Positions 1-64,000 of a DNA stretch of 64,000 nt are shown piece after piece. The stretch comes from an uncultured Candidatus Saccharibacteria bacterium (GTDB taxonomy: Bacteria; Patescibacteriota; Saccharimonadia; Saccharimonadales; CAIOMD01), in contig OY970318.1 of the NCBI GenBank assembly GCA_963716565.1, positions 580,284 to 644,283 on the forward strand. The letters are read 5' to 3'. A program made the position numbers and the translations under genes. Below the pieces are notes generated by a model. The model had not been told where the DNA came from and searched no databases. It saw only the letters and a program-made list of their open reading frames with translations. The stretch's first letter is position 1, and every line of letters starts with the position of its first letter.

Positions 1-2
1 AG

Positions 3-626
3 TTGTGCCAAATAATTGAGACCTTAATTAAAAACGGCTACTCATTAGCCTGTATTGTGGGCGCTGGCAACTTAGTGAGGGGCAGGGACATGATGAACGC
101 CGGCTTTAGTAACCTGCTTACGGCCGACAAGATGGGGCTATTGGCCACCAACATAAACGGGCTATTCTTGTGTGAAATTTTAAAAGCGCGGGGCAACAAG
201 AATGTTAGCGTAGTCAGCGCCGTACCGGTAAAAGACATTCTAGATAACGCCGATTGGCCAAAAGTAAAACAGGCTCTAGACGGCGGGCAAACAGTATTAA
301 TTGCCGGCGGAACGGGCCGGCCAGGCTATTCAACCGATACAGGCCTACTAGAAGCAGCCAAATTACTAAACTGCCAAACAGTAGTAAAAGCCACTAAAGT
401 AGATGGGGTATACAACAAAGATCCGGCCAAATACCCAGAGGCCGTGCGCTACAAACAACTAACCTACAGGCAGGCCTTAGATAATCCAGAAATTAAAGTT
501 ATGGATAGAGAGGCTTTAGAGATTGCCGCCAAAAATAACATCCAAATTGCCGTTTGCCAAGCCGAGCCCAAAGCCGTACTAGCCGTATTAGGCGGTGACA
601 CTAAACAGGGAACCATTATCTCTTAA
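3..626 (+). CDS. pyrH: UMP kinase, N-terminus cut by window edge
   Basis: ORF open to the window start. It carries amino-acid-kinase/PyrH motifs GAGNLVRGRD, IAGGTGRPGYSTD and VDGVYNKDP. Confidence 0.9.
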   Translation: MCQIIETLIKNGYSLACIVGAGNLVRGRDMMNAGFSNLLTADKMGLLATNINGLFLCEILKARGNKNVSVVSAVPVKDILDNADWPKVKQALDGGQTVLIAGGTGRPGYSTDTGLLEAAKLLNCQTVVKATKVDGVYNKDPAKYPEAVRYKQLTYRQALDNPEIKVMDREALEIAAKNNIQIAVCQAEPKAVLAVLGGDTKQGTIIS

Positions 627-802
627 GCTTCGCCAAACACCAAGCCGAGGACGTAGTAGAGAATAACAAACAATAAAATCATTGATACGACGGCGGCGAT
701 TATGGCAGTTTGCCGATTATTGCCAGTCTTATTCATTAGCCAGTTATAGAACCAAGTACCGGCCGCCAAACAAACAAAAATAGCTATTACGGTGTTAGAC
801 AT
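623..802 (-). CDS. small two-helix membrane protein (59 aa, below ORF-track cutoff)
   Basis: Hand translation gives MSNTVIAIFVCLAAGTWFYNWLMNKTGNNRQTAIIAAVVSMILLFVILYYVLGLVFGEA. Its ATG (802-800) overlaps the TAA stop of the upstream HIT gene (TAATG). It fills an otherwise empty gap. Confidence 0.45.
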   Translation of the reverse strand: MSNTVIAIFVCLAAGTWFYNWLMNKTGNNRQTAIIAAVVSMILLFVILYYVLGLVFGEA

Positions 803-1206
803 TAATTTTCCTTTATTTTTAGTTCTTGAGCCATTTTATCCAGTTCTTCATCGCTAGCAATTGGTCCAGTACCAACCGGTACAGCATACACCGCCTTAGG
901 GTCATTAAACGGGATAAGATGCACGTGGGCGTGAGGCACTTCGGTGCCAACAATAACTACGCCAACCCGCTGGCAACCTAAAACCTTCCTTTGGTTTTGG
1001 GCTACTAACTTGGCAGTACGCCAAACCGCTTGGTAAACATCATCTGGCATATCTTCAAAATGGTCGATTTGCTGCTTGGGTATTACCAAGACATGACCGG
1101 GCTGAACGGGTTTGATGTCTAAGAAGGCCAGGGTAAGTTCATCTTCGTAAACTTTTTGGCAGGGAATTTGGCCGTTGATAATTTTGGTAAAAATAGACGG
1201 TTGCAT
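802..1206 (-). CDS. HIT-family (histidine triad) nucleotide hydrolase
   Basis: Histidine-triad motif HAHVHLIP and PGHVLVIPK loop; size 134 aa. Confidence 0.9.
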   Translation of the reverse strand: MQPSIFTKIINGQIPCQKVYEDELTLAFLDIKPVQPGHVLVIPKQQIDHFEDMPDDVYQAVWRTAKLVAQNQRKVLGCQRVGVVIVGTEVPHAHVHLIPFNDPKAVYAVPVGTGPIASDEELDKMAQELKIKEN

Positions 1207-1216
1207 AGCTAATAGT

Positions 1217-1286
1217 TTATAGGTTTTAGGTTGCAGGTACTAGGCGCAAAGCTAGAACCTAGCCACTAACACCTAGAACCTGATAA
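1217..1286. repeat. imperfect palindrome built from 7-nt TAGG-type units
   Basis: Left arm is ATAGGTT TTAGGTT GCAGGTA CTAGGCG; right arm is CTAGAAC CTAGCCA CTAACAC CTAGAAC CTGATAA. AGGTTTTAGGT (1221-1231) pairs with ACCTAGAACCT (1271-1281), and CTAGG (1240-1244) pairs with CCTAG (1258-1262). It lies between divergent gene starts at 1206 and 1297. Confidence 0.7.
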
Positions 1287-1296
1287 TATTATAACC

Positions 1297-2499
1297 ATGA
1301 GGATTTTACGCTGGGTCGCCACAAGATTGCTAGCCTTTGGTTTAAGTATCTTCTTAGCCCTTTTGTCGGTGTGTGCAATTGTTTATGCCACAGTTGGCAA
1401 CGCTGGTTTTATAAAATCGGTTTTTGATACTAGTGGCTTATACAACAACTTTGTGGATAGCGGACTAAAGCTGGCCTCGGTCAGTTTGGAGGGTGAAGAC
1501 GCTCAAGTTGGCCAGATTATTAGCGAGTTAACGCCTACGGTTAAAAAGGTAATCACTCCGCAATTCTTACAAACTAGCTCCGAAGAAATTATCGACGGCG
1601 CAGGCAATTGGCTAAAAGGCCAAACTGCCGTTCCGGAGTTTTCTATAGATACTGGCAGCATTAAAGCCGATTTAAACACCGAGCTGGTTACTTATTTAAG
1701 CCGGCGCATTGCAACCTTGCCAGATTGCCAAACTTACGCCGCTATTAACTCGCTAGATATTTTTACCACTAGCTGCAAGCCGCATATTCCTATCGACCAA
1801 CCCACTTATTTAGTAGCAGCCAATCAGTTTACGTCCGAAATACCGATTTTTGATAAAAACAGCTTAAGCTCATCGGAGCTTATAAAAAACACCAGCGACA
1901 GCATTTGGAAGACCGCACCTAGTGCCTATAAGTTCGTAAGATTGGCACCATATATTGCTGGTGGTTTGGTTTTAATATGCTCGGCCTTAATTATGATTAT
2001 CAGCGCCAATCGAGCCCGTTCTTTGCGCAGAATTGGCCATATCTTTGTTAGCAATGCCGCTATCTTATTAATCGCCGGCACCGTAATAACCATATTTTTG
2101 GGTCGTGGCGAAGTTAACTTTATTAATAGTGATAGCGTTGAACAAGTTACTTTTGCCAAAGAAATCATCGAGCCACTGATACATGGCATTGCTAAGACGT
2201 TTGGCAGCTGGCTGCTGTTTTTTGGTGTGGGCTATAGCCTAGTAGCTATAGCTTGTTATTTTGTAGCCCACTGGTTAGCCCACCGAAAAGATACCCCTGC
2301 AGATGCTAAACCCAAAAAAGCCAATCAGGAAGCCACCGCAGACCAGGTGACCGAACAGTCGGCCCCAGAAGAGCCTTCTTATGCAGAAGAAGTATTAGTT
2401 AGCAACGATCCACCGGTTTACAAAACAAGCTTTGACGATCCATCTAATAAACCAACCGCACCTGGCCCTCCGCCGCCAAAACCACCTTTGGTACAATAG
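1297..2499 (+). CDS. membrane protein, unknown function, Pro-rich C-terminal tail
   Basis: 400-aa ORF with an N-terminal TM helix, 3-4 further hydrophobic helices around residues 215-330, and a C-terminal PGPPPPKPP tail. No recognisable catalytic motif. Confidence 0.6.
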   Translation: MRILRWVATRLLAFGLSIFLALLSVCAIVYATVGNAGFIKSVFDTSGLYNNFVDSGLKLASVSLEGEDAQVGQIISELTPTVKKVITPQFLQTSSEEIIDGAGNWLKGQTAVPEFSIDTGSIKADLNTELVTYLSRRIATLPDCQTYAAINSLDIFTTSCKPHIPIDQPTYLVAANQFTSEIPIFDKNSLSSSELIKNTSDSIWKTAPSAYKFVRLAPYIAGGLVLICSALIMIISANRARSLRRIGHIFVSNAAILLIAGTVITIFLGRGEVNFINSDSVEQVTFAKEIIEPLIHGIAKTFGSWLLFFGVGYSLVAIACYFVAHWLAHRKDTPADAKPKKANQEATADQVTEQSAPEEPSYAEEVLVSNDPPVYKTSFDDPSNKPTAPGPPPPKPPLVQ

Positions 2500-2506
2500 T
2501 TAACTA

Positions 2507-2956
2507 ATGAGTACCGCCAAAAAAACATTTGTATTAATAGCGCTGATTGTGGCTATTATCTTGGTAGCCATCCTACTAAATAGCACCGGCTGCAAGGGTG
2601 ATAAATGCCAATCTGCCACCCCAGCGCCCGCTCCAACACCTACGACCCAACTAACCATAGCCCAACAAGTGACAGATACCGGTGGGACGCTAATCGATGT
2701 ACGCACGCCAGAAGAGTTTGCCGAATCTCATGCTAAAAATGCCATAAATCTGCCCCTAGTAGACATCCAGCATGGCATTTATCCAAACATTGCTAGAAAT
2801 CAGCCGATCTATGTATACTGTCGCACTGGTAGCCGGGCAAGACAGGCAGTAAGGATTCTAGAACAAAACGGGTTTATTAACACTACAGATATCGGTAGCT
2901 TGGCGGACTGGCAAAAACAGGGCGGCGAAGTGGTTAGTAGCGAGTTGCCAAGTTAG
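2507..2956 (+). CDS. membrane-anchored rhodanese-domain sulfurtransferase (paralog A)
   Basis: N-terminal TM helix, APAPTPT linker, and rhodanese core LIDVRTPEEF with active-site loop YCRTGSRA. Confidence 0.85.
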   Translation: MSTAKKTFVLIALIVAIILVAILLNSTGCKGDKCQSATPAPAPTPTTQLTIAQQVTDTGGTLIDVRTPEEFAESHAKNAINLPLVDIQHGIYPNIARNQPIYVYCRTGSRARQAVRILEQNGFINTTDIGSLADWQKQGGEVVSSELPS

Positions 2957-3019
2957 CAAGTTAGCAAGAAATCGAGTATTAAAACTTTTTTACTCGCCAA
3001 CTTGCTACTTGCAAACTAG
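2950..3019. repeat. long imperfect hairpin built from tandem AAGTTAGC units, overlapping the rhodanese stop codon
   Basis: The sequence is caagttagcaagttagcaag ... ccaacttgctacttgcaaac. Inner stem is cgagta (2973-2978)/tactcg (2991-2996). GCAAG (2964-2968) pairs with CTTGC (3001-3005). The TAG stop at 2954-2956 is part of the first repeat unit. Confidence 0.6.
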
Positions 3020-3108
3020 TAACTATTCCGTTGTAACGCCGTCAAAATCATGGTTATCGGCTTCGTAGCCATCTCTCATCCAATAAGCTCTGTTGATATT
3101 GAACGGTA

Positions 3109-3150
3109 TTGACACTATCTATTATGGGTATATACTCGTAATAGATAGTG
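3109..3150 (+). promoter_or_regulatory. sigma70-like promoter with a perfect 12-bp inverted-repeat operator bracketing the -10
   Basis: TTGACA (3109-3114), 16-nt spacer, TATACT (3131-3136). CACTATCTATTA (3113-3124) is the exact reverse complement of TAATAGATAGTG (3139-3150). Confidence 0.55.
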
Positions 3151-3192
3151 GTCGGTCTATCTAAATCCAACAATGAAAATAGGAGAATTATT

Positions 3193-3450
3193 ATGCCAAG
3201 ATTTGATGGTGCTGGCCCGCAAGGCCAAGGCCCAATGACTGGTCGCGGTATGGGCCCTTGTGGCCGTGGACGCGGTTTTAAGCGTGGCTGCCGCGGTTTT
3301 TACGGTTGCCCTTGGTGCGGAGCACAACCGGGCTTTTTATCTGACGAGGACGAGTTAAAAGCTTTAGAGCTAGATAAAAAATATCTGCAAGAGGAACTTA
3401 AGTCTCTAGACGAAGAAATCGCCAAGTTAAAAAAAGTCGAGAAAGAGTAA
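3193..3450 (+). CDS. DUF5320-like small protein (Gly/Arg/Cys-rich N-terminus, coiled-coil C-terminus)
   Basis: MPRFDGAGPQGQGPMTGRGMGPCGRGRG... followed by a heptad-rich tail. AGGAG lies at 3181-3185 ahead of ATG 3193, and the longer ORF-track start at 3148 lacks an SD. Confidence 0.7.
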   Translation: MPRFDGAGPQGQGPMTGRGMGPCGRGRGFKRGCRGFYGCPWCGAQPGFLSDEDELKALELDKKYLQEELKSLDEEIAKLKKVEKE

Positions 3451-3504
3451 AAGAAGGCGCGGTGCCCGGCCTATCTTTTGATAGGCTGGGTTGCCTTCTT
3501 TTAC
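3451..3504 (+). terminator. rho-independent terminator
   Basis: Nested stem: aagaaggc (3451-3458)/gccttctt (3493-3500) and cccggcctatc (3465-3475)/gataggctggg (3480-3490), followed by a T-rich run. Confidence 0.7.
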
Positions 3505-3542
3505 AAACTGTATTTTAAGCAAATTGTGAGAAAATTACTATT

Positions 3543-3953
3543 ATGTCCAGACCGCGTTCATGCAGACACATAGATTTTGACCCATCAGTTACCTATTTTA
3601 AGCCTCAGGGCGTACCGATGAGGTTTTTAGATATGGTTGAGTTATCGTTAGAAGAAGTCGAAGCTTTAAGATTAAAAAACATCGAAGACTTAGACCAAAC
3701 GCAGTGCGCTAAAAAGATGCACACTTCGCAAAGTACATTCCAGCGCATATTAACTTCGGCTTATAATAAGATTAGTTATGCTTTAATAGAAGGCAAGGCT
3801 ATTAAAATTATTAATAAAGAGGGGACGCATGAAAGTATTAAAGTTCGGAGCCATATGGTGCCTAGGATGCCTGGTAATGAAACCTCGCTGGGCCGAAATA
3901 GAACAAGAAAACACTTGGCTGAGCACCGAGTACCACGATTTCGACACCGATAA
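3543..3953 (+). CDS. DUF134 (UPF0251) putative DNA-binding protein
   Basis: N-terminal RPRSCRHIDFDPSVTYFKPQGVP signature and an HTH-like LSLEEVEALRLKNIEDLDQTQCAKKM segment. The last ~40 codons overlap the next gene and look like out-of-frame read-through. Confidence 0.7.
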   Translation: MSRPRSCRHIDFDPSVTYFKPQGVPMRFLDMVELSLEEVEALRLKNIEDLDQTQCAKKMHTSQSTFQRILTSAYNKISYALIEGKAIKIINKEGTHESIKVRSHMVPRMPGNETSLGRNRTRKHLAEHRVPRFRHR

Positions 3954-4098
3954 AGAGGCGGTTGATAAGTATGGCATCACCAATATTTTGCCGGTTTTTG
4001 TGTTTCTAGATAAAAATGGGCAAGAGTTTTTACGCCTAAATGGCGAGGTTTCTAAGAAAAAACTTGTTAAAATCTTAAACGAAAATAAGGATAAATAG
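3829..4098 (+). CDS. small thioredoxin-fold protein
   Basis: WCLGC (CxxC) redox motif near the N-terminus; 89 aa; GAGGGG lies upstream of the ATG. Confidence 0.75.
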   Translation: MKVLKFGAIWCLGCLVMKPRWAEIEQENTWLSTEYHDFDTDKEAVDKYGITNILPVFVFLDKNGQEFLRLNGEVSKKKLVKILNENKDK

Positions 4099-4101
4099 AC
4101 C

Positions 4102-5331
4102 ATTAAAGCCTTTCTTAAAATATTACTAATAGCTTTTATATTAAGTTTTGCGTGTTTTTTAAGTGGTTCTCCGGCAAAAGCTTCGGCCACTGTTAATGCC
4201 TACTTATTCCATGGCGAAACTTGCCCGCACTGCGCTAAAGAAAGAGCCTTTTTTGAAGATTATTTACCCTCTCACCCAGAAGTAAATTTGTATATGTACG
4301 AAGTATATAACAGCCCAGAAAACGCTGATTTGTTCCAGCGCGTCAGCGAAGCTATAAATGTTAAAGTAAGCGGTGTGCCGTTTTTGGTTATAGGGGACCA
4401 AGAAATTATTGGCTTCGGTGAATCCACTACGCCTAAAGAAATAGAAGACAGAATAGCTTATTGTTTGCAATATAGCTGCCCCGATTCGATAGCTGCAATC
4501 GTAAACCCTGTGGCTACTCCAACACCCACAGAAACTGAAAACCCCGTACTTACTCCAACCCCCGAACCACCTACTAACTCTAAAATAATCCACATACCTC
4601 TAATTGGCGATATTGATGCTTACCGGTATTCTTTGCCCTTGCTAACTGTACTTTTGGGCATTTTAGATGGCTTTAACCCCTGTGCCATGTGGACTCTATT
4701 GTTTTTAATTAGCTTACTGCTAGGCTTTAAAGACCGTAAAAAAATGTGGTTGCTTGGTGGAGCCTTTATATTCACTTCGGCTTTTGTTTATTTTGTATTT
4801 ATGGCCGCCTGGCTAAACGTATTTTTAATCGTCGACCAAGAAAGGTTACTGAACTTAATCATAGCGACCATAGCCTTAGTTGGCGGTGCGTACGGAATAA
4901 TGAGCTATTTTAAAAACAAAAACGGTGGCTGCGAGATAACCGGTAGCGAAAAAAGACAAGCCACGTTCGAGAAACTCAAAAACATCGTAAAACACAATAA
5001 TTTATGGATAGCTTTGGGTGGCATTATACTGCTGGCTTTTGTGGTCAATTTAGTCGAGCTGCTCTGTTCAACTGGGTTCCCAGCCGTTTACACCAAAGCT
5101 CTAACCGTCAGCAGCCTGCCTACTTGGCAATATTACGCTTATTTATTGCTCTATATTTTCTTCTTTATGCTAGATGATTTAATAATTTTTATAATTGCCA
5201 TGGTAACTCTCAAAATGACAGGCATATCTACTAAATATGGCCGTATATCTAAATTGGTAGGTGGCATAGCTATGATTATTATTGGCATCCTGTTAGCAAT
5301 TAAACCAGAGTGGCTCAAATTTGGAGGCTAA
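4102..5331 (+). CDS. exported thioredoxin-fold domain (CPHC) fused to a DsbD/CcdA-like membrane thiol-disulfide transporter; start codon non-canonical or unresolved
   Basis: The frame is open from the TAG at 4096-4098 and encodes a signal-like segment IKAFLKILLIAFILSFACFLSGSPAKASA plus GETCPHCAKE upstream of the first canonical start (TTG 4288). The membrane part has GFNPCAMW and ELLCSTGFP Cys motifs. AAGGA (4087-4091) sits 10 nt before ATT 4102. Confidence 0.65.
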   Translation: MKAFLKILLIAFILSFACFLSGSPAKASATVNAYLFHGETCPHCAKERAFFEDYLPSHPEVNLYMYEVYNSPENADLFQRVSEAINVKVSGVPFLVIGDQEIIGFGESTTPKEIEDRIAYCLQYSCPDSIAAIVNPVATPTPTETENPVLTPTPEPPTNSKIIHIPLIGDIDAYRYSLPLLTVLLGILDGFNPCAMWTLLFLISLLLGFKDRKKMWLLGGAFIFTSAFVYFVFMAAWLNVFLIVDQERLLNLIIATIALVGGAYGIMSYFKNKNGGCEITGSEKRQATFEKLKNIVKHNNLWIALGGIILLAFVVNLVELLCSTGFPAVYTKALTVSSLPTWQYYAYLLLYIFFFMLDDLIIFIIAMVTLKMTGISTKYGRISKLVGGIAMIIIGILLAIKPEWLKFGG

Positions 5332-5335
5332 CATT

Positions 5336-5782
5336 ATGTTTAAAAAGCTTATTTTGCCGGTTATAGTTGTTGGCGTAATTGCCGTAGGCATTGTTTTGGC
5401 TCTAAACAACGATTGCGAAGGCGAGCAATGCACGGTTGCCAATATCGCTGCTACGCCCACTCCAACGCCAACGGCTCAACAAACTATTGTCCAACAAGTT
5501 TCTGGCGGCCTAAGTGCTGGCGGATTATTGATTGATGTACGCACTCCAGAAGAATTTGCCGAAGCTTATGCTAAAGATGCCATTAACCTTGCTTTGACAG
5601 ATCTAGAAGCTGGCACGTATCCCGATATAGCCAAAGATACAGCTATTTATTTATACTGCCGCAGTGGCAATCGAGCCGAGCAAGCTAAAACAATTCTAGA
5701 ACAAGCTGGTTTTACCAACGCTATCAACATCGGTAGCTTAGCCGACTGGCAAGCCCAAGGCGGCGAAGTTATCAGCAGCTAA
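5336..5782 (+). CDS. membrane-anchored rhodanese-domain sulfurtransferase (paralog B)
   Basis: GGAGG (5322-5326) lies before ATG 5336. It has a TM helix, a TPTPTPT linker, LIDVRTPEEF and YCRSGNRA, and its C-terminus IGSLADWQAQGGEVISS is near-identical to paralog A. Confidence 0.85.
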   Translation: MFKKLILPVIVVGVIAVGIVLALNNDCEGEQCTVANIAATPTPTPTAQQTIVQQVSGGLSAGGLLIDVRTPEEFAEAYAKDAINLALTDLEAGTYPDIAKDTAIYLYCRSGNRAEQAKTILEQAGFTNAINIGSLADWQAQGGEVISS

Positions 5783-5789
5783 TGCTGCA

Positions 5790-5817
5790 GGAAATGGGAA
5801 TCAGGTAATAGGGAGCA
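5790..5817. repeat. G-type heptad array (GGAAATG GGAATCA GGTAATA GGGAGCA)
   Basis: Four in-phase 7-nt units starting 8 nt after the rhodanese stop. They are related to units at 43661-43688. Confidence 0.6.
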
Positions 5818-5842
5818 AAACGGCGATTATCTATTGGCCAAT

Positions 5843-5870
5843 GTCTATCATCTAGCGTCTAGCGTCTACT
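5843..5870. repeat. TCTA-type heptad array, 4 units (GTCTATC ATCTAGC GTCTAGC GTCTACT)
   Basis: Strict 7-nt period. The CTA of the last unit (5866-5868) is the TAG stop of the minus-strand cupin gene. Confidence 0.8.
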
Positions 5871-6264
5871 CCGTGGTGACGCCGTCAAAATCACCTTCAC
5901 TAGCTTCGGCGTCAGCTTTTGTAGCTCTGTGCTCGCCATCTTTGTGGTGAGCGGGTGAGTAAATTGTATAAAGTTTTAGCTCTTCAGTTGCAGAGGTGTT
6001 AACTACATTGTGCTGAGCGCCAGCCGGCACAACTACCGCCGAGCCATCAGCTACGGCATATTCGTTGCCATCAATGAATACCTTGCCCTGGCCTTTTTCG
6101 AAGCGAAAGAACTGATCGTTATCGGTATGAACTTCCATACCAATTTCTTCGTTGGGCTTTAACGACATCACGACTACTTGGCTGTGTTTGGCGGTATATA
6201 AAACTTTCCAAAAATTGGTATTTTCTAGTGTTGCTTGTTCAATGTTTTGACAAAATCCGCGCAT
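5866..6264 (-). CDS. cupin-domain protein
   Basis: Cupin motifs GMEVHTDNDQFFRFEKGQG and VVVPAGAQHNVVN. GGAGG lies before ATG 6264, and the ORF-track start 6276 is a TTG inside the SD. Confidence 0.8.
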   Translation of the reverse strand: MRGFCQNIEQATLENTNFWKVLYTAKHSQVVVMSLKPNEEIGMEVHTDNDQFFRFEKGQGKVFIDGNEYAVADGSAVVVPAGAQHNVVNTSATEELKLYTIYSPAHHKDGEHRATKADAEASEGDFDGVTTE

Positions 6265-6343
6265 TTTTACCTCCAATAATAAACTTTAATACTACTTACT
6301 ATACTAGCAGATTAATTAGAGTAAAACTCTCGCAAAAACTACT

Positions 6344-7078
6344 CTACTTGGATTTTTTGGCTGTCATAAGCTTTTCAACATCAGCTTTGGCTAGTTTTTT
6401 GGTACAGAAGAACCAGTCGTAGCATTGCATGTCTGCCTTATTGGCCATGCGTTCCTTAGCTACACCGCAAGAACCAGCCGTAGGCACAATAACATCGTCA
6501 CCCGGTTGCCAGTCGGCGGGGGTGGCAATGGCATAGGCATCAGCCGTCTGCAAACCAATTAATACCCTATAAATTTCGGCAAAGTTGCGACCCAAACTTA
6601 ATGGGTAATACAAAATGGTACGGATTACACCCTTAGGGTCAACAAAGAATACCGCCCTAACAGCCTTAGTATTACTTTCACCGGGCTGAATCATACCGTA
6701 TTTTTTGGCAACATCCATAGTAATGTTTTCTATAAGGGGGAACTTAACCTCGACATTTTTCATGCCTTTGTATTCGATTTTTTCTTTAATGGTTCTTAGC
6801 CAGGCAATGTGGCTATATAGGCCATCTACCGATAAGCCAACTAAATTACAGTTGGCATCATTAAATCTTTTCTCTTGGCTGGCAAAGGTCATGAATTCGC
6901 TCGTACAAACCGGCGTAAAATCGGCCGGGTGGCTAAACAAAATTACCCACTTGCCTTTGTAGTCGGCCGGGAAGTTAATTTCACCCTGCGTAGTAACAGC
7001 TTTAAATTCTGGTGCTTTTTCGCCAATACGTGGCATAGCGTAACATTCTTTTTGTTCTACTGGTTTTGGTTCGTCCAT
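6344..7078 (-). CDS. peroxiredoxin (Prx6/1-Cys-like subfamily with Cys-containing C-terminal extension)
   Basis: FSHPADFTPVCTSE peroxidatic-Cys motif; AAGGAG lies 7 nt before the ATG. Confidence 0.9.
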   Translation of the reverse strand: MDEPKPVEQKECYAMPRIGEKAPEFKAVTTQGEINFPADYKGKWVILFSHPADFTPVCTSEFMTFASQEKRFNDANCNLVGLSVDGLYSHIAWLRTIKEKIEYKGMKNVEVKFPLIENITMDVAKKYGMIQPGESNTKAVRAVFFVDPKGVIRTILYYPLSLGRNFAEIYRVLIGLQTADAYAIATPADWQPGDDVIVPTAGSCGVAKERMANKADMQCYDWFFCTKKLAKADVEKLMTAKKSK

Positions 7079-7096
7079 AGTTTTTCTCCTTATAAT

Positions 7097-7525
7097 TTAC
7101 TTCTTACACTTATTGCAAATGCCTTCTAAAACGACTCTTTTACGCACAATACGGCTAGCCCCAACCACTTCTTGCGGCAGTGGCAGAGCGTCGTATCGTA
7201 CACATTTAAAGTCCGTTATAGAACCACATTCAACGCAACGAAAATGATGATGGGGCAAAGTGCTAGCATCGTAGCGCTTTGGGTCGCCATGCCCCTCAAC
7301 AGATCCCAGCAAACCCTTTTGCACAAAAGTATTAAGCGTACGATTTACGGTATCAAATGATATAGCAGGGTACTGTTTCTTTAATTTTTGGTAAACGATT
7401 TCAGCGTTGGGATGGCTATAATCGTTGGCTAGCATTTCTAATACAGCCAGCCGCTGCGGAGTAACCCGTAAGCTAGCTGCCTGTAATTTATTAATCAAAT
7501 CTCCGACCATATTAATCATAGTCAT
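7097..7525 (-). CDS. Fur-family metalloregulator (PerR-like by context)
   Basis: RVTPQRLAVLEML winged helix, HHHFRCVECG and CNKCKK zinc motifs, adjacent to the peroxiredoxin. ATG 7525 is preferred over the TTG at 7558. Confidence 0.85.
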   Translation of the reverse strand: MTMINMVGDLINKLQAASLRVTPQRLAVLEMLANDYSHPNAEIVYQKLKKQYPAISFDTVNRTLNTFVQKGLLGSVEGHGDPKRYDASTLPHHHFRCVECGSITDFKCVRYDALPLPQEVVGASRIVRKRVVLEGICNKCKK

Positions 7526-7583
7526 TACTATATTGTAGCTATTCTTATTGTGCAACAAAAAAATAAAGCCCTAAGAGCTTTAT

Positions 7584-7674
7584 TGGCGGAGAGGGTGGGA
7601 TTCGAACCCACGATGCCATTGCTGACATACCGGTTTTCGAGACCAGCGCACTAGACCAGCTATGCGACCTCTCC
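7584..7674 (-). tRNA. tRNA-Ser (anticodon CGA), CCA encoded
   Basis: Acceptor GGAGAGG/CCTCTCC, anticodon loop CTCGAAA, long variable arm, T-loop GGTTCGAATCC. Confidence 0.85.
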
Positions 7675-7752
7675 GTAACAGAGGTAATTATAACACCTTC
7701 GCTTACTTAATCGGAACGGTATAACTATAAATCAGCCACTCTTTGGCGTAAT

Positions 7753-8556
7753 CTATCTTACCTTTTTGGTGAAAACCGGGCCTAAATTTACCGAATATCC
7801 CACTTCTTCAACCTTGCTAAGACCAAGTAGCTTGGCCATTTTGACTGTCGAAAGGCTATCGTTACTGGGTTGGCCAAAAATATTGATATCAAATGGCAGC
7901 TCTTCGTTCTTAACTATTGAGCCAGCACTTAGGCTGATTAATTCATGAAGTTTGGCTCTTTCGCTTTGAGGCAATAAACCCCCAGCGGCTACTTCCATCC
8001 AGGTGCTGGGCGGAGCAGAGCTTTCAAGTATTTCTATTACGTCTTTCATAGCCGAGAAGCCAGGGTGGGCCAACAGGCCACGATGAGAATCTAAAACCTT
8101 AGTCCAGGCGGGAATGATGCAAAAATCGGGTAACTCGGGGCCGTATATTGCATGGGCATCCAGCACCGTTACACCATCGGCTTCTTTTTTAAAATACCTC
8201 TGTTTGGCAAGCCAAACTTTGGGGGCAACAACAATAGACATTACCCCAACGGGGTTTTCGCCTTCGTAGACAGCAAAGCTCTGGCTTCGAACGTTTTCAG
8301 GGTCAAAGGCGATGCCTTCGGCCGTAGAAGCAATGCCAGGCCTTGATTCTAAAACTGCCCTGTAGTCTAGGCCAAGACCAGCGCCTTCTAGCTGAGATAT
8401 CACCTCACCATCGGTCACGGGCACAGCCATTCGGCCTTCTCCGAACCTAGTCATCAATACGGCATCTTCTATCCTGTTGGCTAGTTCTACGTCTCTAAAA
8501 ATAGCTTCGCCGTAATTTTCGGCACCAGAACCTGGATGTTTTTCTGGGGTTATCAT
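7753..8556 (-). CDS. hypothetical protein (267 aa)
   Basis: Long ORF with no competing frame and no motif I can name. Confidence 0.55.
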   Translation of the reverse strand: MITPEKHPGSGAENYGEAIFRDVELANRIEDAVLMTRFGEGRMAVPVTDGEVISQLEGAGLGLDYRAVLESRPGIASTAEGIAFDPENVRSQSFAVYEGENPVGVMSIVVAPKVWLAKQRYFKKEADGVTVLDAHAIYGPELPDFCIIPAWTKVLDSHRGLLAHPGFSAMKDVIEILESSAPPSTWMEVAAGGLLPQSERAKLHELISLSAGSIVKNEELPFDINIFGQPSNDSLSTVKMAKLLGLSKVEEVGYSVNLGPVFTKKVR

Positions 8557-8578
8557 GTCCGTAGTATAGCAAAAAGAG

Positions 8579-8597
8579 GTACCCGACAGGATTCGAA
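8579..8597. repeat. duplicated 3' fragment of tRNA-Arg
   Basis: acccgacaggattcgaa (8581-8597) is identical to 8691-8707 inside the intact tRNA-Arg 110 bp away. The copy cannot fold into a cloverleaf. Confidence 0.7.
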
Positions 8598-8653
8598 AAC
8601 TGCTGGCGCACTGCGCCAGATCGTAGGCTCTAATCTATTGATATAAACCAAGT

Positions 8654-8680
8654 AAAAAGCCGGTCCAAAGACCGGCCCTT
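8654..8680 (-). terminator. rho-independent terminator after tRNA-Arg
   Basis: GCCGGTC (8659-8665)/GACCGGC (8670-8676) stem, followed on the minus strand by TTTTT. Confidence 0.75.
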
Positions 8681-8684
8681 TACT

Positions 8685-8760
8685 TGGTACACCCGACAGG
8701 ATTCGAACCTACGACCTTCGGCTCCGCAAGCCGACGCTCTATCCAGCTGAGCTACGGGTG
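8685..8760 (-). tRNA. tRNA-Arg (anticodon GCG), CCA encoded
   Basis: GCACCCG acceptor, D-arm GCTCAGCTGGATAGAGC, anticodon loop TTGCGGA, T-loop GGTTCGAATCC. Confidence 0.8.
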
Positions 8761-8813
8761 CTCGTCAGCGCCAATACTATAACAGATTAGCGCCGTTTTT
8801 TCTACTTCTAGAA

Positions 8814-9812
8814 CTATTTCTTTAGCTGACCAGAAACCACCCTATAACCAAGCGCGTGGCACCGTTTTTTACGCCAAGCCTGCATTTGCTCCTCGGCTTT
8901 GGCCATTTTTTGCGCCTCGGCTCTTGTTCTTGCTCGAGCATCCCAGACTTCCGGGTGATTGTGGCTTGTTAAAATATCCGCCACCGCTTCTACGGGCCTA
9001 GTCATAAAGTAAAACGAGCTGTGTTTAGATTCGCGATCAATGAATTCCTGATCATGTACAGTCTCGTCTTTGCCAAGTTGCAACCGCTCTACAGGGAAGG
9101 CAGTGTCTGAATGGCTCGAAATAAGGCTACAAAATACACCACGTTCTCTTAAATCGCTTAAAACTCGCCGGGTATCGCTGTCGGCTATATCGCCGATAGT
9201 CTTAAAAATAGTTTTTCTGTTTTTCCAAAGATCTGGAGTAAGTCCCTTCATATAGGCCATCGATTGCTTGAGGTCGCCAATAGTATAGTGGGGGTGAAAG
9301 GAATCAAGAATAAATCGTCCAGAGACTCTAGCGGTGCTGTCTTCGCCCATCAAACCAGCGCTACCCACAAACACTACCGCGCCAATAGATTCAATAAGCT
9401 CTGGCGCTTCTTTTATAAGTTTTAAGATTGCCTTCGAGCCATAATTGCCACCTTCGGATTGCAGTACAAAAGAGACCTTCTGGCCAGGATTTTTGCTTAT
9501 TGCATCCTTGGTAACCTCTAAAAATTTTTCAATTTTTTGAGGCTCTCTGTCGCCAATGGTAGTTTCGGCAGTAATAACTTTTTCGCCACACAGGTCGGCC
9601 AAATAGCTAACGGCAGGGGTCTGAAAGTCTAAATCAGCTCCAAAGCCGGTGGCCATCATAACAATCCCACCATCTTCTAACTTTTGTCCCTGGGCGGGCT
9701 CGTAGCTTCTACAAATTACGCTTTTGCCATCCGGCAACGGCAACTCATACTGCTCCGCAACTGCTTTAGAATAAGTACTTGAAATATTTGGGCTATCTTT
9801 TTGTTTTTCCAT
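8814..9812 (-). CDS. hypothetical protein, possibly alpha/beta-hydrolase fold
   Basis: Alternating beta-alpha pattern, a nucleophile-elbow-like VLQSEGG and a late SSHSD. ATG 9812 is preferred over TTG 9821. The fold call is weak. Confidence 0.5.
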   Translation of the reverse strand: MEKQKDSPNISSTYSKAVAEQYELPLPDGKSVICRSYEPAQGQKLEDGGIVMMATGFGADLDFQTPAVSYLADLCGEKVITAETTIGDREPQKIEKFLEVTKDAISKNPGQKVSFVLQSEGGNYGSKAILKLIKEAPELIESIGAVVFVGSAGLMGEDSTARVSGRFILDSFHPHYTIGDLKQSMAYMKGLTPDLWKNRKTIFKTIGDIADSDTRRVLSDLRERGVFCSLISSHSDTAFPVERLQLGKDETVHDQEFIDRESKHSSFYFMTRPVEAVADILTSHNHPEVWDARARTRAEAQKMAKAEEQMQAWRKKRCHALGYRVVSGQLKK

Positions 9813-9865
9813 ATTTAGCAATTACAATAGCACAGTTTTGACGTTTTGTCTAGTAGCTGCTTATG

Positions 9866-10570
9866 CTAAAAATGGATCTTGGAGGCTAATTTGTCAGTTA
9901 AATCACGTTTTTGGTGCTCAAACGGCAAGTATTTACCAAGTATTTCTATAATTTTATCGGCGTCTTTGGGCTCAAAATACATGGTAATAGCTACCGCAAA
10001 ACGTTTGTGTGGCAATAACTGAATGCTTGGTAAGGCGCCTTCGGCTATAACCGCAAAGCTGCGAAATTCTTCAAAACTAAAATGTTTTTGGCCAACTTGA
10101 ATACCGTCTGGCCCAATGGCGTATTCTAAAACTTTGGGTTTTAGAGCCCCGAAGATTGCAAAAACTATGGCGATTAGCACGATTACCACTGCCGAAAATA
10201 TTTCTTTGGTAATAAAGTATATAGCCGCGGCCAAGGCTAGGGCTGCCAATACTACATAGATGTACCAAATACTAGATTTTTCGTGATGCATGAATTCTGA
10301 AGCGTTCCAATTTATAGAATCACCACTCAAAGCTGGGGCTACATCGTTTGGCTGGCTAGCTGGCTGGTCTATCGCATTAGACTGGGTTAAGTTGCCAGAT
10401 TGGTATTGCCATTGCTGAGGCTCATCTTGAACTGGTTGTTCTGGTTGCTCGTCGAGCACTGGTGGCTGTTGAAGATTTTGCGACATAGGAACACTAGGAC
10501 CAGGCTGAGGCATCGCCCCAGGACTAGGAACATTCTGTGGCGTTTGGTTGTATTGAGTTTGCTCGTCCAT
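9866..10570 (-). CDS. membrane protein with Q/P-rich N-terminus and two TM helices
   Basis: Low-complexity N-terminus, two adjacent TM helices (IWYIYVVLAALALAAAIYFI, AVVIVLIAIVFAIFGAL) and a small C-terminal domain. ATG 10570 is preferred. Confidence 0.6.
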   Translation of the reverse strand: MDEQTQYNQTPQNVPSPGAMPQPGPSVPMSQNLQQPPVLDEQPEQPVQDEPQQWQYQSGNLTQSNAIDQPASQPNDVAPALSGDSINWNASEFMHHEKSSIWYIYVVLAALALAAAIYFITKEIFSAVVIVLIAIVFAIFGALKPKVLEYAIGPDGIQVGQKHFSFEEFRSFAVIAEGALPSIQLLPHKRFAVAITMYFEPKDADKIIEILGKYLPFEHQKRDLTDKLASKIHF

Positions 10571-10623
10571 CACCAATAATTGTAGCACTTATGCTTATTT
10601 ACCGATAAAGCCTTTATAAAGAC

Positions 10624-10652
10624 AAAAGCCCAGGGTTGCCCCGGGGCTTTTT
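10624..10652 (-). terminator. GC-rich bidirectional hairpin terminator
   Basis: The sequence aaaagcccagggttgccccggggcttttt has A-run and T-run flanks and lies 19 nt downstream of the 10671 stop. Confidence 0.75.
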
Positions 10653-10670
10653 ATCCTGATACGATGTCCG

Positions 10671-11189
10671 CTACGATGCGATGGCCTTGTATACCGGCCA
10701 CGGCATCTGCTTGATGCGGTCTTCCCGCCCATTCCAAGCTTCGCGAGTTTGAGTGCGCTCCTGAGTAGACTCAGGGGTAAAGCACTCTTCCTCGGGGAAC
10801 TTGGCAATCTCGTCAAGCGGGTAAAACACTTCTAGATCCGCGCCGAGTTCCTCGACCGCCTTGCGCATGTCGCGCCTGGCCCTCCACAGGTGGGGGAGCA
10901 GAGCGACTACGCAAACCTTCTTGAAGCCGTTCTGGACAGCATACTCCACCGCCGCTCGACAAACCCGAAGCGTTGGTGGAGGCTTCTTGCCTTCAACCTC
11001 TTTGATTCGCACAACCGGCACGTCTTCGTCGGGCTCTATATCCCGCTGAGTGAAAACGACGCCGTTTAGCAACCTCGCCAGGTTAGACCCCAGCTTGGCA
11101 AGCCATCTGTTAGGCTTGATCGACGCCGGGACTCCGAAGGCCAAGACGACAACAAGAAACTCTCTTGGTTGACCATTCAAAGGTACCAC
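10671..11189 (-). CDS. hypothetical protein, compositionally atypical (GC-rich); possibly DUF218/YdcF-like
   Basis: 172-aa ORF. Two hand-counted 60-nt lines (10681-10740, 10741-10800) are 58% and 57% G+C, versus 47% (16081-16140) and 40% (60601-60660). Confidence 0.55.
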   Translation of the reverse strand: MVPLNGQPREFLVVVLAFGVPASIKPNRWLAKLGSNLARLLNGVVFTQRDIEPDEDVPVVRIKEVEGKKPPPTLRVCRAAVEYAVQNGFKKVCVVALLPHLWRARRDMRKAVEELGADLEVFYPLDEIAKFPEEECFTPESTQERTQTREAWNGREDRIKQMPWPVYKAIAS

Positions 11190-11325
11190 CCCTTTCAGGG
11201 ACTTGTGATTGTCTCAGGACGCAGTTATTATATCATTTATAGTAGTTCTTGGCAATACCATAGCGCCAGCAATAACAGGACACTACCTACAGATATTATC
11301 TAAATTAATGGCTACCTATAGCAAG

Positions 11326-12603
11326 CTAACCGCTGCGCCTATTTTCTTCTCGTTCTGCTCGCCGTTCGGTAAGCGTCCTTAGTTTTAAAAGCATAGTTTC
11401 GTCAATATTTTGTCGGTCAAATTTTTTGTCTTCGCCATAATCTTTTTCTTGGTAATAGCAGCTATCTATATCTATACCATTGCGCCCAATGGTTGCAAGT
11501 CGGGCTACATAATGGTCAAAGATGCTCTGCTTGGCAAAGCTATAGACGTCAACTTCTGCACCAGAATCGTTTGCAGCTAGCTCAACCTCTGGGAATAGCT
11601 CAACCAGCTTGCCTGCGCGCTTTTGGCGCACCAACTCTACGTCCACCTTCCATTGCTCTTTATCTAGTTCTGCATCCTTGGTAAATTTGTTTTCGCGCTC
11701 AGCATGTAGCCCCCATGAGCTACCTAAAGACGTGGAAACGGGCACAAGCTCATCGACAACCTGTAATGCTCGCGCAATCTGTGCGCTAAGCTCATCCCTA
11801 GTTGTTGATACTCGGTGTTTTCGGGGGAGCACCGCTGTTATGTATTTATTATCAAGCACCCCTTTAATATTCACCTCTTTGGACCTTGGGTTAAAATCCT
11901 CAATCCTAGAAAGAGGTATATCCAGCACTACCAGTCCTTTAGCTCCGTAGCCGGCCGCCTCGTACGGATTATAAGAGGCTGATATATACGGCGTTATACC
12001 ACTGTCGCAACGACCACCACTATGTTTTATTTGTCCAAAAACAAGTTCCTGGCGCGTACTGTAGCCTTGTAATATGCCGTCTTCGATAATAGCTACGTCC
12101 TCATCTAGACGACGAACCTCTTCTTGTGATAGTTGTGGCCTAACTTTATCGACGTATGCTAGGAGGGCTGCATATGTTGGCCTCTCGGCAAGAGCGGCCA
12201 CTTCTTGTCTGACACTTTCCAATATTATTGGCTTTCCCGCTTCGTTCTCGGCCCTCATAGCATAGGGAACCTGTTCGAATATAGAGGCATCAAGATTATT
12301 CACGCCTCGGTATATACGAACGGTGTATTCTGCAGGCGTTTCTTTTTTATCCAAAATTATCGCCTCAGAAAATTCACCGCCATCCTCAATTTTTATTATT
12401 TTGAAGCCGACCCCTAGCTCTGCAAATGACTCAAGCAATTTCTCGGAAGAGGCACTCGTCGCTGCCGATAGCCGGATGGGTGGATATCCTTCGCCATCTT
12501 GGCTCCTGGCAGGTTCTTCGAGCGCTACGTCAGCCATCTTAATAACTACTGGCACTCTGGATGGCTCTTCGCTAACTTCTTCTGTTGTTAGTTGTTCAGG
12601 CAT
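11326..12603 (-). CDS. hypothetical 425-aa protein with a possible R-S-E ADP-ribosyltransferase-like core
   Basis: Ordered motifs VRIYRGV ... PYISASYNP ... SKEVNIKG. The C-terminal third is charged and helical. The fold call is speculative. Confidence 0.6.
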   Translation of the reverse strand: MPEQLTTEEVSEEPSRVPVVIKMADVALEEPARSQDGEGYPPIRLSAATSASSEKLLESFAELGVGFKIIKIEDGGEFSEAIILDKKETPAEYTVRIYRGVNNLDASIFEQVPYAMRAENEAGKPIILESVRQEVAALAERPTYAALLAYVDKVRPQLSQEEVRRLDEDVAIIEDGILQGYSTRQELVFGQIKHSGGRCDSGITPYISASYNPYEAAGYGAKGLVVLDIPLSRIEDFNPRSKEVNIKGVLDNKYITAVLPRKHRVSTTRDELSAQIARALQVVDELVPVSTSLGSSWGLHAERENKFTKDAELDKEQWKVDVELVRQKRAGKLVELFPEVELAANDSGAEVDVYSFAKQSIFDHYVARLATIGRNGIDIDSCYYQEKDYGEDKKFDRQNIDETMLLKLRTLTERRAEREENRRSG

Positions 12604-12739
12604 TTTTGTTTTTACTGATTACACGCCTACGATAACGCAAATGCGTTGACTTTTCAATATTGGGAACGTGCCAACACCAACCATGTACTCAATCAGCAGG
12701 AACTTATATGGCGAATACTGGGTTTTGGCTTTGGGCTAA

Positions 12740-12828
<89 letters not shown>

Positions 12829-12880
12829 TCTAAAAGATTATATCATCAGATGGCCCCGGTATTTCTTAAAAGCAAAAGGC

Positions 12881-12909
12881 TTTATCTAAAGTGCTCTCGC
12901 TGTTATAAT
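12881..12909 (+). promoter_or_regulatory. extended -10 promoter candidate upstream of tRNA-Ser(GCU)
   Basis: TGTTATAAT (12901-12909) with a weak -35 TTTATC (12881-12886) at a 17-nt spacing. Confidence 0.4.
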
Positions 12910-13080
12910 TGCCCCTGTTCCGTAGGCCAAGTTTTTTAAACCAAGAAGCTTAAGTCAGTTGTTCTAAACTAACTTTTCAAACCAAGACTTGTCTGTTTGA
13001 AAAGTTAAGAGGAAGAATTGCGAAAGGTGATAGTTTGTGAGCCTATCGAACAAACGAAAACCGATAGCAAATTCTGACGC

Positions 13081-13173
13081 GGAGGAGTACCCAAGTGGCT
13101 GAAGGGGACGGTTTGCTAAATCGTTAGGGGGGAGCAATCTCCCGCGAGAGTTCGAATCTCTCCTCCTCCGCCA
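13081..13173 (+). tRNA. tRNA-Ser (anticodon GCT), CCA encoded
   Basis: Acceptor GGAGGAG/CTCCTCC, anticodon loop TTGCTAA, long variable arm, T-loop GAGAGTTCGAATCTCTC. Confidence 0.85.
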
Positions 13174-13207
13174 AAATAAATAACCCCATTTTGGGGTTAT
13201 TTATTTT
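13174..13207 (+). terminator. rho-independent terminator after tRNA-Ser
   Basis: The sequence aaataaataacccc atttt ggggttatttatttt forms a 14-bp stem followed by a T-run. Confidence 0.8.
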
Positions 13208-13345
13208 GACTAAGATAAGATTTGAACTCTCGCGCAGCGGCGAAGCCGGTGATAGCGAGTGTTCGTACAGGTTTGAGCGTGCAGGAGTTTACTCCGAAAA
13301 GCGAAAACCGTGCCCCATCTATCCTCATATGTCTTACAAGGTAAA

Positions 13346-13374
13346 TTGACAATTAACCATTACTATGCTATAAA
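13346..13374 (+). promoter_or_regulatory. sigma70-like promoter
   Basis: TTGACA (13346-13351), 17-nt spacer, TATAAA (13369-13374), 30 nt upstream of ATG 13404. Confidence 0.5.
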
Positions 13375-13403
13375 TAACTTCATAAAATCAAGGAAAACAA
13401 AAA

Positions 13404-14084
13404 ATGACAGATTACGAAGAGCAGCCTGATTTAATTAAAGCCCTTGTAGACATTGGCTACCCTATTGAAGAGGCCAAGGAGATGCTATCTAAGCCTGATG
13501 TAGCTAAACGTATAGCTGCACTTGTTGGCGATGTCGCCACCGACGAAGTTGTTGATTTACCAGCACATTCGGCCGAACAAGAAAGTAGCGCCGAAGCCGA
13601 AATAAGGGCCATCTTAGACAGATCGCCGTCATCAATCCTTACCGGCCTAGATTCTACTGGCCACTACGAGTATGGCCAGAACGTAAGGTATGTTAGCAGA
13701 ACGGCTGAGAGCATCGTGTCTGCAACTCAAAACATGTTTCATCAATACCCTAAGCTAGATGAGTACGGTATAACGTTGGAACAGGCAAAAGCACACAACG
13801 AAAGAGTATATGCGCACGACAAGCCTGGTGGGCGCGAGACTCTTGTATTCTTTAGGCCAAAAGGTAATGATTCGGCCGTAACTGTTCTTTACGAGGCCAA
13901 AGGCTCCAGAGAGTGGACAGATCCAACTGGTAGGGCTGGGCAGGAATTATGCGTTGGCGTAAAAATGTCTCCAGAAGATGCTCGTAAGTTTGCTGGGCTA
14001 TTTAGTGTTAACCCATCAATAATCCGCGAAGTTGCTCAGCAAGTTACTATTGAAAGAGTTGGCGTTGAGGAAGAAACTGGATAA
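13404..14084 (+). CDS. hypothetical protein (226 aa)
   Basis: Clean ORF with its own promoter and an AGGAAA SD-like element; no motif recognised. Confidence 0.6.
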   Translation: MTDYEEQPDLIKALVDIGYPIEEAKEMLSKPDVAKRIAALVGDVATDEVVDLPAHSAEQESSAEAEIRAILDRSPSSILTGLDSTGHYEYGQNVRYVSRTAESIVSATQNMFHQYPKLDEYGITLEQAKAHNERVYAHDKPGGRETLVFFRPKGNDSAVTVLYEAKGSREWTDPTGRAGQELCVGVKMSPEDARKFAGLFSVNPSIIREVAQQVTIERVGVEEETG

Positions 14085-14271
14085 AGGGTGGTCCGCGAAC
14101 TAACGGCCAGCATATTCGCCCGCCATACGAAGTTTGGGATGCCGAAACGGATTCGCCACCGTCTATTCTGGTAATTAGCAATGATAAATCCTTAGGGTTG
14201 CCGCCGATTGATTATTTTTCGGTTGGGGGTATCAAAGACATTGCCCCTGCCCAAAGTTAAGTTAGAGCCTA

Positions 14272-14952
14272 TCATCTATTTTTTGGGGTATAGGCAAAAG
14301 TAGCACAATCAACCGAGTCAGCACAAGCCTTGAGCAAGGTTTTTGTACAGGCTTCGATAGTGGCGCCGGTGGTTATAACGTCGTCTACCAGCAAAATATG
14401 ATTGCTTTTAATGAGTCTAGTATTAACTGGCCAAAAAGCGTTTTGTAGTTGAGCCCTACGCGTAATACGTTTAGCGCCAAGCTGACGAAGTTTTGTCTGC
14501 CTCTTTAGCAGAGTTGATGTATGCCAGCCGCGCAGTTTGGCGAGTTCTTTGGCGATTAATTGGGCTTGATCAAAGCCACGCTCCCGCCGGCGTGACGGAG
14601 CAGTTGGAACGTACGTAACGAGCGGTGGCGCGGCGAAATACGGCAACGTATCATCTATCATCCCGGCCATTATTTTTGCCGCTTGACGTTTTTGCTCGAA
14701 TTTTAGAGCCTTAACTAGTTCGGCTGGCAAATCTTTGTAGGCTGTGCAGAACCAAGCATGTCCAGGACGCCATCTGTTAATGCATTTAGGGCAAGGCCTA
14801 TAATTGCGTGATAATTTACCGCAACCATAACAGATACTAGGCAGACGTTCGATTTGCTCGGCACATTCTGGGCAGAGAACTGAACCCTCAGCGCCACAAT
14901 TTAGGCAATCGTCAGGAGACAGCAAGCTCAAAATTCTTTCTATGGGGTTCAT
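14272..14952 (-). CDS. comF: ComF-family protein (phosphoribosyltransferase domain with N-terminal Cys4 zinc finger)
   Basis: CLNCG..CPEC and CYGCG..CPKC zinc knuckles, plus the PRTase motif ILLVDDVITTGATIEA. Confidence 0.85.
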   Translation of the reverse strand: MNPIERILSLLSPDDCLNCGAEGSVLCPECAEQIERLPSICYGCGKLSRNYRPCPKCINRWRPGHAWFCTAYKDLPAELVKALKFEQKRQAAKIMAGMIDDTLPYFAAPPLVTYVPTAPSRRRERGFDQAQLIAKELAKLRGWHTSTLLKRQTKLRQLGAKRITRRAQLQNAFWPVNTRLIKSNHILLVDDVITTGATIEACTKTLLKACADSVDCATFAYTPKNR

Positions 14953-15038
14953 CAGCTAAGACTAGCCAAGCAATTACAATTTTACAAGAATTATCAAACC
15001 TTTATTAAAAGCCGGCTCTTTTAGATATCCGCTACTTT

Positions 15039-15211
15039 TTGGCAGCAGAACACCTTCTGCAACCTTTTGTCCGCCAAAAGGTTGCGCCAAAACCGGCAGC
15101 GCTGCCACTAGCCTTGCGAGATTATTATGGTTTTAGCCGGCACTTGCAGAACTCCCCAGCTTCGCTGGGTTCGGCCAGCTCTATATTTAAGAGCGAGCTG
15201 GCAAACTGCCA
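15039..15211. other. GC-rich multi-hairpin non-coding segment (unclassified: sRNA, REP-like element or gene remnant)
   Basis: Hairpins: gcagaa/ttctgc (15045-15060); gcaacctttt/aaaaggttgc (15059-15085, 10 bp perfect); cccagc/gctggg (15155-15169); gccagctc/gagctggc (15174-15202). A possible closing stem is tggcag (15040-15045)/ctgcca (15206-15211). Confidence 0.4.
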
Positions 15212-15315
15212 GTGCATTATTCGTCTAAAACCCTAAAATCTCTTAGGTAGCGCCAGATGCTGGAATAAACCAAGGGATTCCAGGTTAAGAACCTGGAAAA
15301 TGCTATTTATTAAAT

Positions 15316-15357
15316 GTCTTATATCTATCATCTAGCATCTATTGTCTAATGTCTACT
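15316..15357. repeat. TCTA-type heptad array, 6 units (GTCTTAT ATCTATC ATCTAGC ATCTATT GTCTAAT GTCTACT)
   Basis: Strict 7-nt period, located in the comF/hsp20 divergent spacer. Confidence 0.8.
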
Positions 15358-15449
15358 AATTATTTATCCACCTTCTTTGTTCAATCGACTTTGTTGTCGG
15401 TACAATTTTTGGTGTTGTATAAATTATGTTGTCAATGTTACGTCTAAAC

Positions 15450-15479
15450 TTGCTTTAGGGGTTGAACGTCAGCTATAAT
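15450..15479 (+). promoter_or_regulatory. promoter candidate for hsp20
   Basis: TTGCTT (15450-15455), 18-nt spacer, TATAAT (15474-15479). Confidence 0.4.
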
Positions 15480-15538
15480 CTCATTTAAAGACAAAAACGC
15501 AACTTTCATTTAGTTTTAAGCGTGGAGGGTAACAACTT

Positions 15539-16000
15539 ATGGCAAGACGCACAGATAGTGATGATCTTCTTATGGAAGATGAATTGACTGCAGCTTTCTT
15601 GGGCGAAGAAGATTTAGCTTCACCACAAGCAATGCCACAGGCAATCGAAGAAGAATGGGACGCCGAGGAAGCAGTTCCCGGGCAATTAGCGGTCGATGTA
15701 TACGAAACCAAAGACAAGCTATTTGTTAAGGCACGAACAGCCGGCGTTAACAAGAATGATTTAGACGTTAGTATTTCTGACAACACCCTATCAGTAAAGG
15801 GTACTTTGTCGGCAGGCTACGAAGAAGATGTAGAAAATTACCACCTGCAAGAATGCTACTGGGGCGAGTTTTCGCGCAGTATTGTTTTGCCAGTGCCGGT
15901 AAAAGAAGATGAAATCGAAGCCGTTCTAAAAGATGGCGTTCTAACCATCAGCTTCGCTAAAGTTAAGCAAGACACAGTTAAGAAAATCCAAGTTTTGTAA
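15539..16000 (+). CDS. small heat-shock protein (Hsp20/alpha-crystallin)
   Basis: Alpha-crystallin-domain pattern AVDVYETKDKLFVKARTAGV ... FSRSIVLPVPV ... DGVLTISFAK. GGAGGG SD. Confidence 0.9.
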   Translation: MARRTDSDDLLMEDELTAAFLGEEDLASPQAMPQAIEEEWDAEEAVPGQLAVDVYETKDKLFVKARTAGVNKNDLDVSISDNTLSVKGTLSAGYEEDVENYHLQECYWGEFSRSIVLPVPVKEDEIEAVLKDGVLTISFAKVKQDTVKKIQVL

Positions 16001-16016
16001 TAATAAGCTTGGTAAT

Positions 16017-16050
16017 AAAAACACCTCCTGTAAAAAGGAGGTTGTTTTAT
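16017..16050. terminator. bidirectional rho-independent terminator shared by hsp20 and pilin P1
   Basis: The sequence aaaacacctcc tgtaaaa ggaggttgtttt has an A-run upstream and a T-run downstream. Confidence 0.8.
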
Positions 16051-16068
16051 TTTAGGGCCAAAAACAAA

Positions 16069-16491
16069 TTATCCCGTTGTAGTACCGTCGCCAACGTTAG
16101 TTATCACAAACCGAACAATTACCTGAGCTAGGGCAACAACGACTAAGCCAATAATGGCATACATAATCGTATTTTTAGCACCAGTAACGCCCTTTTCTTG
16201 GCCGCCAGAGGTAACGTATCTAAGACCAGCAATAATAATCATTATTACTGCAATTACGCCTACTACCCAAGATACAATATTGATAATCTTTTTAATAATA
16301 GACTGAGCAGATGATGTAGTTTCGTCATCTGGGATTGTACAGAGTCCATTCACCCATTCTCCGCCTCGCGTACCACATGCAAGTGGCGTGTCATCGGCTT
16401 GCGCCACAATTATTCCGCCGACACCCACAAAAGGGAACAGAGCCATAGACATAACACCAAGCGTTGCCAATATTGATTTAACTTTTTTCAT
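16069..16491 (-). CDS. VirB2/TrbC-like T4SS pilin paralog P1
   Basis: Signal peptide, Cys-bracketed loop LACGTRGGEWVNGLC, then the conserved two-helix core IVSWVVGVIAVIMIIIAGLRYVTSGG..AKNTIMYAIIGLVVVALAQVIVRFVI. Confidence 0.7.
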   Translation of the reverse strand: MKKVKSILATLGVMSMALFPFVGVGGIIVAQADDTPLACGTRGGEWVNGLCTIPDDETTSSAQSIIKKIINIVSWVVGVIAVIMIIIAGLRYVTSGGQEKGVTGAKNTIMYAIIGLVVVALAQVIVRFVITNVGDGTTTG

Positions 16492-16526
16492 CTACTTTTG
16501 TTCCTTATAGTTATTCTTATGCTTGT

Positions 16527-16536
16527 TTTATACCAC
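16527..16536 (-). promoter_or_regulatory. extended -10 element (GTGGTATAAA on minus strand) for P1
   Basis: TGnTATAAA lies about 30 nt upstream of ATG 16491. The same element and spacing occur upstream of P2. Confidence 0.4.
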
Positions 16537-16592
16537 TATTTACCCATCAAGACAATATGATTCTATGCAATTGGGCCAAGGATTTAGTTTTG

Positions 16593-17030
16593 TTAAACCT
16601 GTTTTATAACAAAATTAACAATTACCTGAGATAGGGCAACAACTACGATACCTATTAGGGCGTAAACAATTGTAGATCTGGCCTTTTTGGCCTTTTCGGG
16701 GTTGCCGGCCGACGTCGTAAACATCAGCCCCGAAGCTATAATCATAATCACCGAGATTGCGCCCACTACCCAAGAAACAATAGTGATTACCGTTTTGATT
16801 ACATCATTTACCGTAGAGGTGGGCGCGGCAACTGACGACGAGTCAAGATAGCATCCCGTAACACTGCCAACGGTAGTCCAGTCACCGTTCCTCGTTCCAC
16901 ATTCAGTCGGGGTAGTAATGTCCTTATTATAAGTAGGAGCCGCAAAAGACACCGCCGTAAAGCCCATAACTGAAACTAGCGATAATAACAAAATACCAAC
17001 GGCCGCTAACATCATCTTAATTTTTTTCAT
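16593..17030 (-). CDS. VirB2/TrbC-like T4SS pilin paralog P2
   Basis: Signal peptide, loop ECGTRNGDWTTVGSVTGC, core IVSWVVGAISVIMIIASGLMFTTSAGNPEKAKKARSTIVYALIGIVVVALSQVIVNFVI. Confidence 0.7.
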   Translation of the reverse strand: MKKIKMMLAAVGILLLSLVSVMGFTAVSFAAPTYNKDITTPTECGTRNGDWTTVGSVTGCYLDSSSVAAPTSTVNDVIKTVITIVSWVVGAISVIMIIASGLMFTTSAGNPEKAKKARSTIVYALIGIVVVALSQVIVNFVIKQV

Positions 17031-17061
17031 ACAATTTTATTCCTTTGATTACTTAATTACC

Positions 17062-17071
17062 TTTATACCAT
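17062..17071 (-). promoter_or_regulatory. extended -10 element (ATGGTATAAA on minus strand) for P2
   Basis: TGnTATAAA lies about 30 nt upstream of ATG 17030. Confidence 0.4.
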
Positions 17072-17132
17072 TAGAATTTTTAAACAGCAACCCGGCCATT
17101 AGCATAATTAAGAAGATTGGTGCCGTTTTGGT

Positions 17133-17513
17133 CTAGTTAACCTTTTTGATAACAAAATTAACAATCACTTGAGCCAATATAACAACTACTAATCCGATCA
17201 AGGCATACGTAATGGTAGATCTGGCCTTTTTTGTTTTTTCGGAATCACCGCCCGATGTTGCAAACGATAGCCCAGCAATTACTATCATAATGGCCGCAAT
17301 AACCCCCACTATCCAAGAAAGCAGATTAATTACTGTTTTAATCACTTTGTTAACCTCACCGCCACTAGTACAAACACCCGTGTCGGGGTTAACGCCCTTA
17401 CAAACTTCACTGGCTTGTGCGGCAACGGATACTGCCGGTACTGCTACAACCATAGAAGTTAACAGGCCCATGGCAGACACAATCACTATGGCAATTCTTG
17501 ACAATGTATTCAC
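17133..17513 (-). CDS. VirB2/TrbC-like T4SS pilin paralog P3
   Basis: GTG start preceded by GGAGGG; loop EVCKGVNPDTGVC; core LLSWIVGVIAAIMIVIAGLSFATSGGDSEKTKKARSTITYALIGLVVVILAQVIVNFVI. Confidence 0.7.
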   Translation of the reverse strand: MNTLSRIAIVIVSAMGLLTSMVVAVPAVSVAAQASEVCKGVNPDTGVCTSGGEVNKVIKTVINLLSWIVGVIAAIMIVIAGLSFATSGGDSEKTKKARSTITYALIGLVVVILAQVIVNFVIKKVN

Positions 17514-17527
17514 TAAAGCCCTCCTTT

Positions 17528-17935
17528 TTATAGCCTGCTAAGCGCAAACATTATTAATGTTCTGGCAACTAATACCACCGCTAGGCCGACAAGGGCATAG
17601 ATTATACCGTTGCGAGCCTCTGCCACCTTTTGCGAGTTACCTTGGGCGGTAGAAATTTTAATTGCCTGGATGATAATCCAAAAGACACCAATTACACCGG
17701 CTGCATAAGAAATCAGGTTAGTGACCTTGTAGACAATGCCATCGCTGCCAACTGGATCTTTATTAGGGTCACTTATAGACGCGCAATAGGCCGGCTTATC
17801 GCTGCCAGTCCAGCTCGCACAAATTTGTTCGGGAGTTTCAGCCAATACGGGTTGCCCTACAAACAGAAGTAGCGATACCGCGACTGTCAGCATAGCTACA
17901 AGCAGCATCCCCAACTTGGTCGTAAAACTACGCAT
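17528..17935 (-). CDS. VirB2/TrbC-like T4SS pilin paralog P4 (more divergent)
   Basis: Signal peptide, loop QICASWTGSDKPAYC, core LISYAAGVIGVFWIIIQAIKISTAQGNSQKVAEARNGIIYALVGLAVVLVARTLIMF. Its ATG overlaps the upstream stop (TAATG). Confidence 0.65.
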   Translation of the reverse strand: MRSFTTKLGMLLVAMLTVAVSLLLFVGQPVLAETPEQICASWTGSDKPAYCASISDPNKDPVGSDGIVYKVTNLISYAAGVIGVFWIIIQAIKISTAQGNSQKVAEARNGIIYALVGLAVVLVARTLIMFALSRL

Positions 17936-18711
17936 TAGACTGCCTTCTTAATTACAAAGTTGATAATCGTAGAGGCTAAAATCGCTACCGCCAAGCCGGT
18001 GAGGGCAAAGTAAATGGCGCTACGGGCTTTTTTGACTTTGTCGGGATTAGCGCTAGAAACCATAAACTGTATACCAGAAACGATTATAGTTATAACGCTA
18101 AGCGCGCCAAGTATCGTTAAAGCATAATTTGATATAGTCACAAAAGATCCAGTCGTGTCTGCAGTTACTAGGCCCCAATCATTTGTACCTGCGCTACTGC
18201 TTAATTTATTAGCGATAAAAGACACTGTTCGACCAGCGATTATAGCCATCACCGCGCCCACAATGGCGTTAGCTAGGGTTTTGCGGGCCGAAGCTATGGT
18301 ATCGGGCGCACCCTGGGCGGTCACGAATTTAAAACCGCCAATCATTACAAAAGCCACAGCCACCATGCCAGCTATCGTAAGAAGTATTTCTATCACCGCA
18401 AAGCCAATCAGCCAGATAGCCGTATGGTCGAACTTTCCAACCGGGCCCGAACCGGTATCCATTTTAATTGTGCAGTCATCTTTAAATGTTAGGTACTTAT
18501 ACCACAACGGAAAAATCAAGAAGCTGCCACCCCTGCATTGTTCGGCCGTCTTGTCGGCAAAGGTGGTTACTACTAATTCGCCTGCGTTTTTCTGACTAAT
18601 TGCTTTTGTTGGAGCCACCAAGAACAACCCAAACATCGCCAGCGCCACACAAAAACCAAATATTGTAAGACTAATCCGCTTTCTCAAAATACACCCCCCG
18701 GTATTAACCAT
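17935..18711 (-). CDS. tandem double pilin-module protein P5 (two VirB2-like two-helix cores in one chain)
   Basis: Module A: ILLTIAGMVAVAFVMIGGFKFVTAQGAPDTIASARKTLANAIVGAVMAIIAG. Module B: LTILGALSVITIIVSGIQFMVSSANPDKVKKARSAIYFALTGLAVAILASTIINFVIKK. The N-terminal loop is bracketed by Cys (EQC...DDC). An alternative TTG start lies at 18687. Confidence 0.65.
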   Translation of the reverse strand: MVNTGGCILRKRISLTIFGFCVALAMFGLFLVAPTKAISQKNAGELVVTTFADKTAEQCRGGSFLIFPLWYKYLTFKDDCTIKMDTGSGPVGKFDHTAIWLIGFAVIEILLTIAGMVAVAFVMIGGFKFVTAQGAPDTIASARKTLANAIVGAVMAIIAGRTVSFIANKLSSSAGTNDWGLVTADTTGSFVTISNYALTILGALSVITIIVSGIQFMVSSANPDKVKKARSAIYFALTGLAVAILASTIINFVIKKAV

Positions 18712-18968
18712 TGCAAGAAAGAATACAAGAATATATAAGCAACTATACCTATTAACACGTTAGTGATTTTAGTTTTAGCGGCCTTCACCCCATTAGGGTC
18801 GCCACCAGAAGCTGAATATTGTATAGCGCCAATAATAAGTACAATGACTGCCGCCACCAAAACTGCACCAGACAAAATGTTCACTCCCCATTTTAATAAA
18901 TCCATTATCTGCCCGGGAGGCGTTGCGCCAGCACCAACAAAACTAAGAAAGGCTTCTTTTATTTTCAT
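18684..18968 (-). CDS. minimal VirB2/TrbC-like pilin paralog P6 (94 aa)
   Basis: Core ILSGAVLVAAVIVLIIGAIQYSASGGDPNGVKAAKTKITNVLIGIVAYIFLYSFL. It has no Cys loop and is the first gene of the minus-strand pilin string. Confidence 0.6.
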   Translation of the reverse strand: MKIKEAFLSFVGAGATPPGQIMDLLKWGVNILSGAVLVAAVIVLIIGAIQYSASGGDPNGVKAAKTKITNVLIGIVAYIFLYSFLQWLIPGGVF

Positions 18969-19039
18969 TTATTTAACCTAGTTCTTATTTTTTCATCATT
19001 TACACGCTTTTACAATCGTTTGCCCTTATTAAGTCGGTT

Positions 19040-19068
19040 TTTACTTTTTAAAAATTAAGAGATATACT
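19040..19068 (+). promoter_or_regulatory. promoter candidate for the plus-strand T4SS operon
   Basis: TTTACT (19040-19045), 17-nt AT-rich spacer, TATACT (19063-19068), 23 nt before ATG 19091. Confidence 0.35.
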
Positions 19069-19090
19069 ACATCTTGTAATAAGCATAAGC

Positions 19091-22000
19091 ATGGGGCTAC
19101 ATGTAGTGGGCAATACAAAATTAAAATCCGTTAAGAAAAAAATATTCTTATTCTTATTTGGTGGCTTGTTTGCTCTGAGCCTTTTTATTCAATACATACC
19201 CAACACCGCAAGCGCAAATACCGCTTTTGATGAGCGTGCATATAGAGAGACTTGGGCTCATACAGCCATGCTTAAGCTTCATATTATTGATTTTGCAACA
19301 AACTGTTACATACCAGGGCTCTATACTGTCAACGATGCGCGAGGGGGCTATTTTTTGTGGAGTAACGAAGGTCAAAATGTAGATATAGGATTTTATAGTG
19401 AGCCCGATGACGGTCGGTATCATTGTTGGGAGCTTTCTGTGGCACTTGGACGCATCGTGAAAGATTACTGGGGATACAACGAAATAGTGGATTTCGTAGA
19501 AGCATCTGGTTTTCCTAAAATTATAAGAGATAGGCTGCAGGAGCCGGGCGGCTCTAACGATTTAATATTCCACCCCTATAGAAGCGATGGCAGCATTAAC
19601 GAGGATATTGTTTATAAATTAAACAGGGATACACAGCTAACCCATTCGGTAGAAGCGGATAGTTTTTGGGAGATTTTTGGGATGGATCACGACATGGATG
19701 AAAGGGCCGAGGATCTTGATCCCACATTTTTGTACATGAATCCAGACGCAGCCATAAAAGAAAGTGAGGGCGTTTATAGAATTACAAAAGATGTTCCTGA
19801 TGCATCAACAAGAAAATCAATTCTTTTTAAATTGTTTGATGCAATTCCCGATCAATATCAAGACGTAGTCCGCAGAGATGATGGTACGAGTGAAATAGCC
19901 ACAAAAGCTGTCTTATACAGCTTATTTTATTGGAATTTTGCCGATGGCAAATGTGGAGCCAAATTTAGCAGTCTGTATTCCGCGGCCGCTCCTGAGATAA
20001 AGGCGCAGGTAGATAAATTGGATACTGATCCAAACACCGACACGACATTAGGGGCAACCGGTGGCTTTCAGTATTTTCCAATATATGGCATAGACCCCGG
20101 CGGCGCGTCAGGGTATACCACGCAAAAGTTAGTTTTTTCACTGCCTTCTAATTTTAAGGAAGATGACGGGCGGCGAATGGGGTGGTGGGCTTACCAATAT
20201 GGCGTGAGGCAGCCCGGTGACGATGATGATGAAGTATATAGCTGCAGACAGGCTGCTTACTGGCTATACCACAATAAAGCTCAGGCTGATGCGTTTGGTC
20301 AGTGGCTACAAGCCAATGGTGTTGCGCCTAGACTACCAGGCGATAGCACGACTGATCCGCCACCACCCAGCCCAGACGATCCGCCAGGAGACGAAGACGG
20401 CACCGACTATTCGAATACCTGTGAGGCTAAGCTGTCTTTTGGTTGGTTAATCTGTAAAGTCCTTAACGGCGTAGATAACCTGGTTGATTGGATACCAGAC
20501 GCGATAAAAAGCCAGATGGAGATCACTCCGAAAGACTATGAAGGCGTAGACAATACGCCCACTAAGGGCTCTCTATATAAAACTTGGTCGACAGTAAGAA
20601 ATATTGCTACTATTGTTGTTGTCCTTATTGCTTTGTTTATGATATTAGCCCAGATATTAAGCTTTGACTTTGTTAGTGCTTATACGATTAAAAAAGTTAT
20701 GCCGCGCTTGGTAATAGCGGTTATATTCATGCAGCTATCATGGATTATCTTTGCAAACGTAATAGACATTTTTAATATTTTAGGCAACGGCATGATGGAA
20801 CTTATTTTAGGGCCTTTCGGCGGCGAATCAGACGTTGGTCCGATGATACAGCGCCTATACGAAGTAGATAAGGGCGCCGTGTTATCCGGAGCTGGCCTGG
20901 GCGCAATAGGCGTAATAATCTTAGGGGTCGCGGCCATAGGAGCAGCTGGCATTAGTTTTGTATTGATAGGCTTAGCCCTTTTCATATTTTTCGGCATACT
21001 TTCTGTGTTCGTCACGCTAGCAATCAGAAAGATAGTGCTGATATTTTTATTGGCCTTAGCACCGCTAGCAATAGTGTTTTGGGTTTTGCCCAATACCCAA
21101 AAAGCGTGGAAGATGTGGTGGAGTAATTATTCTAAGTTATTAATGATGTTCCCGATTGCCATGGGATTCTTAGCAATAGGCCAGGCTTTTGCCAGCATGA
21201 CTTCTTATAACGCCCCTAGCGGTGAATTTGTGGGCTATTTTATTATATTAATAGCCTATTTCGGACCAATGTTTATGGTGCCAAAAACCTTTAAGATGGG
21301 CGGTTCAATAATGGCAGCCGTAGCTAAGGGCGTGAGCGACCTTAAAGACAAGTCCAAGAAGGGCATAAAAGAATCTATGCCAATGAAGAATTTAAAAGAA
21401 TCTCATCAATACAACAAACAAGCCAGGGGGCGTAGTTTGGCTGCCTCTGGAAGCAATCGCTTATCCAGGGCTTATGGAAGATGGCAGGCAGGGACAACTT
21501 GGCGCTATGGTCAGCACGGAGATTCAGCCAGTAGTGCAGCCGAAAAACAAAGAAAAGAAGATGCCGAGAACAGCATCATATCAGCTACTCGTAATCTGCA
21601 GGGCGCTGCAAAAACCGAAGCGCTGAGACGCATCATGGAACTTAGAGAAGGTCAGCACGCAGAAATTAATGGCCACAGAATTACGCATAGCCAACATGCG
21701 GTATCTGTAGCAGCGAGCCAATTGTTGGCTACGGGTGGGGATGATCAATTTAGGTCAACTATGTATGATTTGCAAGCAGCAGGTCAAGCGGCAGCTGCGC
21801 GTGGCGATCATGCAGTAGCAAGACAGCTCTATGAACAATACGCAACTATACAGTCCGATAATTTCCCAGAAATGAAGAAATCTGCCGCAGACCTTATCAG
21901 GGCATACAACCCCAATGATCCAGCTTTTGGTGGCAATGCTAGCCTTACAACGCCTGGCTCTTTCGAATCATCCAACCTTTCGGTGGACCTACTTACTAGT

Positions 22001-22345
22001 GCATATAGGAACATCATCAGGCCTGCTAGCGCAACTTCAGCGACACCAGGCAGCGCCGATTATGACCCGACTCGGGGCACATATCAAAGAGATTTTCAGG
22101 CGGCGGTTACAGCCGGACCGGCTGCTATTGGTGAGCTCCAAGGATTTGCACAACAGATCAATACGATTGCTGGAGACCCTAAGACCCAAAGAGAGATGGG
22201 GCCGCAAAAAATGTCTTACTTTATTGGGCTGCATCCCGTCGTAGCACAGGTATTAAACAGTAACGGGGCAATGAGGATGGATGTTACTGGTGGAGTATTG
22301 CGCGCCGTTCCTAATGCTCCGCAAGAAGTACGAGTAATCCCTTAA
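19091..22345 (+). CDS. VirB6/TrbL-like polytopic T4SS channel protein with large N-terminal ectodomain (1084 aa)
   Basis: Signal-anchor helix, ~430-aa soluble region, Pro/Asp linker TTDPPPPSPDDPPGDEDG, a block of about 7 TM helices (nt ~20590-21300) and a ~330-aa hydrophilic tail. It sits immediately upstream of the PrgI/VirB4 genes. Confidence 0.5.
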   Translation: MGLHVVGNTKLKSVKKKIFLFLFGGLFALSLFIQYIPNTASANTAFDERAYRETWAHTAMLKLHIIDFATNCYIPGLYTVNDARGGYFLWSNEGQNVDIGFYSEPDDGRYHCWELSVALGRIVKDYWGYNEIVDFVEASGFPKIIRDRLQEPGGSNDLIFHPYRSDGSINEDIVYKLNRDTQLTHSVEADSFWEIFGMDHDMDERAEDLDPTFLYMNPDAAIKESEGVYRITKDVPDASTRKSILFKLFDAIPDQYQDVVRRDDGTSEIATKAVLYSLFYWNFADGKCGAKFSSLYSAAAPEIKAQVDKLDTDPNTDTTLGATGGFQYFPIYGIDPGGASGYTTQKLVFSLPSNFKEDDGRRMGWWAYQYGVRQPGDDDDEVYSCRQAAYWLYHNKAQADAFGQWLQANGVAPRLPGDSTTDPPPPSPDDPPGDEDGTDYSNTCEAKLSFGWLICKVLNGVDNLVDWIPDAIKSQMEITPKDYEGVDNTPTKGSLYKTWSTVRNIATIVVVLIALFMILAQILSFDFVSAYTIKKVMPRLVIAVIFMQLSWIIFANVIDIFNILGNGMMELILGPFGGESDVGPMIQRLYEVDKGAVLSGAGLGAIGVIILGVAAIGAAGISFVLIGLALFIFFGILSVFVTLAIRKIVLIFLLALAPLAIVFWVLPNTQKAWKMWWSNYSKLLMMFPIAMGFLAIGQAFASMTSYNAPSGEFVGYFIILIAYFGPMFMVPKTFKMGGSIMAAVAKGVSDLKDKSKKGIKESMPMKNLKESHQYNKQARGRSLAASGSNRLSRAYGRWQAGTTWRYGQHGDSASSAAEKQRKEDAENSIISATRNLQGAAKTEALRRIMELREGQHAEINGHRITHSQHAVSVAASQLLATGGDDQFRSTMYDLQAAGQAAAARGDHAVARQLYEQYATIQSDNFPEMKKSAADLIRAYNPNDPAFGGNASLTTPGSFESSNLSVDLLTSAYRNIIRPASATSATPGSADYDPTRGTYQRDFQAAVTAGPAAIGELQGFAQQINTIAGDPKTQREMGPQKMSYFIGLHPVVAQVLNSNGAMRMDVTGGVLRAVPNAPQEVRVIP

Positions 22346-22355
22346 GGCATTAACT

Positions 22356-23387
22356 ATGGCAGAATACAAAGTAATCCAAGACATCGAAGCCGAAAACAAG
22401 CTTATCGGCCCCCTAACGTTAAAACAGTTTATTTTTGCCTGTATATCTTTTGGCTCTGGGTTTTTAGGCTTTATGATTGCCTCTAAAACAAGCCCAGTCG
22501 CTTTTATACCGTTTTTGCCATTTGTTATAATCCCTGGCGTTCTAGCCGCTCCGTTTGGCAAAGATCAGCCCACCGATATTTGGCTAGCGGCTAAGATTCG
22601 CTTTTTAATCAAGCCCCGCAAGCGCATTTGGGACCAGAGCGGTATAAAAAACTTGGTAAACATTACTGTCCCCAAAAAGGTTGTCCAACAATTAACAAAA
22701 AACCTAAACCAACAAGAGGTTAAAAGCCACCTACAAGCTTTAGCCGATATTATGGATACTCGCGGATGGGCCGCCAAAAGCGAAGACCTCAACTTATATA
22801 CCACACCTGCCTACGAAGTAGCCACAGAAAGCGATCGGCTGATTGACATCGATACCACCCCCGTAGCAGTACCAGATGTTAACGTTACCGCTGCCGACGA
22901 TATTCTAGATACTCAAAATAATGCCACAGCCAAACAGTTCGACACCATGATTAAAACTTCTTCTGCCAAACAACGCAAAGCCGCCGTAGAGCACATGAAA
23001 AAACTTTCTAAAACCCTAGACGCCCAAAGAGCTACGGAAGCTACTGGGAGCAGCTCGGCACAAAATGGCTACACCGACTTAACTATGTTTGGCGAACAAG
23101 TGGTAGCACCCCATCAATCCATTGCAACGGCTCAATCTGAGCCATCAAATGAAGAAACCTTGCTAATTAACCAGTTCGATCAAGATAAAGACCGAGCAGC
23201 AAAAATCGCTCGGCTAACATCGCCACACCATAAGATTATTAATCCAACTTCTGGACCCGTGACATCCCTTAATAACCCTGATATAGTTAGTTTAGCAAAT
23301 GCTGACTTAAAGATTTCTACGATCGCCGGCCTAGCTAATCGTAAAAGCTCGGCAGACAGCGGTGAATTAACGGTCAATTTGCAATAA
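22356..23387 (+). CDS. PrgI-family / VirB3-like T4SS membrane protein with long low-complexity tail
   Basis: N-terminus MAEYKVIQDIEAENKLIGPLTLKQFIFACISFG followed by two TM helices, located upstream of virB4. Confidence 0.55.
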   Translation: MAEYKVIQDIEAENKLIGPLTLKQFIFACISFGSGFLGFMIASKTSPVAFIPFLPFVIIPGVLAAPFGKDQPTDIWLAAKIRFLIKPRKRIWDQSGIKNLVNITVPKKVVQQLTKNLNQQEVKSHLQALADIMDTRGWAAKSEDLNLYTTPAYEVATESDRLIDIDTTPVAVPDVNVTAADDILDTQNNATAKQFDTMIKTSSAKQRKAAVEHMKKLSKTLDAQRATEATGSSSAQNGYTDLTMFGEQVVAPHQSIATAQSEPSNEETLLINQFDQDKDRAAKIARLTSPHHKIINPTSGPVTSLNNPDIVSLANADLKISTIAGLANRKSSADSGELTVNLQ

Positions 23388-23393
23388 TGTGGG

Positions 23394-23411
23394 GTCCGGC
23401 AGCTGCCGGAC
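23394..23411. other. perfect 18-nt palindrome between cistrons
   Basis: GTCCGGCAGCTGCCGGAC is its own reverse complement. It lies between the stop at 23387 and ATG 23419. Confidence 0.8.
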
Positions 23412-23418
23412 GGCAATT

Positions 23419-24342
23419 ATGGACCCAGACGCACCATTAAACAACCAAAACCAAGATGTTTCTAGTCCAAATATGGGCGGGCTGCCCGGGTTCCCGGGCA
23501 TTGCTCCTATGCAAGAGGCCACACAACCCACCGGCCAAACAGGCACCGTTCAGCCTTCTTATACTTCACTATTAAATAAATCGAGACAACAGGGCACCCC
23601 TGCTGTTAGCCACCCAAAAGCTAACCCCAATAGCACCCAGAACACTCTGCTAATAAACGAAATCCGTGATGGGGTAGTTATTATGAACGACGGCTCATTC
23701 CGTTCGGTTGTAATGGCTAAATCTGTTAACTTTGACCTTATGAGCCCCCAAGAACAAGAGTCTGTTGAGTTTGCCTACCAAGGTTTTCTGAACTCTTTAT
23801 ATTTTCCAATTCAAATTTTTATTCATTCGCAAAAGATCGATATTGGCCCCTACATCGATAAACTAAGTAAAATCCGTAGCGAACACGACAACATGCTACT
23901 AGCTATGCTTATGGATGATTACGTAAGTTTTGTTGTTGATGTAGCCACCCAGGCTAATATTATGGATAAGAAATTCTACGTTGTTACACCGTTCTTCCCA
24001 GAAGCCGACACTCAAAAAGCCATTAAAGCCAGTAAGAACTTCTTAACCGGTATATTCGGTCAGAAAGACCAAACTGTAACTATTAACGAAGTCGATTTGC
24101 AAAAGGCCATCCAAGAGCTTCGCAATCGCACACAAGCCATCATGGGCGGCTTACAGCAATGCGGGATACAGTGCCTGCCGCTAGACACCCAAGAATTGAT
24201 TGAGCTCTATTATGATGCCTACAACCCCGATACTGCCACTCGCCAACAGCTTAAAAATTTTGATGATTTAACTGCGCCGGTTGTCACTAAGGGCATGGGC
24301 GTAGCCAGTCGGCCAAATCTAAGACGAGAGCTAGGGGATTAA
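23419..24342 (+). CDS. T4SS protein resembling the N-terminal (non-ATPase) domain of Gram-positive-type VirB4; possible split-gene half
   Basis: It has no TM helix. The segment DGSFRSVVMAKSVNFDLMSPQEQESVEFAYQGFLNSLYFPIQIFIHSQKID recalls VirB4/TrsE N-domains. Its stop at 24340-24342 is 1 nt before the virB4 ATG. Confidence 0.45.
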   Translation: MDPDAPLNNQNQDVSSPNMGGLPGFPGIAPMQEATQPTGQTGTVQPSYTSLLNKSRQQGTPAVSHPKANPNSTQNTLLINEIRDGVVIMNDGSFRSVVMAKSVNFDLMSPQEQESVEFAYQGFLNSLYFPIQIFIHSQKIDIGPYIDKLSKIRSEHDNMLLAMLMDDYVSFVVDVATQANIMDKKFYVVTPFFPEADTQKAIKASKNFLTGIFGQKDQTVTINEVDLQKAIQELRNRTQAIMGGLQQCGIQCLPLDTQELIELYYDAYNPDTATRQQLKNFDDLTAPVVTKGMGVASRPNLRRELGD

Positions 24343-24343
24343 A

Positions 24344-26377
24344 ATGTTTGGCCTAGGCAAAAAACAACAACTAACCCCCGAGCAATATGCCCAACAACAG
24401 CGCCTAAATGAAGAGCTCGAGGTCCAGGCTGCTTTTGCAAAAGGCGAAACTGCCCTAAGGGATTTTATTGCTCCGAGTTCAATCGAGTTCCAAAGCACTC
24501 ATTTCCAAATCGGCACTAGACTTGCCCGCACCTACTATGTATACGGCTACCCCAGGCAGCTCTATACTGGTTGGCTCAGCAGCTTAACCAACATAGACGA
24601 AGTTATTGATTTATCAATTTACGTTTACCCTGTCGAAAGCCGGGTTGTATTAGAAAATCTGCGAAAAAAAGTTGGCCAATTAGAAGCCGGCGTTGCAATC
24701 GATAACGAAAAGGGTCGAGTGCGCGACCCAGGTAAAGAGGCCGCCATTCAAGACGCCGAGGATATGCGCGACAAGCTGCAAGTTGGCGAAGAGCGCTTTT
24801 TTAGGCTTGGCCTGTACTTCACTATTTATGGCGGCGACAAAGAAGAATTAGAATTTGTCAGCCATAAAATCGAGTCCTTGCTAGCCCAGCAATTAGTTTA
24901 TTCTAAGCCGGCCAGCTCACAGCAAGAACATGGCTTAAATAGCGTCATTCCGCAATTCATGGATCAACTACAGATAAGACGTAACATGAGCACCGGTGCT
25001 ATTAGCACTACATTCCCATTTACCAGTGCCGATTTATCTGACGACCACGGCGTATTGTACGGGATTAACATGCACAACTCTGGATTGGTAATATTTGACC
25101 GCTTTAGCCTAGAAAACAGCAACAGCGTGGTCTTTGCTAAGGCCGGTGCCGGCAAGAGCTTTGCCGTTAAGCTTGAGGCTCTGCGCTATCTAATGCTGGG
25201 CACCGAAATTTTTATTATCGACCCCGAAAACGAATACGAAAAGATGAGCGATAGTGTAGGTGGGGCCTACATAAAACTATCGCTGAACTCTCCTACTCGC
25301 ATTAATCCGTTTGAATTGCCCAAGGTCGTTGACGCCGAAGAAGCCGATAACGCATTGCGCGGCAACCTAATTACTTTGCACGGCTTACTGCGCCTAATGA
25401 TGGGCGGAGCCCAGCTACAAATGGTTGGCGGCCAAACCGTACCAGCCTTGAACCCAGTAGAAGAGGCCGACCTAGATACTGCCCTAATCGAAACTTACGC
25501 CAAAGCCGGCATTACTAACGACCCGCTCACTCATCGTTCAACCCCACCAACAATATCCGATTTATACGATACTTTATTGCACATGGGCGGGACTGGTCCG
25601 CAATTAGCCCAACGCTTGCGCAAGTATACCAGCGGCACCTTTGCTGGCATTTTTAGCCAACAAAGCAATGTCGATATTAATAACCCAATGGTGGTATTTA
25701 ACATCCGAGACTTAGAAGACGAACTGCGACCAGTTGCCATGTATATTGTGCTTAATTACATATGGAACAAGACCAAGGCCGATCAACGTCGTCGCCTGTT
25801 GATAATAGACGAAGCCTGGCAGCTAATGAAATACGAAGATAGCGCTAACTTTATGTTTAGCTTAGCTAAGCGTTGTAGAAAATATAATTTGGGCTTAACC
25901 ACCATTTCGCAAGATGTAGAAGATTTTATAAGTTCTAGAATGGGACGAGCAATCGTGGCCAACTCATCCATGCAGTTGCTTTTAAAACAAAGCCCCAGCG
26001 CCGTTGATTTATTAGCCGATGTCTTTAAGCTCACCAGTGAAGAAAGTAAAAGACTAAGCCAGTTCCCAGTTGGTCAAGGGCTGTTCTTTGCCGGGCAAAA
26101 CCATGTACATGTTCAGATATTACCCAGCCCTACCGAAACCAGCATTATTTCTACCACTCCCGGGGAAGTACAACAAGAAGTAGGGCCGGCAGAGATACCA
26201 TTAGATAGTTCCTTTGAAGCAGCCCCCCCGAATGACAGTGAGGCAGCTGCAGCGCCAGTAGCTCCGGTCGTCCAGCCCAAAGAACAGCCAGCCACACCGC
26301 CCATAGCGCCCACAACAACTCCACCTAATCAAGCTAGCAGTCAAACAATATCCATTAACCACGACACCAAAGCCTAA
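24344..26377 (+). CDS. virB4: VirB4-family T4SS ATPase
   Basis: Walker A FAKAGAGKSF, Walker B RRLLIIDEAWQL and the N-terminal IAPSSIEFQSTHFQIGTRLARTYYVYGYP motif. The C-terminus is a Pro/Ala-rich tail. Confidence 0.85.
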   Translation: MFGLGKKQQLTPEQYAQQQRLNEELEVQAAFAKGETALRDFIAPSSIEFQSTHFQIGTRLARTYYVYGYPRQLYTGWLSSLTNIDEVIDLSIYVYPVESRVVLENLRKKVGQLEAGVAIDNEKGRVRDPGKEAAIQDAEDMRDKLQVGEERFFRLGLYFTIYGGDKEELEFVSHKIESLLAQQLVYSKPASSQQEHGLNSVIPQFMDQLQIRRNMSTGAISTTFPFTSADLSDDHGVLYGINMHNSGLVIFDRFSLENSNSVVFAKAGAGKSFAVKLEALRYLMLGTEIFIIDPENEYEKMSDSVGGAYIKLSLNSPTRINPFELPKVVDAEEADNALRGNLITLHGLLRLMMGGAQLQMVGGQTVPALNPVEEADLDTALIETYAKAGITNDPLTHRSTPPTISDLYDTLLHMGGTGPQLAQRLRKYTSGTFAGIFSQQSNVDINNPMVVFNIRDLEDELRPVAMYIVLNYIWNKTKADQRRRLLIIDEAWQLMKYEDSANFMFSLAKRCRKYNLGLTTISQDVEDFISSRMGRAIVANSSMQLLLKQSPSAVDLLADVFKLTSEESKRLSQFPVGQGLFFAGQNHVHVQILPSPTETSIISTTPGEVQQEVGPAEIPLDSSFEAAPPNDSEAAAAPVAPVVQPKEQPATPPIAPTTTPPNQASSQTISINHDTKA

Positions 26378-26502
26378 TCTAGGAGTCGGTTAATTTGCTC
26401 AATCAACATTTTTGCCCACAATCACAGTAAGAGAACTCTGCCACCTGGGTAGGCTCACAGGCTATCCAAAAAACACCTTAACCCCTATAATATAAATTGC
26501 TT

Positions 26503-29500
26503 ATGCCTGTATACGATTCGGAGACCAATGAGCCCAAAAAGTCCGCTACTAAAAGCGATGACATAGCTCAGAAAGAAGAAGCTGCAAGCGGAGATCCTGC
26601 CTATACCCAAAACGCAGGCGCTGGTGCAGAAAAAGAGCGCGACTTTTTTAAAAACGAAGCAGCCAATAAGCACAATGCTTCGGTTGGTGGCTTTAAGGGT
26701 AAGCTAAGTGGGTTTAGCTCAAAAAAAATAATAGCTGGTGGTGTGGGTGCGGGTTTAATAACGGCATTGATAGCCGTAGGCAGTCTATTTGGCTTTTTAA
26801 ATGTTTTTAAGCTTGAACATATCATGCAAAGCATTGAACAGCGCGCCTTTTCGCGCTACCAGGTATCTATGGACGGACGCTCCGACAGATGGCTTAGATC
26901 TTATATGCGGGCACGAGTTGGAGAAATCGACACAGTAGACGGAAAAACCGTAGATGTGAATCAACGCAGGAGTATATTTTTTACAGCCGACAAGGTCGAC
27001 ACCAATCACCCTTTTACAGATTGGTATAGAACACTCCGTACTTCAAAATTTGAAGCCGACCTGCTCAGGGAATACGGAATAAGCTTTAGTGGCGTAGCTA
27101 CTCAAAATGGTGATCTAGTTCAGTTTAGATCTGCGCGAATAAATTTTAGCCCCAAAGATGGCATTGATATTGACATGGGAGATTTTAACCAACAATTTAA
27201 AGACAGGTTTGGTACTGATTTTACGATTGACACTCTAAATGACCCTAATGGCGACAAGATGAGGTTTTTGAGCGAAAGATTTGACGTCGAAATAGAGAAA
27301 TTCGATAGCAACAAGACGGCTCGCCGGGCAATAAAAAAGGCCGTTAACGAAAAGACCCACTCATGGCAGGTTGTAAAACGGCGACACATTCGTAAATGGA
27401 TTCAAAATAAGACCGGTGTTCGTAGCTGGCGCTTTTTTGACAAAACGCGCACCAGAATGGAAGAAAAGATTATTTCAATACGTAATCGAATAATTAGACA
27501 AATGTTCCCAGATAGTACTGTTTTGGGCAAGTTTATTCAGTGCGTCTTTGGAGTCACCGCTTGCCGACCCGCCGCCGACCCGGGCAATCCAGACACCAAT
27601 GCCGATACCTCCAGCAACAGCAGCAACCGAAGAATGAGCGACAGACAAGAAGAATACCCAGACCCAAACGATCCAAACAAAACATTAACGTCAGGCGCCG
27701 ACGACGCCCTGGATAGGGTTGCAAAAGAAGGCACCGAGATTTTAGGTGAAAATCTAGCCGAAGATGGCACTCAACCTGCTGTACAAAAAGTACTATTAAT
27801 GGGAGCGAAGACAGAGGCGGCAAAGGCCGTCTTGGACGTTGCGAAGAAACTCATACCATTCGCAAATATAATTGACATGGCCGAAACGCTTAATGTAATA
27901 AACAAAATGTTTAAGGCCCACACTATTACAAAGTTAGTTGCTACCGCCAGGGGCGTTCAAGCCTTGGCGCTCTATACAACTTATCAGACGGCAGCTGATG
28001 AGTTAAAAGCCGACTCCACCGGGACGACGAACGAAGAAGTATCCGCGCTTATGACTACAATCGATTCCGTAAGTAAAAGTGAGGGCTGGGTCGGCGCTAT
28101 TGATTCCCCAGATTCAAGTGCCGAGGCCGAGGGAACTGTAGCATTCGCTAAGGATCGTAATGAATACTGCAGCGATACACACCAGGCCGCCATAGCAGCC
28201 AATCCTATCGCCTACGATGATGAATTCGCTTATGTGTGCGATGATAAAAAGATTGGCGGTTCAAGTTTGGGGGCGTCTATAGAATCCTGGTGGAATAACA
28301 GCGTTGGGCTTGCTATCAGTGGTTTATTGACTTTTTGGAACTCGCAGGGCAATGTTGGAAGGTGGCTCTGGAGGGGGCTCAACTGGCTACTTGGTGAAGC
28401 TGTCGGGATTATAATCGATGGATTCAAACTACTAGTACCTGGTTCTGTTGAAAAATGGGTTGGGGACACTATAGATTCCATGTTTGGTTGGGTAATAACC
28501 AAAATCCTCTTGTATATAGGCGCCGGGCCAATGCTGAACGGCGACGAGCCAAGCGGTGTTTTTGCCAACACTATAATACAAGGGGCAACCTACGCCGCCG
28601 AATCTTCATCCCGTAATAGCGGTGCCTCTTTGACTAATGACGAATCAGAAAGCCTAGCTATTGCAATGGCAGATCAATACTACGAAGATTATTACACTGA
28701 TCAAAGTCTTTTTGGCAGATATTTCGCCCTAGACAACCCAGACTCGGCTATGTCAAAAAGCCTATTCGCTTCTATAGAAAACAACACCGTAAACAACGTT
28801 GCCGGCTTATTCAGTCGGCTAGTCAAGACTGTTGGCAAGTTGCCTATGAGTTTCTTTTCTAAACCAGCAACCGCTGGCTCAGAGAGTGCCTACGCGGCAG
28901 CCAACTTTGCCGGCATTGACACCTTCGACTTCCCCCAACAGTGCTACGACCTAGACCCCCTAACTATGACCCCTCAACAAGCCACTAATGTTAATAACAT
29001 CCTTTCTCAGTTTGATGTGGAACAGTTCAGCGCAGACGAACTAACATGGGACATCTTAAATGATAGCGAGGCTTTTTATAATAAAATGTATTCCAAAATA
29101 AGAGACAGATACGGCGATGACTTTAATACCGATGCCTTTATGGACGTTATAGAGCTAAAGGGCTTCGACCCAAGAAACTATGGCGTCTTTGATGGATTAA
29201 GAACCGGGGAAATCGAGGACTTTGTTGGCCTTGGCGATGTAGAGATCATTGCCAAGCAAGTTTATAACTGTGCCGCCCTAGATACAACCGTCCGCGGTGG
29301 GCTTGGCTATGTTTATGGCTACGATAGCGACAATGGCCTGTCGGCGAACGATCAAAGCACCCCCTCAACAGGGAGTTGCGAAGGATTAACATTAGTTGGC
29401 CCAGAAAGCGGGCACGGAGGCAGCCAAGTAGAAGGCCACGACCAATATCAATTGCCAGCCGATAATCCCGGTTATTACATTTACCCCAACAACGCCGCCC

Positions 29501-29931
29501 AACGCGAGTCACAATGGGGTCGCAAAGAACTAATTCAAACAATCTGGCAAGTCGGCTTAAAGTGGGCCGAGTTGCACCCCGGTATTAAGTTTGGTGTTGG
29601 AGATTTAGACCAAAGCGATGGCCATGTGTCGCATGTAAAAGGCATTAATGTAGACATATCTGGCTGCCCGATGATGAGCACCTGTTCTGACTACAACCAA
29701 GATTATGCTATAGAGCTTGCAAAATTATTCTTCGATACAAGCACGCTGGGCAGTATTCTGTATAATGACGTGGCTGTTCAGAACGCCGTTAATACCTATG
29801 TAGATCAAAACGACTTGAATAAAAATGCTTTGAGTAACGGTTATGCCGGCGACATGCATTATTATGATAACCACGACAACCACTTTCATGTCACGGTTGT
29901 ACCTGGCATTACGCCCAAGGGGTGTGAATAA
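26503..29931 (+). CDS. giant membrane protein (1142 aa) with C-terminal LAS-type (peptidase M15-like) zinc metallopeptidase domain
   Basis: N-terminal TM helix IIAGGVGAGLITALIAVGSLFGFL and mid-protein TM helices. The C-terminal motifs are SHVKGINVD (HxxGxxxD) and HDNHFHV (HxH). ATG 26503 is preferred over TTG 26497. Confidence 0.6.
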   Translation: MPVYDSETNEPKKSATKSDDIAQKEEAASGDPAYTQNAGAGAEKERDFFKNEAANKHNASVGGFKGKLSGFSSKKIIAGGVGAGLITALIAVGSLFGFLNVFKLEHIMQSIEQRAFSRYQVSMDGRSDRWLRSYMRARVGEIDTVDGKTVDVNQRRSIFFTADKVDTNHPFTDWYRTLRTSKFEADLLREYGISFSGVATQNGDLVQFRSARINFSPKDGIDIDMGDFNQQFKDRFGTDFTIDTLNDPNGDKMRFLSERFDVEIEKFDSNKTARRAIKKAVNEKTHSWQVVKRRHIRKWIQNKTGVRSWRFFDKTRTRMEEKIISIRNRIIRQMFPDSTVLGKFIQCVFGVTACRPAADPGNPDTNADTSSNSSNRRMSDRQEEYPDPNDPNKTLTSGADDALDRVAKEGTEILGENLAEDGTQPAVQKVLLMGAKTEAAKAVLDVAKKLIPFANIIDMAETLNVINKMFKAHTITKLVATARGVQALALYTTYQTAADELKADSTGTTNEEVSALMTTIDSVSKSEGWVGAIDSPDSSAEAEGTVAFAKDRNEYCSDTHQAAIAANPIAYDDEFAYVCDDKKIGGSSLGASIESWWNNSVGLAISGLLTFWNSQGNVGRWLWRGLNWLLGEAVGIIIDGFKLLVPGSVEKWVGDTIDSMFGWVITKILLYIGAGPMLNGDEPSGVFANTIIQGATYAAESSSRNSGASLTNDESESLAIAMADQYYEDYYTDQSLFGRYFALDNPDSAMSKSLFASIENNTVNNVAGLFSRLVKTVGKLPMSFFSKPATAGSESAYAAANFAGIDTFDFPQQCYDLDPLTMTPQQATNVNNILSQFDVEQFSADELTWDILNDSEAFYNKMYSKIRDRYGDDFNTDAFMDVIELKGFDPRNYGVFDGLRTGEIEDFVGLGDVEIIAKQVYNCAALDTTVRGGLGYVYGYDSDNGLSANDQSTPSTGSCEGLTLVGPESGHGGSQVEGHDQYQLPADNPGYYIYPNNAAQRESQWGRKELIQTIWQVGLKWAELHPGIKFGVGDLDQSDGHVSHVKGINVDISGCPMMSTCSDYNQDYAIELAKLFFDTSTLGSILYNDVAVQNAVNTYVDQNDLNKNALSNGYAGDMHYYDNHDNHFHVTVVPGITPKGCE

Positions 29932-31331
29932 TGCTAATCCATCAACAACCAACGCCAACCTTAAAATTCTTTAGCTTAATAATAAAAACCCGTGTGCTAG
30001 CATTATTTGTCTTTGCGTTGCTTTGTTTATTATCATTCATGCTCCTGATGAAAAACGAGGCTTATGGGGCAGAAGATAGTCGGGCAACCGATTTGAAATC
30101 AATTTTTGAGGATTCAACTTTTTTTGAGCCAGATGCCTGCGTTCCAAGCACACCCAACGCAGCAACTGGCGCTGACACGGCTGTCAGCCCGAATGCCGCT
30201 ACCATCTGGAATTACTTGATAGATAAAGGACTGTACCCTATACAAGCAGCTGGGATTTTAGGCAACATTCAAAGGGAGTCCAACTTTAGCCCAGAAGCAC
30301 TTAATCCCAGCAGCGGATCATATGGCATAGTGCAGTGGCTCGGCGGTAGAAAAACTAAATTGCAAGCCTTAGCTAATTATCAAACGCTCGAGGTACAAAT
30401 GGATTATATGTGGTCAGAACTGCAGGGTGCCTATAAAAATAGCGTTTTTAACAAAATTACCGCCGCCGATACAATCGAAAAGACCACCTGGATAGTATTA
30501 ACAGCTTATGAAATACCCTGCATAGGCGACCCAAATATTGTAAATGGCTCCACGGGATGCAAGACAGAGTACGAAAAAAGACTCCAATTTGCCCAACAGC
30601 TCCTAGCCCAGCTTGACGATGGCACGGCTGCCGATAGCTGCTCGCAATCCATCGATGATCCCGTCTTTGTTAAGCTATACGAAAACGCCAGCGCAGAAAA
30701 CATGGAGGCAATAGATGCAATGGATCATGGCCCCATCGAACCAGATATTTTTGTAATTCATTTTACCGTAGGCAACACAGAAGGCATGGGTTTGGCTAAA
30801 TACTTTCATAGGAGCGGCCGAGGATTAGGTGTCCAATTCTCGGTGGGTAAAGATGGCACAACCTATCAATATTTCCCTATGGACAACATGCGTCGTACCG
30901 CTCACGCAAACAGCGTCAACAGCCACGCCCTGGGCGTTGAAATTAATGCTCGTGACGCCAACGAATTGCTAAATAACAAAGACCAGTTTAAAGCTATGGT
31001 TTCTTTGGCAAAATACGTGTGTGAATATTACAGCATGCCCTGCTCCGACCCCAAAGGCGACATTACAGGCTCGTCCGCAAGTGACGCTCAGGGATTGCTA
31101 GGGCACAGCGAAGCGCCGGGTAACACGCATAGCGATCCAGACACCATAAACGGCAACACCAGCTTATGTACGGGTAGATATATTGATAGGTCCGACGCCA
31201 GCACCCATGCCTATATGCTAAAACTAAGAAGAGCCTTGGGCTATACCTCATTCATCGAGGGTAGCGAAAAGTGCGCCAGCGGAGGACAATATGACGATCT
31301 GTTAAATAATTGGCTGGAGGAGTTTCGGTGA
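29931..31331 (+). CDS. bifunctional cell-wall hydrolase: lysozyme-like (phage-tail-lysozyme type) plus N-acetylmuramoyl-L-alanine amidase (amidase_2/PGRP) domains
   Basis: GILGNIQRESNFSPEALNPSSGSYGIVQWLGGRKTKL; then IFVIHFTVGN, AHANSVNSHALGVEI and LLGHSEAPGNTHSDP. TAATG overlap with the upstream gene; N-terminal TM anchor. Confidence 0.7.
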   Translation: MLIHQQPTPTLKFFSLIIKTRVLALFVFALLCLLSFMLLMKNEAYGAEDSRATDLKSIFEDSTFFEPDACVPSTPNAATGADTAVSPNAATIWNYLIDKGLYPIQAAGILGNIQRESNFSPEALNPSSGSYGIVQWLGGRKTKLQALANYQTLEVQMDYMWSELQGAYKNSVFNKITAADTIEKTTWIVLTAYEIPCIGDPNIVNGSTGCKTEYEKRLQFAQQLLAQLDDGTAADSCSQSIDDPVFVKLYENASAENMEAIDAMDHGPIEPDIFVIHFTVGNTEGMGLAKYFHRSGRGLGVQFSVGKDGTTYQYFPMDNMRRTAHANSVNSHALGVEINARDANELLNNKDQFKAMVSLAKYVCEYYSMPCSDPKGDITGSSASDAQGLLGHSEAPGNTHSDPDTINGNTSLCTGRYIDRSDASTHAYMLKLRRALGYTSFIEGSEKCASGGQYDDLLNNWLEEFR

Positions 31332-32002
31332 AATACTTAAATAAAAAACTAGTCATAGCATCCATCGTCGCACTACTCGTCTTATGCCTGGGCCTAATCG
31401 TAGGATGGCAATTTTATAAGCACGGAAAAGCCAAGCTTGTTATTAATATAGCCCCGCAAGACGCCCAAATATACTTGAACGATAAAAAGATTAAAAGCGG
31501 CACATCTTATATTAAGGCTGGAGATTATAACCTGTCTTTTGAGCGCAACGGATTCGATACATCTAGTGCCAGCGTGGTTGCTCGGGTAAATCAAACTACA
31601 ACCGTCTCTAGAACGCTAACCCCTAATAGCGAAGAGGGCAGGCTGTATGAATCCTTGCACATGCAAGAATTTTCTAAGGTTGCCGATATTATCGACAGCG
31701 AGCTCTTTCAATACAGCCCATATCTAAACGCCAATTGGACAGAACTAAACTATCCATTATTAACAATATTGCCAATAGATATGTCGCCATTATTTAGAAT
31801 TGAATATGGACAATCCCAAAAATACTCTGCTGACCCATACAAAAAAGCAGTCTACATATACTCGACTACGCCCGCCGATAAGCAGTCGGCGCTATTAAAT
31901 ATATATGTAAATGGTTTTGACCCATCAGATTATGAAATTGTTTTTGAAAATGACATCCCTAAGATAGAGAACCAATTTGAGGCACCAGAAGTTGGGGAAT
32001 AA
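31328..32002 (+). CDS. membrane-anchored beta-rich protein (PEGA-like segment)
   Basis: GTG 31328 is preceded by GGAGGAG (31316-31322) and overlaps the upstream TGA. It has a TM helix, then AKLVINIAPQDAQIYLNDKKIKSGTSYIKAGDYNLSFERNGF. Confidence 0.55.
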   Translation: MKYLNKKLVIASIVALLVLCLGLIVGWQFYKHGKAKLVINIAPQDAQIYLNDKKIKSGTSYIKAGDYNLSFERNGFDTSSASVVARVNQTTTVSRTLTPNSEEGRLYESLHMQEFSKVADIIDSELFQYSPYLNANWTELNYPLLTILPIDMSPLFRIEYGQSQKYSADPYKKAVYIYSTTPADKQSALLNIYVNGFDPSDYEIVFENDIPKIENQFEAPEVGE

Positions 32003-32033
32003 GACGAGATAACAGATAAACAAGGATGCAAAC

Positions 32034-32708
32034 ATGACAAGAATAATAAACAAACGAGGCCTCACAGTAATCACACTGGTAATTGTTATTATTGTTGCCG
32101 CACTGGTAGCATTATCATATTATTTGTCTTTTAAGAACGTTTTGCTATCTCCAACAGACGGCAACACAATAACCGTTCTGCAAAACAACCAAGAAATAGC
32201 ATCGACGTCTACGTCCAAAACAATGAAATTAAAAGCCGGACAATACTGTTTTAAGTTTTCAAAAAGCTCTGATTATCAAGAAATAACTGTGTGCAAAAAC
32301 ATTAATGAGAGCCAAGAGGTTGTATCTACCCTACTTAGTTACACCGCCAGTTATCTTAATGGGTTGTTGGCAGCCGAAGACCCCGGCATACAGTCCGCCC
32401 TATTAACCGTCGACAACATAAATGATTATCAGATTACAAATAAGCAGCTCTGCGTTAGGGGCGACTGGGCCGCTATTAGGCTCATGCCAAATGCCTGGTA
32501 CGACCCTAGCGTGCCGGCTGATTACTTGCCGCGACCGACTAACCCAAATAACACACTAGATATTGTTAAGGTAATCGCTCAAAAAGTTGATGGCCAATGG
32601 CAGATTGTGGCTGGGCCATCAGTTGTGTTCAGCATAGAAGACAACCCTAGCATCCCAGAAGAGGTTATTAGGGCAGTAAACCGCCTTGGCCTTGGCCTAG
32701 CCCAGTGA
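32034..32708 (+). CDS. membrane-anchored protein, unknown function (last gene of T4SS operon)
   Basis: N-terminal TM helix LTVITLVIVIIVAALVALSYY with a beta-rich ectodomain. Its 3' end overlaps the recF 3' end by 12 nt. Confidence 0.55.
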   Translation: MTRIINKRGLTVITLVIVIIVAALVALSYYLSFKNVLLSPTDGNTITVLQNNQEIASTSTSKTMKLKAGQYCFKFSKSSDYQEITVCKNINESQEVVSTLLSYTASYLNGLLAAEDPGIQSALLTVDNINDYQITNKQLCVRGDWAAIRLMPNAWYDPSVPADYLPRPTNPNNTLDIVKVIAQKVDGQWQIVAGPSVVFSIEDNPSIPEEVIRAVNRLGLGLAQ

Positions 32709-33764
32709 TATTCGGTTAATCGACTGCATAAACTCTTTTTGTACGACGTCGGCGTCGGTTGTGGTAATTATTGTCTGATAACTATTTAGGTGCTGAGTTA
32801 AGGTTTTACGACGCGAGCCATCAAGTTCACTAAACACATCGTCTAGCAACACCAAGGGCTTTTGGTCACGGGCCGCCTCAATTAGCCTAAGGGCGAGTAA
32901 TTTTAGGGCTATCACTAACGTACGAGTTTCGCCACGCGAAGCTACTGCGCCGGCTGGTTTTTTGTTTATTAAGACCTCAACGTCTTCGCGGTGCGGCCCA
33001 TAAGTAGTAAAGCCCCTAATTAAATCGATATCTATATTATTTTCTAGCTGGCGCAGCATGGTCGATTCGTAGGCGCTGGCCGATAAATCTGTGTCGTATT
33101 TTAGGCTAACGATTGTTTTGGCTTTAGCTATCTCACTATACGTAGAAGATAAACCGTTGTTTAGTCTATCGATTAAGCTAACCCGTGACGCCACGATCTT
33201 GCCAGCCAATTCACTCAAACGCACGTTCCAGGCAAATATCTGGGCGTTGGTGGTTTGCCGACCGGTTTTTAGTAAATGATTGCGCTGGGCCAAAACCCGG
33301 CGGTACTTCTGAGTAACAGACCCAAAGTCTGGCTGAGTTATCACCAAGATTTCATCTAAAAAATTACGCCTCGTTTCTGGCGAGCCGGTTAGTAGTCGCA
33401 TGTGCTCTGGTTCAAACAATATTACTGGCAGTTTTTCGTTAAAATTAAGCCGTTTTTTAGGCTTCTCATGAATCTCATAAACTTTTTCTACGACATCGCT
33501 AGTCTTAGTAAGCTTAACGACCCTAGTGCCATCTACCATATCGCCATCAATTCGAGCCCAGGCTTTATTGTTAGCAATAACGTCGCCAAAACCCGCCCTA
33601 TAAGATGAGTTGCCGCACAATATTAATATTGCCTCTAATAAATTAGTTTTACCGCTAGCATTTGGGCCAACCACAATGTTTACCGCTGGCGCCAGCTCAA
33701 CAGCAAAGTCTTTATAAGATCTAAAATTCTGCAACCGCAGCGCCGTAAAAGCGGACGATTTCAT
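32697..33764 (-). CDS. recF: DNA replication/repair protein RecF
   Basis: Walker A GPNASGKTNLLEAI, signature region and LVLLDDVFSELD Walker B; downstream of dnaN. Confidence 0.9.
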   Translation of the reverse strand: MKSSAFTALRLQNFRSYKDFAVELAPAVNIVVGPNASGKTNLLEAILILCGNSSYRAGFGDVIANNKAWARIDGDMVDGTRVVKLTKTSDVVEKVYEIHEKPKKRLNFNEKLPVILFEPEHMRLLTGSPETRRNFLDEILVITQPDFGSVTQKYRRVLAQRNHLLKTGRQTTNAQIFAWNVRLSELAGKIVASRVSLIDRLNNGLSSTYSEIAKAKTIVSLKYDTDLSASAYESTMLRQLENNIDIDLIRGFTTYGPHREDVEVLINKKPAGAVASRGETRTLVIALKLLALRLIEAARDQKPLVLLDDVFSELDGSRRKTLTQHLNSYQTIITTTDADVVQKEFMQSINRISLG

Positions 33765-33773
33765 AAATCGTCC

Positions 33774-33808
33774 TTAGATGTTAGACGATAGACGCTAGAC
33801 GATAGAAA
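33774..33808. repeat. TCTA-type heptad array in inverted orientation, 5 units (TTAGATG TTAGACG ATAGACG CTAGACG ATAGAAA)
   Basis: Strict 7-nt period. 33780-33794 is the exact reverse complement of 34222-34236. The array overlaps the recF SD. Confidence 0.8.
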
Positions 33809-33809
33809 G

Positions 33810-34181
33810 CTACAAATCATTACCGACCCGATGGGCTCTTAAAAGGCCGTTGAGCAACTTATGGGCCGTATCGGCCTGTTTTAATACCAAAAGATAGTTA
33901 TCTTCATTAATGTAGCTAAGGTCTTTGGCTATTAATAATTGGCTCTTTATTTCATAAAGAGAGCCCGAGGCCATTGTATAAAAATGTTCCTGATCGGCTT
34001 TTGAGGATCTGCCAAAACCCTCTGCAATATTAGACACAACAGAAATCGATGCCCGTCTTAATTGAGAGGTCAAAGAATAAACTTCTGCTGCAGGAAAGTT
34101 GGCAGAACTTTTATATATTTCGAGTGCCAGCCTATGAGACTCTTGCCAGACCTTCAAATCTTTAAAATCCACAATCATCAC
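33810..34181 (-). CDS. four-helix-bundle protein (23S rRNA intervening-sequence protein family)
   Basis: Family signature LKVWQESHRLALEIYK ... LTSQLRRASISVVSNIAEGFGR. Confidence 0.85.
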   Translation of the reverse strand: MMIVDFKDLKVWQESHRLALEIYKSSANFPAAEVYSLTSQLRRASISVVSNIAEGFGRSSKADQEHFYTMASGSLYEIKSQLLIAKDLSYINEDNYLLVLKQADTAHKLLNGLLRAHRVGNDL

Positions 34182-34201
34182 AATAATTTTAACATTTAAA
34201 A

Positions 34202-34236
34202 TCTATCATCCAGCGTCTAACGTCTATCGTCTAACT
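34202..34236. repeat. TCTA-type heptad array, 5 units (ATCTATC ATCCAGC GTCTAAC GTCTATC GTCTAAC)
   Basis: Strict 7-nt period. The CTA at 34231-34233 is the dnaN TAG stop. Confidence 0.8.
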
Positions 34237-35322
34237 CTTGAGCGGCATAACAAGGTAGGTGCTATCGGCAGATTCGCTATCAGTCACAACACAAGGCTCA
34301 AGCTTACCATTAAAACTAAAGGTCACGTCCTTACCGCTCAACACACTTAACACATCCAGCAGATAACGTGAATTTAAAGTAACTTCACCAGTACCCTGAA
34401 TGGTTGCCGGGGCGCTGGAAGTATTTTCGCCAAGCTGTGAGGCGATAGATGTAATACTGATTTGTTTCGTAGACTCATCAACCTTTAGGGTTATACTGCC
34501 AGCACTTTCGCGGGCAAACAAACTAGAAACCTTTGTAATGGTAATGAATTCGCTGCGATCTACTGTAGCTGAAATATTAAATTTGGTAGGTATGAGTTTA
34601 CGATAGTCGGGGTAGGTGGCATCGATTAGTCGGCTAACTAGCTCTAAATCACCAGCCCTGAATAACACCTGCTGGCTATCGGATATCACTTCAATTTCTT
34701 CTACGCCCTCTGGCAAAATACGCAGCAATTCTTGTAGGGCCATGGCTGGTACTAATAAAGATATCTCTTGGGTTGTTTTGATTAGTTTCTTTTCGGCTAA
34801 ACGGTAGCTATCGGTCGCTGCCCCATACAAATAGCCTTTTTGGGATTGCAACAACACTCCCGTTAAAACTGGACGGGTTTCATCCGAAGATGCGGCAAAC
34901 ACTACCTGTGCCAAACTGCGACACTCTTTAACTGGCAATGTCCAACTTTGGCCTTTATCAATTTCGGGCACAACTGGGTATTCGTCGGCAATAATGCCAT
35001 TGATTGTGGAGCGATACTGTTCGGTACTAATGTGCAGCTTGTGTTCTTCGAGCTCTAAGTCGAGCACTCCGCCAGGCAAACTACTAACATATTCTTGCAT
35101 CAAACGGGCGGGGACGGTTATGGCGCCATTACTATGAACCTTAGAACCGATCTTTTCGGTGATGGCAATCTCTAGGTTGGTAGCCGATAAGCTTAGTCTA
35201 TTATCGACAGTTTTTAATAGAATGTTATTTAAGATTGGTAGGGGGTTTCTGCTAGATATAGCTATTCGGGCAACATTGTTTAGTGCCTTGGCCAGATTTT
35301 CTTGGGTGACTTGCAGCTTCAT
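34231..35322 (-). CDS. dnaN: DNA polymerase III beta sliding clamp
   Basis: Three-domain clamp length (363 aa), typical N-terminus MKLQVTQENLAKALNNV..R..LPILNNILL, downstream of dnaA. Confidence 0.9.
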   Translation of the reverse strand: MKLQVTQENLAKALNNVARIAISSRNPLPILNNILLKTVDNRLSLSATNLEIAITEKIGSKVHSNGAITVPARLMQEYVSSLPGGVLDLELEEHKLHISTEQYRSTINGIIADEYPVVPEIDKGQSWTLPVKECRSLAQVVFAASSDETRPVLTGVLLQSQKGYLYGAATDSYRLAEKKLIKTTQEISLLVPAMALQELLRILPEGVEEIEVISDSQQVLFRAGDLELVSRLIDATYPDYRKLIPTKFNISATVDRSEFITITKVSSLFARESAGSITLKVDESTKQISITSIASQLGENTSSAPATIQGTGEVTLNSRYLLDVLSVLSGKDVTFSFNGKLEPCVVTDSESADSTYLVMPLKS

Positions 35323-35544
35323 AATATTACAATACTCCTTTTTAAGTTATTTAGCGTAGTAGTTATTATTAGTGGTGTGGAAAGTGCGCATAAACTATAT
35401 TTAACAGATGTAATTTGCCGTTCAAAACTGTGTAGATCCTGTTGGGATAGTGGTGCAAAATCGGAGTATAAAAACCCGGATGTTTGGCTGTAATTTTTTA
35501 TACCACTGGCTATGAACATCTTGTTCACAGTTTTATGAACAGTC

Positions 35545-36930
35545 CTAAACATTTAGGCGCTCCCTAATTTCTTTTAGATTATCTTTGAGCAGTGTGTCAA
35601 AGTGCAGTTCTCTTTCTATTTTGTCAACAGAGTGGATGGCGGTAGTGTGGTCTTTGCGGCCTAGTTCGTGGGCGATTTTAGGAAAGCTCAGATGCAGTTC
35701 GGTCCTAAGCAAGTACATGGCAATTTGCCTAGGTACCACTATGTCTTTATCGCGCTTGGGGCTTAGTATGTTTTCAACACTTAACTGAAAAAATTTAGCC
35801 GTGCGTTCAATGATTTGCTTAGCCGAAACTCTTTTCGGTCGAGCGCGCAAAGAGCCGAATAGTCCAACGGCCACGCCTAAATCAGGTTCTAGGTTGCGCA
35901 TCTCGCAAAAGGCTAATAGGTGGTTTAGGGCGCCCTCTAGTTCGCGGATGTTGGTTTGGACGTGGTTGGCTAAGAATTCCACCAAAGGTTGGTCTAGCGC
36001 AATGCCGCGCTGGCTGGCTTTGTTTTGCAAGATGGCACAACGAGTTTCGAAATCTGGTGAACCGATATCGGCAATCATGCCCCATTCAAAGCGCGATCGC
36101 AGTCTTTCTTCTAGGGTTGGGATAGCTTTGGGCGGCTTGTCGCTACTGATTATAATTTGCTTATTGGCCTGGTGTAGGGCATTAAAGGTATGAAAGAATT
36201 CTTCTTGGGTTTTTTCTTTGCCGGCAATAAACTGCATATCGTCTACAATCAAAACATCGGCGCTGCGGTAATGCCCAGCAAAGTCGGTAATTTTTTTGTA
36301 ACGGATGGCATCTAAAAATTCTTGCACAAACTGTTCGCTGGTAACGTAAACTACGCGGGCATTTTTATTATTGGCTAATATGCCGTTTCCAACCGCTTGG
36401 ATTAAGTGGGTTTTGCCCAATCCCACACCGCCATAAACAAATAGTGGATTATATTTAGTGCCCGGATTTTGAACAATTGCCTGGCAGGCGGCATAGGCTA
36501 GCTCGCTACCAGAACCAACAATAAATGAGTCAAAGGTATAGCGCTCATTCAGGCCCTGACGGTAAGAGTGGGTAACCGATAGGGCGCCATTGTTGCCTTG
36601 TTTTCCGTTTGTTTCTTCAACTGGCTGGGATAAGATGACGACCTCTGAGTCGTCTTCGGCGGTTCGTTTGGGTGAAGGCGAGGTAGCCGAAAAGATTTTG
36701 AATTCAACATCTAGGTCATTAGCGCCGTTTTTTTGCATTAAGTCCAGAATCATCTGTTTGTATTTAAGCTCTAGCTGTTGCTTGGCAAAAATGTTCGGTA
36801 CGCCAACAATTAATTGATTATCGCTACGCCGTAGAACGCGGGTATTTTTAAACCACGTGATGTAGCTACCCCTAGAAACGGTTAGCTCAATCTCACCCAA
36901 TATTGCCTGCCATAAGGTATCGTCTCGCAT
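35545..36930 (-). CDS. dnaA: chromosomal replication initiator DnaA
   Basis: AAA+ Walker A GGVGLGKTHL, Walker B LIVDDMQF and the C-terminal DNA-binding helix HTTAIHSVDKI. Confidence 0.95.
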   Translation of the reverse strand: MRDDTLWQAILGEIELTVSRGSYITWFKNTRVLRRSDNQLIVGVPNIFAKQQLELKYKQMILDLMQKNGANDLDVEFKIFSATSPSPKRTAEDDSEVVILSQPVEETNGKQGNNGALSVTHSYRQGLNERYTFDSFIVGSGSELAYAACQAIVQNPGTKYNPLFVYGGVGLGKTHLIQAVGNGILANNKNARVVYVTSEQFVQEFLDAIRYKKITDFAGHYRSADVLIVDDMQFIAGKEKTQEEFFHTFNALHQANKQIIISSDKPPKAIPTLEERLRSRFEWGMIADIGSPDFETRCAILQNKASQRGIALDQPLVEFLANHVQTNIRELEGALNHLLAFCEMRNLEPDLGVAVGLFGSLRARPKRVSAKQIIERTAKFFQLSVENILSPKRDKDIVVPRQIAMYLLRTELHLSFPKIAHELGRKDHTTAIHSVDKIERELHFDTLLKDNLKEIRERLNV

Positions 36931-37235
36931 GGTTTTTGCTGTTTCACCCCTCCAACCTTTTAAAACCTAGTAGTTAAACTATACAAAAGAAAGTGAAAGT
37001 TTTCCACAGGTTTTTATGATAATGCCCGATTGCATAAACCAAAATGCTTAACAGAGGTGTTTTTATACACACCCATTTTTTGCATCTAGTAATAGGTGGA
37101 AAAGTTAAACTGATTTGTGGACAAACTAGCAAAATTTGTTTGTAAAATATGTACTTTTTACAATCCTTTAAAACCAAAACAGATTTGCCGGCTTGTTAGC
37201 TTGGCCCTCTTGTGGTAAGATAACCAACTGAAATT
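36931..37235. promoter_or_regulatory. candidate oriC / dnaA promoter region
   Basis: DnaA-box-like 9-mers TTTTCCACA (37000-37008), TGTGGACAA (37116-37124) and GGTGGAAAA (37095-37103), plus an AT-rich stretch at 37131-37180. It occupies the classical rpmH-dnaA spacer. Confidence 0.55.
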
Positions 37236-37373
37236 ATGCCTAAAAGAACTTTTCAACCAAAGAAAAAACACCGCACCAGAGTGCATGGCTTTTTAAAGCG
37301 CATGTCTACCAGGGGCGGTCAAGCTATGCTTAAAAGACGCCGCCAAAAAGGCCGCAAGCAACTTATTCGCTAG
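37236..37373 (+). CDS. rpmH: 50S ribosomal protein L34 (45 aa, below ORF-track cutoff)
   Basis: Hand translation gives [45 protein letters not shown]; upstream of rnpA. Confidence 0.95.
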
Positions 37374-37424
37374 ATTGTTTTGATTAGCGTTACAATAAAT
37401 AATGAGCCAAAATAGGGGTTATTT

Positions 37425-37778
37425 GTGTTATCTAAAGAACATCGATTCCACGGCAAAAACGCTATTAATCACGTCTATCGCAAGGCTCAAACCGTGCGTA
37501 GCCCCTTTTGTGCTATGAAATTCTTGCCCGGCAAGCCAAACGAACCGTATCGCGTAGCGGTGGTGGTGGCCAAAAAAGTAGAAAAATCAGCACCGGGGCG
37601 CAACCGCATACGTCGCCGTGTTTATGAAGCCATCAGAACTCAGGCCGAAGGCCTATTAACCAACCAAGACATTGTGGTTAGCATATTCGACGACAAATTT
37701 TTAACTATGCCCTACGACGAACTTGCCAAATCTATTAAGCGGCAATTACAAGATATATCTAAAGCCACCCCAATATAA
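37425..37778 (+). CDS. rnpA: ribonuclease P protein component
   Basis: GTG start, basic 117-aa protein with the RNR-like motif APGRNRIRRRVYEA, in rpmH-rnpA-yidC synteny. Confidence 0.85.
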   Translation: MLSKEHRFHGKNAINHVYRKAQTVRSPFCAMKFLPGKPNEPYRVAVVVAKKVEKSAPGRNRIRRRVYEAIRTQAEGLLTNQDIVVSIFDDKFLTMPYDELAKSIKRQLQDISKATPI

Positions 37779-37806
37779 AATTTCATCATTTTATATTGGG
37801 GTGGCT
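37763..37806 (+). terminator. 19-bp hairpin overlapping the rnpA stop codon (terminator/attenuator candidate)
   Basis: agccaccccaatataaaat (37763-37781) pairs with attttatattggggtggct (37788-37806). There is no clear T-run afterwards. Confidence 0.45.
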
Positions 37807-37837
37807 TTAAGCTCTCGTGTTAAACTATTAAGCAAGT

Positions 37838-38779
37838 ATGTTTCATTTTATCGGCCAAGTTTGGCACATTATTATTGAGCGCCCAATTTTTAATCTGTTG
37901 ATTATTATATTGGCGCTTATACCAGGGCATAATTTGGGCCTGGCAATTATCTTGTTTACCATTATCGTGCGCTTGGCCATGTACCCGCTGTTAAAAAAGC
38001 AATTGCACCACGCCATGGCTTTGCGCAGGCTTCAGCCAGAATTAAAGCGCATTAAAAAAGAGGCTGCCGGCGATCGCCGCAAAGAGTCCGAAATGATGAT
38101 GGCGCTGTACAAAGAACGCGAAGTAAGCCCCTTTGGTTCGTTTGGCATCATATTAGTACAAATGCCAATTTTGATTGCCCTGTATATGGGTATCAATAAA
38201 ATCATTAAAGATCCAGGCAGCCTGCTTAACCTGTCGTATTCATGGCTAGATAATTTGCCATATCTTAAGACCCTGGCTGAGAACATTAATAACCTAGACG
38301 CTACATTATTTGGCTTTTTGGATTTAACTAAACTGCCAATGGGCAACGGCGGCATTTATTGGCCGGCCATGATATTGGTTTGTTTGAGCGTGGCCATTCA
38401 GTATTTGCAGAGTAAACAATTAATGATGCCCGACAAAAACGCTCGCGGTATGCGCCAAATACTAAAAGACACCGCTGCCGGCAAGCAGGTTGATCAATCC
38501 GAAGTCCAAGCCGCTACCGGCCGTATGACTTTGTTCTTTATACCTGGCATGATTTTTCTTATCTCGCTTAGCATTACGCCGGCCCTATCGCTGTATTGGT
38601 TCGTTGGCGGCCTGGTAGCCTTTTGGCAACAATCTAGGATACTAAAGCAAGATGTAGCCGAAATGGAAGCATCGGTAGATAAAGTGCCCGTAGAAGCCGA
38701 AATAATCTCTGATAACAAACCAAAACCAAAACACAAAAAGACTCCCGCTAAGCGTAAGAACGCTAAACGAAGGAGGTAA
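37838..38779 (+). CDS. yidC: membrane protein insertase YidC (short form)
   Basis: Five-TM YidC/Oxa1 core, motif MYPLLKKQ...M..LQPELKRIKK, basic C-terminal tail. Confidence 0.9.
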   Translation: MFHFIGQVWHIIIERPIFNLLIIILALIPGHNLGLAIILFTIIVRLAMYPLLKKQLHHAMALRRLQPELKRIKKEAAGDRRKESEMMMALYKEREVSPFGSFGIILVQMPILIALYMGINKIIKDPGSLLNLSYSWLDNLPYLKTLAENINNLDATLFGFLDLTKLPMGNGGIYWPAMILVCLSVAIQYLQSKQLMMPDKNARGMRQILKDTAAGKQVDQSEVQAATGRMTLFFIPGMIFLISLSITPALSLYWFVGGLVAFWQQSRILKQDVAEMEASVDKVPVEAEIISDNKPKPKHKKTPAKRKNAKRRR

Positions 38780-38781
38780 TT

Positions 38782-39447
38782 ATGGAAGAATCAATTTTAT
38801 TTGCCAAAAAATATTTGGAGGATCTTTTGTCGTTCTTTGGCTTGAACACCGATGTTCGGGCTACTAGCGAAGAAGATGTTATAGAACTGTCGGTGCCGTC
38901 TTCGCACATGAATGGCTTTTTGATTGGCCAGCATGGCGAAACAGTGCGCTCTTTGCAGTATTTAGTTTCTACAGCCTTAGGCAATGGTAATTACGCCTTT
39001 ACGCGCGTTAACGTAGATATAGCCGACTACAAAAAGAGCCGCCAAGACCGCTTGGCTGTGCAAAGCTTGCAGTGGATAGACAGGGTTAAAAGCTCTGGCG
39101 TGCAATACGAATTACAGCCCATGAACCCAGCCGATAGGCGAATAGTCCACAAAGTGGCTGGCGAGCATGGCCTGGCTACAGAATCGGTTGGTTTTGGCCG
39201 CGACAGACGCGTGATTATTAAGCCGCAAGCCGCTGACGATCACGATGAACCAGCCGAAGATGTAGCTAAGCCCAAAGATGAGCCCAAAGAAAAACCAGAA
39301 ACCGTGGCCGAAAAAGCTCCTCGCGTTAGAAAAAAGCCAACCGATAAATCTAAAGACCTTACCGAACTTTTTGCCAAAGAAGAAGCCGCCGCCAAACCCA
39401 AAAAGAAATTATTGGGCAAGCTAGTTAAAAAAGCCTCCAAAAAATAG
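38782..39447 (+). CDS. jag: Jag/KhpB-type RNA-binding protein (KH plus R3H domains)
   Basis: R3H motif MNPADRRIVHKVAGEHGLATESVG; downstream of yidC; Lys-rich tail. Confidence 0.85.
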   Translation: MEESILFAKKYLEDLLSFFGLNTDVRATSEEDVIELSVPSSHMNGFLIGQHGETVRSLQYLVSTALGNGNYAFTRVNVDIADYKKSRQDRLAVQSLQWIDRVKSSGVQYELQPMNPADRRIVHKVAGEHGLATESVGFGRDRRVIIKPQAADDHDEPAEDVAKPKDEPKEKPETVAEKAPRVRKKPTDKSKDLTELFAKEEAAAKPKKKLLGKLVKKASKK

Positions 39448-39452
39448 AGAAC

Positions 39453-39725
39453 TTATTTATAAACTTGGTTGTGCGTGCCAACGTCTAAAAAGATTATTGA
39501 GTCTTCGGTTTCTTCGTAGATTACCCTAATATCACCAGTTACAGAAAACGCTCGGCAGCCCTTATGTTTTCCCAGTAGGGGATGGTCATTCAGTAGTCTA
39601 CTAGCACGGCTACTCACAAATACCGATAATTTAAGGTCAAATTTCTCTGCCAGCTTTTTGTTGGGCTTAATGCGAATAATGTAGCTTTTATCAAACTTTT
39701 TAGAAAAAACTATTTGTTTTGGCAT
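39453..39725 (-). CDS. type II toxin, RelE/ParE superfamily
   Basis: 90 aa with a pattern ending LLGKHKGCRAFSVTGDIRVIYEE...VGTHNQVYK. It lies 5 nt downstream of a small antitoxin-like gene. Confidence 0.7.
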   Translation of the reverse strand: MPKQIVFSKKFDKSYIIRIKPNKKLAEKFDLKLSVFVSSRASRLLNDHPLLGKHKGCRAFSVTGDIRVIYEETEDSIIFLDVGTHNQVYK

Positions 39726-39730
39726 ATCTA

Positions 39731-40024
39731 TTAAAGATTATGCAGATGTTCGGTCATTTCTTCAATGGTTGAATAAGTCTTTAGCTTACCATCTTTAAGG
39801 TCTTTTTTAGCTTGTTTGGCAGCTTTATTCAATCTGGCAGCAGCAACGTCGGTCGGTTCTCCCCAGCTGTCGTAGCCAAAGTCTACGTGGCGATTTTCGG
39901 TTTCGGCTTTGGCCCAAAAGCGCACATAAGCTTGGGCCGAATCGAATCCAAGATCTTTAGCGCGAACTTCTAATTTGTCGCGAACAAGCTTATCGATAGG
40001 CACCTGTAATTTAACGCTATTCAT
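39731..40024 (-). CDS. type II antitoxin (ribbon-helix-helix-like N-terminus)
   Basis: 97 aa with N-terminal VKLQVPIDKLVRDKLEVRAKDLGFDSAQAYVRFW, upstream of the toxin. Confidence 0.6.
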   Translation of the reverse strand: MNSVKLQVPIDKLVRDKLEVRAKDLGFDSAQAYVRFWAKAETENRHVDFGYDSWGEPTDVAAARLNKAAKQAKKDLKDGKLKTYSTIEEMTEHLHNL

Positions 40025-40098
40025 AATACCAGAATAGTATCAAAATAGTATCAAAATGTCAACAGCCCTTGTGTTGAAATCCCCACTTCTGGGGCTTT

Positions 40099-40133
40099 AT
40101 CTATCATCTATCATCCATCGTCCAACATCTATT
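40099..40133. repeat. TCTA-type heptad array, 5 units (ATCTATC ATCTATC ATCCATC GTCCAAC ATCTATT)
   Basis: Strict 7-nt period. The CTA at 40129-40131 is the TAG stop of the 798-aa gene. Confidence 0.8.
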
Positions 40134-42525
40134 TTGGTTTGCGGGTGATGGCTCCCATGCCCAGGCCCAATATCAATAAGCCAAAGACTATTAAAAAGGT
40201 GTCTAGGCCCGTCTTTTCGGAGGTCACAAACGTGTTATCGGCCGGGCTGTTGGTTTGAATATTGTTTGTAGCATCATTTTCTATGCCGGCAACGCTGGTG
40301 AGGGGTAGCGGAGCCGGCTGGGTGATTGTTATGTTTTGTGAGGCTGCGGGGGTTTGGTTAATCATTATGGGTGTTGCAGTGGGTGTAGGCGTTGGCGTTG
40401 ATACGTTCTTGTCGTTTTCGTAAATATTTCCACTTTGGTCCGATTCGTTAACTGGTATATTTTCGATTGTTAAAACGGTGGGTTCGCTCCAGCCAGCCGC
40501 ATTACCGGCGCTTAGTGTAATTGTAAATGCCGATTCAGGAGCTGGGCTGATTATAAAACTGTTAGCATTGCTAATAAGCCCAAGTATCTCGTCGTTAGCG
40601 TTGGCGATTCTAACCATTACATCTTCGGTGTAACTATTGGCCCAAGATACCACCACGCTTGCGCCACTGCGCCCATAGCTGGCTACTGGCGCATCTGGGG
40701 CTACGGGTACGGCATCTTCTTTTTCTGCTACATTAACTTCTAGTGTGGCCTTGGCGCTGCCACTGTCGGCCGAAGTAGCCTCTAATACAACAAAGCCTTG
40801 ATAGGGCTGGCCGTAGACACACTCAAAAGTAGGCAAGGTGTTGCCGGTGGATTCAAAGACCCCGTCATTATTACAATCCCAACTGTAACTAGTTATGTAT
40901 CCGTCTGGATCATATGAGCTACCACCGCTTAGAGCCAAAGGTTCGCCAATATAACCCGTGTTTGCCCCGCTAATTTCAGCCACCGGCTGTAACTGCATCT
41001 TATCTAGGGCGCTAAGGCTGTATTTAACAGAATAATCACGCTGGCCGTTAGTAATTGTGCCATTGGTGGAGCTAATTAAATCAAGCACCGTGCTGTTAAA
41101 TTCTTCGTTCATTTTTTGAATGTCGCCAGGCTGAGGATAGCGGGGGTAATTAAGGGGTAGCGCTACAGCCGAAACCGATACCGGATCAAGTTCTAGGGCT
41201 CGCTGGATTACCTGGCTTTTGGTATAGTGGCCGGGGCCTGGGTCGGGGTCTTTGGCGGCTCCGTCGGTTATAACCAATATTTTTTTCTGAGCGCCAGGTC
41301 GCCAGCTTAGCTCGTTCATAGCCGTCATTAGGCCAGAATATAAAGCCTCTGGCTCATCGCCACCATAAGCTCCCTTTAAGCTGTTAATTTGCTCTTTTAC
41401 GGCTTCTTTGTTGTAGGTAAAATCGCCAATCTTTTTGGAGTAATAAAACGGAATCTTAACATTCTGAAAATCGCTGTAGGCCACAATACCTACTCGAGTG
41501 TCCCAGTAAGAATTAAATAGGGCCGAAACAAAGCCAGCCAGATTATTTTTTATAGTGCTAATCATGGCAATCATGCTGCCGCTGGTGTCTATTACCAATG
41601 CCAAGTCTAGCTGGTACAGCTTATCGTTCTTATTCAGCCAAGTAACAGCTTGGATTTTGCCAGCCAAAGCGGAGTTACGGTCTTTTAAAAGCATAGCAAT
41701 TTCGTTGGCGGCCTGGGGGATCCAGCGGTTTTGATAAACCTCTTGGTGAGTTTTGTTAATAAACTGTTCGTATATGGCGCCAACGGGCGTATTCGCCAAA
41801 GAATAATTGGCGCAAATGGGGTCGTTAATATCGCACCAGCTGGTTTTTAGGGCGATTTCGTCTGGCAGGTAGTTCTTGCGGGCCAACAGCACGCCAGTCT
41901 GGAACGAAGATGCGTTGCCCCGAACCCATGGCGCGGTCGTGGGCGGAATCATATTAGTACGCGGGTTAAATTTAGGATCGCCAAAAAGCGCTACATAAGC
42001 AATGCGCGGCCTAAAATTAGGCTTGATTTTAAACATGGCATCGCCCACAACGTGCGCACCCTGTGAATAACCACCCAAAATAACAGTTTGGAATGGGCAA
42101 GAGGTAAGTTTGTCTTCTAAATACCAGGCCAGCTCTTCGGCGCCATCGGCCACACTTTCGTAGTAGCGATTATAAACATCTGTGCGATGATTGGGCTTGC
42201 TAGTAAACCCATCAACCACGTCCACCGCCTCATACCCATATTGGTTGTACCTACCCTCAAAGTTGTGCAGAGAAACCCTCTCGACAGAAAGCCCGGTTGT
42301 CCTCTTGTTGATTTCCTCAAAGAAAGCAAAAGATTGCGGCTCGGCTCTTCCAAAAGTTATTGGATTGCTAGTTTCGTTTAGGTAGTTGTGTTCTAGGTTT
42401 TGTCCAGAGCCACGTGCAAAAATAATCGCCACATCTTTACACTCACTACTTTCACCAATAACCACCCGTAGTGGTGTTATTAATAAGGCGAATGCTGTTA
42501 GTAGGATTACTAACCTATTTTTCAT
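40129..42525 (-). CDS. surface-anchored multidomain protein: cutinase-like serine esterase, vWA domain, PKD-like domain, TPTP stalk, C-terminal TM anchor
   Basis: Signal peptide; GGYSQGAHVVG nucleophile elbow after FARGSGQ; MIDAS LALVIDTSGSM; YDPDGYITSYSWDCNNDGVFE; STPTPTPTATP; C-terminal helix FLIVFGLLILGLGMGAI. Confidence 0.75.
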   Translation of the reverse strand: MKNRLVILLTAFALLITPLRVVIGESSECKDVAIIFARGSGQNLEHNYLNETSNPITFGRAEPQSFAFFEEINKRTTGLSVERVSLHNFEGRYNQYGYEAVDVVDGFTSKPNHRTDVYNRYYESVADGAEELAWYLEDKLTSCPFQTVILGGYSQGAHVVGDAMFKIKPNFRPRIAYVALFGDPKFNPRTNMIPPTTAPWVRGNASSFQTGVLLARKNYLPDEIALKTSWCDINDPICANYSLANTPVGAIYEQFINKTHQEVYQNRWIPQAANEIAMLLKDRNSALAGKIQAVTWLNKNDKLYQLDLALVIDTSGSMIAMISTIKNNLAGFVSALFNSYWDTRVGIVAYSDFQNVKIPFYYSKKIGDFTYNKEAVKEQINSLKGAYGGDEPEALYSGLMTAMNELSWRPGAQKKILVITDGAAKDPDPGPGHYTKSQVIQRALELDPVSVSAVALPLNYPRYPQPGDIQKMNEEFNSTVLDLISSTNGTITNGQRDYSVKYSLSALDKMQLQPVAEISGANTGYIGEPLALSGGSSYDPDGYITSYSWDCNNDGVFESTGNTLPTFECVYGQPYQGFVVLEATSADSGSAKATLEVNVAEKEDAVPVAPDAPVASYGRSGASVVVSWANSYTEDVMVRIANANDEILGLISNANSFIISPAPESAFTITLSAGNAAGWSEPTVLTIENIPVNESDQSGNIYENDKNVSTPTPTPTATPIMINQTPAASQNITITQPAPLPLTSVAGIENDATNNIQTNSPADNTFVTSEKTGLDTFLIVFGLLILGLGMGAITRKPK

Positions 42526-43048
42526 ATTTGCCTATTGAAATACGAGACCAACTACCGATAACGCCTCTTGCGTTAGTGCTGTCCACGCTCAAATAGACTT
42601 CAACATCTCCAATATAGCCACCAGCAATACAAGAATAATCATCGTTTCGGATATCCTCAGTACTGCATTTCTGATAAGTGTTATCAATTAATGACAAGCC
42701 AGCATCAATTAATGGTTTCTGAAGCTGCGTTGTAATTGAGGAGGGACTTGTGGTTGTTAGCGGGTTACGACTGAACTCCGCGATATAATACGGGCATTCA
42801 GGCCCCTCTACTTGCAGGCAGAACAGGCCCCAAGTGCCTTTATTACTGCTTTCGCTAACTAATCGCCAGTCGCTGGGTATAAAAGCGCTGATTCTTTGGT
42901 ATTCCTTCTGCAAATCGCGGTAATTGGGGCGGTTGCTAAAATAAAGCACCACAAAAACAATGGCAATGGTAGCAACTACAACCCCGCCAATAATTGCAAA
43001 ACGTCTCCAGGTAGGCTTCTTAGCCCTCGCAGCTTTTTTAACTCCCAT
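42515..43048 (-). CDS. membrane-anchored hypothetical protein, co-operonic with the cutinase-vWA gene
   Basis: Basic N-terminus plus TM helix, and an ectodomain with 4 Cys. Its stop overlaps the downstream start by 11 nt. Confidence 0.6.
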   Translation of the reverse strand: MGVKKAARAKKPTWRRFAIIGGVVVATIAIVFVVLYFSNRPNYRDLQKEYQRISAFIPSDWRLVSESSNKGTWGLFCLQVEGPECPYYIAEFSRNPLTTTSPSSITTQLQKPLIDAGLSLIDNTYQKCSTEDIRNDDYSCIAGGYIGDVEVYLSVDSTNARGVIGSWSRISIGKYEK

Positions 43049-43106
43049 ATTGCTTAAGATTATGCTTTATTGGCCTTTTCTTGGCAAGATTTTTAAGAGA
43101 TTATTC

Positions 43107-43135
43107 TTGACAAAGGCATACATAATATGTATGCT
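43107..43135 (+). promoter_or_regulatory. TA-module promoter with palindromic operator
   Basis: TTGACA (43107-43112), 17-nt spacer, TATGCT (43130-43135). GCATACAT (43116-43123) is the exact reverse complement of ATGTATGC (43127-43134). Further ATGTATG/GCATACA half-sites lie at 43138-43144 and 43154-43160. Confidence 0.55.
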
Positions 43136-43141
43136 TTATGT

Positions 43142-43372
43142 ATGAGTACGAAAGCATACAATATCACACTGCCCCAAAAACTAGTTACTAGGCTAGATAA
43201 AACCGCTAAAGACAACTACATGACTCGCAGCGACTTTATTCGTTACGCCGTCGTTAAAGAACTTAAATTTCAAGAAGAAGATGGCTGGAAAACTGTAGTC
43301 GACTTCACCAAAATCAACAAAAATGGAGTCTCCGCTAAAGATATATTGGCGGCTCTTGAATCTTTAAAATAA
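43142..43372 (+). CDS. ribbon-helix-helix (CopG/Arc-like) antitoxin, possibly leaderless
   Basis: MSTKAYNITLPQKLVTRLDKTAKDNYMTRSDFIRYAVVKEL. ATG 43142 lies 7 nt after the predicted -10, and the ORF-track ATG 43127 would sit inside the promoter spacer. Confidence 0.7.
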   Translation: MSTKAYNITLPQKLVTRLDKTAKDNYMTRSDFIRYAVVKELKFQEEDGWKTVVDFTKINKNGVSAKDILAALESLK

Positions 43373-43624
43373 ATGGCCGACAAAATACAAAAGGCTTTAG
43401 CAAAACTTAGTCCAAAAGAAAGATTAATTGTGGCAACAATGATCAAAAAGTTGCTTAGCGGTGATTTGATGGGAATGGATATTAGGCAGCTTGTTGGCAA
43501 CCCTGGGATATTCAGGCTTAAAAAGGGCAGAATAAGAGTTATATTTTCTAAAACCGAAGTTGGCGATTTAACCATAATAGGCATTTCTCGCCGCGACGAT
43601 AAAACCTACAGAGATTTTAATTAG
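43373..43624 (+). CDS. type II toxin, RelE/ParE superfamily
   Basis: 83 aa with the pattern GNPGIFRLKKGRIRVIFSKTEVGDLTIIGISRRDDKTY. It starts 1 nt after the antitoxin stop. Confidence 0.7.
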   Translation: MADKIQKALAKLSPKERLIVATMIKKLLSGDLMGMDIRQLVGNPGIFRLKKGRIRVIFSKTEVGDLTIIGISRRDDKTYRDFN

Positions 43625-43632
43625 TAATTATC

Positions 43633-43702
43633 GGGTCTGGGCACTTTGAGTTGGGGCATGGGGATCAGGCAATGGGAAATGGGGCTAGCGGGTCCGGGCC
43701 TC
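43633..43702. repeat. G-type heptad array, 10 in-phase units, G-quadruplex-capable
   Basis: Units are GGGTCTG GGCACTT TGAGTTG GGGCATG GGGATCA GGCAATG GGAAATG GGGCTAG CGGGTCC GGGCCTC. GGG aaat GGGG ctagc GGG tcc GGG (43674-43698) fits G3+N1-7 x4. The array begins 9 nt after the toxin stop. Confidence 0.65.
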
Positions 43703-43716
43703 TGCGAATATGTTGT

Positions 43717-43862
43717 TTTAAGACCGTCAAATAAACAATTACTGTCCGACAGCTTTGCTCAAGCTTATTCCTTGAAGAGACAACAAAAGCTTGAGCCGAA
43801 CCCTTAAGCGATTAGCTGAATGGGTCGTTCTGGAGGCATTGTTTTATTTGACAGGGTCTTAA
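43717..43862. repeat. 146-bp element closed by ~22-bp terminal inverted repeats (MITE-like element or structured RNA)
   Basis: ttaagacc (43717-43724)/ggtcttaa (43855-43862); gtcaaataaa (43725-43734)/tttatttgac (43843-43852); caat/attg. The internal 10-bp hairpin is gctcaagctt (43757-43766)/aagcttgagc (43787-43796). Confidence 0.55.
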
Positions 43863-44014
43863 GAATTTATGAACAGCGCCCGGTCGGTTTGACCAACTTT
43901 GCCGAAACAAAGTTGGGAGTCTCAGGGCTTATCCCCTTGTTTAAGAGGGGTAGTTGAATAGTTTTACAATAAAAAAGATACTTTTCAAGATCCTTAGAGT
44001 ATGCTTACGCTTAG

Positions 44015-44350
44015 ATGCAAAAACCAGAAAAGAAAATAAAAGAGTACCCAGTGTCATCGTCGGCGGCAGAGAGTATTGCCAGGGGTTTGTCTGTGATTGA
44101 TGGTTTTCCGGATTCCGAATGCCAATTCACCTTGGCCGAACCGCCTGAAGATTATGATTTTTGGCCACTTGCTATAGGTTGCGTTGTGAACGGTACCGGC
44201 GAAGCAAGAACCGCCCTCGTTGCTCTTAGCGAAGGGGTGGCTATTGTTAGAGAGCGTAGTCGTGCTAAAAAGGTGCTGTATCGTGCCATCGGAAAACCTT
44301 GCCTAGATACTACTGTCGACACTACTACTGCTACTGTTTATTATCTTTGA
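44015..44350 (+). CDS. hypothetical protein (111 aa)
   Basis: ORF with elevated G+C and no motif. Its coding status is uncertain. Confidence 0.35.
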   Translation: MQKPEKKIKEYPVSSSAAESIARGLSVIDGFPDSECQFTLAEPPEDYDFWPLAIGCVVNGTGEARTALVALSEGVAIVRERSRAKKVLYRAIGKPCLDTTVDTTTATVYYL

Positions 44351-44375
44351 TTTAAGCTGCCCAAAATAGTAATAA

Positions 44376-44882
44376 CTATTTCTTCTTGGGCCTACGTTTT
44401 TTGTTTACAGGTTTCTTTGTGCTTGTCGAGGCTTTTTTAGGTTTTAAAGCTATCTTTTTAGCAATAACTTCTTTAACCTTTGGTAGTTCTTGGGCTACGA
44501 TTTGCTTCACCGATTTACGGGCATTAAGCGTCAAAATAAGTAGCGCGATTGCGGCTACAAATAATATAACTGCCAATACGGCAGGCCACTTCCAGTTAGA
44601 GGATTTCGTAGAGGCAACGGGCGTAGTGGTAGCGGGTGGTGCTATAACTTTTAATTCACCGGTAGCCGGCTGCTGCAAAACGCTCGCTGCGGCTGAACTG
44701 GTTGAGCTACTACTGCCTTGAGTTAGCGTGCCGCTAGTAGGGTTTTGGTAAAAAGAACTACTTGGTCTTTGGCCCATTAAGTCGTTTATATCCGCCGCGC
44801 CATTAGCACTAGCCGCTAAGACCGGAGCGCCATACAAAACAAGCGTAAGTATCGTCAAAAAAACGCTAATAACTTTTTTCAC
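44376..44882 (-). CDS. secreted/anchored Ser/Thr-rich protein with TM helix and Lys-rich C-terminal tail
   Basis: A GTG start gives MKKVISVFLTILTLVLYGAPVLA, a signal-like N-terminus. It has a low-complexity S/T region, the helix WPAVLAVILFVAAIALLILTL and a KKPVNKKRRPKKK tail. The ORF-track TTG at 44918 is an alternative start. Confidence 0.5.
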   Translation of the reverse strand: MKKVISVFLTILTLVLYGAPVLAASANGAADINDLMGQRPSSSFYQNPTSGTLTQGSSSSTSSAAASVLQQPATGELKVIAPPATTTPVASTKSSNWKWPAVLAVILFVAAIALLILTLNARKSVKQIVAQELPKVKEVIAKKIALKPKKASTSTKKPVNKKRRPKKK

Positions 44883-44929
44883 TCTCTGTATTATGAGCCA
44901 AAAGTGCCTTTGTTCCAAACTCTAACATC

Positions 44930-44971
44930 CAGCATCTATCATCCATCGTCTAGCTTCTATTGCTTAAGCGT
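44930..44971. repeat. TCTA-type heptad array, 6 units (CTCTAAC ATCCAGC ATCTATC ATCCATC GTCTAGC TTCTATT)
   Basis: Strict 7-nt period in a divergent spacer. Confidence 0.8.
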
Positions 44972-45010
44972 TAGCTTTTTGCCACACTATAGGTAACTAA
45001 AGGGGGCAGA

Positions 45011-45487
45011 ATGAAAAAAAGATTAGAACAGAGCGGTTTCCACATCTGGATAGTAGCACTCATCGTGGTCGTCGTAGCCGCTGTCGGTTTTGCCGGCTGG
45101 TATGTGTGGGATAAGAACAAGGCCGATGATAACACCAACGTCACAAACCCAACACCGACGCCAAGCGTTACGGTTACCGCAACGCCTACTCCAACTGTCG
45201 TTGCCGAAACCAAAAACGAGCTAGATACTCTGCGTGAATTCTGCCAAGGTGATGACCCTGACACCGTAGTTGGCGGCATCAAATATATAGAAACCAACGA
45301 TGGTAAATTTGGCTCTTGTGGCATTGGCAGCAGAACGTCCGAGGGCGGAGCCATGCTAATTAGCGCCTATGTGAATGAATCGTGGGTACGGGTATGGGCT
45401 GGCAACGGTATTATGGATAATAGCTTGTGTGCCCAATACAAGCTTCCTTCTACAATCTACGCCGACTGCATTGGCTTCTACGAATAA
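45011..45487 (+). CDS. anchored protein with conserved GFH...GFAGWYVWDKN N-terminal helix and TPTP linker
   Basis: MKKRLEQSGFHIWIVALIVVVVAAVGFAGWYVWDKN, a PTPTPSVTVTATPTPT linker and a small Cys-containing domain. Its N-terminus is paralogous to that of the 57074 gene. Confidence 0.6.
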   Translation: MKKRLEQSGFHIWIVALIVVVVAAVGFAGWYVWDKNKADDNTNVTNPTPTPSVTVTATPTPTVVAETKNELDTLREFCQGDDPDTVVGGIKYIETNDGKFGSCGIGSRTSEGGAMLISAYVNESWVRVWAGNGIMDNSLCAQYKLPSTIYADCIGFYE

Positions 45488-45488
45488 G

Positions 45489-46001
45489 TTATTTAAGTCT
45501 ATATTTTGGCCGACCGTAATCGTCTTGTAGACGGACAATGTCTGTTTCATCAGATAAGTCATTCGGGTCTAAGTGTTGCCAAACTTCGGCCACGATCCCC
45601 CAATCATCTAAACCATATAAACGATGCCTTTGGCCAACTTCGAATTGCACTATGTCGCCGATCGGCAAAATAATATGTTCTTCTGGCTGTTCATCGGTAT
45701 CGCTAACTTTTATTGCCATGGGGCCTTCAATAATTCGCCAAATCTCTTTACGTTTATTGTGGTACTGCCAAGAGAAACAACTACCGGGCATTAATACTAA
45801 GAATTTAGGACTGATATTCTCGAGCGTTGAGAAGGTGTGTTTGATATCACTAAAATAATAATCAATAAATTTTTCGGCGTCGGATAAATCAAAGCGGTAA
45901 GATAAACCATAGGGTCTATCAAGCTCTGTCTCAATAATCTTTAAGCCTAGTTTTTCGACTAGCCTATCAGTATGCCTTATCAATTCTTTTCTGTCTCTCA
46001 T
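45489..46001 (-). CDS. cupin-domain protein (mannose-6-phosphate-isomerase type II C-terminal-like)
   Basis: WQYHNKRKEIWRIIEGPMAIKV and VGQRHRLYG cupin motifs. Confidence 0.65.
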   Translation of the reverse strand: MRDRKELIRHTDRLVEKLGLKIIETELDRPYGLSYRFDLSDAEKFIDYYFSDIKHTFSTLENISPKFLVLMPGSCFSWQYHNKRKEIWRIIEGPMAIKVSDTDEQPEEHIILPIGDIVQFEVGQRHRLYGLDDWGIVAEVWQHLDPNDLSDETDIVRLQDDYGRPKYRLK

Positions 46002-46002
46002 A

Positions 46003-46037
46003 ATCCATCATCTAGCCTCTATCGTCCATTGTCTAAC
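46003..46037. repeat. TCTA-type heptad array, 5 units (ATCCATC ATCTAGC CTCTATC GTCCATT GTCTAAC)
   Basis: It fills the entire spacer between the stop at 46033-46035 (the CTA of the last unit) and the start codon at 45999-46001. Confidence 0.8.
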
Positions 46038-47130
46038 CTTTTAGGGCGGCTTCGTAGACCATCAGGGTCTCTTTGGCGGTTTTTTCCCAGCTATATTTGG
46101 CGGCTTGTTTGCGGCCAGCTAGGATTAGCTTGTTGCGTAGTTCTTTGTTGTCGAGTACTTCGCCAATGCATCTGGCCATGTCATTAACGTCTAGCGGGTC
46201 AAAATACCAGGCAGCATTGCCATAGATTTCTGGCAGGCTGGTAAGGGTGCTGCAAACCACCGGTGCGCGATGTAACATAGCTTCTAAGCCCGGCAAGCCG
46301 AAGCCTTCACTTAATGAAGGGAATATATAAGCCCTGCAACGGCGAAATAGCCACTTCTTTTGGGCATCGGTTATATAGCCGGTAATTATTACCGAATCGG
46401 CTACGCCAAGCCGCTGAGCCTCCTTAAAATAGCTGTCGTAAACAGAATCTTTGCGACCAGCTAAGACTAAAAGCAAATTGGGATGAGTCTTTTTTACTTC
46501 AGCAAAGGCCTCAATTAGGCGCTTTAGGTTTTTATGTGGTTGAGGTCGCCCAACGTAAAAAATAAATTCTTTGTCTCGCAGATTCTTTACTGCTTCTGCT
46601 GGCTCTAATATTTCATGGGCGGCCTCGTAGGTAACGATAACTTTTGTTGGTTTAACACCGGCAAAGTCAACCAGATCTTTCTTACTATATTCCGAAACAG
46701 CAATCACAAACTCGCTCTTCTTAGCTGCACGCTTAATAACAAATTTATAAACTTGTTGCTTAAACCAAATAATGCCTGCGTTTTTGGCTGGATTCTTAAA
46801 TCGAATCCCCGTTAGATCGTGAATTGTTGTAACGCATTTGCCCCTGTAAAGAATAGGTTGTTGAGCCATGCAAAAGTGTACTAGGTCTGGCTTTAAATCT
46901 TTTAGCTGTTTCTTAAAACCAAGCTGCTCGTCAAAAGTGAATTTGTTATGAGGGCAAGCTACTCTTACAAAGTTGCTATTAGTCGGTTCCCACTTAGCCA
47001 TGTCGGCTGGCTGCAATAAAACTAAATATTGGTTAACTTTGTCGATTTTTTGCAGACAGCTTAACAAGCATTCAATATAACGGCCCGTGCCGCTATCAAT
47101 TTCCCGCGCATCAATTGCTATTTTGGCCAT
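46033..47130 (-). CDS. glycosyltransferase family 4 (GT-B)
   Basis: C-terminal motif FPSLSEGFGLPGLEAM and Rossmann-like halves. Confidence 0.85.
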   Translation of the reverse strand: MAKIAIDAREIDSGTGRYIECLLSCLQKIDKVNQYLVLLQPADMAKWEPTNSNFVRVACPHNKFTFDEQLGFKKQLKDLKPDLVHFCMAQQPILYRGKCVTTIHDLTGIRFKNPAKNAGIIWFKQQVYKFVIKRAAKKSEFVIAVSEYSKKDLVDFAGVKPTKVIVTYEAAHEILEPAEAVKNLRDKEFIFYVGRPQPHKNLKRLIEAFAEVKKTHPNLLLVLAGRKDSVYDSYFKEAQRLGVADSVIITGYITDAQKKWLFRRCRAYIFPSLSEGFGLPGLEAMLHRAPVVCSTLTSLPEIYGNAAWYFDPLDVNDMARCIGEVLDNKELRNKLILAGRKQAAKYSWEKTAKETLMVYEAALKG

Positions 47131-47139
47131 AGTTATATT

Positions 47140-48114
47140 TTACTCGTTAAATTTATTAGGTTTACCGTGCCACAATATTTTATCTAATTCACGAGCTGTT
47201 ATTTTTTTAGATTGCTGAATAATTTTTCTTTGCCTTAAAGCATAGGGCAATAATTTAAAGAAGCAAAAGAAGCCTTTTACATAAGCCCAAAACCCGCCCC
47301 TAATAATGCTGGCGGCCATCATCCGTAAGTATCTGTATATGGCGTTTGGCAAGTACTTAACCATTAATCTTGTTGGCATATTTTTTACAAATACCAGCCA
47401 AAAGTTTCTAGAAGCATGGAATCGCGCAAAATAGCCTAACTTTGAGCTAGTACCTGTGCCGTGATGGAATGCTATGGCTTTTGGGGAATATTCAGCTTTC
47501 CAGCCCATAAGTCTTGCTCTAAAACTAATATCTACATCTTCTAAGTAGGCGAAAAACTTCTCGTCAAATAAGCCAACGTTATCAAATAGCTCGGCCCTGT
47601 ATAGGCTAGCTCCGGCACATACCCCAAAAACATCGGTATGTTTATCGTACTGGCCAGACTGTACTTCGTTGCGGCCCCTTGGGCAGGCCATCCCCGATTG
47701 GCAATAAATATCCCCAGTGCTATCAATGTGAATTTTATCTATCTGCATCAAGTTGCTGGCTGCCATTCCAAGTTTGTCGTCGCTATTTATTGTTGCTAGC
47801 AGTTCTTCTATCCAGTTCTTATCGGCCACCGCATCGTTATTAAACAAGGCTATATATTTAGCCTTGTTTTTTAAGGCGTATCTAATGCCCACATTAACAC
47901 CACCGGCAAAGCCTAGGTTTTTGGTTTGTTTTAAAACCGTAATTTCATCTTTATAAGCGGCCAATATTTTGTCTGAATCATCGGTAGAGGCGTTGTCTAC
48001 GATCACAATATTACATTTAACCGACTGTGCCAGCAGCGAATCAATACACTCTTTTATGTAGTGTGCACCATTCCAGTTGGGTATAACAACAAAGGTCTCT
48101 AAAGGCTTATTCAT
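47140..48114 (-). CDS. glycosyltransferase family 2
   Basis: VVIPNWNG...IVDNASTDDS...GFAGGVN...FNNDA and YLEDVD motifs. Confidence 0.85.
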   Translation of the reverse strand: MNKPLETFVVIPNWNGAHYIKECIDSLLAQSVKCNIVIVDNASTDDSDKILAAYKDEITVLKQTKNLGFAGGVNVGIRYALKNKAKYIALFNNDAVADKNWIEELLATINSDDKLGMAASNLMQIDKIHIDSTGDIYCQSGMACPRGRNEVQSGQYDKHTDVFGVCAGASLYRAELFDNVGLFDEKFFAYLEDVDISFRARLMGWKAEYSPKAIAFHHGTGTSSKLGYFARFHASRNFWLVFVKNMPTRLMVKYLPNAIYRYLRMMAASIIRGGFWAYVKGFFCFFKLLPYALRQRKIIQQSKKITARELDKILWHGKPNKFNE

Positions 48115-49082
48115 TGCGGCTTCCTAATATTTTTTGGCGGGATGCCATGAAACAGTAACGTATCTATATCTTTTACAGAGCTCTTTCTGCTTTTTTGGAT
48201 TAGCCGTCTTTTGGCAAAGGTTTTAGGAATGTGCATAATGCAAACGCCAAAGCCTTTTACAAAGGGCACAAAGTTACCAGTACGGGTATGTTTAATAAAC
48301 ATTAATAAATACCAAAAACTTGCTAGTGGTAAATATTTGTAGAATAGAAACCCGGGCATATTCTTGGTGTACAAATACCAGAAGTTTTTAGACCTATGGT
48401 AGGTGGTAAAGCCTTTTATTTTGCTACTTGTAGACCCAACGCGGTGATGAACAACGGATTTTGGGGCTGTAATAACTTGGTAGTCGGCTAAATGGGCCCT
48501 AAAGTTTACATCGTCTTCTTCGTAGTAGGCAAAAAAGTCTTCGTCGAAAAGGCCTATTTTATTAAATAATTCGGCCTTATACATGCTGGCACAGCCAGAG
48601 CCACCAAATACTAATTCTTCTTGGTCATATTGCCCGTTGTCTTTTTCGTTTCTACCCCTAGAAAACGGAGCGCCGAAGATTGAGTAACAGGTACCAACCG
48701 CGTCAAATAAGTTTTTGTTGAGCTGCAATATTTTAGAGGTGGCAATTGCGCAGTTTTGATTAGTTACAAGGGTATCAATCAAAGATTTTGCCCAATCTTT
48801 TTCGGCCACTGCATCGTTATTGAACACGGCTATGTAGTCGGCCTTATCTTCTAGGGCGTGTTTAATGCCCACATTAACACCGCCGGCAAAACCCAGGTTT
48901 CTGGTTTGTGGCAAGACTGTGACCTTTTGCCCATAAGCTTCAAGAAGTTGTATTGAGTTATCGGTTGAAGCGTTATCTACCACTATAATTTTACATTTAA
49001 CAGATTGCGTTAGTAGGCTATCGATGCAATCACCTAAGTATTTAGCGCCGTTTAAATTTGGTATAACAACAGATACATTCAT
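48111..49082 (-). CDS. glycosyltransferase family 2 (paralog of 47140-48114)
   Basis: VVIPNLNG...VVDNASTDNS...GFAGGVN...FNNDA and YEEDDV motifs. ATG 49082 is preferred because the ORF-track TTG 49124 would overlap the divergent gene start at 49107. Confidence 0.8.
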   Translation of the reverse strand: MNVSVVIPNLNGAKYLGDCIDSLLTQSVKCKIIVVDNASTDNSIQLLEAYGQKVTVLPQTRNLGFAGGVNVGIKHALEDKADYIAVFNNDAVAEKDWAKSLIDTLVTNQNCAIATSKILQLNKNLFDAVGTCYSIFGAPFSRGRNEKDNGQYDQEELVFGGSGCASMYKAELFNKIGLFDEDFFAYYEEDDVNFRAHLADYQVITAPKSVVHHRVGSTSSKIKGFTTYHRSKNFWYLYTKNMPGFLFYKYLPLASFWYLLMFIKHTRTGNFVPFVKGFGVCIMHIPKTFAKRRLIQKSRKSSVKDIDTLLFHGIPPKNIRKPQ

Positions 49083-49106
49083 GCTAGAATTAAGTGTACT
49101 AGATTT

Positions 49107-49898
49107 ATGAGATTTCTTAATCAAAAAAACCGTTCAATATTACGCGAAATGGTGGTATCGGACTTTAAGGTTCGCTACCAGGGTTCTGTTTTGGGTTATT
49201 TATGGTCGCTACTCAGGCCACTTTTTTTGTTCCTGATTCTGTATATTGTATTCACAAAATTCTTAAGAATCGGCGCCGGCATACCACATTACCCAGTTTA
49301 TTTGTTGCTTGGTATAGTGCTTTGGAATTTCTTTCATGAGGCAACCACTATTGCTGCAACATCAGTTGTTGCAAGGGGTGATTTAATCAGAAAAATTAGC
49401 ATCCCGCGCTATCTAGTAGTAGTTAGTAGTTCGATCTCATCACTTATTAATCTAGCTATTAACCTGTTAGTGGTATTGGCCTTTACGTTCATAAGTGGTG
49501 TTGATCCAATGAAAAGTTGGCTACTTATACCATTGTTGGTTCTTGAGCTATTTGCACTATCCTTGAGCGTAGGTTTCATATTGGCAGCTCTGTTTGTGAA
49601 ATATCGCGATATTGCTTTCGTATGGGAAGTAATTATGCAGGCCGGCTTTTATGCAACGCCAATTTTATATCCATTGACCATGTTGGCAGTTAAGTATCAG
49701 CAAGTATTAATGCTTAACCCCATGGCACAAATTATTCAAGATGCACGTTGGGCTTTAGTGTCTCACCAAACTACTACTGGCTGGGGCATTATAAGGCCAG
49801 TCTTTGCAGTTATCCCAATCATTATTTTGGCGGCCTTCGTTATTATTGCGATACCTTATTTTAAAAAACAATCCAAGTTCTTTGCGGAGAATATTTAA
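49107..49898 (+). CDS. ABC-2 type polysaccharide/teichoic-acid export permease (Wzm/TagG-like)
   Basis: Six TM helices, N-terminal DFKVRYQGSVLGYLWSLLRP motif, upstream of the ATPase. Confidence 0.85.
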   Translation: MRFLNQKNRSILREMVVSDFKVRYQGSVLGYLWSLLRPLFLFLILYIVFTKFLRIGAGIPHYPVYLLLGIVLWNFFHEATTIAATSVVARGDLIRKISIPRYLVVVSSSISSLINLAINLLVVLAFTFISGVDPMKSWLLIPLLVLELFALSLSVGFILAALFVKYRDIAFVWEVIMQAGFYATPILYPLTMLAVKYQQVLMLNPMAQIIQDARWALVSHQTTTGWGIIRPVFAVIPIIILAAFVIIAIPYFKKQSKFFAENI

Positions 49899-49900
49899 AG

Positions 49901-51079
49901 ATGTCTAGCAATCCAGCAGAACCAGCCATAGTTGTGAAGAATCTGACCAAGGAATTTGTAATTCCGCACAAGAGGCACGGGAGCTTAAAGTCCTTATTTG
50001 TTGATCTTGGCCGCAAAGGCAAAGCAGACAAGCGAAAAGTTTTAAACGATATCAGTTTTGCGATTGATAAAGGCGAATTCTTTGGGATAGTTGGCCGTAA
50101 TGGCAGCGGCAAAAGCACGCTTTTAAAACTATTGGCTGGAGTATACACCCCCACAAGGGGCGAGATTGGAGTCAACGGTTCCTTAACCCCGTTTATAGAA
50201 TTAGGTGTTGGGTTTAATCCAGAACTTACTGGTCGTGAGAATATTTATTTGAACGGTGCTCTTTTGGGGTTCACTCACAAGCAGATGGAAGGGATGTATA
50301 ATAGCATTGTCGACTTTGCAGAGCTTCATGAATTCATGGACCAGAAACTTAAGAATTATTCCTCTGGCATGCAAGTACGCTTGGCTTTTTCAATTGCTAT
50401 TCGGGCACAATCAGACATACTTTTACTTGACGAGGTTTTAGCAGTTGGAGACCAAGCATTTCAACAGAAATGCTATAGCTACTTCTCTAATTTAAAGAAA
50501 GATAAAAAAACAGTAGTTTTGGTTACCCACGACATGGGTGCGGTAAAACAATTTTGTGACAGAGCTCTTATTCTCGAAGATGGTAGGGTAAGGATGATGG
50601 GGGCGCCCCACAAGGTATCTCTTGAATATGAGAAATTAAATTTTGCCTCCTCGAACAAAGTGGATCAGAAAAAACCCGCATCATTCATAACAATAAAAAC
50701 GCTAGACACAAGTTATAAATCTACAACTCAGTACAAATATGGGCAAGACATTATATTATCAGCGAGATGGCCCAAGGAATTGGCCGTTGGTATCGTTGGG
50801 TTTATGTTAATTAAAAATGGTGAGTGCGTATTTGCTTCTAATACTATCGGCAGAAACGTTAATCTTGGTACTGGGGTTGCACGACTAAAACTAAAACCCG
50901 CGATAGGAGACGGTAGGTATAAAATAACAGTCGGGCTTTTCGGGAAGAATAGGCACGACATCTTAGAGTTCGTGGAGGGCCCAGAGATAGTAATCTATGA
51001 CCAACCAGAATGCAGTGGGTTCGGTGATGAATGGAAGGGCATAGTATATATAGAAAATGAATGGGAAACAGATGGGTAG
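49901..51079 (+). CDS. ABC transporter ATP-binding protein (Wzt/TagH-like) with C-terminal beta-sandwich extension
   Basis: Walker A GRNGSGKST, signature YSSGMQVRL, Walker B ILLLDEVLAVGD, plus a ~140-aa extra C-terminal domain. Confidence 0.9.
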   Translation: MSSNPAEPAIVVKNLTKEFVIPHKRHGSLKSLFVDLGRKGKADKRKVLNDISFAIDKGEFFGIVGRNGSGKSTLLKLLAGVYTPTRGEIGVNGSLTPFIELGVGFNPELTGRENIYLNGALLGFTHKQMEGMYNSIVDFAELHEFMDQKLKNYSSGMQVRLAFSIAIRAQSDILLLDEVLAVGDQAFQQKCYSYFSNLKKDKKTVVLVTHDMGAVKQFCDRALILEDGRVRMMGAPHKVSLEYEKLNFASSNKVDQKKPASFITIKTLDTSYKSTTQYKYGQDIILSARWPKELAVGIVGFMLIKNGECVFASNTIGRNVNLGTGVARLKLKPAIGDGRYKITVGLFGKNRHDILEFVEGPEIVIYDQPECSGFGDEWKGIVYIENEWETDG

Positions 51080-51629
51080 TATATATACAAGCGACTATCT
51101 AAATAATCCTGCTTATGAAATTGGAAAACATACTTACGGAAAGCCAAAGGTGTATGACTTTGGAGACGGCGGAAGGTTGATAATTGGCAAATATACCTCT
51201 ATAGCCGATGAAACAACCATTTTATTAGGAGGAAATCACAGGATGGACTGGGTGTCGACATATCCATTTCCTGCGCTAACAGATAAATGGCCAAGCGCCG
51301 TGGGTATAGTGGGCCACCCCCAGAGTAAGGGTGATGTAATTATTGGAAATGATGTCTGGATCGGAAATGGCGCAACAATCCTTTCCGGAGTAACCATAGG
51401 CGATGGTGCTGTTATTGGGGCTCGGGCGCTTGTCGTTAAGGATGTGCCACCCTACGCCATTGTTAGGGGTAACCCAGCAAAAATAATCAGGTATCGATTT
51501 CCCAAAAGAACAATAAAGAAGCTGCTTAAGTCAGCTTGGTGGTGCTGGTCTGATAAAGAGGTATCTGAAAATGTCAAATTGCTATGCTCCAATGACATTA
51601 ACTCTATAATTAAACGGGAAAAGCGCTAA
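51057..51629 (+). CDS. hexapeptide-repeat acetyltransferase (xenobiotic/CatB-Vat-like)
   Basis: GGNHRMDWVSTYPF motif and left-handed beta-helix repeats IGNDVWIGNGATILSGVTIGDGAVIGA. The start is ambiguous (51057 or 51072). Confidence 0.8.
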   Translation: MNGKQMGSIYTSDYLNNPAYEIGKHTYGKPKVYDFGDGGRLIIGKYTSIADETTILLGGNHRMDWVSTYPFPALTDKWPSAVGIVGHPQSKGDVIIGNDVWIGNGATILSGVTIGDGAVIGARALVVKDVPPYAIVRGNPAKIIRYRFPKRTIKKLLKSAWWCWSDKEVSENVKLLCSNDINSIIKREKR

Positions 51630-51633
51630 GATT

Positions 51634-52554
51634 ATGTCGAACTATACAGAGAACCAGATGACAGAAGATCAAAATCATGCCTGGAGAAAACTACTAAAAT
51701 TTATTCCAAACGATAAACAAGTTTTAGATATAGGCTGTAGTTCTGGGAGCTTGGGGGAATTGTTGGCGAAACAAAGAGGCTGCGTAGTGGATGGTGTAGA
51801 GCCAGATAAAGAAGATGCAGGCTTGGCATCAAAAAAACTGCGCAAAGTCTGGAACTCCGATATAGAAACTGCCGTAAAAGACATACACGATAAATATGAT
51901 GTGCTAATTTTCGCAGACGTATTAGAGCACTTGTTGTATCCAGGCAAAGTCCTGTGGGCAGCAAGAAGCTTATTAAAGCCGACAGGAAGAGTGGTGTTTT
52001 CTGTTCCGAACATGGCTCATATATCCGTAAGGCTAGCTTTACTAGCAGGAGATTGGCGACATACAGAAACTGGGCTACTTGATAAAACGCATTTGCACTA
52101 CTGGGACATAGACACGATTAAAGACGTGTTTAAGGAAGCTGGTATGAATTTAGTGGAATTAGATGCGGTGACGTATAAATATCCAGAAAAGTTAATACAG
52201 GACAGGCTCAATGACATTGGCTTAAGGGCCGACAAGAAGGGCCTTAATTTACTGGCAAGCAAGGAGGCCTCAGCATTTCAGATAATTGGATTTGCGGAAT
52301 TTTCTAAGTCCAGACACAGTAAAGCCATACTGCCCGAGCCTAGATTACAAAAAGATATCAGTTATCTGGCGCAATATTTAGAAGATCATATAAAGAACTT
52401 AGAAGAACACATAAAGAATCTGGAAGAATACATAAGGAATTCAGAAGAGCATACTAAGCAAATAGAGCGTCAATTAAAAGACATAAAGAGCTCTCGCTAT
52501 TATAAATTAAGGAAAAACGTGTCGTCTTTTAAGTCAAAGTTCACGAAGCGCTAG
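51634..52554 (+). CDS. class I SAM-dependent methyltransferase with C-terminal coiled coil
   Basis: VLDIGCSSGSLG motif I; C-terminal YLEDHIKNLEEHIKNLEEYIRNSEEH repeats. Confidence 0.75.
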   Translation: MSNYTENQMTEDQNHAWRKLLKFIPNDKQVLDIGCSSGSLGELLAKQRGCVVDGVEPDKEDAGLASKKLRKVWNSDIETAVKDIHDKYDVLIFADVLEHLLYPGKVLWAARSLLKPTGRVVFSVPNMAHISVRLALLAGDWRHTETGLLDKTHLHYWDIDTIKDVFKEAGMNLVELDAVTYKYPEKLIQDRLNDIGLRADKKGLNLLASKEASAFQIIGFAEFSKSRHSKAILPEPRLQKDISYLAQYLEDHIKNLEEHIKNLEEYIRNSEEHTKQIERQLKDIKSSRYYKLRKNVSSFKSKFTKR

Positions 52555-54734
52555 TGTAGCGCAAGTTCATAGGTGAAAATTGAAGTGACGGCAATCAGCG
52601 TCATTAGTACAACTGTTGTTATTCCGATATAACGTTTGTTTGAAATTATTTTGAACGGAGCTAAAGCGCCTAGGCCATAAAAAGCCATTACCATAAAAGG
52701 CGTGAAATATTTTCCATGTACACCTAAGATAACTTGTTCGCCGGGTTTATTGTCATGGTCGCCGATATATAGCAGGCCCATTACTATCGCACCCATAATG
52801 AGAGAGTACACTAAAAGCAGTAGCCCTTTCTTTTTGCTGGCACTATTAATCGACAATGCAAGAATTGTTAGCCATGTATAGATTGTCATTATTATTACAC
52901 CGTGCACATAAACACCGTTTCGCCCCATTACACCAACAGCCCTGCTTATGTAATCCGGCGACTCTTCGATGATGGTTCTTCCAAGCAATGCCGCGGTATC
53001 TATTGGGTGGGTGATTGACCACGATATCTTTTCAGTAGCAACCGACTTATCGCCTACCGCGCTCGTGAAACCTAAGCTCATAGAAACTAGTGCTAGTAGT
53101 ATTGTCGCGGTTGCAATACCGCCCATCTTTAGCCACTTATCCTTTGCGCTGTTAAAACGATCTTTCTTGACGAAGAATAGTAAACCAATAAGTAAAATAG
53201 AAGGTAGCTTGGCAAACGATAGCAACATTGAGGACGCGGCCAATAATAATACATTTCTTTTAGATATTTTTTGATTGCTGTTAATATTACGCAGGAATAA
53301 GGCAAAGAATAAAGCAACACTAGCTATGTTATATGGGTCGCCATTAATTGTGCCTGCGTATGATAAAACGGTGGGCAGCAGTAGAACGGTAAAGGTTAAC
53401 CATCTAGCCATGCTTTTACGTAAAATGTAAATTGAAAAGGCGCCAAGTATAAAAAATGGCATAGCGTTAAGTAGTCTGGCCATTATTATCGTAATATGTA
53501 CTGATAGATTTAATGCTTCGCCAATCCAGAAACCAAATGCTGCGCCAAGATATACGAGCGGAGAGTAGGCATCGGTGTTGCTGAATTTGACTGCTGTTGT
53601 AATGCTAGAATCCATCGCTTTATCAGCGAGATTAGTTAATGCTGCCAGATCCTTACTGCCAAGATCTTGTCTGCGGTAGAATTGCGTCCCCCATGAAGCA
53701 CTTTCTGCCTCATCCCAGCCGTATTTAAGTGTGTCGCGTAGGTTAGTCGGAACAGGATTGTCAACTGTGAGTAACTGTCCCTGCGATATGCTGTATGCTC
53801 TTAAGGCATGCGACATTTCATCGCCACCAAAACCAGGGGGCGTAATAATTGAAAAAGCAATGACTGTTGGAATAGCGATAGCCAAAAATGCGAGATGAGT
53901 CTTTTTAAGTAGAAAGTTTGTTGAATAGAGCAACATGTGTTGAAGTTTATTCTTACCATACATGTGAATGTATCTAGCTTGATATTTGCTGCTTTTCTTA
54001 ATGAGATCTCTAATCTTTAAGAAATTGTTTTTAGATACTGCTTTTAACTTTATAAAAGGGAATTTCTGATTTAATAGTTCTAAAGGGGCCTGAAAAATTG
54101 GGTTTACAATCGTTTTTATCGAAAAAATAGGATTTCTCATGTTCACAATGGCGTCATATTTGAATCCGGCATCACTGAGCATTCTCGTCATACCGACTTC
54201 GTAGTCTCGAATAACTTTCTTAACGTCCGTATGAACTTTTGTGCTACTCCAGAACTCTACAAAAGCTCTGCTTTTTATAACATCATTTTTAAAAGTCATG
54301 AAGTAGCTCTGTATGTGCTCGGGCACAGGTTTATTGGTGCCTGGCATACCATAAGATGTGGTCTTGTGTAGTGACGCCCCCCAAAAATCAATATTTAATT
54401 TTTTGTCAAACTTCTCAAAATATCTATCTATTGGCCAAATAGGGCAGTGACAGGTGTCATTCATCAGTGTTAACGAGTCGTATTTTTTTATCGTTGGCCA
54501 ACCAACGCTATCTATTCCTTCTTTCCAGGCCGAAAAATCAAACCCCATATTATTTCTTAGAATAACTTTATCCGACACTGTGTTTAGTAGACTTATGTCG
54601 TCGTCGGATAGGCTGCTGTTAGATACTACGATGACCTTATCAAATAGGTGTCGAATATTTTTGAGCGTATATAAGATCCTGTCATCAAGTTTATTTTTCT
54701 TGTCGTAGTGTACGAATAATAAAATACGCTTCAT
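52551..54734 (-). CDS. fusion of rhamnan-synthesis RgpF-like glycosyltransferase domain and a large polytopic membrane domain
   Basis: NNMGFDFSAWKEG, LMNDTCHCP and HIQSYFMTF match the RgpF pattern. The C-terminal ~450 aa has at least 10 TM helices. Confidence 0.65.
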   Translation of the reverse strand: MKRILLFVHYDKKNKLDDRILYTLKNIRHLFDKVIVVSNSSLSDDDISLLNTVSDKVILRNNMGFDFSAWKEGIDSVGWPTIKKYDSLTLMNDTCHCPIWPIDRYFEKFDKKLNIDFWGASLHKTTSYGMPGTNKPVPEHIQSYFMTFKNDVIKSRAFVEFWSSTKVHTDVKKVIRDYEVGMTRMLSDAGFKYDAIVNMRNPIFSIKTIVNPIFQAPLELLNQKFPFIKLKAVSKNNFLKIRDLIKKSSKYQARYIHMYGKNKLQHMLLYSTNFLLKKTHLAFLAIAIPTVIAFSIITPPGFGGDEMSHALRAYSISQGQLLTVDNPVPTNLRDTLKYGWDEAESASWGTQFYRRQDLGSKDLAALTNLADKAMDSSITTAVKFSNTDAYSPLVYLGAAFGFWIGEALNLSVHITIIMARLLNAMPFFILGAFSIYILRKSMARWLTFTVLLLPTVLSYAGTINGDPYNIASVALFFALFLRNINSNQKISKRNVLLLAASSMLLSFAKLPSILLIGLLFFVKKDRFNSAKDKWLKMGGIATATILLALVSMSLGFTSAVGDKSVATEKISWSITHPIDTAALLGRTIIEESPDYISRAVGVMGRNGVYVHGVIIMTIYTWLTILALSINSASKKKGLLLLVYSLIMGAIVMGLLYIGDHDNKPGEQVILGVHGKYFTPFMVMAFYGLGALAPFKIISNKRYIGITTVVLMTLIAVTSIFTYELALH

Positions 54735-56809
54735 GCCGAATCTCGCCTCAGGTCATCTATTATTCTGTAGCGGCTAGCATAATTGTTCCTTGCGATTTTA
54801 ATTGATTCTTGCGACATTTGAGATAATTTCTTATTTGGCGTCTTATCCTTATTTAAGACTTCTTCAAGGGCATCTACCAGCTCTCCCCAGTTAGACGTGT
54901 GAGTCAGCCATCCGTTCTTCCCCGCGATTAATTGTTCTTCCTGTCCAGATGACTCGCTGCGAATAATAGGGTGGCCAAACGCCATACCCTCAAACGTAAC
55001 CATCGACAAGGAATCCGCTAGGCTATACGTGATAGTAAAATTGGCATTCTTTAATATATCATGTATCTCCTCATGAGGCGTGTTGCTAAGAAGCTTCACT
55101 CTTTCTTTAAAATAGAGTGCTTCATTTTGTATAAATCTATTGTGAAAATCGTATCCATGATCGTCGCCAGCAACTGTTAGCGTAAAGTCGCGATATTTAT
55201 CTGGCGATCTTTGCACATGATATTTATCAACGACCTGTAGCGCATGCAAAACGTTAAGAATTCCTTTCCGAATCTCTCGCGAGCCTATAATGACAAATTT
55301 GACATCGTCAAAATCGTTCTCAGATTTCTGTTTGAACATTTCGTCATGGGGGGCAGTATGTCCGGGCATGGGAAATATATTATTGTTTGTGGCAAAATAT
55401 TTTTTCCAGTTATCGGCGGATTTAATGCTTGGAGTGTAGAAAGTTATTTTTCCATTGTCTAGCAAATGGCACAGACTTTCTTTGTATATGTTAGTGGCGC
55501 CTGTTGTACGCTCGTCATCCTCGTGTATATAAAAATAAAGGTGTTTAATTGTATCGTTCTGTAGCTGAGTTATGATCTTTTCATATAACCAATGTGGTTG
55601 AGCCGAAGAATTAATGATTACAACATCACCGTTGTTAAAATGGGCCTCGGACATACAAACTTCGTTAAAGTGGATTCCATCGGCATCAAGCTCGTTAAGT
55701 AGGGTACGGTCTACACGCGAACCAAATGGAAAGTTAAAGTATATCTCTTTTGGGTAATCATCGTCTTTGCGCCATTGTCGTATGATATCAAGTAGTACCA
55801 GGGGAGCGCCAGACTTTGTAATTTCATGCGACCATACCTGTATCTTTGGTTCGGTTGCGGATGACTTTTTCGCAAAAAAGCGATTATAAAGAATTGAGAC
55901 GACTTTTCTGCAAGCATCTTTGTATCCGTTTGCATGGCCATATTCAATAGTACTCACTAATGCCCTAAAGGCTCTATAAATGACGCCGTTGGATCTGACT
56001 ATTTTTGGCTCATGATGTTCGCTGACATATTGGGCTACTAGATTGTTGTATTCGGGGTAGCGCTTTAATAGGGTCTTGCCGTTTTTTCTTGCTAGGTCAG
56101 ACTGCCTTTTATCGCCAAAACTTTTTGAGCCGTGATGAAAAACAAAAACGTGATTTGCTATCGCGCACTTCCATCCGGCCTTTCGGGCTCGCATGGTGAA
56201 ATCATTTTCTTCACCGTATCCGCAACCATACACTTCGTCGAACAGACCAATTTTGTCTATAACATCTCTACGAATAAGCATACAAAAACCATGAACGGTC
56301 GGAGAAATATATTTGTCAGGAATTTGCCGCTTTAGTTTTAGCCATAACTTGTAAGATTTACGAGGCTTGTTTATCATTGAGCCGTCCATAGGCACAGACC
56401 AGACGGTAGCATTATTACTACGAGGACTTACTGCACATAGGTCATCTTGTGAGTATAGTATTTGAGACATCCCTTCCATAAAATCTTTAGTAATCGCTGT
56501 ATCGCTATTCAGCAGTAAAATATTCGCCTTTTTATTCTTTACAATTTTAAAAACTGCATTATTGCAGCTTTTAATAAACCCTAGGTTTTTTTCATTACGC
56601 TTGTAGTGAAAATTTTTTAACCTGCCAATAGCATTAATTATATTTTTTTCTAACATATCCGCTTGTGGGCCGCAGTCGTTCACATAATAAATTTCTACAT
56701 CGTCGTTATCTGCGTAGTATTTTTTAAGAGAAATGATGTTTTGTTTTAGCGAATTCCAATCACCATAAACAGGAATTACTATATTTACTTTTTTGTGGAT
56801 AGATTTCAT
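54731..56809 (-). CDS. two-domain glycosyltransferase (N-terminal GT2, C-terminal GT4-like)
   Basis: VIPVYGDWNSL...VNDCGP...LNSDT at the N-terminus; a GT-B-like C-terminus with RSESSGQEEQLIAGKNGWL. Confidence 0.7.
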   Translation of the reverse strand: MKSIHKKVNIVIPVYGDWNSLKQNIISLKKYYADNDDVEIYYVNDCGPQADMLEKNIINAIGRLKNFHYKRNEKNLGFIKSCNNAVFKIVKNKKANILLLNSDTAITKDFMEGMSQILYSQDDLCAVSPRSNNATVWSVPMDGSMINKPRKSYKLWLKLKRQIPDKYISPTVHGFCMLIRRDVIDKIGLFDEVYGCGYGEENDFTMRARKAGWKCAIANHVFVFHHGSKSFGDKRQSDLARKNGKTLLKRYPEYNNLVAQYVSEHHEPKIVRSNGVIYRAFRALVSTIEYGHANGYKDACRKVVSILYNRFFAKKSSATEPKIQVWSHEITKSGAPLVLLDIIRQWRKDDDYPKEIYFNFPFGSRVDRTLLNELDADGIHFNEVCMSEAHFNNGDVVIINSSAQPHWLYEKIITQLQNDTIKHLYFYIHEDDERTTGATNIYKESLCHLLDNGKITFYTPSIKSADNWKKYFATNNNIFPMPGHTAPHDEMFKQKSENDFDDVKFVIIGSREIRKGILNVLHALQVVDKYHVQRSPDKYRDFTLTVAGDDHGYDFHNRFIQNEALYFKERVKLLSNTPHEEIHDILKNANFTITYSLADSLSMVTFEGMAFGHPIIRSESSGQEEQLIAGKNGWLTHTSNWGELVDALEEVLNKDKTPNKKLSQMSQESIKIARNNYASRYRIIDDLRRDSA

Positions 56810-57073
56810 TCAGGATTATTTTATCACGGAGTCGACGGTGTAACATATTCCTAGGCCCTAGAACTAAACGCAAGCTGCGTTAAATCTAGCTGGAGGTCGT
56901 TAAATAACCCATAAGTTTTTTGCTTCTGCCCCGAATAGGCACAATTAAAAAGCGTGATAGCGAGTGTTCGGGGGCTACTGCAATGGGCGAAGAAGTTATC
57001 AAAGCAGCCGAAAGAGTTTATGCAAGCCCAGCAGTTCATTAATTTTAAGTTTATTTTCAACGATTAATACATT

Positions 57074-57814
57074 ATGCTTAAGTTTATGAATAAAACAAAT
57101 CAACGAGGTTTTCATCTTGTGATGATACCGCTTATTTTTGCAATTTTAGGTATTATTGGTTTCGCCGGTTGGTATGTGTGGGACAAAAATCAAAATCAAA
57201 CAACTGTTAGTAACCCGGATAATACAAACAATAATATAAGTAACTTAAATACACTTAAGTCCGAAAAAAGCCAAATAGTCTCTGTAATAACAGTTGATGC
57301 TATTCCAACCCCAACCCCGACTCCAACAGAATCGAATACCGAAGCGGAAGCGGTAACTAATACCGCTACGCCACAGGCTACAATTGATGAATATGGGCCT
57401 TCTACTAAGCTGGATAGGCCAAATGTCCACCCAGTGGTTCTGACGTTATACACAGTTTATTCAAATTACTTGTTTTTGCTTTGGGATGCAGATCAAGGCA
57501 GTCGGCAAAGTGTGTCAAACCAATACTTAGCTGATAATAGGCAGTATTTCAGTGATGCTTATTATAGCGGGAACATTAATAACACTAATAACTTGTCATT
57601 ATTGCTTCAAACCGCATATGTGGAATTGCCACGTAGCCTCAACATTGGATCGGCTATCGTGGATCCCGAAAACCCAAACATAGTCACGGCACAGATTCTA
57701 ATGGAACCAGACGTACCTTGGAGCATTCTTGTAGATGTTAAGATCGCTGACAGCTTAGGTAACTTCGGTACGATAGAAAAAGTCTATATTAGGCAAAATA
57801 GAAACCCTCTTTAG
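57074..57814 (+). CDS. anchored protein with conserved GFH...GFAGWYVWDKN N-terminal helix and TPTP linker
   Basis: NQRGFHLVMIPLIFAILGIIGFAGWYVWDKN, an AIPTPTPTPTES linker and a ~150-aa C-terminal domain. Confidence 0.6.
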   Translation: MLKFMNKTNQRGFHLVMIPLIFAILGIIGFAGWYVWDKNQNQTTVSNPDNTNNNISNLNTLKSEKSQIVSVITVDAIPTPTPTPTESNTEAEAVTNTATPQATIDEYGPSTKLDRPNVHPVVLTLYTVYSNYLFLLWDADQGSRQSVSNQYLADNRQYFSDAYYSGNINNTNNLSLLLQTAYVELPRSLNIGSAIVDPENPNIVTAQILMEPDVPWSILVDVKIADSLGNFGTIEKVYIRQNRNPL

Positions 57815-58077
57815 GCCAAGTTTGGTCGAAGACGAATGAGCGGGACAGTAATGTCATTTATAAGCGTCCAGGTAAACAAAGATGCGACGCTAACAATTCT
57901 ATTAATAGGAATCTTTTAAACCGGCACAAATCGCTGGAAGCATGCTATTGACCTGCAAGCCATCTTGACCGCCGGTTAGGCTTAAGGCGGATTACGTTTG
58001 ACATTGGAACTGTTTGTTACGCGAGACGGAAAGAAGATACGTCAACGGCCGGAAAGCGCATACTTTGAGTTGTAAAT

Positions 58078-59823
58078 CTAAACTGCAATTCTATTTTCTG
58101 CCAAGCCGTAGTTAACATAGTGCAAATAGTACAGCCATAGGTCTTGTCCAAAAGCAGCCTGTAGATCAATGTAATTTGCCCTATATGAGCTTACATTAAA
58201 ATCTGCATTACCTTGGCGACCCTCGCTCATGCCATAGTTTATAAAATGGCTGAGAGCACCGGTATCATCTAGTCCAAAAGCAGTCTTTATGTCTGGGTTG
58301 TTCTTCTCGTAATAGTCAAAACTGTAGACAGCGGAATAGTCGACTCCGTTGTACATACTTGTTCCGCCTAGGTAGTCACCAGTAGCGATACGTCCTTCGG
58401 ACTTACCATACAGAATATAGTGCACGGCATATGCTCGGGCATTATCACCATACACTCGACGTAAATCATAGTATCTATTTTTATATGAGCTTACATTAAA
58501 ATCTGCATTACCTTGGCGACCCTCGCTCATGCCATAGTTTATAAAATGGCTGAGAGCACCGGTATCATCTAGTCCAAAAGCAGTCTTTATGTCTGGGTTG
58601 TTCTTCTCGTAATAGTCAAAACTGTAGACAGCGGAATAGTCGACTCCGTTGTACATACTTGTTCCGCCTAGGTAGTCACCAGTAGCGATACGTCCTTCGG
58701 ACTTACCATACAGAATATAGTGCACGGCATATGCTCGGGCATTATCACCATACACTCGACGTAAATCATAGTATCTATTTTTATATGAGCTTACATTAAA
58801 ATCTGCATTACCTTGGCGACCCTCGCTCATGCCATAGTTTATAAAATGGCTGAAGGCTAGTATTTGATCTTCACCAAAAGCAGCTTCTATGTCGGGATTG
58901 TTATCTAAATAATATTGTGGATCAAAGACAATAGAGTAGTCTATCCCACTACATGTAAATGCAAGAGTGTTACCGAACCAGTCATTAAAATAGCGCCAAA
59001 AATTACGGTTGCCATAAGCGCTGCAGCCATCACCCGTACCATACAAATTAGCCAATGCCGCATCGTTTGGTGTATATGGAGTATATTTATAAAGCACCGC
59101 AGTAGCTTTATTTTCTATATATACCGACTTCGTGGCGCAGACTGCGTTTGGACTATAATATATATTTACTAAACCAACTCCAAAAGGGCCCCAGGCGCCT
59201 GGTACGGTTATGCCGTTCATGTCATTGCGAAATTGCCATGCAGCATCGTTAACTTGTTGGTAAAAACTAGAAGAACACGTTGCGATTCCGCCACTATCGT
59301 CACAGGCGTAGCCGGTCGCTTTTTCATACTGTGGCAATATCGGCCAGTCGTCAGTAACAAGCCCTTGCTCTTTTTGCAATAAGACAATTAATGCCTGGGG
59401 GTTTATGTTGTACTCTTGGCCTGCGTCCCATATTATTTGAGCCGCGCTTATGCCTCCCACTATAGAAGCTGGCGTTCCGTCTGGATTATATTGTCCGTAG
59501 TTGTTCGTTTTAGCTGTTGGGTTCTCTTGATAGTCTTTTAAACAAGTGTATGGCGGATAATAAGTGTTGCCGCTACTTGGGCTAGTATATATAGGATGAT
59601 CGATCCAGCAGGTGGGCATTTTTGAATTAAGAAATGCTTGAATTTGCTGCACGGTCATAGAATTTTTATTGGTAAATATTGCATCATCAATTATTCGACC
59701 AGCTTGGAAATCACCGCCCGATAAGGCGGAAGCCTTGCTGTCTAAATAAGAGCCAATTAGTAAAGTAAAGCCGAGGCTTAAGGCCACAAGAATTATTGAT
59801 AATTTGTGGATTTTTTTTGTCAT
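58078..59823 (-). CDS. secreted protein: N-terminal lysozyme/glucosaminidase-like region (weak call) plus C-terminal array of ~50-aa Y..DL..FG..HY..YG..EGR repeats
   Basis: Signal peptide; ISAAQIIWDAGQEYNINPQALIVLLQKEQGLV resembles muramidase/glucosaminidase helices. The C-terminal half is repetitive and contains the perfect 300-bp DNA repeat. Confidence 0.6.
   Translation of the reverse strand: MTKKIHKLSIILVALSLGFTLLIGSYLDSKASALSGGDFQAGRIIDDAIFTNKNSMTVQQIQAFLNSKMPTCWIDHPIYTSPSSGNTYYPPYTCLKDYQENPTAKTNNYGQYNPDGTPASIVGGISAAQIIWDAGQEYNINPQALIVLLQKEQGLVTDDWPILPQYEKATGYACDDSGGIATCSSSFYQQVNDAAWQFRNDMNGITVPGAWGPFGVGLVNIYYSPNAVCATKSVYIENKATAVLYKYTPYTPNDAALANLYGTGDGCSAYGNRNFWRYFNDWFGNTLAFTCSGIDYSIVFDPQYYLDNNPDIEAAFGEDQILAFSHFINYGMSEGRQGNADFNVSSYKNRYYDLRRVYGDNARAYAVHYILYGKSEGRIATGDYLGGTSMYNGVDYSAVYSFDYYEKNNPDIKTAFGLDDTGALSHFINYGMSEGRQGNADFNVSSYKNRYYDLRRVYGDNARAYAVHYILYGKSEGRIATGDYLGGTSMYNGVDYSAVYSFDYYEKNNPDIKTAFGLDDTGALSHFINYGMSEGRQGNADFNVSSYRANYIDLQAAFGQDLWLYYLHYVNYGLAENRIAV
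58182..58853. repeat. perfect 300-bp tandem repeat, 2.24 copies, in frame inside a CDS
   Basis: 58182-58481 is identical to 58482-58781 by line-by-line comparison. 58782-58853 repeats the first 72 bp before diverging. Confidence 0.9.
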
Positions 59824-60398
59824 TATTTAATTACGCCGTTTATTACTTGTGTGGCACCAACAGATTCAGATCCACTAGTTAATGTCACATCAGCTGTTAG
59901 ATCTCCAGGCGCAGGTATATTAGCAATATCAATAACGAAACCGTCACAGGCGTATAGGTTGTTTTGTCTTATAAGTGCAACTTGGGTTGTGTAAACCTCT
60001 AAGCCATTCTGAATAAGCTGCAAATTGCACGTGCCGCTAGTGGCACCTTGAGCCATAGTGCCAACATAGATAGATCTATCTGTCGGATTTTGCCCGGCAC
60101 CAGTAATGATTAGGTATATTGAGCTACTGGCAGTTGGAGTGGGGGTGACTTCACCAGACGTTTTAATGCTATCTATAGTAGGATCGTCTGTTTCATTTGA
60201 AGTAGGTGGTGAATAATTTACAGTGTTCGGTGGTGCGGGCTGAGAATCGACTTGGCTAGGTGATCTATGTATAAGATCGATAACGTGAGTTTTTTCAAGA
60301 ACTAATAGAGCAACGGCCGCAACGAAGATAACTGCAATTGCCAGAATTAGCCACTGTTTTTTAGATAACTTGCGCTTCTTCTGCACTTTAAATTTCAT
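59823..60398 (-). CDS. membrane-anchored hypothetical protein
   Basis: Basic N-terminus, TM helix WLILAIAVIFVAAVALLVL, a TPTPTASS linker and a beta-rich domain. TAATG overlap with the downstream gene. Confidence 0.6.
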   Translation of the reverse strand: MKFKVQKKRKLSKKQWLILAIAVIFVAAVALLVLEKTHVIDLIHRSPSQVDSQPAPPNTVNYSPPTSNETDDPTIDSIKTSGEVTPTPTASSSIYLIITGAGQNPTDRSIYVGTMAQGATSGTCNLQLIQNGLEVYTTQVALIRQNNLYACDGFVIDIANIPAPGDLTADVTLTSGSESVGATQVINGVIK

Positions 60399-60533
60399 AT
60401 TTATATTTTAGCTTAATCAGGTTAATGTTAACACTTTTTAATCTGTTTTGTCAACGTGTCGCGCTTGCTATAATTGTATCAACTGTGTAATGTCAATTCC
60501 TGTAGTATATTAATGCTGTTACATGGAAAAACA

Positions 60534-61679
60534 ATGAAGAAAAAAATAGCTATTTTCAATGGATACTTCTTTCCGCATATGGGAGGCATTGAACGTTATA
60601 CGGATAAACTAGCGGTCGCTTTAAAAAAGATAGGCTACGAGGTCATCATAGTAACTTCAAATCACAATGCTTTAAAAAACTACGAGAAAACTAATTGGTA
60701 CACTATTTACAGATTGCCGATACTAAGCATTGCTAAGGAAAGATATCCAATCCCTAAAATCAATTCAGAATATAGGCATTTATTAAAAAAGATTGAAAAA
60801 GAAAAGATAGATTATTTTATTGTAAACACTAGGTTCCATTTAACGAGTTTAATTGGTGCTAAATTGGGTAGGCGTAGTAATAAACCTGTCGTACTGATTG
60901 AACACGGAACGGACCACTTCACGGTAAATAGCAAGTTCCTTGATTTTTTCGGGCATATATATGAACATTTACTCACCTCTATTATTAAGAAGTATGTTGA
61001 TGGTTATTATGGCGTTTCAAAGAGGTGCAATGATTGGAGTAAGCATTTTTCCATAGATGCGAGTGGAGTTTTTTATAACTCCATAAATAAAAGCGACGAA
61101 TTAAATGTTGGTAATAAATACCAAAAAAAATATCCAAAGAACGAAATAATTATTACCTATGCCGGGAGACTCATCAAAGAGAAAGGTATTCTAAACTTGC
61201 TAGAGGCTTTCAAGCAGCTACTAGAAGATAATCCTAAAAAGAAGCTTAAGTTGGTAATCGCTGGTGACGGGCCACTACTTGCTGATATTAGAACAAAATA
61301 TGCGCATAAAAACATTGATATTCTGGGCAGGATTGACTTCAATGATGTGATGGCGCTCTATAAGCGAACGGATATATTTGTCTACCCTTCATTATTCCCC
61401 GAGGGCCTGCCAACTTCAATACTAGAGGCTGGGCTGATGAAATGTGCAGTTATTGCTACGCCGCGGGGCGGCACTGAGGAGGTAATTATTAATAATCAAC
61501 ACGGCATGATTGTTAATGGTAGCGTGGCTAGCCTGAAAAGATCGATGACACTTTTGATAAATGATGATAATCTTAAGCAACAATTGGCAGATAATATATA
61601 TGGTCGAGTAATAAAACATTTTGACTGGGACGATGTAGCTGCTCAACTTGATAAAGAGATTGGACCAAAGGAGAGTTAA
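60534..61679 (+). CDS. glycosyltransferase family 4
   Basis: MKKKIAIFNGYFFPHMGGIE N-terminus and YPSLFPEGLPTSILEAG motif. ATG 60534 is preferred over the upstream ORF-track start. Confidence 0.85.
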   Translation: MKKKIAIFNGYFFPHMGGIERYTDKLAVALKKIGYEVIIVTSNHNALKNYEKTNWYTIYRLPILSIAKERYPIPKINSEYRHLLKKIEKEKIDYFIVNTRFHLTSLIGAKLGRRSNKPVVLIEHGTDHFTVNSKFLDFFGHIYEHLLTSIIKKYVDGYYGVSKRCNDWSKHFSIDASGVFYNSINKSDELNVGNKYQKKYPKNEIIITYAGRLIKEKGILNLLEAFKQLLEDNPKKKLKLVIAGDGPLLADIRTKYAHKNIDILGRIDFNDVMALYKRTDIFVYPSLFPEGLPTSILEAGLMKCAVIATPRGGTEEVIINNQHGMIVNGSVASLKRSMTLLINDDNLKQQLADNIYGRVIKHFDWDDVAAQLDKEIGPKES

Positions 61680-62458
61680 TGGGCGAACTGTATGATGTTT
61701 TTTTGAATAACGGTCATACTGCGAGACAGTCAATGCTATTGTCGAATTTTAACTATCATATCATCGAAAACGTCATCAAGAATTTGAGTCTCACTAAAAA
61801 AGATGTCAGAATGCTCGAGCTGGGTGTTGGCAAAGGGTATTTTGCCAAAGCATGCCATAAATATAGCGAGGAACATGATACAAAGATTAGCTACAGCGCC
61901 TTTGATCGCAACGACAATATGCTGGCCAATCTCAAGAAAATTAACAAAGGCATCAAGACATATCATGGAGAATTGCCAAACCTAACAATCACACCTAGCA
62001 AAAAATTCGATGTTGTTTATTGTGCGTTTGTTGTTGAACATTTAAAAAGCGGGCTTGAGGTCAATGAGCTGATTGTCAACATCAAGAAGATACTAAATGA
62101 TGGCGGATTGATGATATTCTTTACGCCCAACGCCCTAAGCCAAAAGCTCGAATTTTATAACATAGACTATACACATCAATACCCAACCACAGCCCGTAAT
62201 GTGGCGATGGCGTTTTATGATTGTGGCATCAATGACGTGAGGTGTTTGAAAATTAATGGGTTATGTACTTATAGACATTTCGATAATCAGTTGCTGCGCG
62301 TCTTACACAAATTAATCTTTTTGATGTACAGCTATAGACTACTCGCGGTTTTAGCATACCCACTCTACAAAGTACCACTTTACAGGCTAAACAATTTTTT
62401 CTACCAGGTTTACTGTTTCTTTAAAGAAGAAAACTTGATGTTTATTGCTAGAAAATAG
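61679..62458 (+). CDS. probable SAM-dependent methyltransferase
   Basis: MLELGVGKGYFA motif-I-like segment and DVVYCAFVVEHL motif; ATGA-type overlap with the upstream stop. Confidence 0.55.
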   Translation: MGELYDVFLNNGHTARQSMLLSNFNYHIIENVIKNLSLTKKDVRMLELGVGKGYFAKACHKYSEEHDTKISYSAFDRNDNMLANLKKINKGIKTYHGELPNLTITPSKKFDVVYCAFVVEHLKSGLEVNELIVNIKKILNDGGLMIFFTPNALSQKLEFYNIDYTHQYPTTARNVAMAFYDCGINDVRCLKINGLCTYRHFDNQLLRVLHKLIFLMYSYRLLAVLAYPLYKVPLYRLNNFFYQVYCFFKEENLMFIARK

Positions 62459-62495
62459 TAGTTAAGTCGTTTATAAAATATAATAGGAATAATAT

Positions 62496-63575
62496 ATGGA
62501 AAAGATAAAAGTTGCTATCATTGGTGCCGGCAATATATCGAACACTCGGCATATTCCTGCGTTAAAGAAATTAAGAGATGTCCAAATTAGCGGTGTCGTC
62601 GGGGTAAACAAAAAGAAAATTGATAGAACAATTGCAAAATACGGTGTTGTCAACCGGCTAAAATTAAATACGGGTGATTATGTAGGGCAACTATCAAAAT
62701 GCGATTGGTTCGCATCGGTTGATGCAGTTGTGATTGGTGCCCCGCCGCGTGATCATTTCTCGCTTGTTGAAGCGGCATTATTGAATGGTAAGCATGTTCT
62801 GGTCGAAAAACCGATGACGATGAATATTGAAGAGGCTGACAAGTTAATTGCCCTATCCAAAAAAATGAAAAAAGTATTCTGTGTTATGCATAATTTCCAA
62901 TTTGCATCTGGTATACAAAAACTTGAGCGAGTTATTGCGTCCGGTAAGCTGGGTGCGGTAACGTCCTTTATGGAATTTCAGCTAACTAACAAGAATCGAC
63001 GATTACCTGAATGGTACAATGATTTACCGCTTGGATTGTTCTATGACGAAGCGCCACATTTTATGTACTTGCTGGAAAGGCTTGGCGGTAAATTGAAAAT
63101 ACAGAATGCTTTTGCGCAGCTTTCGGACGAAAAGAATAATAATACTCCAGTCATGCTAAGTGTTGCGCTAAAGGCAGGCCAATATCCGGCCACAATATTT
63201 CTAAATTTTGATGCACCGGTATGTGAATGGTATTTTGTTGTTAGTGGCTCAAAGAAGATTGCCTATTATGATTTGTTTAAGGATATTTTGGTAATTATTC
63301 CGACAGATAACGAACACTACGCGTCTGACATACTCAAGAGCTCTTGGAGAATGACTTATCAATACTGGGCTGGATTCATGAAAAACGGTCTTCGCATGTT
63401 GACTGGCAACCTACTCTACGGACACGAAATCGTTATGCGTAAATTCATTGATTCAATTATTGTCGGCAAATGTGTTGATTCGAATATTGACTGTGTTAGT
63501 GGTAAAGCGACCGTGCAATACATGGGCAGTATAGTGGATGCGGTCAGCAAAAGTGCTTCAAGAAAGGGTGAATAG
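62496..63575 (+). CDS. Gfo/Idh/MocA-family NAD(P)-dependent oxidoreductase
   Basis: N-terminal Rossmann KVAIIGAGNISNTRHIPAL and the EKPM motif HVLVEKPMT. Confidence 0.85.
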   Translation: MEKIKVAIIGAGNISNTRHIPALKKLRDVQISGVVGVNKKKIDRTIAKYGVVNRLKLNTGDYVGQLSKCDWFASVDAVVIGAPPRDHFSLVEAALLNGKHVLVEKPMTMNIEEADKLIALSKKMKKVFCVMHNFQFASGIQKLERVIASGKLGAVTSFMEFQLTNKNRRLPEWYNDLPLGLFYDEAPHFMYLLERLGGKLKIQNAFAQLSDEKNNNTPVMLSVALKAGQYPATIFLNFDAPVCEWYFVVSGSKKIAYYDLFKDILVIIPTDNEHYASDILKSSWRMTYQYWAGFMKNGLRMLTGNLLYGHEIVMRKFIDSIIVGKCVDSNIDCVSGKATVQYMGSIVDAVSKSASRKGE

Positions 63576-63925
63576 TGCAAAATATTTTAATATTCATATT
63601 CTACTTCTTGTTTACATGTGCCGGGATGGTGTTGATTAAACTCGGCAGTTCTCAGAAAGCCCTGTTTACATTTCCTGTTGTAGATTTCAAAATTGCGTCG
63701 CTTTCACTGGTCGGATTTGTGTTATATGCAATTAGCTTTTTTCTTTTCGCAGCGCTGATTACTAAATATGAACTATCTTTTCTCAACCCAATCGCTATCG
63801 GTATCGTGTCAATCATGATTTTTATATCTGCAGCAGTTTTCTTCGGAGAATCAATTGGTCCCGCAAAAATTCTAGGTTTATTTTTCATCCTGGCCGGGGT
63901 CTTCATCATAAACCTTTTTAAATAA
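63575..63925 (+). CDS. small four-TM DMT/SMR-like membrane protein (possible lipid-linked sugar flippase subunit)
   Basis: 116 aa with four hydrophobic helices, overlapping the upstream stop, in a glycan-locus context. Confidence 0.55.
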   Translation: MQNILIFIFYFLFTCAGMVLIKLGSSQKALFTFPVVDFKIASLSLVGFVLYAISFFLFAALITKYELSFLNPIAIGIVSIMIFISAAVFFGESIGPAKILGLFFILAGVFIINLFK

Positions 63926-64000
63926 GCAGAATAACTTATTAAAGGTGGCCTTGGTTAATAAAGTATGGTATGTGTTTACGGTTGTGAGTAAATTGCCAGT

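Follow-up and report, generated by a model that had tools for sequence, protein, structure and literature searches.

The AUU start codon of Escherichia coli infC is the sensor of IF3 autoregulation. It lies at the thrS-infC junction, which reads UAA GGU AUU and at which re-initiation and de novo initiation contribute about equally in reporters (PMC3592434). Such starts are weak: in a standard context, AUU-driven (and UUG-driven) expression is six to eight times below that from AUG or GUG (PMC3592434), and the best of the non-canonical E. coli starts—AUU, AUC, AUA, and CUG—reach 1-2% of AUG (bioRxiv 10.1101/063800). Mass spectrometry has found an N-terminal Met on proteins with non-canonical starts, AUC included (bioRxiv 10.1101/063800), and pcnB is the second confirmed E. 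coli case of an AUU start (PMC3592434; bioRxiv 10.1101/063800). Termination-reinitiation coupling has also been reviewed (PMC12548453; PMC6728339; PMC10666635), with no mention of AUU or AUA restart codons in one of these reviews (PMC12548453). Our literature search found no papers on the gene family described below or on non-canonical starts in Patescibacteria.

The locus studied here lies in the window (i.e., the whole 64,000-nucleotide stretch of uncultured Candidatus Saccharibacteria DNA that was analysed), where a small thioredoxin gene (trx) is directly followed by a longer gene, here “gene X.” Sequence comparisons indicate that gene X (4102-5331) is very probably translated from AUU 4102, rather than from TTG 4288 or by read-through of the TAG that ends trx. 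The geometry is the same as that of infC: in both cases an AUU stands 3 nt past an upstream stop (TAG ACC ATT in the window) with a Shine-Dalgarno sequence (SD) in the 3′ end of the upstream gene. The original prediction had called initiation at this ATT unusual, which is fair, yet an AUU just past an upstream stop is of a kind already known, that of E. coli infC, and gene X would have a start of this kind. What is notable is its conservation across a clade, the interchange of ATT, ATC, and ATA (collectively “ATH”), and the strengthening of the SD that accompanies them. Gene X differs from infC in its product, a membrane thiol-redox protein that has no known connection with IF3, and in an ATH state that is confined to one Saccharibacteria-like clade, within which ATT, ATC, ATA, and ATG alternate. 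It is like pcnB, whose AUU start holds expression low, in not being a translation-factor gene. To our knowledge, pcnB does not stand directly behind an upstream stop codon, and the coupled pairs described so far have canonical starts, whereas the trx-X pair of the ATH clade would have a near-cognate one.

The features of the locus are, in order of position:

3543..3953, plus strand: DUF134 gene (Pfam PF02001, E=3.6e-21)
3829..4098, plus strand: trx, small cytoplasmic-type thioredoxin of 89 aa with WCLGC (Pfam Thioredoxin, E=3.1e-08)
4087..4091, plus strand: SD AAGGA, within the trx 3′ end, 10 nt 5′ of the ATT
4096..4098, plus strand: trx TAG stop, read here as an ordinary stop and not a recoding site (orthologues have TAA or TAG, mostly in another frame relative to X)
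4102..4104, plus strand: ATT, proposed true start of gene X, aligned to Met1 of homologues (ATH likewise in 11 other loci)
4102..5331, plus strand: gene X at its proposed full length, 409 aa (homologues span 100% of it; AF2 model)
4102..4182, plus strand: signal-peptide-like N-terminus, (M)KAFLKILLIAFILSFACFLSGSPAKA, with Lys n-region, hydrophobic core, and A-K-A, a layout as in homologues
4222..4233, plus strand: CPHC redox motif, invariant in 16 sequences, in a thioredoxin fold with DsbA/glutaredoxin profile matches
4288..4290, plus strand: TTG, the publicly annotated start (347-aa product), most likely an internal Leu codon
4630..5331, plus strand: membrane domain of six predicted helices, with invariant Cys194, Cys277, and Cys322 and no match to a known family
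5336..5782, plus strand: rhodanese-domain gene with hydrophobic N-terminus (Pfam Rhodanese, E=1.8e-13; synteny in L001)

Reading frame and coding status before TTG 4288

After the trx ORF (3829-4098) terminates at TAG 4096-4098, its frame reads ACC ATT AAA GCC and stays open from 4099, stop-free, until TAA 5329-5331 (translation: TIKAFLKILLIAFILSFACFLSGSPAKASATVNAYLFHGETCPHCAKERAFFEDY). The first in-frame ATG, GTG, or TTG past the trx stop is TTG 4288, which lies 3′ of both the signal-peptide-like segment and the CPHC codons (TGC CCG CAC TGC, 4222-4233); the segment 4183-4287 encodes, for example, ASATVNAYLFHGETCPHCAK. The spacer from AAGGA 4087-4091 to ATT 4102-4104 is 10 nt. The original prediction had described a frame shared by trx and gene X across one TAG and open afterwards, with no canonical in-frame start before TTG 4288, the loss of both the signal-like segment and CPHC if translation began there, and an ATT at 4102 placed 10 nt after AAGGA, and on every one of these points it agrees with the sequence.

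This configuration goes beyond what chance would give. In a set of 70 ORFs built mechanically across the whole window, gene X, with 63 open codons before its first canonical start, is a clear outlier, and only one other ORF has more than 20 such codons (7753-8556, minus strand). The upstream opening of this second ORF is accounted for by a tRNA-Arg gene (8685-8761) that sits in the gap, and its upstream translation does not resemble coding sequence. Genome-wide relaxed use of start codons was considered and rejected, as gene X is the sole clear outlier among the 70 ORFs. An SD-like motif occurs at only about a third of window ORF starts, and the 10-nt spacing at gene X lies within the 5-12 nt range of the other SD-bearing window genes.

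Comparison with homologues shows that the stretch before 4288 does encode protein. Translated from 4102, the 409-aa sequence has >7,700 homologues, most of them about 400-420 aa long and mostly from Patescibacteria (those with names come from Saccharibacteria, Paceibacterota, and others), whose N-termini run from an M-K/R-rich start through a hydrophobic stretch and AxA to ...(Y/F)LFWGxGCPHCAKE. In a 16-sequence alignment, ATT 4102 falls in the Met1 column and C41, P42, H43, and C44 are invariant. When the segment before 4288 is compared with six orthologues, pN is about 0.3 and pS 0.5-0.9, the pattern of a sequence under purifying selection. A canonical start followed by a K/R n-region is present in 152 of the 164 related loci that are readable around the CxxC, and the window together with its closest relatives make up the genuine exceptions; the remaining flagged loci comprise contig-edge cases, the L024 artefact (see below), and L162.

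These data bear directly on the possibility that TTG 4288 is the real start, i.e., that the protein has neither signal peptide nor CPHC and that the upstream frame is a relic of recent decay. Public gene calls do use TTG 4288, giving the 347-aa protein P0001. However, the 62 upstream codons contain no stop and are conserved, pN being well below a pS near synonymous saturation, CPHC is invariant, the product would start midway through the thioredoxin fold, and the internal starts picked by gene callers are non-homologous across orthologues (an ATG in “AKM” in L001, various TTGs elsewhere). We consider a true start at TTG 4288 very unlikely.

Translation from AUU 4102 would mean that the public annotations are truncated. 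The 347-aa product from TTG 4288 (identical to P0001) is the sole public form of the window protein, and the full-length sequence of X was not found in a 15-billion-protein collection. The gene caller chose an internal TTG or ATG in every close relative retrieved, and the export signal is missing from the stored sequences of the window protein and of about 17 of its 21 closest database relatives, in some of them together with CPHC; the partner thioredoxin gene was missed in the annotation of both the window and L001. A clade-wide N-terminal mis-annotation is thereby exposed and a systematic error corrected, and because the export signal, and sometimes the catalytic CPHC, has been cut off, function predictions drawn from the public entries are wrong.

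Start and stop codons at the orthologous junctions

DNA of the closest relatives (57-73% identity) was fetched by exact-protein look-up, except that L003 came from a genome collection. The close relatives all share the gene order DUF5320, DUF134, trx (88-89 aa), X. The ATH set (n=12, all independent assemblies) comprises the window, L001, L003, L082-L085, and L166-L170, and the trx-X junctions, from the trx stop onward, are:

window: TAG ACC ATT AAA
L001: TAA CA ATT AAA
L003: TAA CG ATT TTA AAA
L082: TAG CC ATT AAA
L083: TAA ATC AAA
L084: TAG TT ATT AAA
L085: TAA CA ATA AAA
L166: TAG CC ATT AAA
L167: TAG TT ATT AAA
L168: TAA AG ATT AAT AAA
L169: TAA AC ATT AAA
L170: TAA A ATT AAA

An Ile codon stands 0-3 nt past the trx stop in 12/12 loci (ATT in ten, ATC in one, ATA in one); it is followed by AAA, AAT, or TTA and then, again in 12/12, by a Lys-rich n-region and a hydrophobic core. 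A canonical start before the signal peptide is absent in all 12. Because the open frame begins one codon before the ATT in the window, where ATH is its second codon, and at the ATC itself in L083, where ATH is its first, the position of the start is fixed. The original prediction had proposed to check whether the TAG and the ATT are conserved: the ATH position is kept across the 12 loci, and the identity of the TAG is not, the trx stop being TAA in seven of the 12 and TAG in the other five.

The same junctions speak to the second explanation that had been offered, in which TAG 4096-4098 is read through or recoded to yield one chain that runs from the cytoplasmic Trx through a TM segment to the exported CPHC domain and on into the membrane domain. 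The two genes do share one frame in the window and in L083, and a fusion would make functional sense given how widespread the trx-X pairing is (77/166 loci). Read-through is nevertheless not a general mechanism, since X is out of frame with trx in 10 of the 12 ATH loci and seven of them have TAA as the trx stop. In addition, TAG terminates 27 of the 70 window ORFs, none of the four window tRNA genes (Ser x3, Arg) has a CUA anticodon, and no natural in-frame Trx-X fusion was found in the 166 loci; an apparent fusion in L024 proved to be an artefact of extension through an in-frame TAG (junction TAG TTT ATG). As the mechanism of gene X expression, read-through is therefore highly improbable. Low-level leaky read-through may occur in the window itself, and is not needed for the explanation.

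A Trx-X fusion might instead be produced by programmed frameshifting or by ribosomes hopping over the trx stop. Nine loci, where a 2-nt gap follows the stop and X lies in the +2/-1 frame of trx, would suit such a mechanism, but the gap is 0, 1, 2, or 3 nt across the set, so that no single shift fits all loci, and the junctions show no evident slippery heptamer or conserved stimulatory element. A near-cognate start together with an SD accounts for every case, and we give frameshifting or hopping next to no weight.

The more distant loci place the ATH state in an evolutionary setting. A trx-like ORF lies directly 5′ of X in 77 of the 166 loci, where the typical junction is that of a coupled pair (ATGA, TAATG, or TAA nn ATG AAA), and outgroup junctions consist of a stop, a distance of -4 to +5 nt, and ATG AAA. 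In this the outgroup pairs (ATGA, TAATG, TAA nn ATG), and the ATH clade with its 0-3 nt spacing, resemble known termination-reinitiation pairs, and trx is the upstream partner of the coupled pair trx-X. A neighbour-joining tree groups the twelve ATH loci with three that have ATG (L002, L011, L091) in one clade of fifteen; every outgroup has ATG. As more distant orthologues carry ATG at the same place, ATH is a derived and retained state and not an error; as L002, L011, and L091 carry ATG within the same clade, it is not obligatory; and as pS is near saturation between clade members while the segment before 4288 is still conserved, it is old. The simplest history would be one ATG-to-ATT change, followed later by changes from ATT to ATC and from ATT to ATA and, in some members, by reversion to ATG.

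This history also meets the suspicion of a sequencing or assembly error, or of a strain-specific ATG-to-ATT mutation that inactivates gene X. ATT is indeed one base from ATG, and ATG is found at this site in more distant orthologues, but the same state recurs in 12 independent assemblies from different samples, with ATC and ATA variants among them, and in all 12 the downstream ORFs are intact and the SDs strengthened. The original prediction had held that a canonical start at this place in orthologues would imply a local error; in the close clade, 12 loci have ATH. An error or an inactivating mutation is extremely unlikely.

In line with a start at ATH, the last 16 nt of trx contain AAGGA or GGGAG in 12/12 ATH loci vs 8/49 ATG-type loci (Fisher p=7e-8, a figure confounded by shared ancestry, the 12 ATH loci being one clade). 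The motif stems mostly from the synonymous choice of AAG GAT over AAA GAT in the ATH loci. SD strengthening fits compensation for a weak start, with the same caveat that shared ancestry confounds the association.

Proposed initiation at AUU 4102

The alignment of ATT 4102 with Met1, the ATH codons of the 12 loci, and the good SD at each give strong comparative support to initiation at ATT 4102, the first of the two explanations in the original prediction. At the level of sequence, these comparisons establish that 4102-4287 is coding, where the start lies, that ATH is conserved, and that a strong SD occurs with it. We propose that AUU 4102, 3 nt past the trx stop and 10 nt past an AAGGA embedded in the final trx codons, is read by the initiator tRNA as Met, presumably with use of fMet-tRNA. 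The SD, and probably also coupling to the termination of trx, would aid initiation, and we infer that initiation is shared between ribosomes that bind de novo at the junction and, more likely in part, ribosomes that re-initiate after trx. In the product, a CPHC domain of thioredoxin fold, exported or anchored, would be joined to a cysteine-bearing membrane domain of six helices.

A weak start would keep the membrane protein X low relative to the soluble thioredoxin, and such tuning of expression may be its purpose. Since AUU in E. coli gives 1-2% of AUG, or 6- to 8-fold less than AUG, the output of X could be very low. Initiation of X could be sensitive to IF3. A stronger version, which we put forward tentatively and regard as rather doubtful, is that AUH is a selected device and not merely a defect that is tolerated: in the tightly coupled trx-X pair, a near-cognate restart with a strengthened SD would fix a low X:Trx ratio, or make the synthesis of X respond to IF3 or ribosome status, and would have been kept through long divergence while AUU, AUC, and AUA interchange freely. 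If this were true, these loci would be a second natural, conserved class of AUU junctions of the infC type, one that lies outside translation-factor genes, and AUH would be accepted efficiently by ribosomes that re-initiate in these bacteria.

Beyond infC, the trx-X junctions offer a comparative case, and a well-supported one, of conserved AUU/AUC/AUA starts, including the geometry of a stop, 3 nt, and AUU. They also form a natural series that runs through ATG, ATT, ATC, and ATA, some with a weak and some with a strong SD, in which the tolerance of re-initiation for near-cognate codons can be followed.

The gene X protein and its neighbours

DsbD/CcdA proteins are 3+3 helix bundles whose transmembrane helices 1 and 4 carry the two essential cysteines, and CPHC is the motif of the oxidant DsbA. 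In gene X, the N-terminal domain has profile matches to DsbA, glutaredoxin, and thioredoxin chains, the best PDB profile match being a DsbA with FCPHCAH, and Foldseek against the PDB gives a probability of 1.00 to many thioredoxins; a thioredoxin fold whose CxxC lies at the N-terminus of helix 1 is thereby confirmed. A Pro/Thr linker joins this CPHC domain to the membrane domain, in which six helices are predicted (AF2 model, pLDDT 68). Across the 16 sequences, three cysteines of the membrane domain are invariant: Cys194 (GFNPC) in predicted helix 1 and Cys322 (ELxCS) in predicted helix 4 of the AF2 model, and Cys277 in the basic loop that precedes helix 4 and whose probable location, under the positive-inside rule, is the cytoplasm.

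The original prediction had labelled this protein “DsbD.” The layout recalls DsbD/CcdA in three respects: a CxxC domain of thioredoxin fold that is exported, a membrane domain of six helices in which predicted helices 1 and 4 bear invariant cysteines, and a cytoplasmic thioredoxin gene adjacent to X. The resemblance is architectural only. The label failed every homology test, and what was confirmed is the N-terminal thioredoxin fold. The Pfam DsbD/CcdA families (PF02683, PF13386) gave no match at E<=10 to the window protein or to any of the 16 members, the membrane domain had no Pfam match, and NCBIfam returned weak glutaredoxin-like matches only. hhalign against E. coli DsbD aligned thioredoxin-like parts only (probability 4%) and left the membrane domain unmatched. 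Foldseek against the PDB matched no solved membrane protein, although with a model pLDDT of only 68 this is a weak test of fold. With Pfam, NCBIfam, hhalign, PDB profile search, and Foldseek all failing for the membrane domain, membership in DsbD/CcdA was rejected; X thus differs from that family in having no profile or fold match to it, and also in its DsbA-type CPHC.

The pairing with trx, both tight and widespread, and the conserved cysteine of the probably cytoplasmic loop suggest a relay from Trx through the membrane to the exported domain, and an oxidative role would fit the CPHC motif equally well. The comparison also brings out a very large family in Patescibacteria of membrane proteins that bear cysteines, have no Pfam entry, and are paired with thioredoxin.

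Rfam matches in the window are to tRNAs only. Upstream, the 3′ end of the DUF134 gene overlaps trx by 125 nt, an overlap that arises because the ancestral TAG stop is GAG at 3819-3821, as seen in an alignment with relatives that end in TAG. Downstream, the rhodanese-domain gene continues the operon-like string 3′ of X.

Stored N-termini and family membership of X

X is the 409-aa protein predicted at 4102-5331 (+), with a signal peptide, a CPHC thioredoxin-fold domain and a membrane domain. Of its 21 nearest relatives in the database, about 17 are stored with a truncated N-terminus that begins at an internal TTG or ATG. The proposed ATH start (ATT, ATC or ATA) was present in all of those for which the DNA was checked (10/10). 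The relatives concerned are P0002-P0021, and the corresponding loci are L001, L003, L082-L085 and L166-L170.

The wider family comprises >7,700 homologues, mostly from Patescibacteria, and its membrane domain lies in the window as follows:

4630-5331, plus strand: X membrane domain, six predicted helices

In a 16-sequence alignment, three cysteines of this domain (Cys194, Cys277 and Cys322) are invariant, as are Cys121 and Cys126, which are positioned after the thioredoxin fold. No Pfam or NCBIfam model matched the membrane domain (Pfam: 16 family members, E<=10), nor did Foldseek match any solved structure to it, the query being a predicted model with a pLDDT of 68. Five longer homologues (P0029, P0037, P0051, P0111 and P0112; 529-572 aa) carry additional Pfam matches to Redoxin, Glutaredoxin or Thioredoxin, which suggests that extra thioredoxin-fold domains may be fused to X in some lineages.

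Stop codon loss in the DUF134 gene and the annotation of trx

Alignment with relatives indicates that the DUF134 gene (3543-3953) has lost the stop at its ancestral position. In relatives, the 3' end reads ATT AAT AAA TAG, while in the window and in the related locus L001 the TAG is replaced by GAG (codon 3819-3821 in the window). The window ORF is therefore extended by 45 codons and overlaps the small thioredoxin gene directly upstream of X (trx, 3829-4098) by 125 nt in a different frame.

The gene calls of L001 omit trx, likely because the longer DUF134 ORF prevailed over it in gene calling. The exact trx protein of the window has no identical entry in a collection of 15 billion proteins, likely for the same reason, and trx is thus probably without annotation in the public record.

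Gene neighborhood of X

A 400-aa membrane-protein ORF (1297-2499) with weak Pfam matches only (DUF4013/LMBR1-like) sits immediately upstream of the rhodanese gene at 2507-2956. In L001, the upstream position holds a 417-aa gene with no Pfam match on record, after which comes a 169-aa minus-strand gene in place of a rhodanese.

A redox/stress gene cluster spans 2507-7558 and includes, besides DUF134, trx and X, the following features:

2507-2956: rhodanese-domain gene, hydrophobic N-terminus
3148-3450: putative DUF5320 gene, labeled by synteny (domain assigned in L001)
5336-5782, plus strand: rhodanese-domain gene, hydrophobic N-terminus
5866-6276, minus strand: ORF at the position of the L001 Cupin_2 gene, labeled by synteny with L001 and L085
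6344-7078, minus strand: peroxiredoxin-like ORF, labeled by synteny with L001 and L085
7097-7558, minus strand: Fur-family-like ORF, labeled by synteny with L001 and L085

Gene order in the cluster is kept in L001 and partly kept in L085, L166 and L167.

Follow-up and report, generated by a model that had tools for sequence, protein, structure and literature searches.

What are the short tandem arrays that recur with a strict 7-nt period between the genes of this DNA, and do the stop codons that they carry mean anything? The window (the whole stretch analysed, 64,000 nucleotides) probably represents the origin region of a Saccharibacteria (CPR) chromosome. An earlier note, made from the sequence alone, had described seven such arrays and proposed that they act as a frame-independent stop cassette, as iterated protein-binding sites or as a hairpin-free termination signal. 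Its interpretation is partly supported by the analysis reported here.

Heptad arrays in the window

All seven arrays were confirmed, each to within 1-17 nt of the coordinates first given (see the table). Arrays were counted as runs of NTCYANN units and tested against 100 dinucleotide shuffles. The window contains seven arrays with at least three units (shuffle mean 0.09) and seven with at least four (shuffle mean 0.00; none in 100 shuffles). That the arrays exist and lie between genes is thus supported. A relaxed scan (at least 16/18 over three units) returned the same seven and no others in the window. A motif-free scan at lag 7 found the seven and an eighth, TAG-type array, whereas the same scan at lags 4-6 and 8-11 gave 0-1 matches. 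Six of the eight are solo arrays, and the remaining two are the arms of a cassette carrying a gene for a 23S rRNA intervening sequence protein (IVP). Most window arrays have 5 units, and TGG takes the place of TAG in 22% of the units.

Table. Heptad arrays and the cassette gene of the window, with their surroundings
Feature	Position	Strand	Units or content	Surroundings
Eighth array, absent from the earlier note	1202-1247	+	TGCATAG CTAATAG TTTATAG GTTTTAG GTTGCAG GTACTAG	Covers start codon of HIT-family gene 802-1206(-) (HIT domain match); 50 nt upstream of ORF 1297-2499(+)
Solo array, 4 units	5843-5870	+	GTCTATC ATCTAGC GTCTAGC GTCTACT (RTCYANY on +)	TAGA array on minus strand; convergent spacer facing rhodanese gene 5321-5782(+)
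Solo array, 5-6 units	15316-15357	+	15323-15357: ATCTATC ATCTAGC ATCTATT GTCTAAT GTCTACT; one degenerate unit from 15316	586-nt spacer between comF-like gene 14272-14952(-) and hsp20 15539-16000(+); TCTA-sense for hsp20, 182 nt before its start
IVP cassette 3' arm	33773-33807	-	TTCTATC GTCTAGC GTCTATC GTCTAAC ATCTAAG (transcribed strand)	End 9 nt from recF start codon; last unit overlaps AAGGA Shine-Dalgarno-like sequence
Cargo gene, 23S rRNA intervening sequence protein (IVP; S23p family, four-helix bundle)	33810-34181	-	122-123 aa	Between arms
IVP cassette 5' arm	34201-34235	+	ATCTATC ATCCAGC GTCTAAC GTCTATC GTCTAAC	Minus strand: GTTAGAC GATAGAC GTTAGAC GCTGGAT GATAGAT; first TAG is the dnaN stop codon
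Solo array, 5 units	40099-40133	+	ATCTATC ATCTATC ATCCATC GTCCAAC ATCTATT	Downstream, small hairpin 40081-40094, then promoter of YafQ-type toxin-antitoxin pair
Solo array, 7 units (3 TCCA)	44913-44961	+		Divergent spacer between ORF 44376-44918(-) and ORF 45011-45487(+); TCTA-sense, 50 nt before the latter
Solo array, 5 units	46003-46037	+	ATCCATC ATCTAGC CTCTATC GTCCATT GTCTAAC	Between two minus-strand ORFs

The earlier note held that the arrays supply stop codons in all frames. On the nnTAGAn strand this is the case for seven of the eight arrays; the array at 40099 covers two frames only, because two of its five units read TGG. On the RTCYANY strand none of the seven arrays first described gives stops in all three frames. 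Only the eighth does, and it has them on both strands. The offsets given for TAG in the reverse complement of 5843-5870 (3, 10, 17 and 24) are correct, and the terminal CTA of an array is indeed the stop codon of four minus-strand genes: a cupin gene (5866-6276), dnaN (34231-35322), a cutinase/VWA gene (40129-42525) and a GT4 glycosyltransferase gene (46033-47130). The last of these arrays is, as described, the whole spacer, filling the gap between the GT4 gene and the lineage-specific ORF 45489-46001(-). In co-directional spacers, solo arrays in the TAGA sense (n = 39) lay at a median of 2 nt from the upstream stop, and those in the TCTA sense (n = 22) at a median of 14.5 nt from the downstream start, a distance partly shaped by the longest-ORF start rule. 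Divergent and convergent spacers contain arrays too; in the window, the arrays at 15316, 44913 and 1202 lie in divergent promoter regions.

IVP genes bracketed by inverted arrays

In the dnaN-recF spacer, a PF05635 gene (E = 2e-37) is flanked by arrays 33773-33807 and 34201-34235 as inverted arms, a pairing that the earlier note overlooked, and with it the cassette nature of the system. The encoded IVP also matches PDB 2GSC (XCC0516, five chains of this sequence; E = 3e-18). In the predicted fold of the 486-nt RNA the arms are paired (-141.4 kcal/mol, z = -3.75, 0/100 shuffles as good), and at the base of the stem the last dnaN codons pair with the recF Shine-Dalgarno region. The statement that the arrays form no hairpin therefore holds for single arrays, whose folding energy lies within the shuffle range, but not for 33773-33807, which pairs with its inverted partner. 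Mismatches between arms had no RNA wobble bias (G-U 42 vs A-C 43) and the substitutions separating the window arms from those of a relative (L321) were not compensatory, so selection for an RNA stem is not demonstrated.

Comparison of related genomes placed the cassette, arms included, at different loci in sister genomes. L321 (DnaN 88% identical) has the same cassette in the dnaN-recF spacer. In L322 (86%) this spacer is without an IVP gene and holds a solo (TTTTCAA)5 array, and in L323 and L324 (90%) it is an empty hairpin of AAGTA-type heptads. In L326, a genome of the L323/L324 type, the cassette lies after the GT4 gene; it shares its leader and its arms with the cassette of the window, and 104 of the 122 IVP residues are identical. 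Homology between the window and L326 starts within the 5' array and stops at the outer edge of the 3' array. At the slot after the GT4 gene, the 5' arm of the L326 cassette occupies the place where the window has its solo array and the lineage-specific ORF. The members of a second cassette pair (L283 and L284) are 92% identical, with unrelated flanks and homology that stops at the 3' array. The cassette showed no transposase, recombinase or target-site duplication, so we infer its mobility from comparison only; two ancestral cassette copies with reciprocal loss, instead of relocation, may also account for the pattern. Among three orthologous 3' arms, all 10 variable columns belonged to unit positions 1, 4, 6 and 7, and T2, C3 and A5 were invariant (p ~0.001, hypergeometric estimate). 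The earlier note had suggested comparing unit numbers, and these do differ: the site after the VWA gene is kept in two relatives with ~6 and 8 units, against 5 in the window. Several boundaries that hold solo arrays in the window hold variable small genes in relatives.

The association extends beyond these genomes. We surveyed 66 PF05635 loci from metagenomes, sampled independently and without regard to repeats, with 89 genes of the same loci as control; a gene was scored as bracketed when its flanking inverted repeats exceeded the 95th percentile of permuted pairs. This was the case at 45 of the 66 IVP loci (68%), compared with 5 of the 89 control genes (5.6%). The bracketing period-7 arrays have many different motifs, with an arm self-identity of 0.67 at lag 7 and 0.25-0.33 at other lags between 3 and 12, and the density of period-7 arrays is 14-fold higher within 200 nt of an IVP gene. 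In all of ~25 close inverted pairs, counted by hand and eye, the polarity was 5'-(TAGA)n...(TCTA)n-3', which turns the stop-rich arm outward on either strand. The frequency of stop triplets across 42 independent cassette arms was 0.112 per position; composition-matched shuffles gave 0.081 +/- 0.005 and the complementary strand 0.043. The frame-independent stop property thus looks more than incidental.

Possible origins and roles

The best reading, which we hold at even odds, is that the arrays belong to small mobile gene cassettes like the intervening sequences (IVS) of 23S rRNA, either as their terminal repeats or, when solo, as their remnants or landing sites. A complete element would have the form 5'-(nnTAGAn)n - cargo - (RTCYANY)n-3' and would fill the whole spacer, starting at the stop codon of the preceding gene and reaching the ribosome-binding site of the following one. 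The window would hold one, with the S23p/IVP gene between dnaN and recF, and the other six arrays would be solo arms at other gene boundaries. Each unit of an outward-facing arm has a TAG, and since the 7-nt period is not divisible by 3, a ribosome entering from a neighbouring gene in any frame would terminate at the edge of the element. The element could thus lie directly against a host stop codon, or take its place, without harm. The arms may pair in the transcript as a ~25-29 bp stem; RNase III cuts the 28-bp stem of the Coxiella IVS, and by this analogy the cassette stem might be processed and the cargo mRNA released. The tandem structure itself would be born and resized through replication slippage. 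Against such cassettes stand the six solo arrays among the eight of the window, the three arrays in divergent or promoter-side spacers, where stop function and stem are inapplicable, the units that read TGG, and the wide variation of heptad motifs from one cassette to another, where classical transposons have conserved ends. Moreover, the solo arrays are hard to derive from complete elements, as two inverted arms that recombine do not leave one of them behind.

It is rather unlikely that slippage is the whole story and the arrays are its neutral by-products, functionless and part of no element. This idea is present in the literature (as cited in PMC4679880 and PMC4692102): 7-nt units would be favoured in many bacteria and survive only in spacers, since a 7-nt indel frameshifts a gene. 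It agrees with the dominance of period 7 regardless of motif (126 arrays vs 6 at periods 5-11; in another count 87 vs at most 9), the many perfect repeats among arrays of other genomes, the varying unit number after the VWA gene, the motif turnover in the dnaN-recF spacer and the neutral appearance of the arm mismatches. However, slippage does not make inverted complementary arrays or a fixed 5'-purine...pyrimidine-3' polarity, and it leaves unexplained the link to one gene family, the joint movement of arms and cargo, the confinement of substitutions to non-core positions and the excess of stop triplets over composition.

We regard it as unlikely that the arrays are iterated sites for a ring-shaped oligomeric nucleic-acid-binding protein contacting one triplet per 7 nt, as HutP does. 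UAG every 7 nt on the sense strand is the architecture of the HutP site (PMC2425495), and the conserved positions are the core positions; however, the ORFs that were scanned showed no HutP-like gene, and many motifs have no common triplet. The pentameric IVP could itself be the binder and regulate translation, or the fate of the mRNA, at the borders between genes. The protein of the 2GSC match is described as a homopentamer (PMC4990558), which can be set beside the usual 5 units of the window arrays and the enrichment near IVP genes. Yet arrays become steadily fewer as the unit number rises from 4 (69, 43, 17, 10), and 5 does not stand out. Arms of the AAGATTT type accompany IVPs that are 54% identical to the window protein, and TCTA arms those that are 38-43% identical, so the motif does not track IVP similarity. 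An unidentified binding protein has also been proposed for the TAACTGA and Nostoc heptamers (PMC4679880; bioRxiv 10.1101/2022.06.06.494920).

Host cis-regulatory devices between cistrons, not parts of a mobile element, are an improbable explanation. Here the stem would join the stop-codon region of one gene to the Shine-Dalgarno region of the next, a terminating ribosome would unmask the next start (translational coupling), and solo TAGA arrays would be back-up stops. The 5' arm does begin at a stop codon and the 3' arm finishes at a Shine-Dalgarno sequence or start, the base of the predicted stem has the expected partners, and IVP genes share the orientation of the upstream gene in 54 of 64 loci. 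The arms have neither the G-U bias nor the compensatory changes of such a stem, divergent and convergent spacers also hold arrays, and presence, absence and motif replacement occur at the same spacer in genomes ~90% identical in DnaN. Finally, non-B DNA (G-quadruplex or i-motif, as for GGGAATC/GGGGAYT heptamers) or hairpin-free transcription terminators are hardly credible: the positional rules equal those of the Xanthomonas and Nostoc repeats read as quadruplex-forming (PMC4692102), but TAGA/TCTA units have no G-tract and cannot form a quadruplex, so these rules are independent of G4, and nothing supports the termination signal of the earlier note, as the arrays have neither U-tract nor self-structure, terminator-like sites are neither enriched nor coincident with them, and they occur in divergent promoter regions and inside operons such as dnaN-recF.

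Relation to known repeats and elements

The arrays are not a new kind of repeat, although the earlier note could assign them to no described family; by position, strand rule, inverted pairs and variability they belong to the bacterial intergenic heptamer repeats (PMC4692102, PMC4679880, cyanobacterial STRR), a class without established function. The class term 'long simple sequence repeats (LSSR)' of Mrazek et al. 2007 is quoted in PMC4679880. Similar to GGGAATC in Xanthomonas and GGGGA(C/T)T in Nostoc (Rehm et al. 2015, PMC4692102), they are tandem 7-nt units, mostly in 4-5 copies and ~90% intergenic. The purine-rich strand, nnTAGAn in the window, is in the sense direction where arrays lie 0-50 nt from stop codons or overlap them, and antisense just upstream of ORFs (here RTCYANY before start codons), convergent inverted pairs are found, and close relatives keep the positions while length and sequence vary. 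The window arrays differ in their TAGA/TCTA core, in their host, a reduced CPR genome, and in bracketing and moving with a PF05635 gene, which PMC4692102 does not mention ('S23' is absent from it).

The TAACTGA repeats of Beggiatoaceae, Cyanobacteria and Bacteroidetes (MacGregor 2015, PMC4679880) are likewise intergenic 7-nt direct repeats (2-6 copies) with stops in three frames in one orientation; they may overlap the stop codon of the preceding gene, and the following start codon is often just a few nt away, with no canonical ribosome-binding site. Unlike the window arrays, they have the TAACTGA motif and mostly stand immediately before start codons in the orientation that bears the stops, with only one inverted set reported and no cassette association described (PMC4679880). 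HutP binds three XAG motifs with 4-nt spacers (PMC2425495), that is, with a 7-nt period on RNA, but at two sets of three sites in one leader. No HutP gene is evident among the window ORFs scanned, and other cassette families have heptads without AG.

Miniature inverted-repeat elements cotranscribed with genes include the Correia elements of Neisseria and REP/BIME. Such elements, a general class named in PMC4692102, are also short, palindromic and intergenic at gene ends, with presence/absence polymorphism and possible mRNA stems. In contrast, the window arrays have no conserved full-length consensus and no target duplication or cognate transposase was seen for them; the cassette ends are tandem heptads whose motif differs by lineage. 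The 23S rRNA IVS with an S23p ORF (Leptospira; Coxiella burnetii, 428 nt, with the ORF in the loop and a 28-bp stem cut by RNase III, PMC4990558) resemble the cassette in length (~430-470 nt), in the protein family encoded in the loop, in the terminal inverted repeats that give a stem of ~28 bp (predicted for the window), in their sporadic distribution and in a long-suspected mobility. The cassette differs in lying in the spacer of protein-coding operons (dnaN-recF, or after GT4) and not in helix 9, 25 or 45 of 23S rRNA, and in its arms of tandem heptads, for which the RNase III cut is drawn by analogy. What appears to be new here is the context of the arrays, which bracket and move with a PF05635 gene; IVS-like cassettes would link two long-standing puzzles, the intergenic heptamer repeats and the intervening sequences of ribosomal RNA.

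Heptad arrays at gene boundaries

The seven arrays of the earlier note, whose tandem 7-nt units read RTCYANY (TCTA) on one strand and nnTAGAn (TAGA) on the other, were present as described, and a regular-expression scan for at least three tandem NTCYANN units returned exactly those seven, six on the plus strand and one (33773-33807) on the minus strand. In 100 dinucleotide-preserving shuffles, the mean number of arrays was 0.09 at a threshold of three units, and none was found at four. A motif-free scan for self-similarity at lag 7 recovered all seven and added an eighth array; in the same scan of the window, lags 4-6 and 8-11 gave 0-1 matches, and lag 7 alone was significant. No further copies or degenerate partner arms of the solo (unpaired) arrays were detected in the window with a relaxed positional score.

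The units had been proposed to supply stop codons in all frames. On the nnTAGAn strand this holds for seven of the eight arrays; in the array at 40099, two units read TGG, which restricts its stops to two frames. On the RTCYANY strand, stops in all three frames were found in none of the seven arrays first noted and only in the eighth. Four minus-strand ORFs indeed terminate in the terminal CTA of an array, array 46003-46037 makes up a whole spacer, and CRISPR was rightly excluded, the period being too short. The claim that the arrays form no hairpin stood in part: no single array folds better than its own shuffles, but arrays 33773-33807 and 34201-34235 pair with each other in the predicted fold. 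The suggested role in termination was not borne out. The arrays lack the GC-rich hairpin followed by a U-tract of an intrinsic terminator, and a promoter and terminator scan of 33-47.5 kb gave counts matching shuffles and no coincidence with the arrays. DnaA-trios were ruled out as the identity of the arrays by their 3-nt period, and quadruplexes in TAGA/TCTA arrays by the absence of G-tracts. The array strand is the same on both sides of dnaA, and therefore replication direction is not its determinant. At the gathering score, Rfam returned for the whole window four tRNAs only and no rRNA match.

The DnaN of the window has homologues at 67-71% identity that their sources assign to Candidatus Saccharibacteria or Patescibacteria. 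With this, with rnpA-yidC-jag divergent from dnaA-dnaN-recF and with a type-IV-secretion-like cluster, the window most probably represents the replication origin region of a chromosome from a member of the Saccharibacteria (CPR). Coding sequence takes up about 90% of the window, the median spacer is about 40 nt, and our Pfam comparison covered 30 of its ORFs. DnaA boxes are not enriched above chance across the window; three one-mismatch boxes form a cluster (see the table), and a perfect TTATCCACA lies in the dnaA-dnaN spacer of relatives (about 9940-9960 in the relative L323). The large-ORF cluster beside recF looks like a type-IV-secretion-like system and is present in relatives too. Two other tandem repeats lie within ORFs: the 300-nt repeat may have arisen by recent in-frame duplication or be an artefact of assembly, and the 21-nt repeat would encode a 7-residue protein repeat. 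The 65 long ORFs of the window end in TAA (31), TAG (26) or TGA (8). TAG is usually the rarest stop codon in bacteria, and against this its share of 40% looks high for a genome of 43% G+C; such TAG usage may have a bearing on the TAG-based local heptad family.

Features of the window and contents of the corresponding slots in relatives (L321-L325)
Feature	Position (strand)	Description
dnaN	34231-35322 (-)	
recF	32697-33764 (-)	
Cassette order, transcribed strand		dnaN stop (first TAG of array), 5' arm, leader and IVP gene, 3' arm, 9 nt, recF ATG
5' arm	34201-34235	transcribed strand GTTAGAC GATAGAC GTTAGAC GCTGGAT GATAGAT
3' arm	33773-33807	transcribed strand TTCTATC GTCTAGC GTCTATC GTCTAAC ATCTAAG
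Eighth array	1202-1247	TAG-type
Small hairpin	40081-40094 (-)	CCCCAGAAGTGGGG, directly after array 40099-40133
Promoter	within 40025-40098 (-)	beyond the hairpin; near-consensus TTGACA, 17 nt, TACTAT, upstream TG
Direct repeat	40033-40057	11-nt unit AATAGTATCAA x2.3, overlapped by the promoter
Antitoxin/YafQ pair	39453-40024	
Large-ORF cluster	19091-32708	includes PrgI-like protein, TraG/VirB4-like ATPase, lysozyme/amidase protein
DnaA boxes	37000-37124	three, one mismatch each, between dnaA and rnpA
Repeat within ORF 58078-59823 (-)	58182-58853	300-nt unit x2.2, 100% identity; ORF of 581 aa, no Pfam match
Repeat at 3' end of methyltransferase ORF 51634-52554 (+)	52376-52448	21-nt unit ATTTAGAAGAACACATAAAGA x3.5, 78% matches
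ORF after solo array, post-GT4 slot	45489-46001	no counterpart in relatives
Next gene after post-GT4 slot	45011-45487	conserved
dnaN-recF spacer, L321		same cassette; IVP 108/122 identical; five units in each arm
dnaN-recF spacer, L322		no IVP; 46-nt spacer of (TTTTCAA)5
dnaN-recF spacer, L323 and L324		no IVP; 116-nt empty hairpin, AAGTA-type heptads
Post-GT4 slot, L325		two TAG-type arrays, then PemK toxin gene, then TCTA array

An IVP cassette and its proposed relocation among relatives

Between dnaN and recF lies a 122-aa gene for the 23S rRNA intervening sequence protein (IVP or S23p), which matches PF05635 (E = 2e-37) and PDB 2GSC (E = 3e-18). It is flanked by two of the arrays in inverted orientation, a pair that the earlier note had missed; we refer to an IVP gene between such 5' and 3' arms as a cassette. 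In the predicted fold of the 486-nt RNA, the two 35-nt arrays pair, with a free energy of -141.4 kcal/mol versus -116.6 +/- 6.6 for shuffles (z = -3.75). The element lies in the dnaN-recF mRNA spacer and not at a 23S insertion site (helix 9, 25 or 45). Rfam searches around the cassette at E up to 10 gave noise only, and no rRNA or other Rfam family was found in 20 other IVP loci. There was no transposase among the window ORFs scanned, and no recognisable target-site duplication at the cassette junctions examined in the window and its relatives.

Loci of relatives were chosen with DnaN 86-90% identical, and the contents of their dnaN-recF spacers are listed in the table. L326, which is of the genome type of L323 and L324, carries the IVP cassette after a GT4 glycosyltransferase gene instead, with an IVP identical to that of the window at 104 of 122 residues and with the same leader and TAGA/TCTA arms. 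When the three cassettes are aligned, homology starts within the 5' array and ends where the 3' array ends, the flanks being unrelated. In the window, the post-GT4 slot holds the solo array 46003-46037. The same element, with homology ending at the repeats, is thus found at different loci in the window and L326, and also in two metagenome loci (L283 and L284), whose cassettes are 92% identical over 393 nt, with unrelated flanks and homology lost exactly at the 3' array.

Unit-number variation between orthologous spacers, raised as a possibility at the outset, was found after the VWA gene. The array there is positionally conserved in three genomes, despite a differing downstream toxin-antitoxin pair, but its unit number is 5, about 6 and 8. 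The AATAGTATCAA repeat of the window probably serves the antitoxin/YafQ pair as operator. Promoter and operator are both shared by L323; in L321 the corresponding place holds another promoter, with a PemK pair. An array after dnaA occurs in two relatives and is absent from the window and L322. It consists of TAGA/TGGA units (L321 9608-9657, L323 9719-9764), abuts the dnaA stop and enters a called ORF of 87-92 aa before dnaN, which is absent from the window and L322 as well. Since TGG-rich arrays offer an open frame and an ATG, they may create or extend ORFs. One divergent spacer of L325 (8927-9079) contains four heptad families end to end (GTAGTTN, AAGTAAN, TTTTCAA and TCTA), of which AAGTAAN and TTTTCAA are those found at dnaN-recF in L323 and L322, respectively.

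The three orthologous 3' arms differ in ten columns, every one of them at unit position 1, 4, 6 or 7, which leaves T2, C3 and A5 invariant (p about 0.001 by our own hypergeometric estimate); one unit in the 5' arm of L326 is degenerate. Compensatory changes between the arms were not seen across the three orthologous cassettes, and the mismatches of 48 cassettes show no bias for RNA-level selection (42 G-U-compatible versus 43 A-C). Arm pairing thus reflects the way in which the arms are made, with no visible sign that selection on an RNA helix has refined it.

Period-7 arrays and IVP genes beyond the window

A scan for four tandem RTCTANY units in one genome per species gave at least 120 loci. 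Most of the matches listed belong to Bacteroidota, Acidobacteriota, Chloroflexota, Gemmatimonadota, Planctomycetota and Clostridia, and Proteobacteria are few among them. In a separate scan of viral contigs with the pattern, the matches listed include AT-rich giant-virus bins. Many of the matches listed for genomes form inverted pairs 5-600 nt apart, and in a hand count by eye all of the approximately 25 close pairs among them had the polarity 5'-(nnTAGAn)n...(RTCTANY)n-3'. Three of the four PF05635 genes in these listed loci lie between TAGA/TCTA arms, and the fourth (Maribacter) between inverted (TGTTAAG)n/(CTTAACA)n arrays. Tandem arrays in the same loci numbered 126 at period 7 versus 6 at periods 5, 6 and 8-11, and 36 of the 126 consist of other motifs.

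For a test from the protein side, 80 PF05635 loci were picked from metagenomes with protein similarity as the sole criterion. In 45 of the 66 IVP loci with both flanks (68%), the two flanks contained an inverted repeat scoring above the 95th percentile of permuted flank pairs; this was true of only 5 of 89 other genes of the same loci. Self-identity of the arms was 0.67 at lag 7 and stayed at 0.25-0.33 for all remaining lags in the 3-12 range; 87 arrays had period 7, with at most 9 at any other period, and the density of period-7 arrays was 1.8 per kb within 200 nt of the IVP gene versus 0.13 per kb elsewhere. The 5' arm is purine-rich (0.68), and the arm motifs are diverse (AAGATTT, GGGAGTA, TAGCCAT, AGGGACC, GGGTAAT, GAGATTT and others). 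Stop triplets occur at 0.112 per position in the 5' arms; the complement has 0.043, and shuffles matched for composition have 0.081 +/- 0.005. In 54 of 64 loci, the IVP gene points in the same direction as its upstream neighbour. Co-variation of the motif with the IVP was not seen, and a match between unit number and a pentamer was rejected, as counts drop steadily from 4 with no peak at 5.

Array position relative to gene ends was tabulated on a larger sample. Of 163 arrays, 143 were intergenic. Solo TAGA-sense arrays in co-directional spacers (n = 39) lie at a median of 2 nt from the upstream stop, 33 of them closer to it than to the next start. Their TCTA-sense counterparts (n = 22) lie at a median of 14.5 nt from the downstream start, a figure somewhat inflated by the longest-ORF start rule, with 17 closer to the start, 4 closer to the stop and one tie. 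Shine-Dalgarno sequences directly following 3' arms were visible by eye. Inverted pairing was seen for one pair of arrays in the window and for 46 arrays across the fetched loci. The positional grammar comes down to two facts: each element fills its spacer completely, and, whichever strand is read, the arm that bears the stops is always the 5' one.

In L283, the 3' array (TACGCTN)5 follows the IVP gene and contains its stop codon, and the (ATAGCGT)n partner of this array is situated 1.5 kb upstream (1441-1469 against 3001-3358), a spacing that suggests extra cargo between the 5' arm and the IVP gene. Three loci of one Pyrinomonadaceae genome (L007, L017 and L019) contain several (AGTAGAC)n...(GTCTACT)n hairpins with GC-rich loops of 55-75 nt, two of which have their beginnings and ends in common; the hairpins look like a MITE-type family of empty cassettes. 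Period-7 arrays lie inside ORFs as well: (GTTTCAG)n, translated as FQVSGFR-type linkers, on both sides of a peripheral-subunit-binding-like segment (L313, 973-1002 and 1312-1341), and (AGGTTAC)n flanking a DNA methyltransferase-like segment (L312, 2080-2347), both segments being judged by eye from the translation. Heptad arrays may therefore be tolerated or inserted in protein linkers too.

Interpretation and comparison with known systems

The best-supported account, to which we give even chances, is that the arrays are the terminal repeats of IVS-like cassettes (IVS, rRNA intervening sequence) that relocate between gene boundaries, the solo arrays being half-sites. The frame-independent stop cassette of the earlier note survives as a property: all-frame stops are real, polar and enriched, although array 40099 covers two frames only, and they would plausibly let an element adjoin host genes safely. 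A far broader proposal, which we regard as improbable in its full extent, holds that inverted period-7 arrays with a PF05635 gene form a class of minimal mobile cassettes that spans phyla and had gone unrecognised, the classical rRNA IVS being one special case. Here a pentameric IVP would recognise the arrays in trans, each heptad engaging about one subunit, and would use solo arrays as landing sites. Turnover of small accessory genes at gene boundaries (toxin-antitoxin pairs, orphan ORFs) would then be organised by the arrays, streamlined CPR genomes included.

The account of the arrays as cassette ends joins two old puzzles, the accumulation of heptanucleotide tandem repeats between bacterial genes (STRR since 1990, and in 2015 the reports on Xanthomonas/Nostoc and on Beggiatoa) and the nature of the S23p-coding IVS of 23S rRNA: the repeats would form both ends of the S23p cassette and move along with it. 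It also suggests a route for the exchange of small accessory genes in tiny CPR genomes without classical transposons. Our literature search found no papers linking heptamers to Saccharibacteria or to PF05635.

The arrays, which the earlier note could not assign to a described repeat family, fit the class of heptameric intergenic repeats (SSR/STRR) in units, position, strand, pairing and variability. To this known but unexplained class they add a motif family and a lineage that are both new. STRR heptamers include CCCCAGT, which the window units do not match. With the class the arrays share at least 3-4 head-to-tail 7-nt units far above chance, as well as convergent inverted pairs and length and sequence variation between relatives. 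The published repeats GGGAATC of Xanthomonas and GGGGAYT of Nostoc prefer four units, are 89-93% intergenic, form 70-75 convergent inverted pairs, are transcribed and vary between Xcc and Xac; they were read as quadruplex-forming, and S23p is unmentioned (PMC4692102). Window-type arrays follow the rule of that report that the purine-rich strand is sense at stops and antisense at starts, but their units (RTCYANY/nnTRGAn) match neither GGGAATC (PMC4692102) nor TAACTGA (PMC4679880), the latter a repeat of Beggiatoaceae with three-frame stops that abuts start codons (PMC4679880). The TAGA motif, having no G-tract, shows that the class is not united by quadruplex formation, and the occurrence of the cassette pattern across many phyla and many heptads means that a G-quadruplex explanation is not general. 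Nostoc heptamers upstream of recF and recO affect expression by an unexplained route (bioRxiv 10.1101/2022.06.06.494920).

A precedent for a protein reading such arrays is HutP, which recognises XAG at a 7-nt period (PMC2425495); NAG triplets at the fixed 7-nt spacing of HutP/TRAP-type RNA also occur in the window arrays, a likeness of sequence only. The closest counterpart of the cassette as a whole is the 428-nt IVS of Coxiella burnetii, whose loop contains an S23p ORF and whose terminal stem, of 28 bp, is a substrate of RNase III (PMC4990558). That IVS resides in 23S rRNA, whereas the window element resides in an mRNA spacer, and what the two share is an S23p four-helix-bundle ORF enclosed by a terminal inverted-repeat stem, which in the window is a predicted one.

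Follow-up and report, generated by a model that had tools for sequence, protein, structure and literature searches.

A conserved fusion of two adjacent T4SS pilins in the pilin array of an uncultured Candidatus Saccharibacteria bacterium

Organization of the pilin array and its neighbourhood

The window, that is, the whole stretch of 64,000 nucleotides analysed here, contains an array of pilin genes on the minus strand. The first gene of the array, P6 (18684..18968, -), encodes an A-type pilin of 94 amino acids (A class HMM, 96 bits; margin, +48), and its stop codon overlaps the start of P5. P5 (17935..18687, -) is the fused B-C pilin gene, which is the subject of this study. The P5 stop codon is overlapped in turn by the start of P4 (TAATG), which encodes a D-type pilin (17528..17935, -). 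P3, P2 and P1 follow (16069..17513, -); according to the class HMMs and Pfam, these are E/F-type pilins, and they possess leaders and Cys pairs. Thus, P6, P5, P4, P3 and P2/P1 correspond to A, B+C, D, E and F, respectively. A terminator-like hairpin, recognized by consensus match only, is located 3' of P1 (16023..16042) and is likely to be the end of the pilin operon. An Rfam scan of the window gave four tRNAs only.

A set of T4SS genes is located on the plus strand. A polytopic membrane protein of 1084 amino acids resembling VirB6/TrbL (19091..22345, +) is transcribed divergently from the pilin genes. For the exact product of this gene, PF19590 (TrbL_3) is recorded, although our own Pfam scan gave no match. 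It is followed by a PrgI (VirB3-like) family protein (22356..23387, +; PF12666, E=1.7e-9) and by a VirB4-type ATPase (23389..26377, +). The latter is encoded by two ORFs, an N-terminal TrsD/TraC-like part and then the ATPase, and scores 358 bits against NF045971 (conju_CD1110), of which the cut-off is 325. A cell-wall hydrolase with lysozyme and amidase parts, which may have a VirB1-like role, is encoded further downstream (29931..31331, +).

The P5 gene and its translation start

The longest ORF of P5 (17935..18711, -) encodes 258 amino acids and is not interrupted in the window under code 11. The sequence-only reading of this locus had left the start ambiguous between an ATG at 18711, which overlaps P6 by 28 nt, and a TTG at 18687. 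Its description of both codons is exact, and at the TTG the start codon and the P6 stop codon overlap as TTGA. Most likely, translation starts from TTG 18687 and produces a protein of 250 amino acids. The protein in the database (P0001, an exact match) is the 250-aa form, and orthologues possess Met at exactly this position. Furthermore, a GGGGGG run is found 7-12 nt upstream of TTG 18687, whereas ATG 18711 is not preceded by a purine-rich stretch. For these reasons, we rejected the ATG 18711 start. In addition, the TTG start results in a classic leader, in which MRKR is followed by a hydrophobic core and TKA. The peptide upstream of the TTG, MVNTxG, appears to be conserved because, in a different reading frame, the same stretch encodes the conserved C-terminal end of the A pilin.

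Parts of the P5 protein

The predicted signal peptide comprises residues 1-29 (18601..18687, -), and this prediction is based on hydropathy and an AF2 model. The hydropathy peak lies at residues 7-25 (mean KD, 2.51) and the leader contains four K/R; in the AF2 model, residues 2-22 form a helix. We infer that the signal peptide is cleaved, and the site of cleavage likewise.

The next part is a loop between Cys51 and Cys72 (18472..18537, -), which contains the FLIFPxWYKYL motif. This region is specific to B-type pilins and is invariant or nearly invariant in homologues. The Cys-bracketed N-terminal segment was noticed in the sequence-only reading, and comparison bears it out: six orthologues all possess both C51 and C72 (250-aa numbering), and 79 fused homologues all possess C51. 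Among the loci compared, the N-terminal Cys motif is confined to B genes. The loop did not match any Pfam family in the Pfam scan. In the AF2 model, it has pLDDT values of 86-90 and contains small beta elements. C51 and C72 probably form a disulfide bond.

Two hydrophobic hairpins follow. Pilin module 1, of the B type (18199..18426, -), consists of helices 88-123 and 128-163 connected by the loop TAQGAPD. Pilin module 2, of the C type (17938..18156, -), consists of helices 178-210 and 215-249 connected by the loop SSANPD. Both hairpin loops are basic, with net charges of +2 and +3. The linker between the modules, residues 164-177 (SSSAGTNDWGLVTA; 18157..18198, -), shares homology with the beginning of C where C is a separate gene: its conserved G-L(P/V) motif is that found at the N-terminus of such C genes, and G-L is invariant in the P5 orthologues. 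The median length of the linker in 80 fused proteins is 21 amino acids, and in the mature P5 protein it measures about 15-20 residues. The full-length AF2 model shows four long helices with moderate confidence (pLDDT, 77), and module 2 modelled alone forms helices at 14-45 and 50-84.

P5 contains two complete T4SS_pilin modules

We compared P5 with PF18895 (T4SS_pilin in Pfam), of which the gathering cut-off is 26.6 bits. Whole P5 scored 46.8 bits in two stretches. When the halves were scanned separately, residues 81-165 scored 27.5 bits and residues 166-250 scored 32.9 bits (250-aa numbering). P5 possesses the traits of this family, namely the score, two hydrophobic helices with a short polar basic loop, and T4SS neighbours. 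In the 258-aa ORF, a purpose-built module HMM located the two modules at residues 99-170 and 187-256, close to the positions first proposed (about 100-165 and 190-255).

The proposal of two pilin modules had been made to depend on an alignment of the halves with each other and with the cores of P1-P4, and both alignments were obtained. The halves share 31% identity over 59 residues (BLASTP, E=4e-10), and each also lines up with P1-P4 and P6 column by column. Two pilin modules in series are thus present. However, they are not copies of one pilin, as the wording of the sequence-only reading might suggest, but orthologues of two different neighbouring genes, B and C.

The modules correspond to array positions B and C

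In other Saccharibacteria-type genomes, the array has the order A-B-C-D-E-F; of 59 loci, 56 have B and C as two separate genes side by side. Judged by sequence similarity, module 1 of P5 is B and module 2 is C. Module 1 found its best match in the B gene in all 59 loci, and module 2 in the C gene in 36 of them. The class HMMs agree, with 95 bits for module 1 against B (margin, +38) and 75 bits for module 2 against C (margin, +10).

Where B and C are separate, the B-C gap has a median of -1 nt, in other words a stop/start overlap, typically ATGA. Only 4% of C genes encode a hydrophobic leader, as compared with 98-100% of A, D, E and F genes. Because C normally lacks a leader peptide, its fusion to B would call for no further alteration. 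The genes A, B, C and D are single-copy and tightly coupled. Copy number varies only among the genes that follow D, and about 71 nt separate E from F.

These observations leave little room for the idea that P5 is one pilin gene that was duplicated internally and in tandem. The halves are homologous and both are T4SS_pilin modules, as a duplication would produce. However, their identity is low, they are closer to different positional orthologues, the linker carries the motif of the separate-C N-terminus, and the two parts are separate genes in most loci. We consider an internal duplication very improbable.

P5 is a genuine, inherited fusion

An identical 250-aa protein is encoded on an independent 9.4-kb Logan contig, that is, in a second assembly. 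Word-index searches gave 14 further fused homologues with 34-74% identity. Fused orthologues with 46-74% identity are located in syntenic loci (L001 and L062), and in L062 the arrangement beside the T4SS core genes is the same as in the window. The fused loci have one ORF fewer, and the separate C gene is absent. Moreover, about 90 fused two-module cluster representatives were found among the best 150 of approximately 2,300 matches (E<=1e-10), a list that is biased toward fused proteins because these score higher. The search of related genomes that had been recommended for this architecture was therefore positive, in the 14 homologues as well as in the cluster representatives. P5 is a genuine and inherited fusion. 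It is also a composite protein in the Rosetta-stone sense: its parts are separate elsewhere, and the composite has been inherited. A merger of two genes by a frameshift, an assembly error or a gene call through a stop codon might be imagined since B and C usually abut or overlap, so that a single-base error could join them, but the unbroken ORF, the identical protein in the independent assembly, the architecture common to 14 clade members and about 90 cluster representatives, and the missing C gene in fused loci exclude the sequencing error feared in the sequence-only reading and make any artefact scarcely credible.

Longer chains and the direction of change

P5 is not the only arrangement of fused modules. 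With the class HMMs, 94 two-module proteins were classed as B-C and seven three-module proteins as B-C-D, and one C-D fusion (L045) was found. An exhaustive search gave single chains of up to 11 modules. Because T4SS_pilin proteins with more than one module are no rarity in metagenomes, the architecture of P5 is recurrent rather than a one-off. We also considered whether the multi-module proteins in the databases were produced by stop-codon read-through under an alternative genetic code. This idea was rejected: the linkers do not contain leader-like or start-like segments, and one such protein (P0097) is encoded by a normal ORF within a pilin array on a 120-kb contig.

The change may have run in the opposite direction. 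The fused form may be ancestral, the two genes may have arisen by fission, and P5 may have retained the ancestral two-module pilin. The absence of a leader from C in 96% of split loci is what would be expected if C was born from an internal module, and many clusters at 50% identity consist of fused forms. In addition, a midpoint-rooted NJ tree of the B part has "fused" at its root. However, the tree is based on approximately 110 aligned residues only, requires at least 21 state changes and is not decisive on direction. The window protein belongs to a uniformly fused clade of 14, which is nested among mostly split sequences, and the enclosing clade contains 98 split and 40 fused sequences. Furthermore, only one of the 59 loci recovered from species-representative genomes has a B-C fusion. 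We regard an ancestral fused form as rather unlikely, at about one chance in a few. Fission would leave the functional view, that B and C are an obligate pair, unchanged.

Proposed topology and assembly of P5

We propose that P5 is probably a four-helix membrane pilin precursor, which would hold B and C adjacent at 1:1 in a heteromeric T4SS filament or conduit. The Sec signal peptide would place the N-terminus outside, and the two basic hairpin loops would be cytoplasmic. With the linker and the C-terminus outside, P5 would have four membrane helices. This topology works because each module would be N-out/C-out. Since both termini of a module lie at one end of the hairpin, one module would end on the side on which the next begins, so that a short linker could connect adjacent subunits. 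The C-terminal KK of P5 would be outside, which is a small departure from the positive-inside rule.

The machinery encoded by the adjacent VirB4, VirB6-like and PrgI genes would pull P5 out of the membrane. P5 would then join the A, D and E/F pilins, and the resulting heteromer, a VirB2-like filament or conduit, would have B next to C in a ratio of 1:1. In other loci, the overlap of the B stop and C start codons would approximate this ratio; in P5, the covalent link would enforce it. Because A-D are single-copy and coupled, while E/F vary, the B-C unit is more likely to be a minor component (in initiation, the base or the tip complex) than the bulk of the shaft. The suggestions of the sequence-only reading, that the covalent dimer fixes stoichiometry or geometry or acts as a base, tip or nucleator, are compatible with our results.

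P5 may instead stay in the membrane and not polymerize, serving with its four helices as a platform or nucleator at the base of the T4SS. Its four long hydrophobic helices would suit such a role. So would its single copy, its specialized N-terminal domain and its tight coupling to A and D. Gram-positive-type T4SSs, moreover, generally lack pili (PMC10633639, PMC12857230). On the other hand, both modules are ordinary members of a presumed shaft-pilin family, and B and C encoded by two genes resemble any other small pilin. The sequence has no feature that separates a resident from an extractable form. We judge permanent residence in the membrane improbable, to a somewhat greater degree than fission, and prefer a precursor that is extracted and assembled.

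Implications

The B-C fusion suggests that the two subunits act together at equal stoichiometry. It also suggests that no more than about 20 residues separate the C-terminus of B from the N-terminus of C, and that these two termini share one side of the membrane or filament. The fusions show that linkage is tolerated, not the order of the subunits in the structure, because fusions of adjacent genes follow gene order by construction. They suggest testable constraints for structural modelling. Multi-module chains may also serve protein engineers as single-chain pilus or nanotube scaffolds.

A more general idea, which we offer tentatively, is that the T4SS_pilin arrays of Patescibacteria encode, instead of interchangeable or antigenically variable pilins, a heteromer of fixed composition, in which an obligate B-C pair has repeatedly switched between two chains and one chain and longer fusions are sectors of a tube. 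If this is true, the B-C-D, C-D and 4-11-module chains would encode complete sectors of the tube, or one full turn of it, in a single polypeptide, as in the fused proteolipids of rotor rings. The fusions would then be a natural map of neighbours for a conduit of secretion or uptake that is essential for epibiosis and has no solved structure.

Comparison with known systems

The modules of P5 share several features with the VirB2/TraA/TrbC/TrhA pilins (PF04956) and archaeal CedA1. These are small helix-loop-helix proteins with a basic loop and with both termini at the same end, and they are encoded together with a VirB4 ATPase. Structures of conjugative pili show the basic loop turned toward the lumen and the two termini near enough to each other for cyclization (PMC12037004). 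In some of these pilins, a head-to-tail link closes a single subunit into a ring (PMC12037004); in P5, it connects two different subunits. VirB2-type pilins are single modules that form homopolymers; in contrast, P5 has two modules. In the Pfam scan, P5 did not match PF04956 (TrbC/VirB2) at E<=0.1, while P1 scored 26.8 bits, just under the cut-off of 27.9, and P3 scored 21.1.

Structure searches of the PDB with Foldseek gave 8dfu, the conjugative pilus of Aeropyrum pernix, at rank 3 for the module 2 model (TM, 0.65/0.66; Foldseek probability, 0.82; E=1.5); among the matches of module 2 it is the best over the full length, but it is not significant. For the full P5 model, Foldseek against the PDB gave no pilin; the matches were non-significant helical bundles only (a V-ATPase c subunit at the top, E=0.28, and BAR domains). 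A sequence search of the PDB with a profile of the 79 fused homologues gave no match.

The sole NCBIfam match was Mbov_0395 (NF045849), a Mycoplasma ICE pilin-like family, to module 2 (residues 185-247, E=1.2e-6, 28.1 bits). This score does not reach the curated cut-off of 40, which leaves P5 outside the family; moreover, the Mbov_0395 family is single-module, unlike P5.

The c/K proteolipids of V-/A-type ATPase rotor rings are two-helix hairpins, which are fused as single, double, triple or many-fold tandems depending on the lineage. Their fusions fix the number and the neighbours of the subunits. P5 shares with them only its architecture and evolutionary logic; the proteins are not homologous and belong to different machines.

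The closest system is the T4SS of Saccharibacteria. Its pilin series is essential for epibiotic growth, as determined by Tn-seq in Southlakia epibionticum ML1 (Wang et al. 2023, PMC10633639), in which the array comprises SEML1_0006-0019 (PMC10633639). Six divergent VirB2-like pilins have been described for the Saccharibacteria T4SS (PMC12857230), and in Patescibacteria the VirB2 arrays are reported to contain 2-11 genes (10.1101/2025.01.22.634366). The known array and that in the window consist of the same family (PF18895), are located near dnaA beside VirB6-like, PrgI and VirB4 genes, and are ordered sets of divergent paralogues. A preprint suggested antigenic or host-range variation for such arrays (10.1101/2025.01.22.634366). 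Conserved positional orthologues point instead to a heteromeric assembly with division of labour, and this orthology, as seen in the sequences compared, argues against such variation. The published Saccharibacteria and Patescibacteria T4SS descriptions that we searched do not mention a two-module or multi-module pilin chain, and our literature search found no prior account of tandem or fused VirB2-like pilins, which is not proof of absence. Published Saccharibacteria arrays consist of separate single-module genes, whereas in the window two array members are one polypeptide.

Two pilin modules in P5

Six T4SS_pilin genes follow one another on the minus strand of the window. P5 (ORF 17935..18711, 258 aa) comes second, after P6 (18684-18968) and ahead of P4 (17528-17935), P3 (17133-17513), P2 (16593-17030) and P1 (16069-16491). 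A terminator-like hairpin (16023-16042) lies past the end of the run. In Pfam, 6/6 pilin ORFs match PF18895, P6 at 26.2 bits, slightly under the gathering cut-off of 26.6. P6, P5 and P4 are linked by overlaps, TTGA at P6/P5 and TAATG at P5/P4.

The sequence-only reading had described P5 as a single-chain tandem of two pilin modules. Pfam places two T4SS_pilin stretches in P5, and each half is above the threshold (26.6 bits) when scanned separately (27.5 and 32.9 bits). Aligning one half with the other gives 31% identity across 59 residues (E=4e-10), and both halves are in register with the cores of the five paralogues. In the AlphaFold2 model, built with 79 homologues (mean pLDDT 77), residues 2-22 form a leader helix and a small beta motif sits near residues 55-75; the four long helices span 88-123, 128-163, 178-210 and 215-249. 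The leader is hydrophobic and the loops are basic, with net charges of +2 and +3. The Cys-bracketed N-terminal segment of the earlier description is C51...C72 (250-aa numbering) around FLIFPLWYKYL, and this bracket is invariant across orthologues. Thus, the finding is real and the architecture had been read correctly.

The start codon had been left ambiguous. We prefer TTG 18687 to ATG 18711, judging from sequence features, because the database entry, which is on a 799-kb contig, is the 250-aa form, orthologues start at the equivalent Met or carry Met there, GGGGGG lies 7-12 nt upstream (no purine-rich stretch precedes ATG 18711), and the product would then open with a textbook leader, MRKRISLTIFGFCVALAMFGLFLVAPTKA.

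A sequencing error that merged two genes was not the origin of P5, because the same 250-aa protein with the same neighbours is present on an independent Logan contig. Fused orthologues were also recovered (46-74% identity). Two of them are in loci syntenic with the window, where the pilins are followed by HSP20 and a ComF-type phosphoribosyltransferase; one of these loci, L062, also has VirB6-like, PrgI and VirB4 genes on the other side of the pilins. The syntenic fused loci have no separate C gene, C being the array position of module 2 as described below.

T4SS genes around the pilin run

The pilin cluster and the remaining T4SS genes are transcribed divergently. The latter encode a VirB6/TrbL-like protein (1084 aa, PF19590 on record), a PrgI/VirB3-like protein, a VirB4-type ATPase (NF045971, 358 bits) and a lysozyme plus amidase hydrolase. 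VirB4 is in two abutting plus-strand ORFs, the N-terminal TrsD/TraC-like part (23389-24342) and the ATPase proper (24344-26377). At L062, it is in still more pieces (324, 220, 84 and 266 aa), which could be real splits or frameshifts of that assembly. The 1144-aa ORF between VirB4 and the lysozyme/amidase gene (26497-29931, plus strand) had zero Pfam matches. The recF, dnaN and dnaA genes (32697-36930, minus strand), some 14-18 kb away from the pilin operon and a few kb past the T4SS genes, place the T4SS cluster near the probable replication origin. This layout agrees with the chromosomal T4SS near the origin described for Patescibacteria (10.1101/2025.01.22.634366), and a location near the origin is also reported for some other CPR genomes. 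Upstream of the pilins, three tRNA-Ser genes (CGA, TGA and GCT) and one tRNA-Arg gene (GCG) are found inside 6 kb (7584-13173).

P5 corresponds to two positions of the array

A module HMM that we made from the window was run over every ORF of 59 loci from other species-representative genomes. The homologous loci in this collection are nearly all titled as Saccharibacteria, Saccharimonadales or Patescibacteria MAGs, and almost every one of the 59 has the same ordered pilin array. The first gene, A, is variable in length. B (about 120-200 aa) carries one module and a Cys...FPxWYKYL...Cys motif that no other array gene has; C (about 91-118 aa) has one module; D, E and F follow, with further copies after them at some loci. 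At 56 loci the array is fully split, with B and C as individual genes; the two are fused only in L002, plus L001, the metagenome locus of the database protein P0005. At L045, a Saccharimonadales MAG, B is separate and C is fused to D (5888-6433, plus strand, 181 aa; class HMM margins +17 and +15). One MAG titled Burkholderiaceae (L056, JAYVTZ010000012.1) has a ten-gene pilin array of the Saccharibacteria type, in which a B gene carries FPxWYKYL; this contig is probably mis-binned Patescibacteria.

The best match of P5 module 1 was the B gene at 59/59 loci, and that of module 2 was the C gene at 36/59. P6 matched A best at 55/59, while P4 corresponded to D, P3 to E, and P2 and P1 to F/E. Class-specific HMMs gave P5 95 bits for B (margin +38) and 75 bits for C (margin +10). 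These matches and margins indicate that P5, which belongs to PF18895 and covers array positions B and C, is a composite of two different neighbouring paralogues. The same positional orthology and class HMMs rule out a duplicated module.

In genomes where the two genes are split, the stop codon of B typically overlaps the C start as ATGA or directly adjoins it (median gap -1 nt). The N-terminal region of C is polar (median 33 aa ahead of the module) with a G-L-P/V-x-V-x-A-like motif, which is also present in the P5 linker (DWGLVTAD). Among 80 fused B-C proteins, the median linker between module envelopes is 21 residues long (5-95% range, 13-34). In the 56 fully split loci among L003-L060, almost all A, D, E and F genes (98-100%) have a hydrophobic leader ahead of the module, compared with 39% for B and 4% for C. 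C (for example, L010 8334-8630 and L011 4491-4766) is thus the leaderless member of the array. This accounts for the wide lead of B-C over all other fusions: there is no signal peptide to lose, and the topology stays coherent.

In the L003-L060 arrays, A, B, C and D occur once each and are closely coupled. Within A-B-C-D(-E), neighbouring genes overlap or touch, with median gaps between -4 and +8 nt (D-E, 8 nt), and the E-F gap is about 71 nt. Changes in copy number are confined to the genes after D, with 1-6 copies of E/F type. P2 and P1 of the window belong to these E/F-type copies, with gaps of about 100 nt ahead of them.

The A-type P6 of the window is just 94 aa, without a signal peptide or Cys-containing region, whereas 98% of A genes at other loci have a leader. 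Its orthologue in L062 has 145 aa and possesses both, and the divergent intergenic region of the window (18969-19090) is too small for the longer form.

Pilin fusions in databases

Searching 1.84 billion cluster representatives exhaustively with a profile yielded 20,870 matches at E<=0.001 and 2,297 at E<=1e-10. We counted modules in the best 150 matches together with the first seven proteins: the N-terminal motif and two modules occur in 72, two modules and no motif match in 21, and three modules in 15, and there are single chains of 4, 5, 6, 7, 8 and 11 modules; because fused proteins score higher, these counts reflect breadth, not frequency. Class HMMs assigned B-C to 94 two-module proteins and B-C-D to 7 three-module proteins. 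Long chains include P0091 (1147 aa), P0014 (820 aa) and P0012 (552 aa), and P0049 and P0128 are further poly-pilins. P0091 has 11 modules, each with a Cys-containing linker ahead of it, and a non-pilin C-terminal domain. P0097 (L061 8001-9821; 606 aa, seven modules) is a normal ORF in a pilin array on a 120-kb chromosomal contig, and seven single-module pilin genes, four of exactly 106 aa, are in the same array. Read-through artefacts were rejected because the sequences are continuous and have no embedded leaders; the linkers are short polar or Cys-containing. Fusions of up to 11 modules thus recur widely among these database sequences.

Fusion or fission

In a neighbour-joining tree of 183 B-part sequences (midpoint root), the fused and split states are clustered yet interspersed, with at least 21 changes. 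P5 is in a clade of 14, all fused, and we read the fusion as inherited in the lineage of the window. Separate B and C genes would also fit an ancient fission of a fused ancestor: the leaderless C agrees with this idea and the midpoint root is fused, although the clades enclosing that of P5 are mostly split. On both readings, B and C evolve together as a single unit.

Proposed topology and role

By analogy with VirB2-type pilins, each P5 hairpin would insert N-out/C-out and keep its basic loop on the cytoplasmic side. The loop of solved pili faces the lumen, and in TrhA and TrbC the termini are near enough for cyclisation (PMC12037004), so that a head-to-tail link of two modules would lie on the outer face. 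Since the helical rise of solved pili is roughly 12 Å, about 20 residues would suffice to bridge to an adjacent subunit, and fused P5 would join the assembly with B and C already paired at 1:1. Because A-D are single-copy and coupled, and E/F have gaps of about 71 nt and 1 to 6 copies, we favour, as the weakest step of this proposal, B-C in a minor specialised sub-complex (initiation, base or tip) and E/F as the bulk subunit.

Comparison with known systems

The pilin series of the Saccharibacteria T4SS is already known and essential (PMC10633639), and reviews describe six divergent VirB2-like pilins (PMC12857230). A survey counted 2-11 pilin genes per array and suggested that they provide antigenic or host-range variation (10.1101/2025.01.22.634366). 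We found no mention of multi-module pilins in the literature searched on these pilins. What is new here is the B+C composition of P5 from usually separate neighbours, the leaderless partner C, and the recurrence of pilin fusions with up to 11 modules. If fusions do map subunit neighbours, they bear on an essential machine whose structure is otherwise unsolved.

P5 is under the PF04956 and NF045849 thresholds, and a PDB sequence search with a profile of 79 fused homologues gave no match. The best conjugative-pilin structure match to the predicted model of module 2 was 8dfu (TM 0.65), a suggestive resemblance that is not significant (E=1.5). V- and A-type ATPase rotor rings contain fused proteolipid hairpins, and these are, in logic, the nearest analogy to P5.
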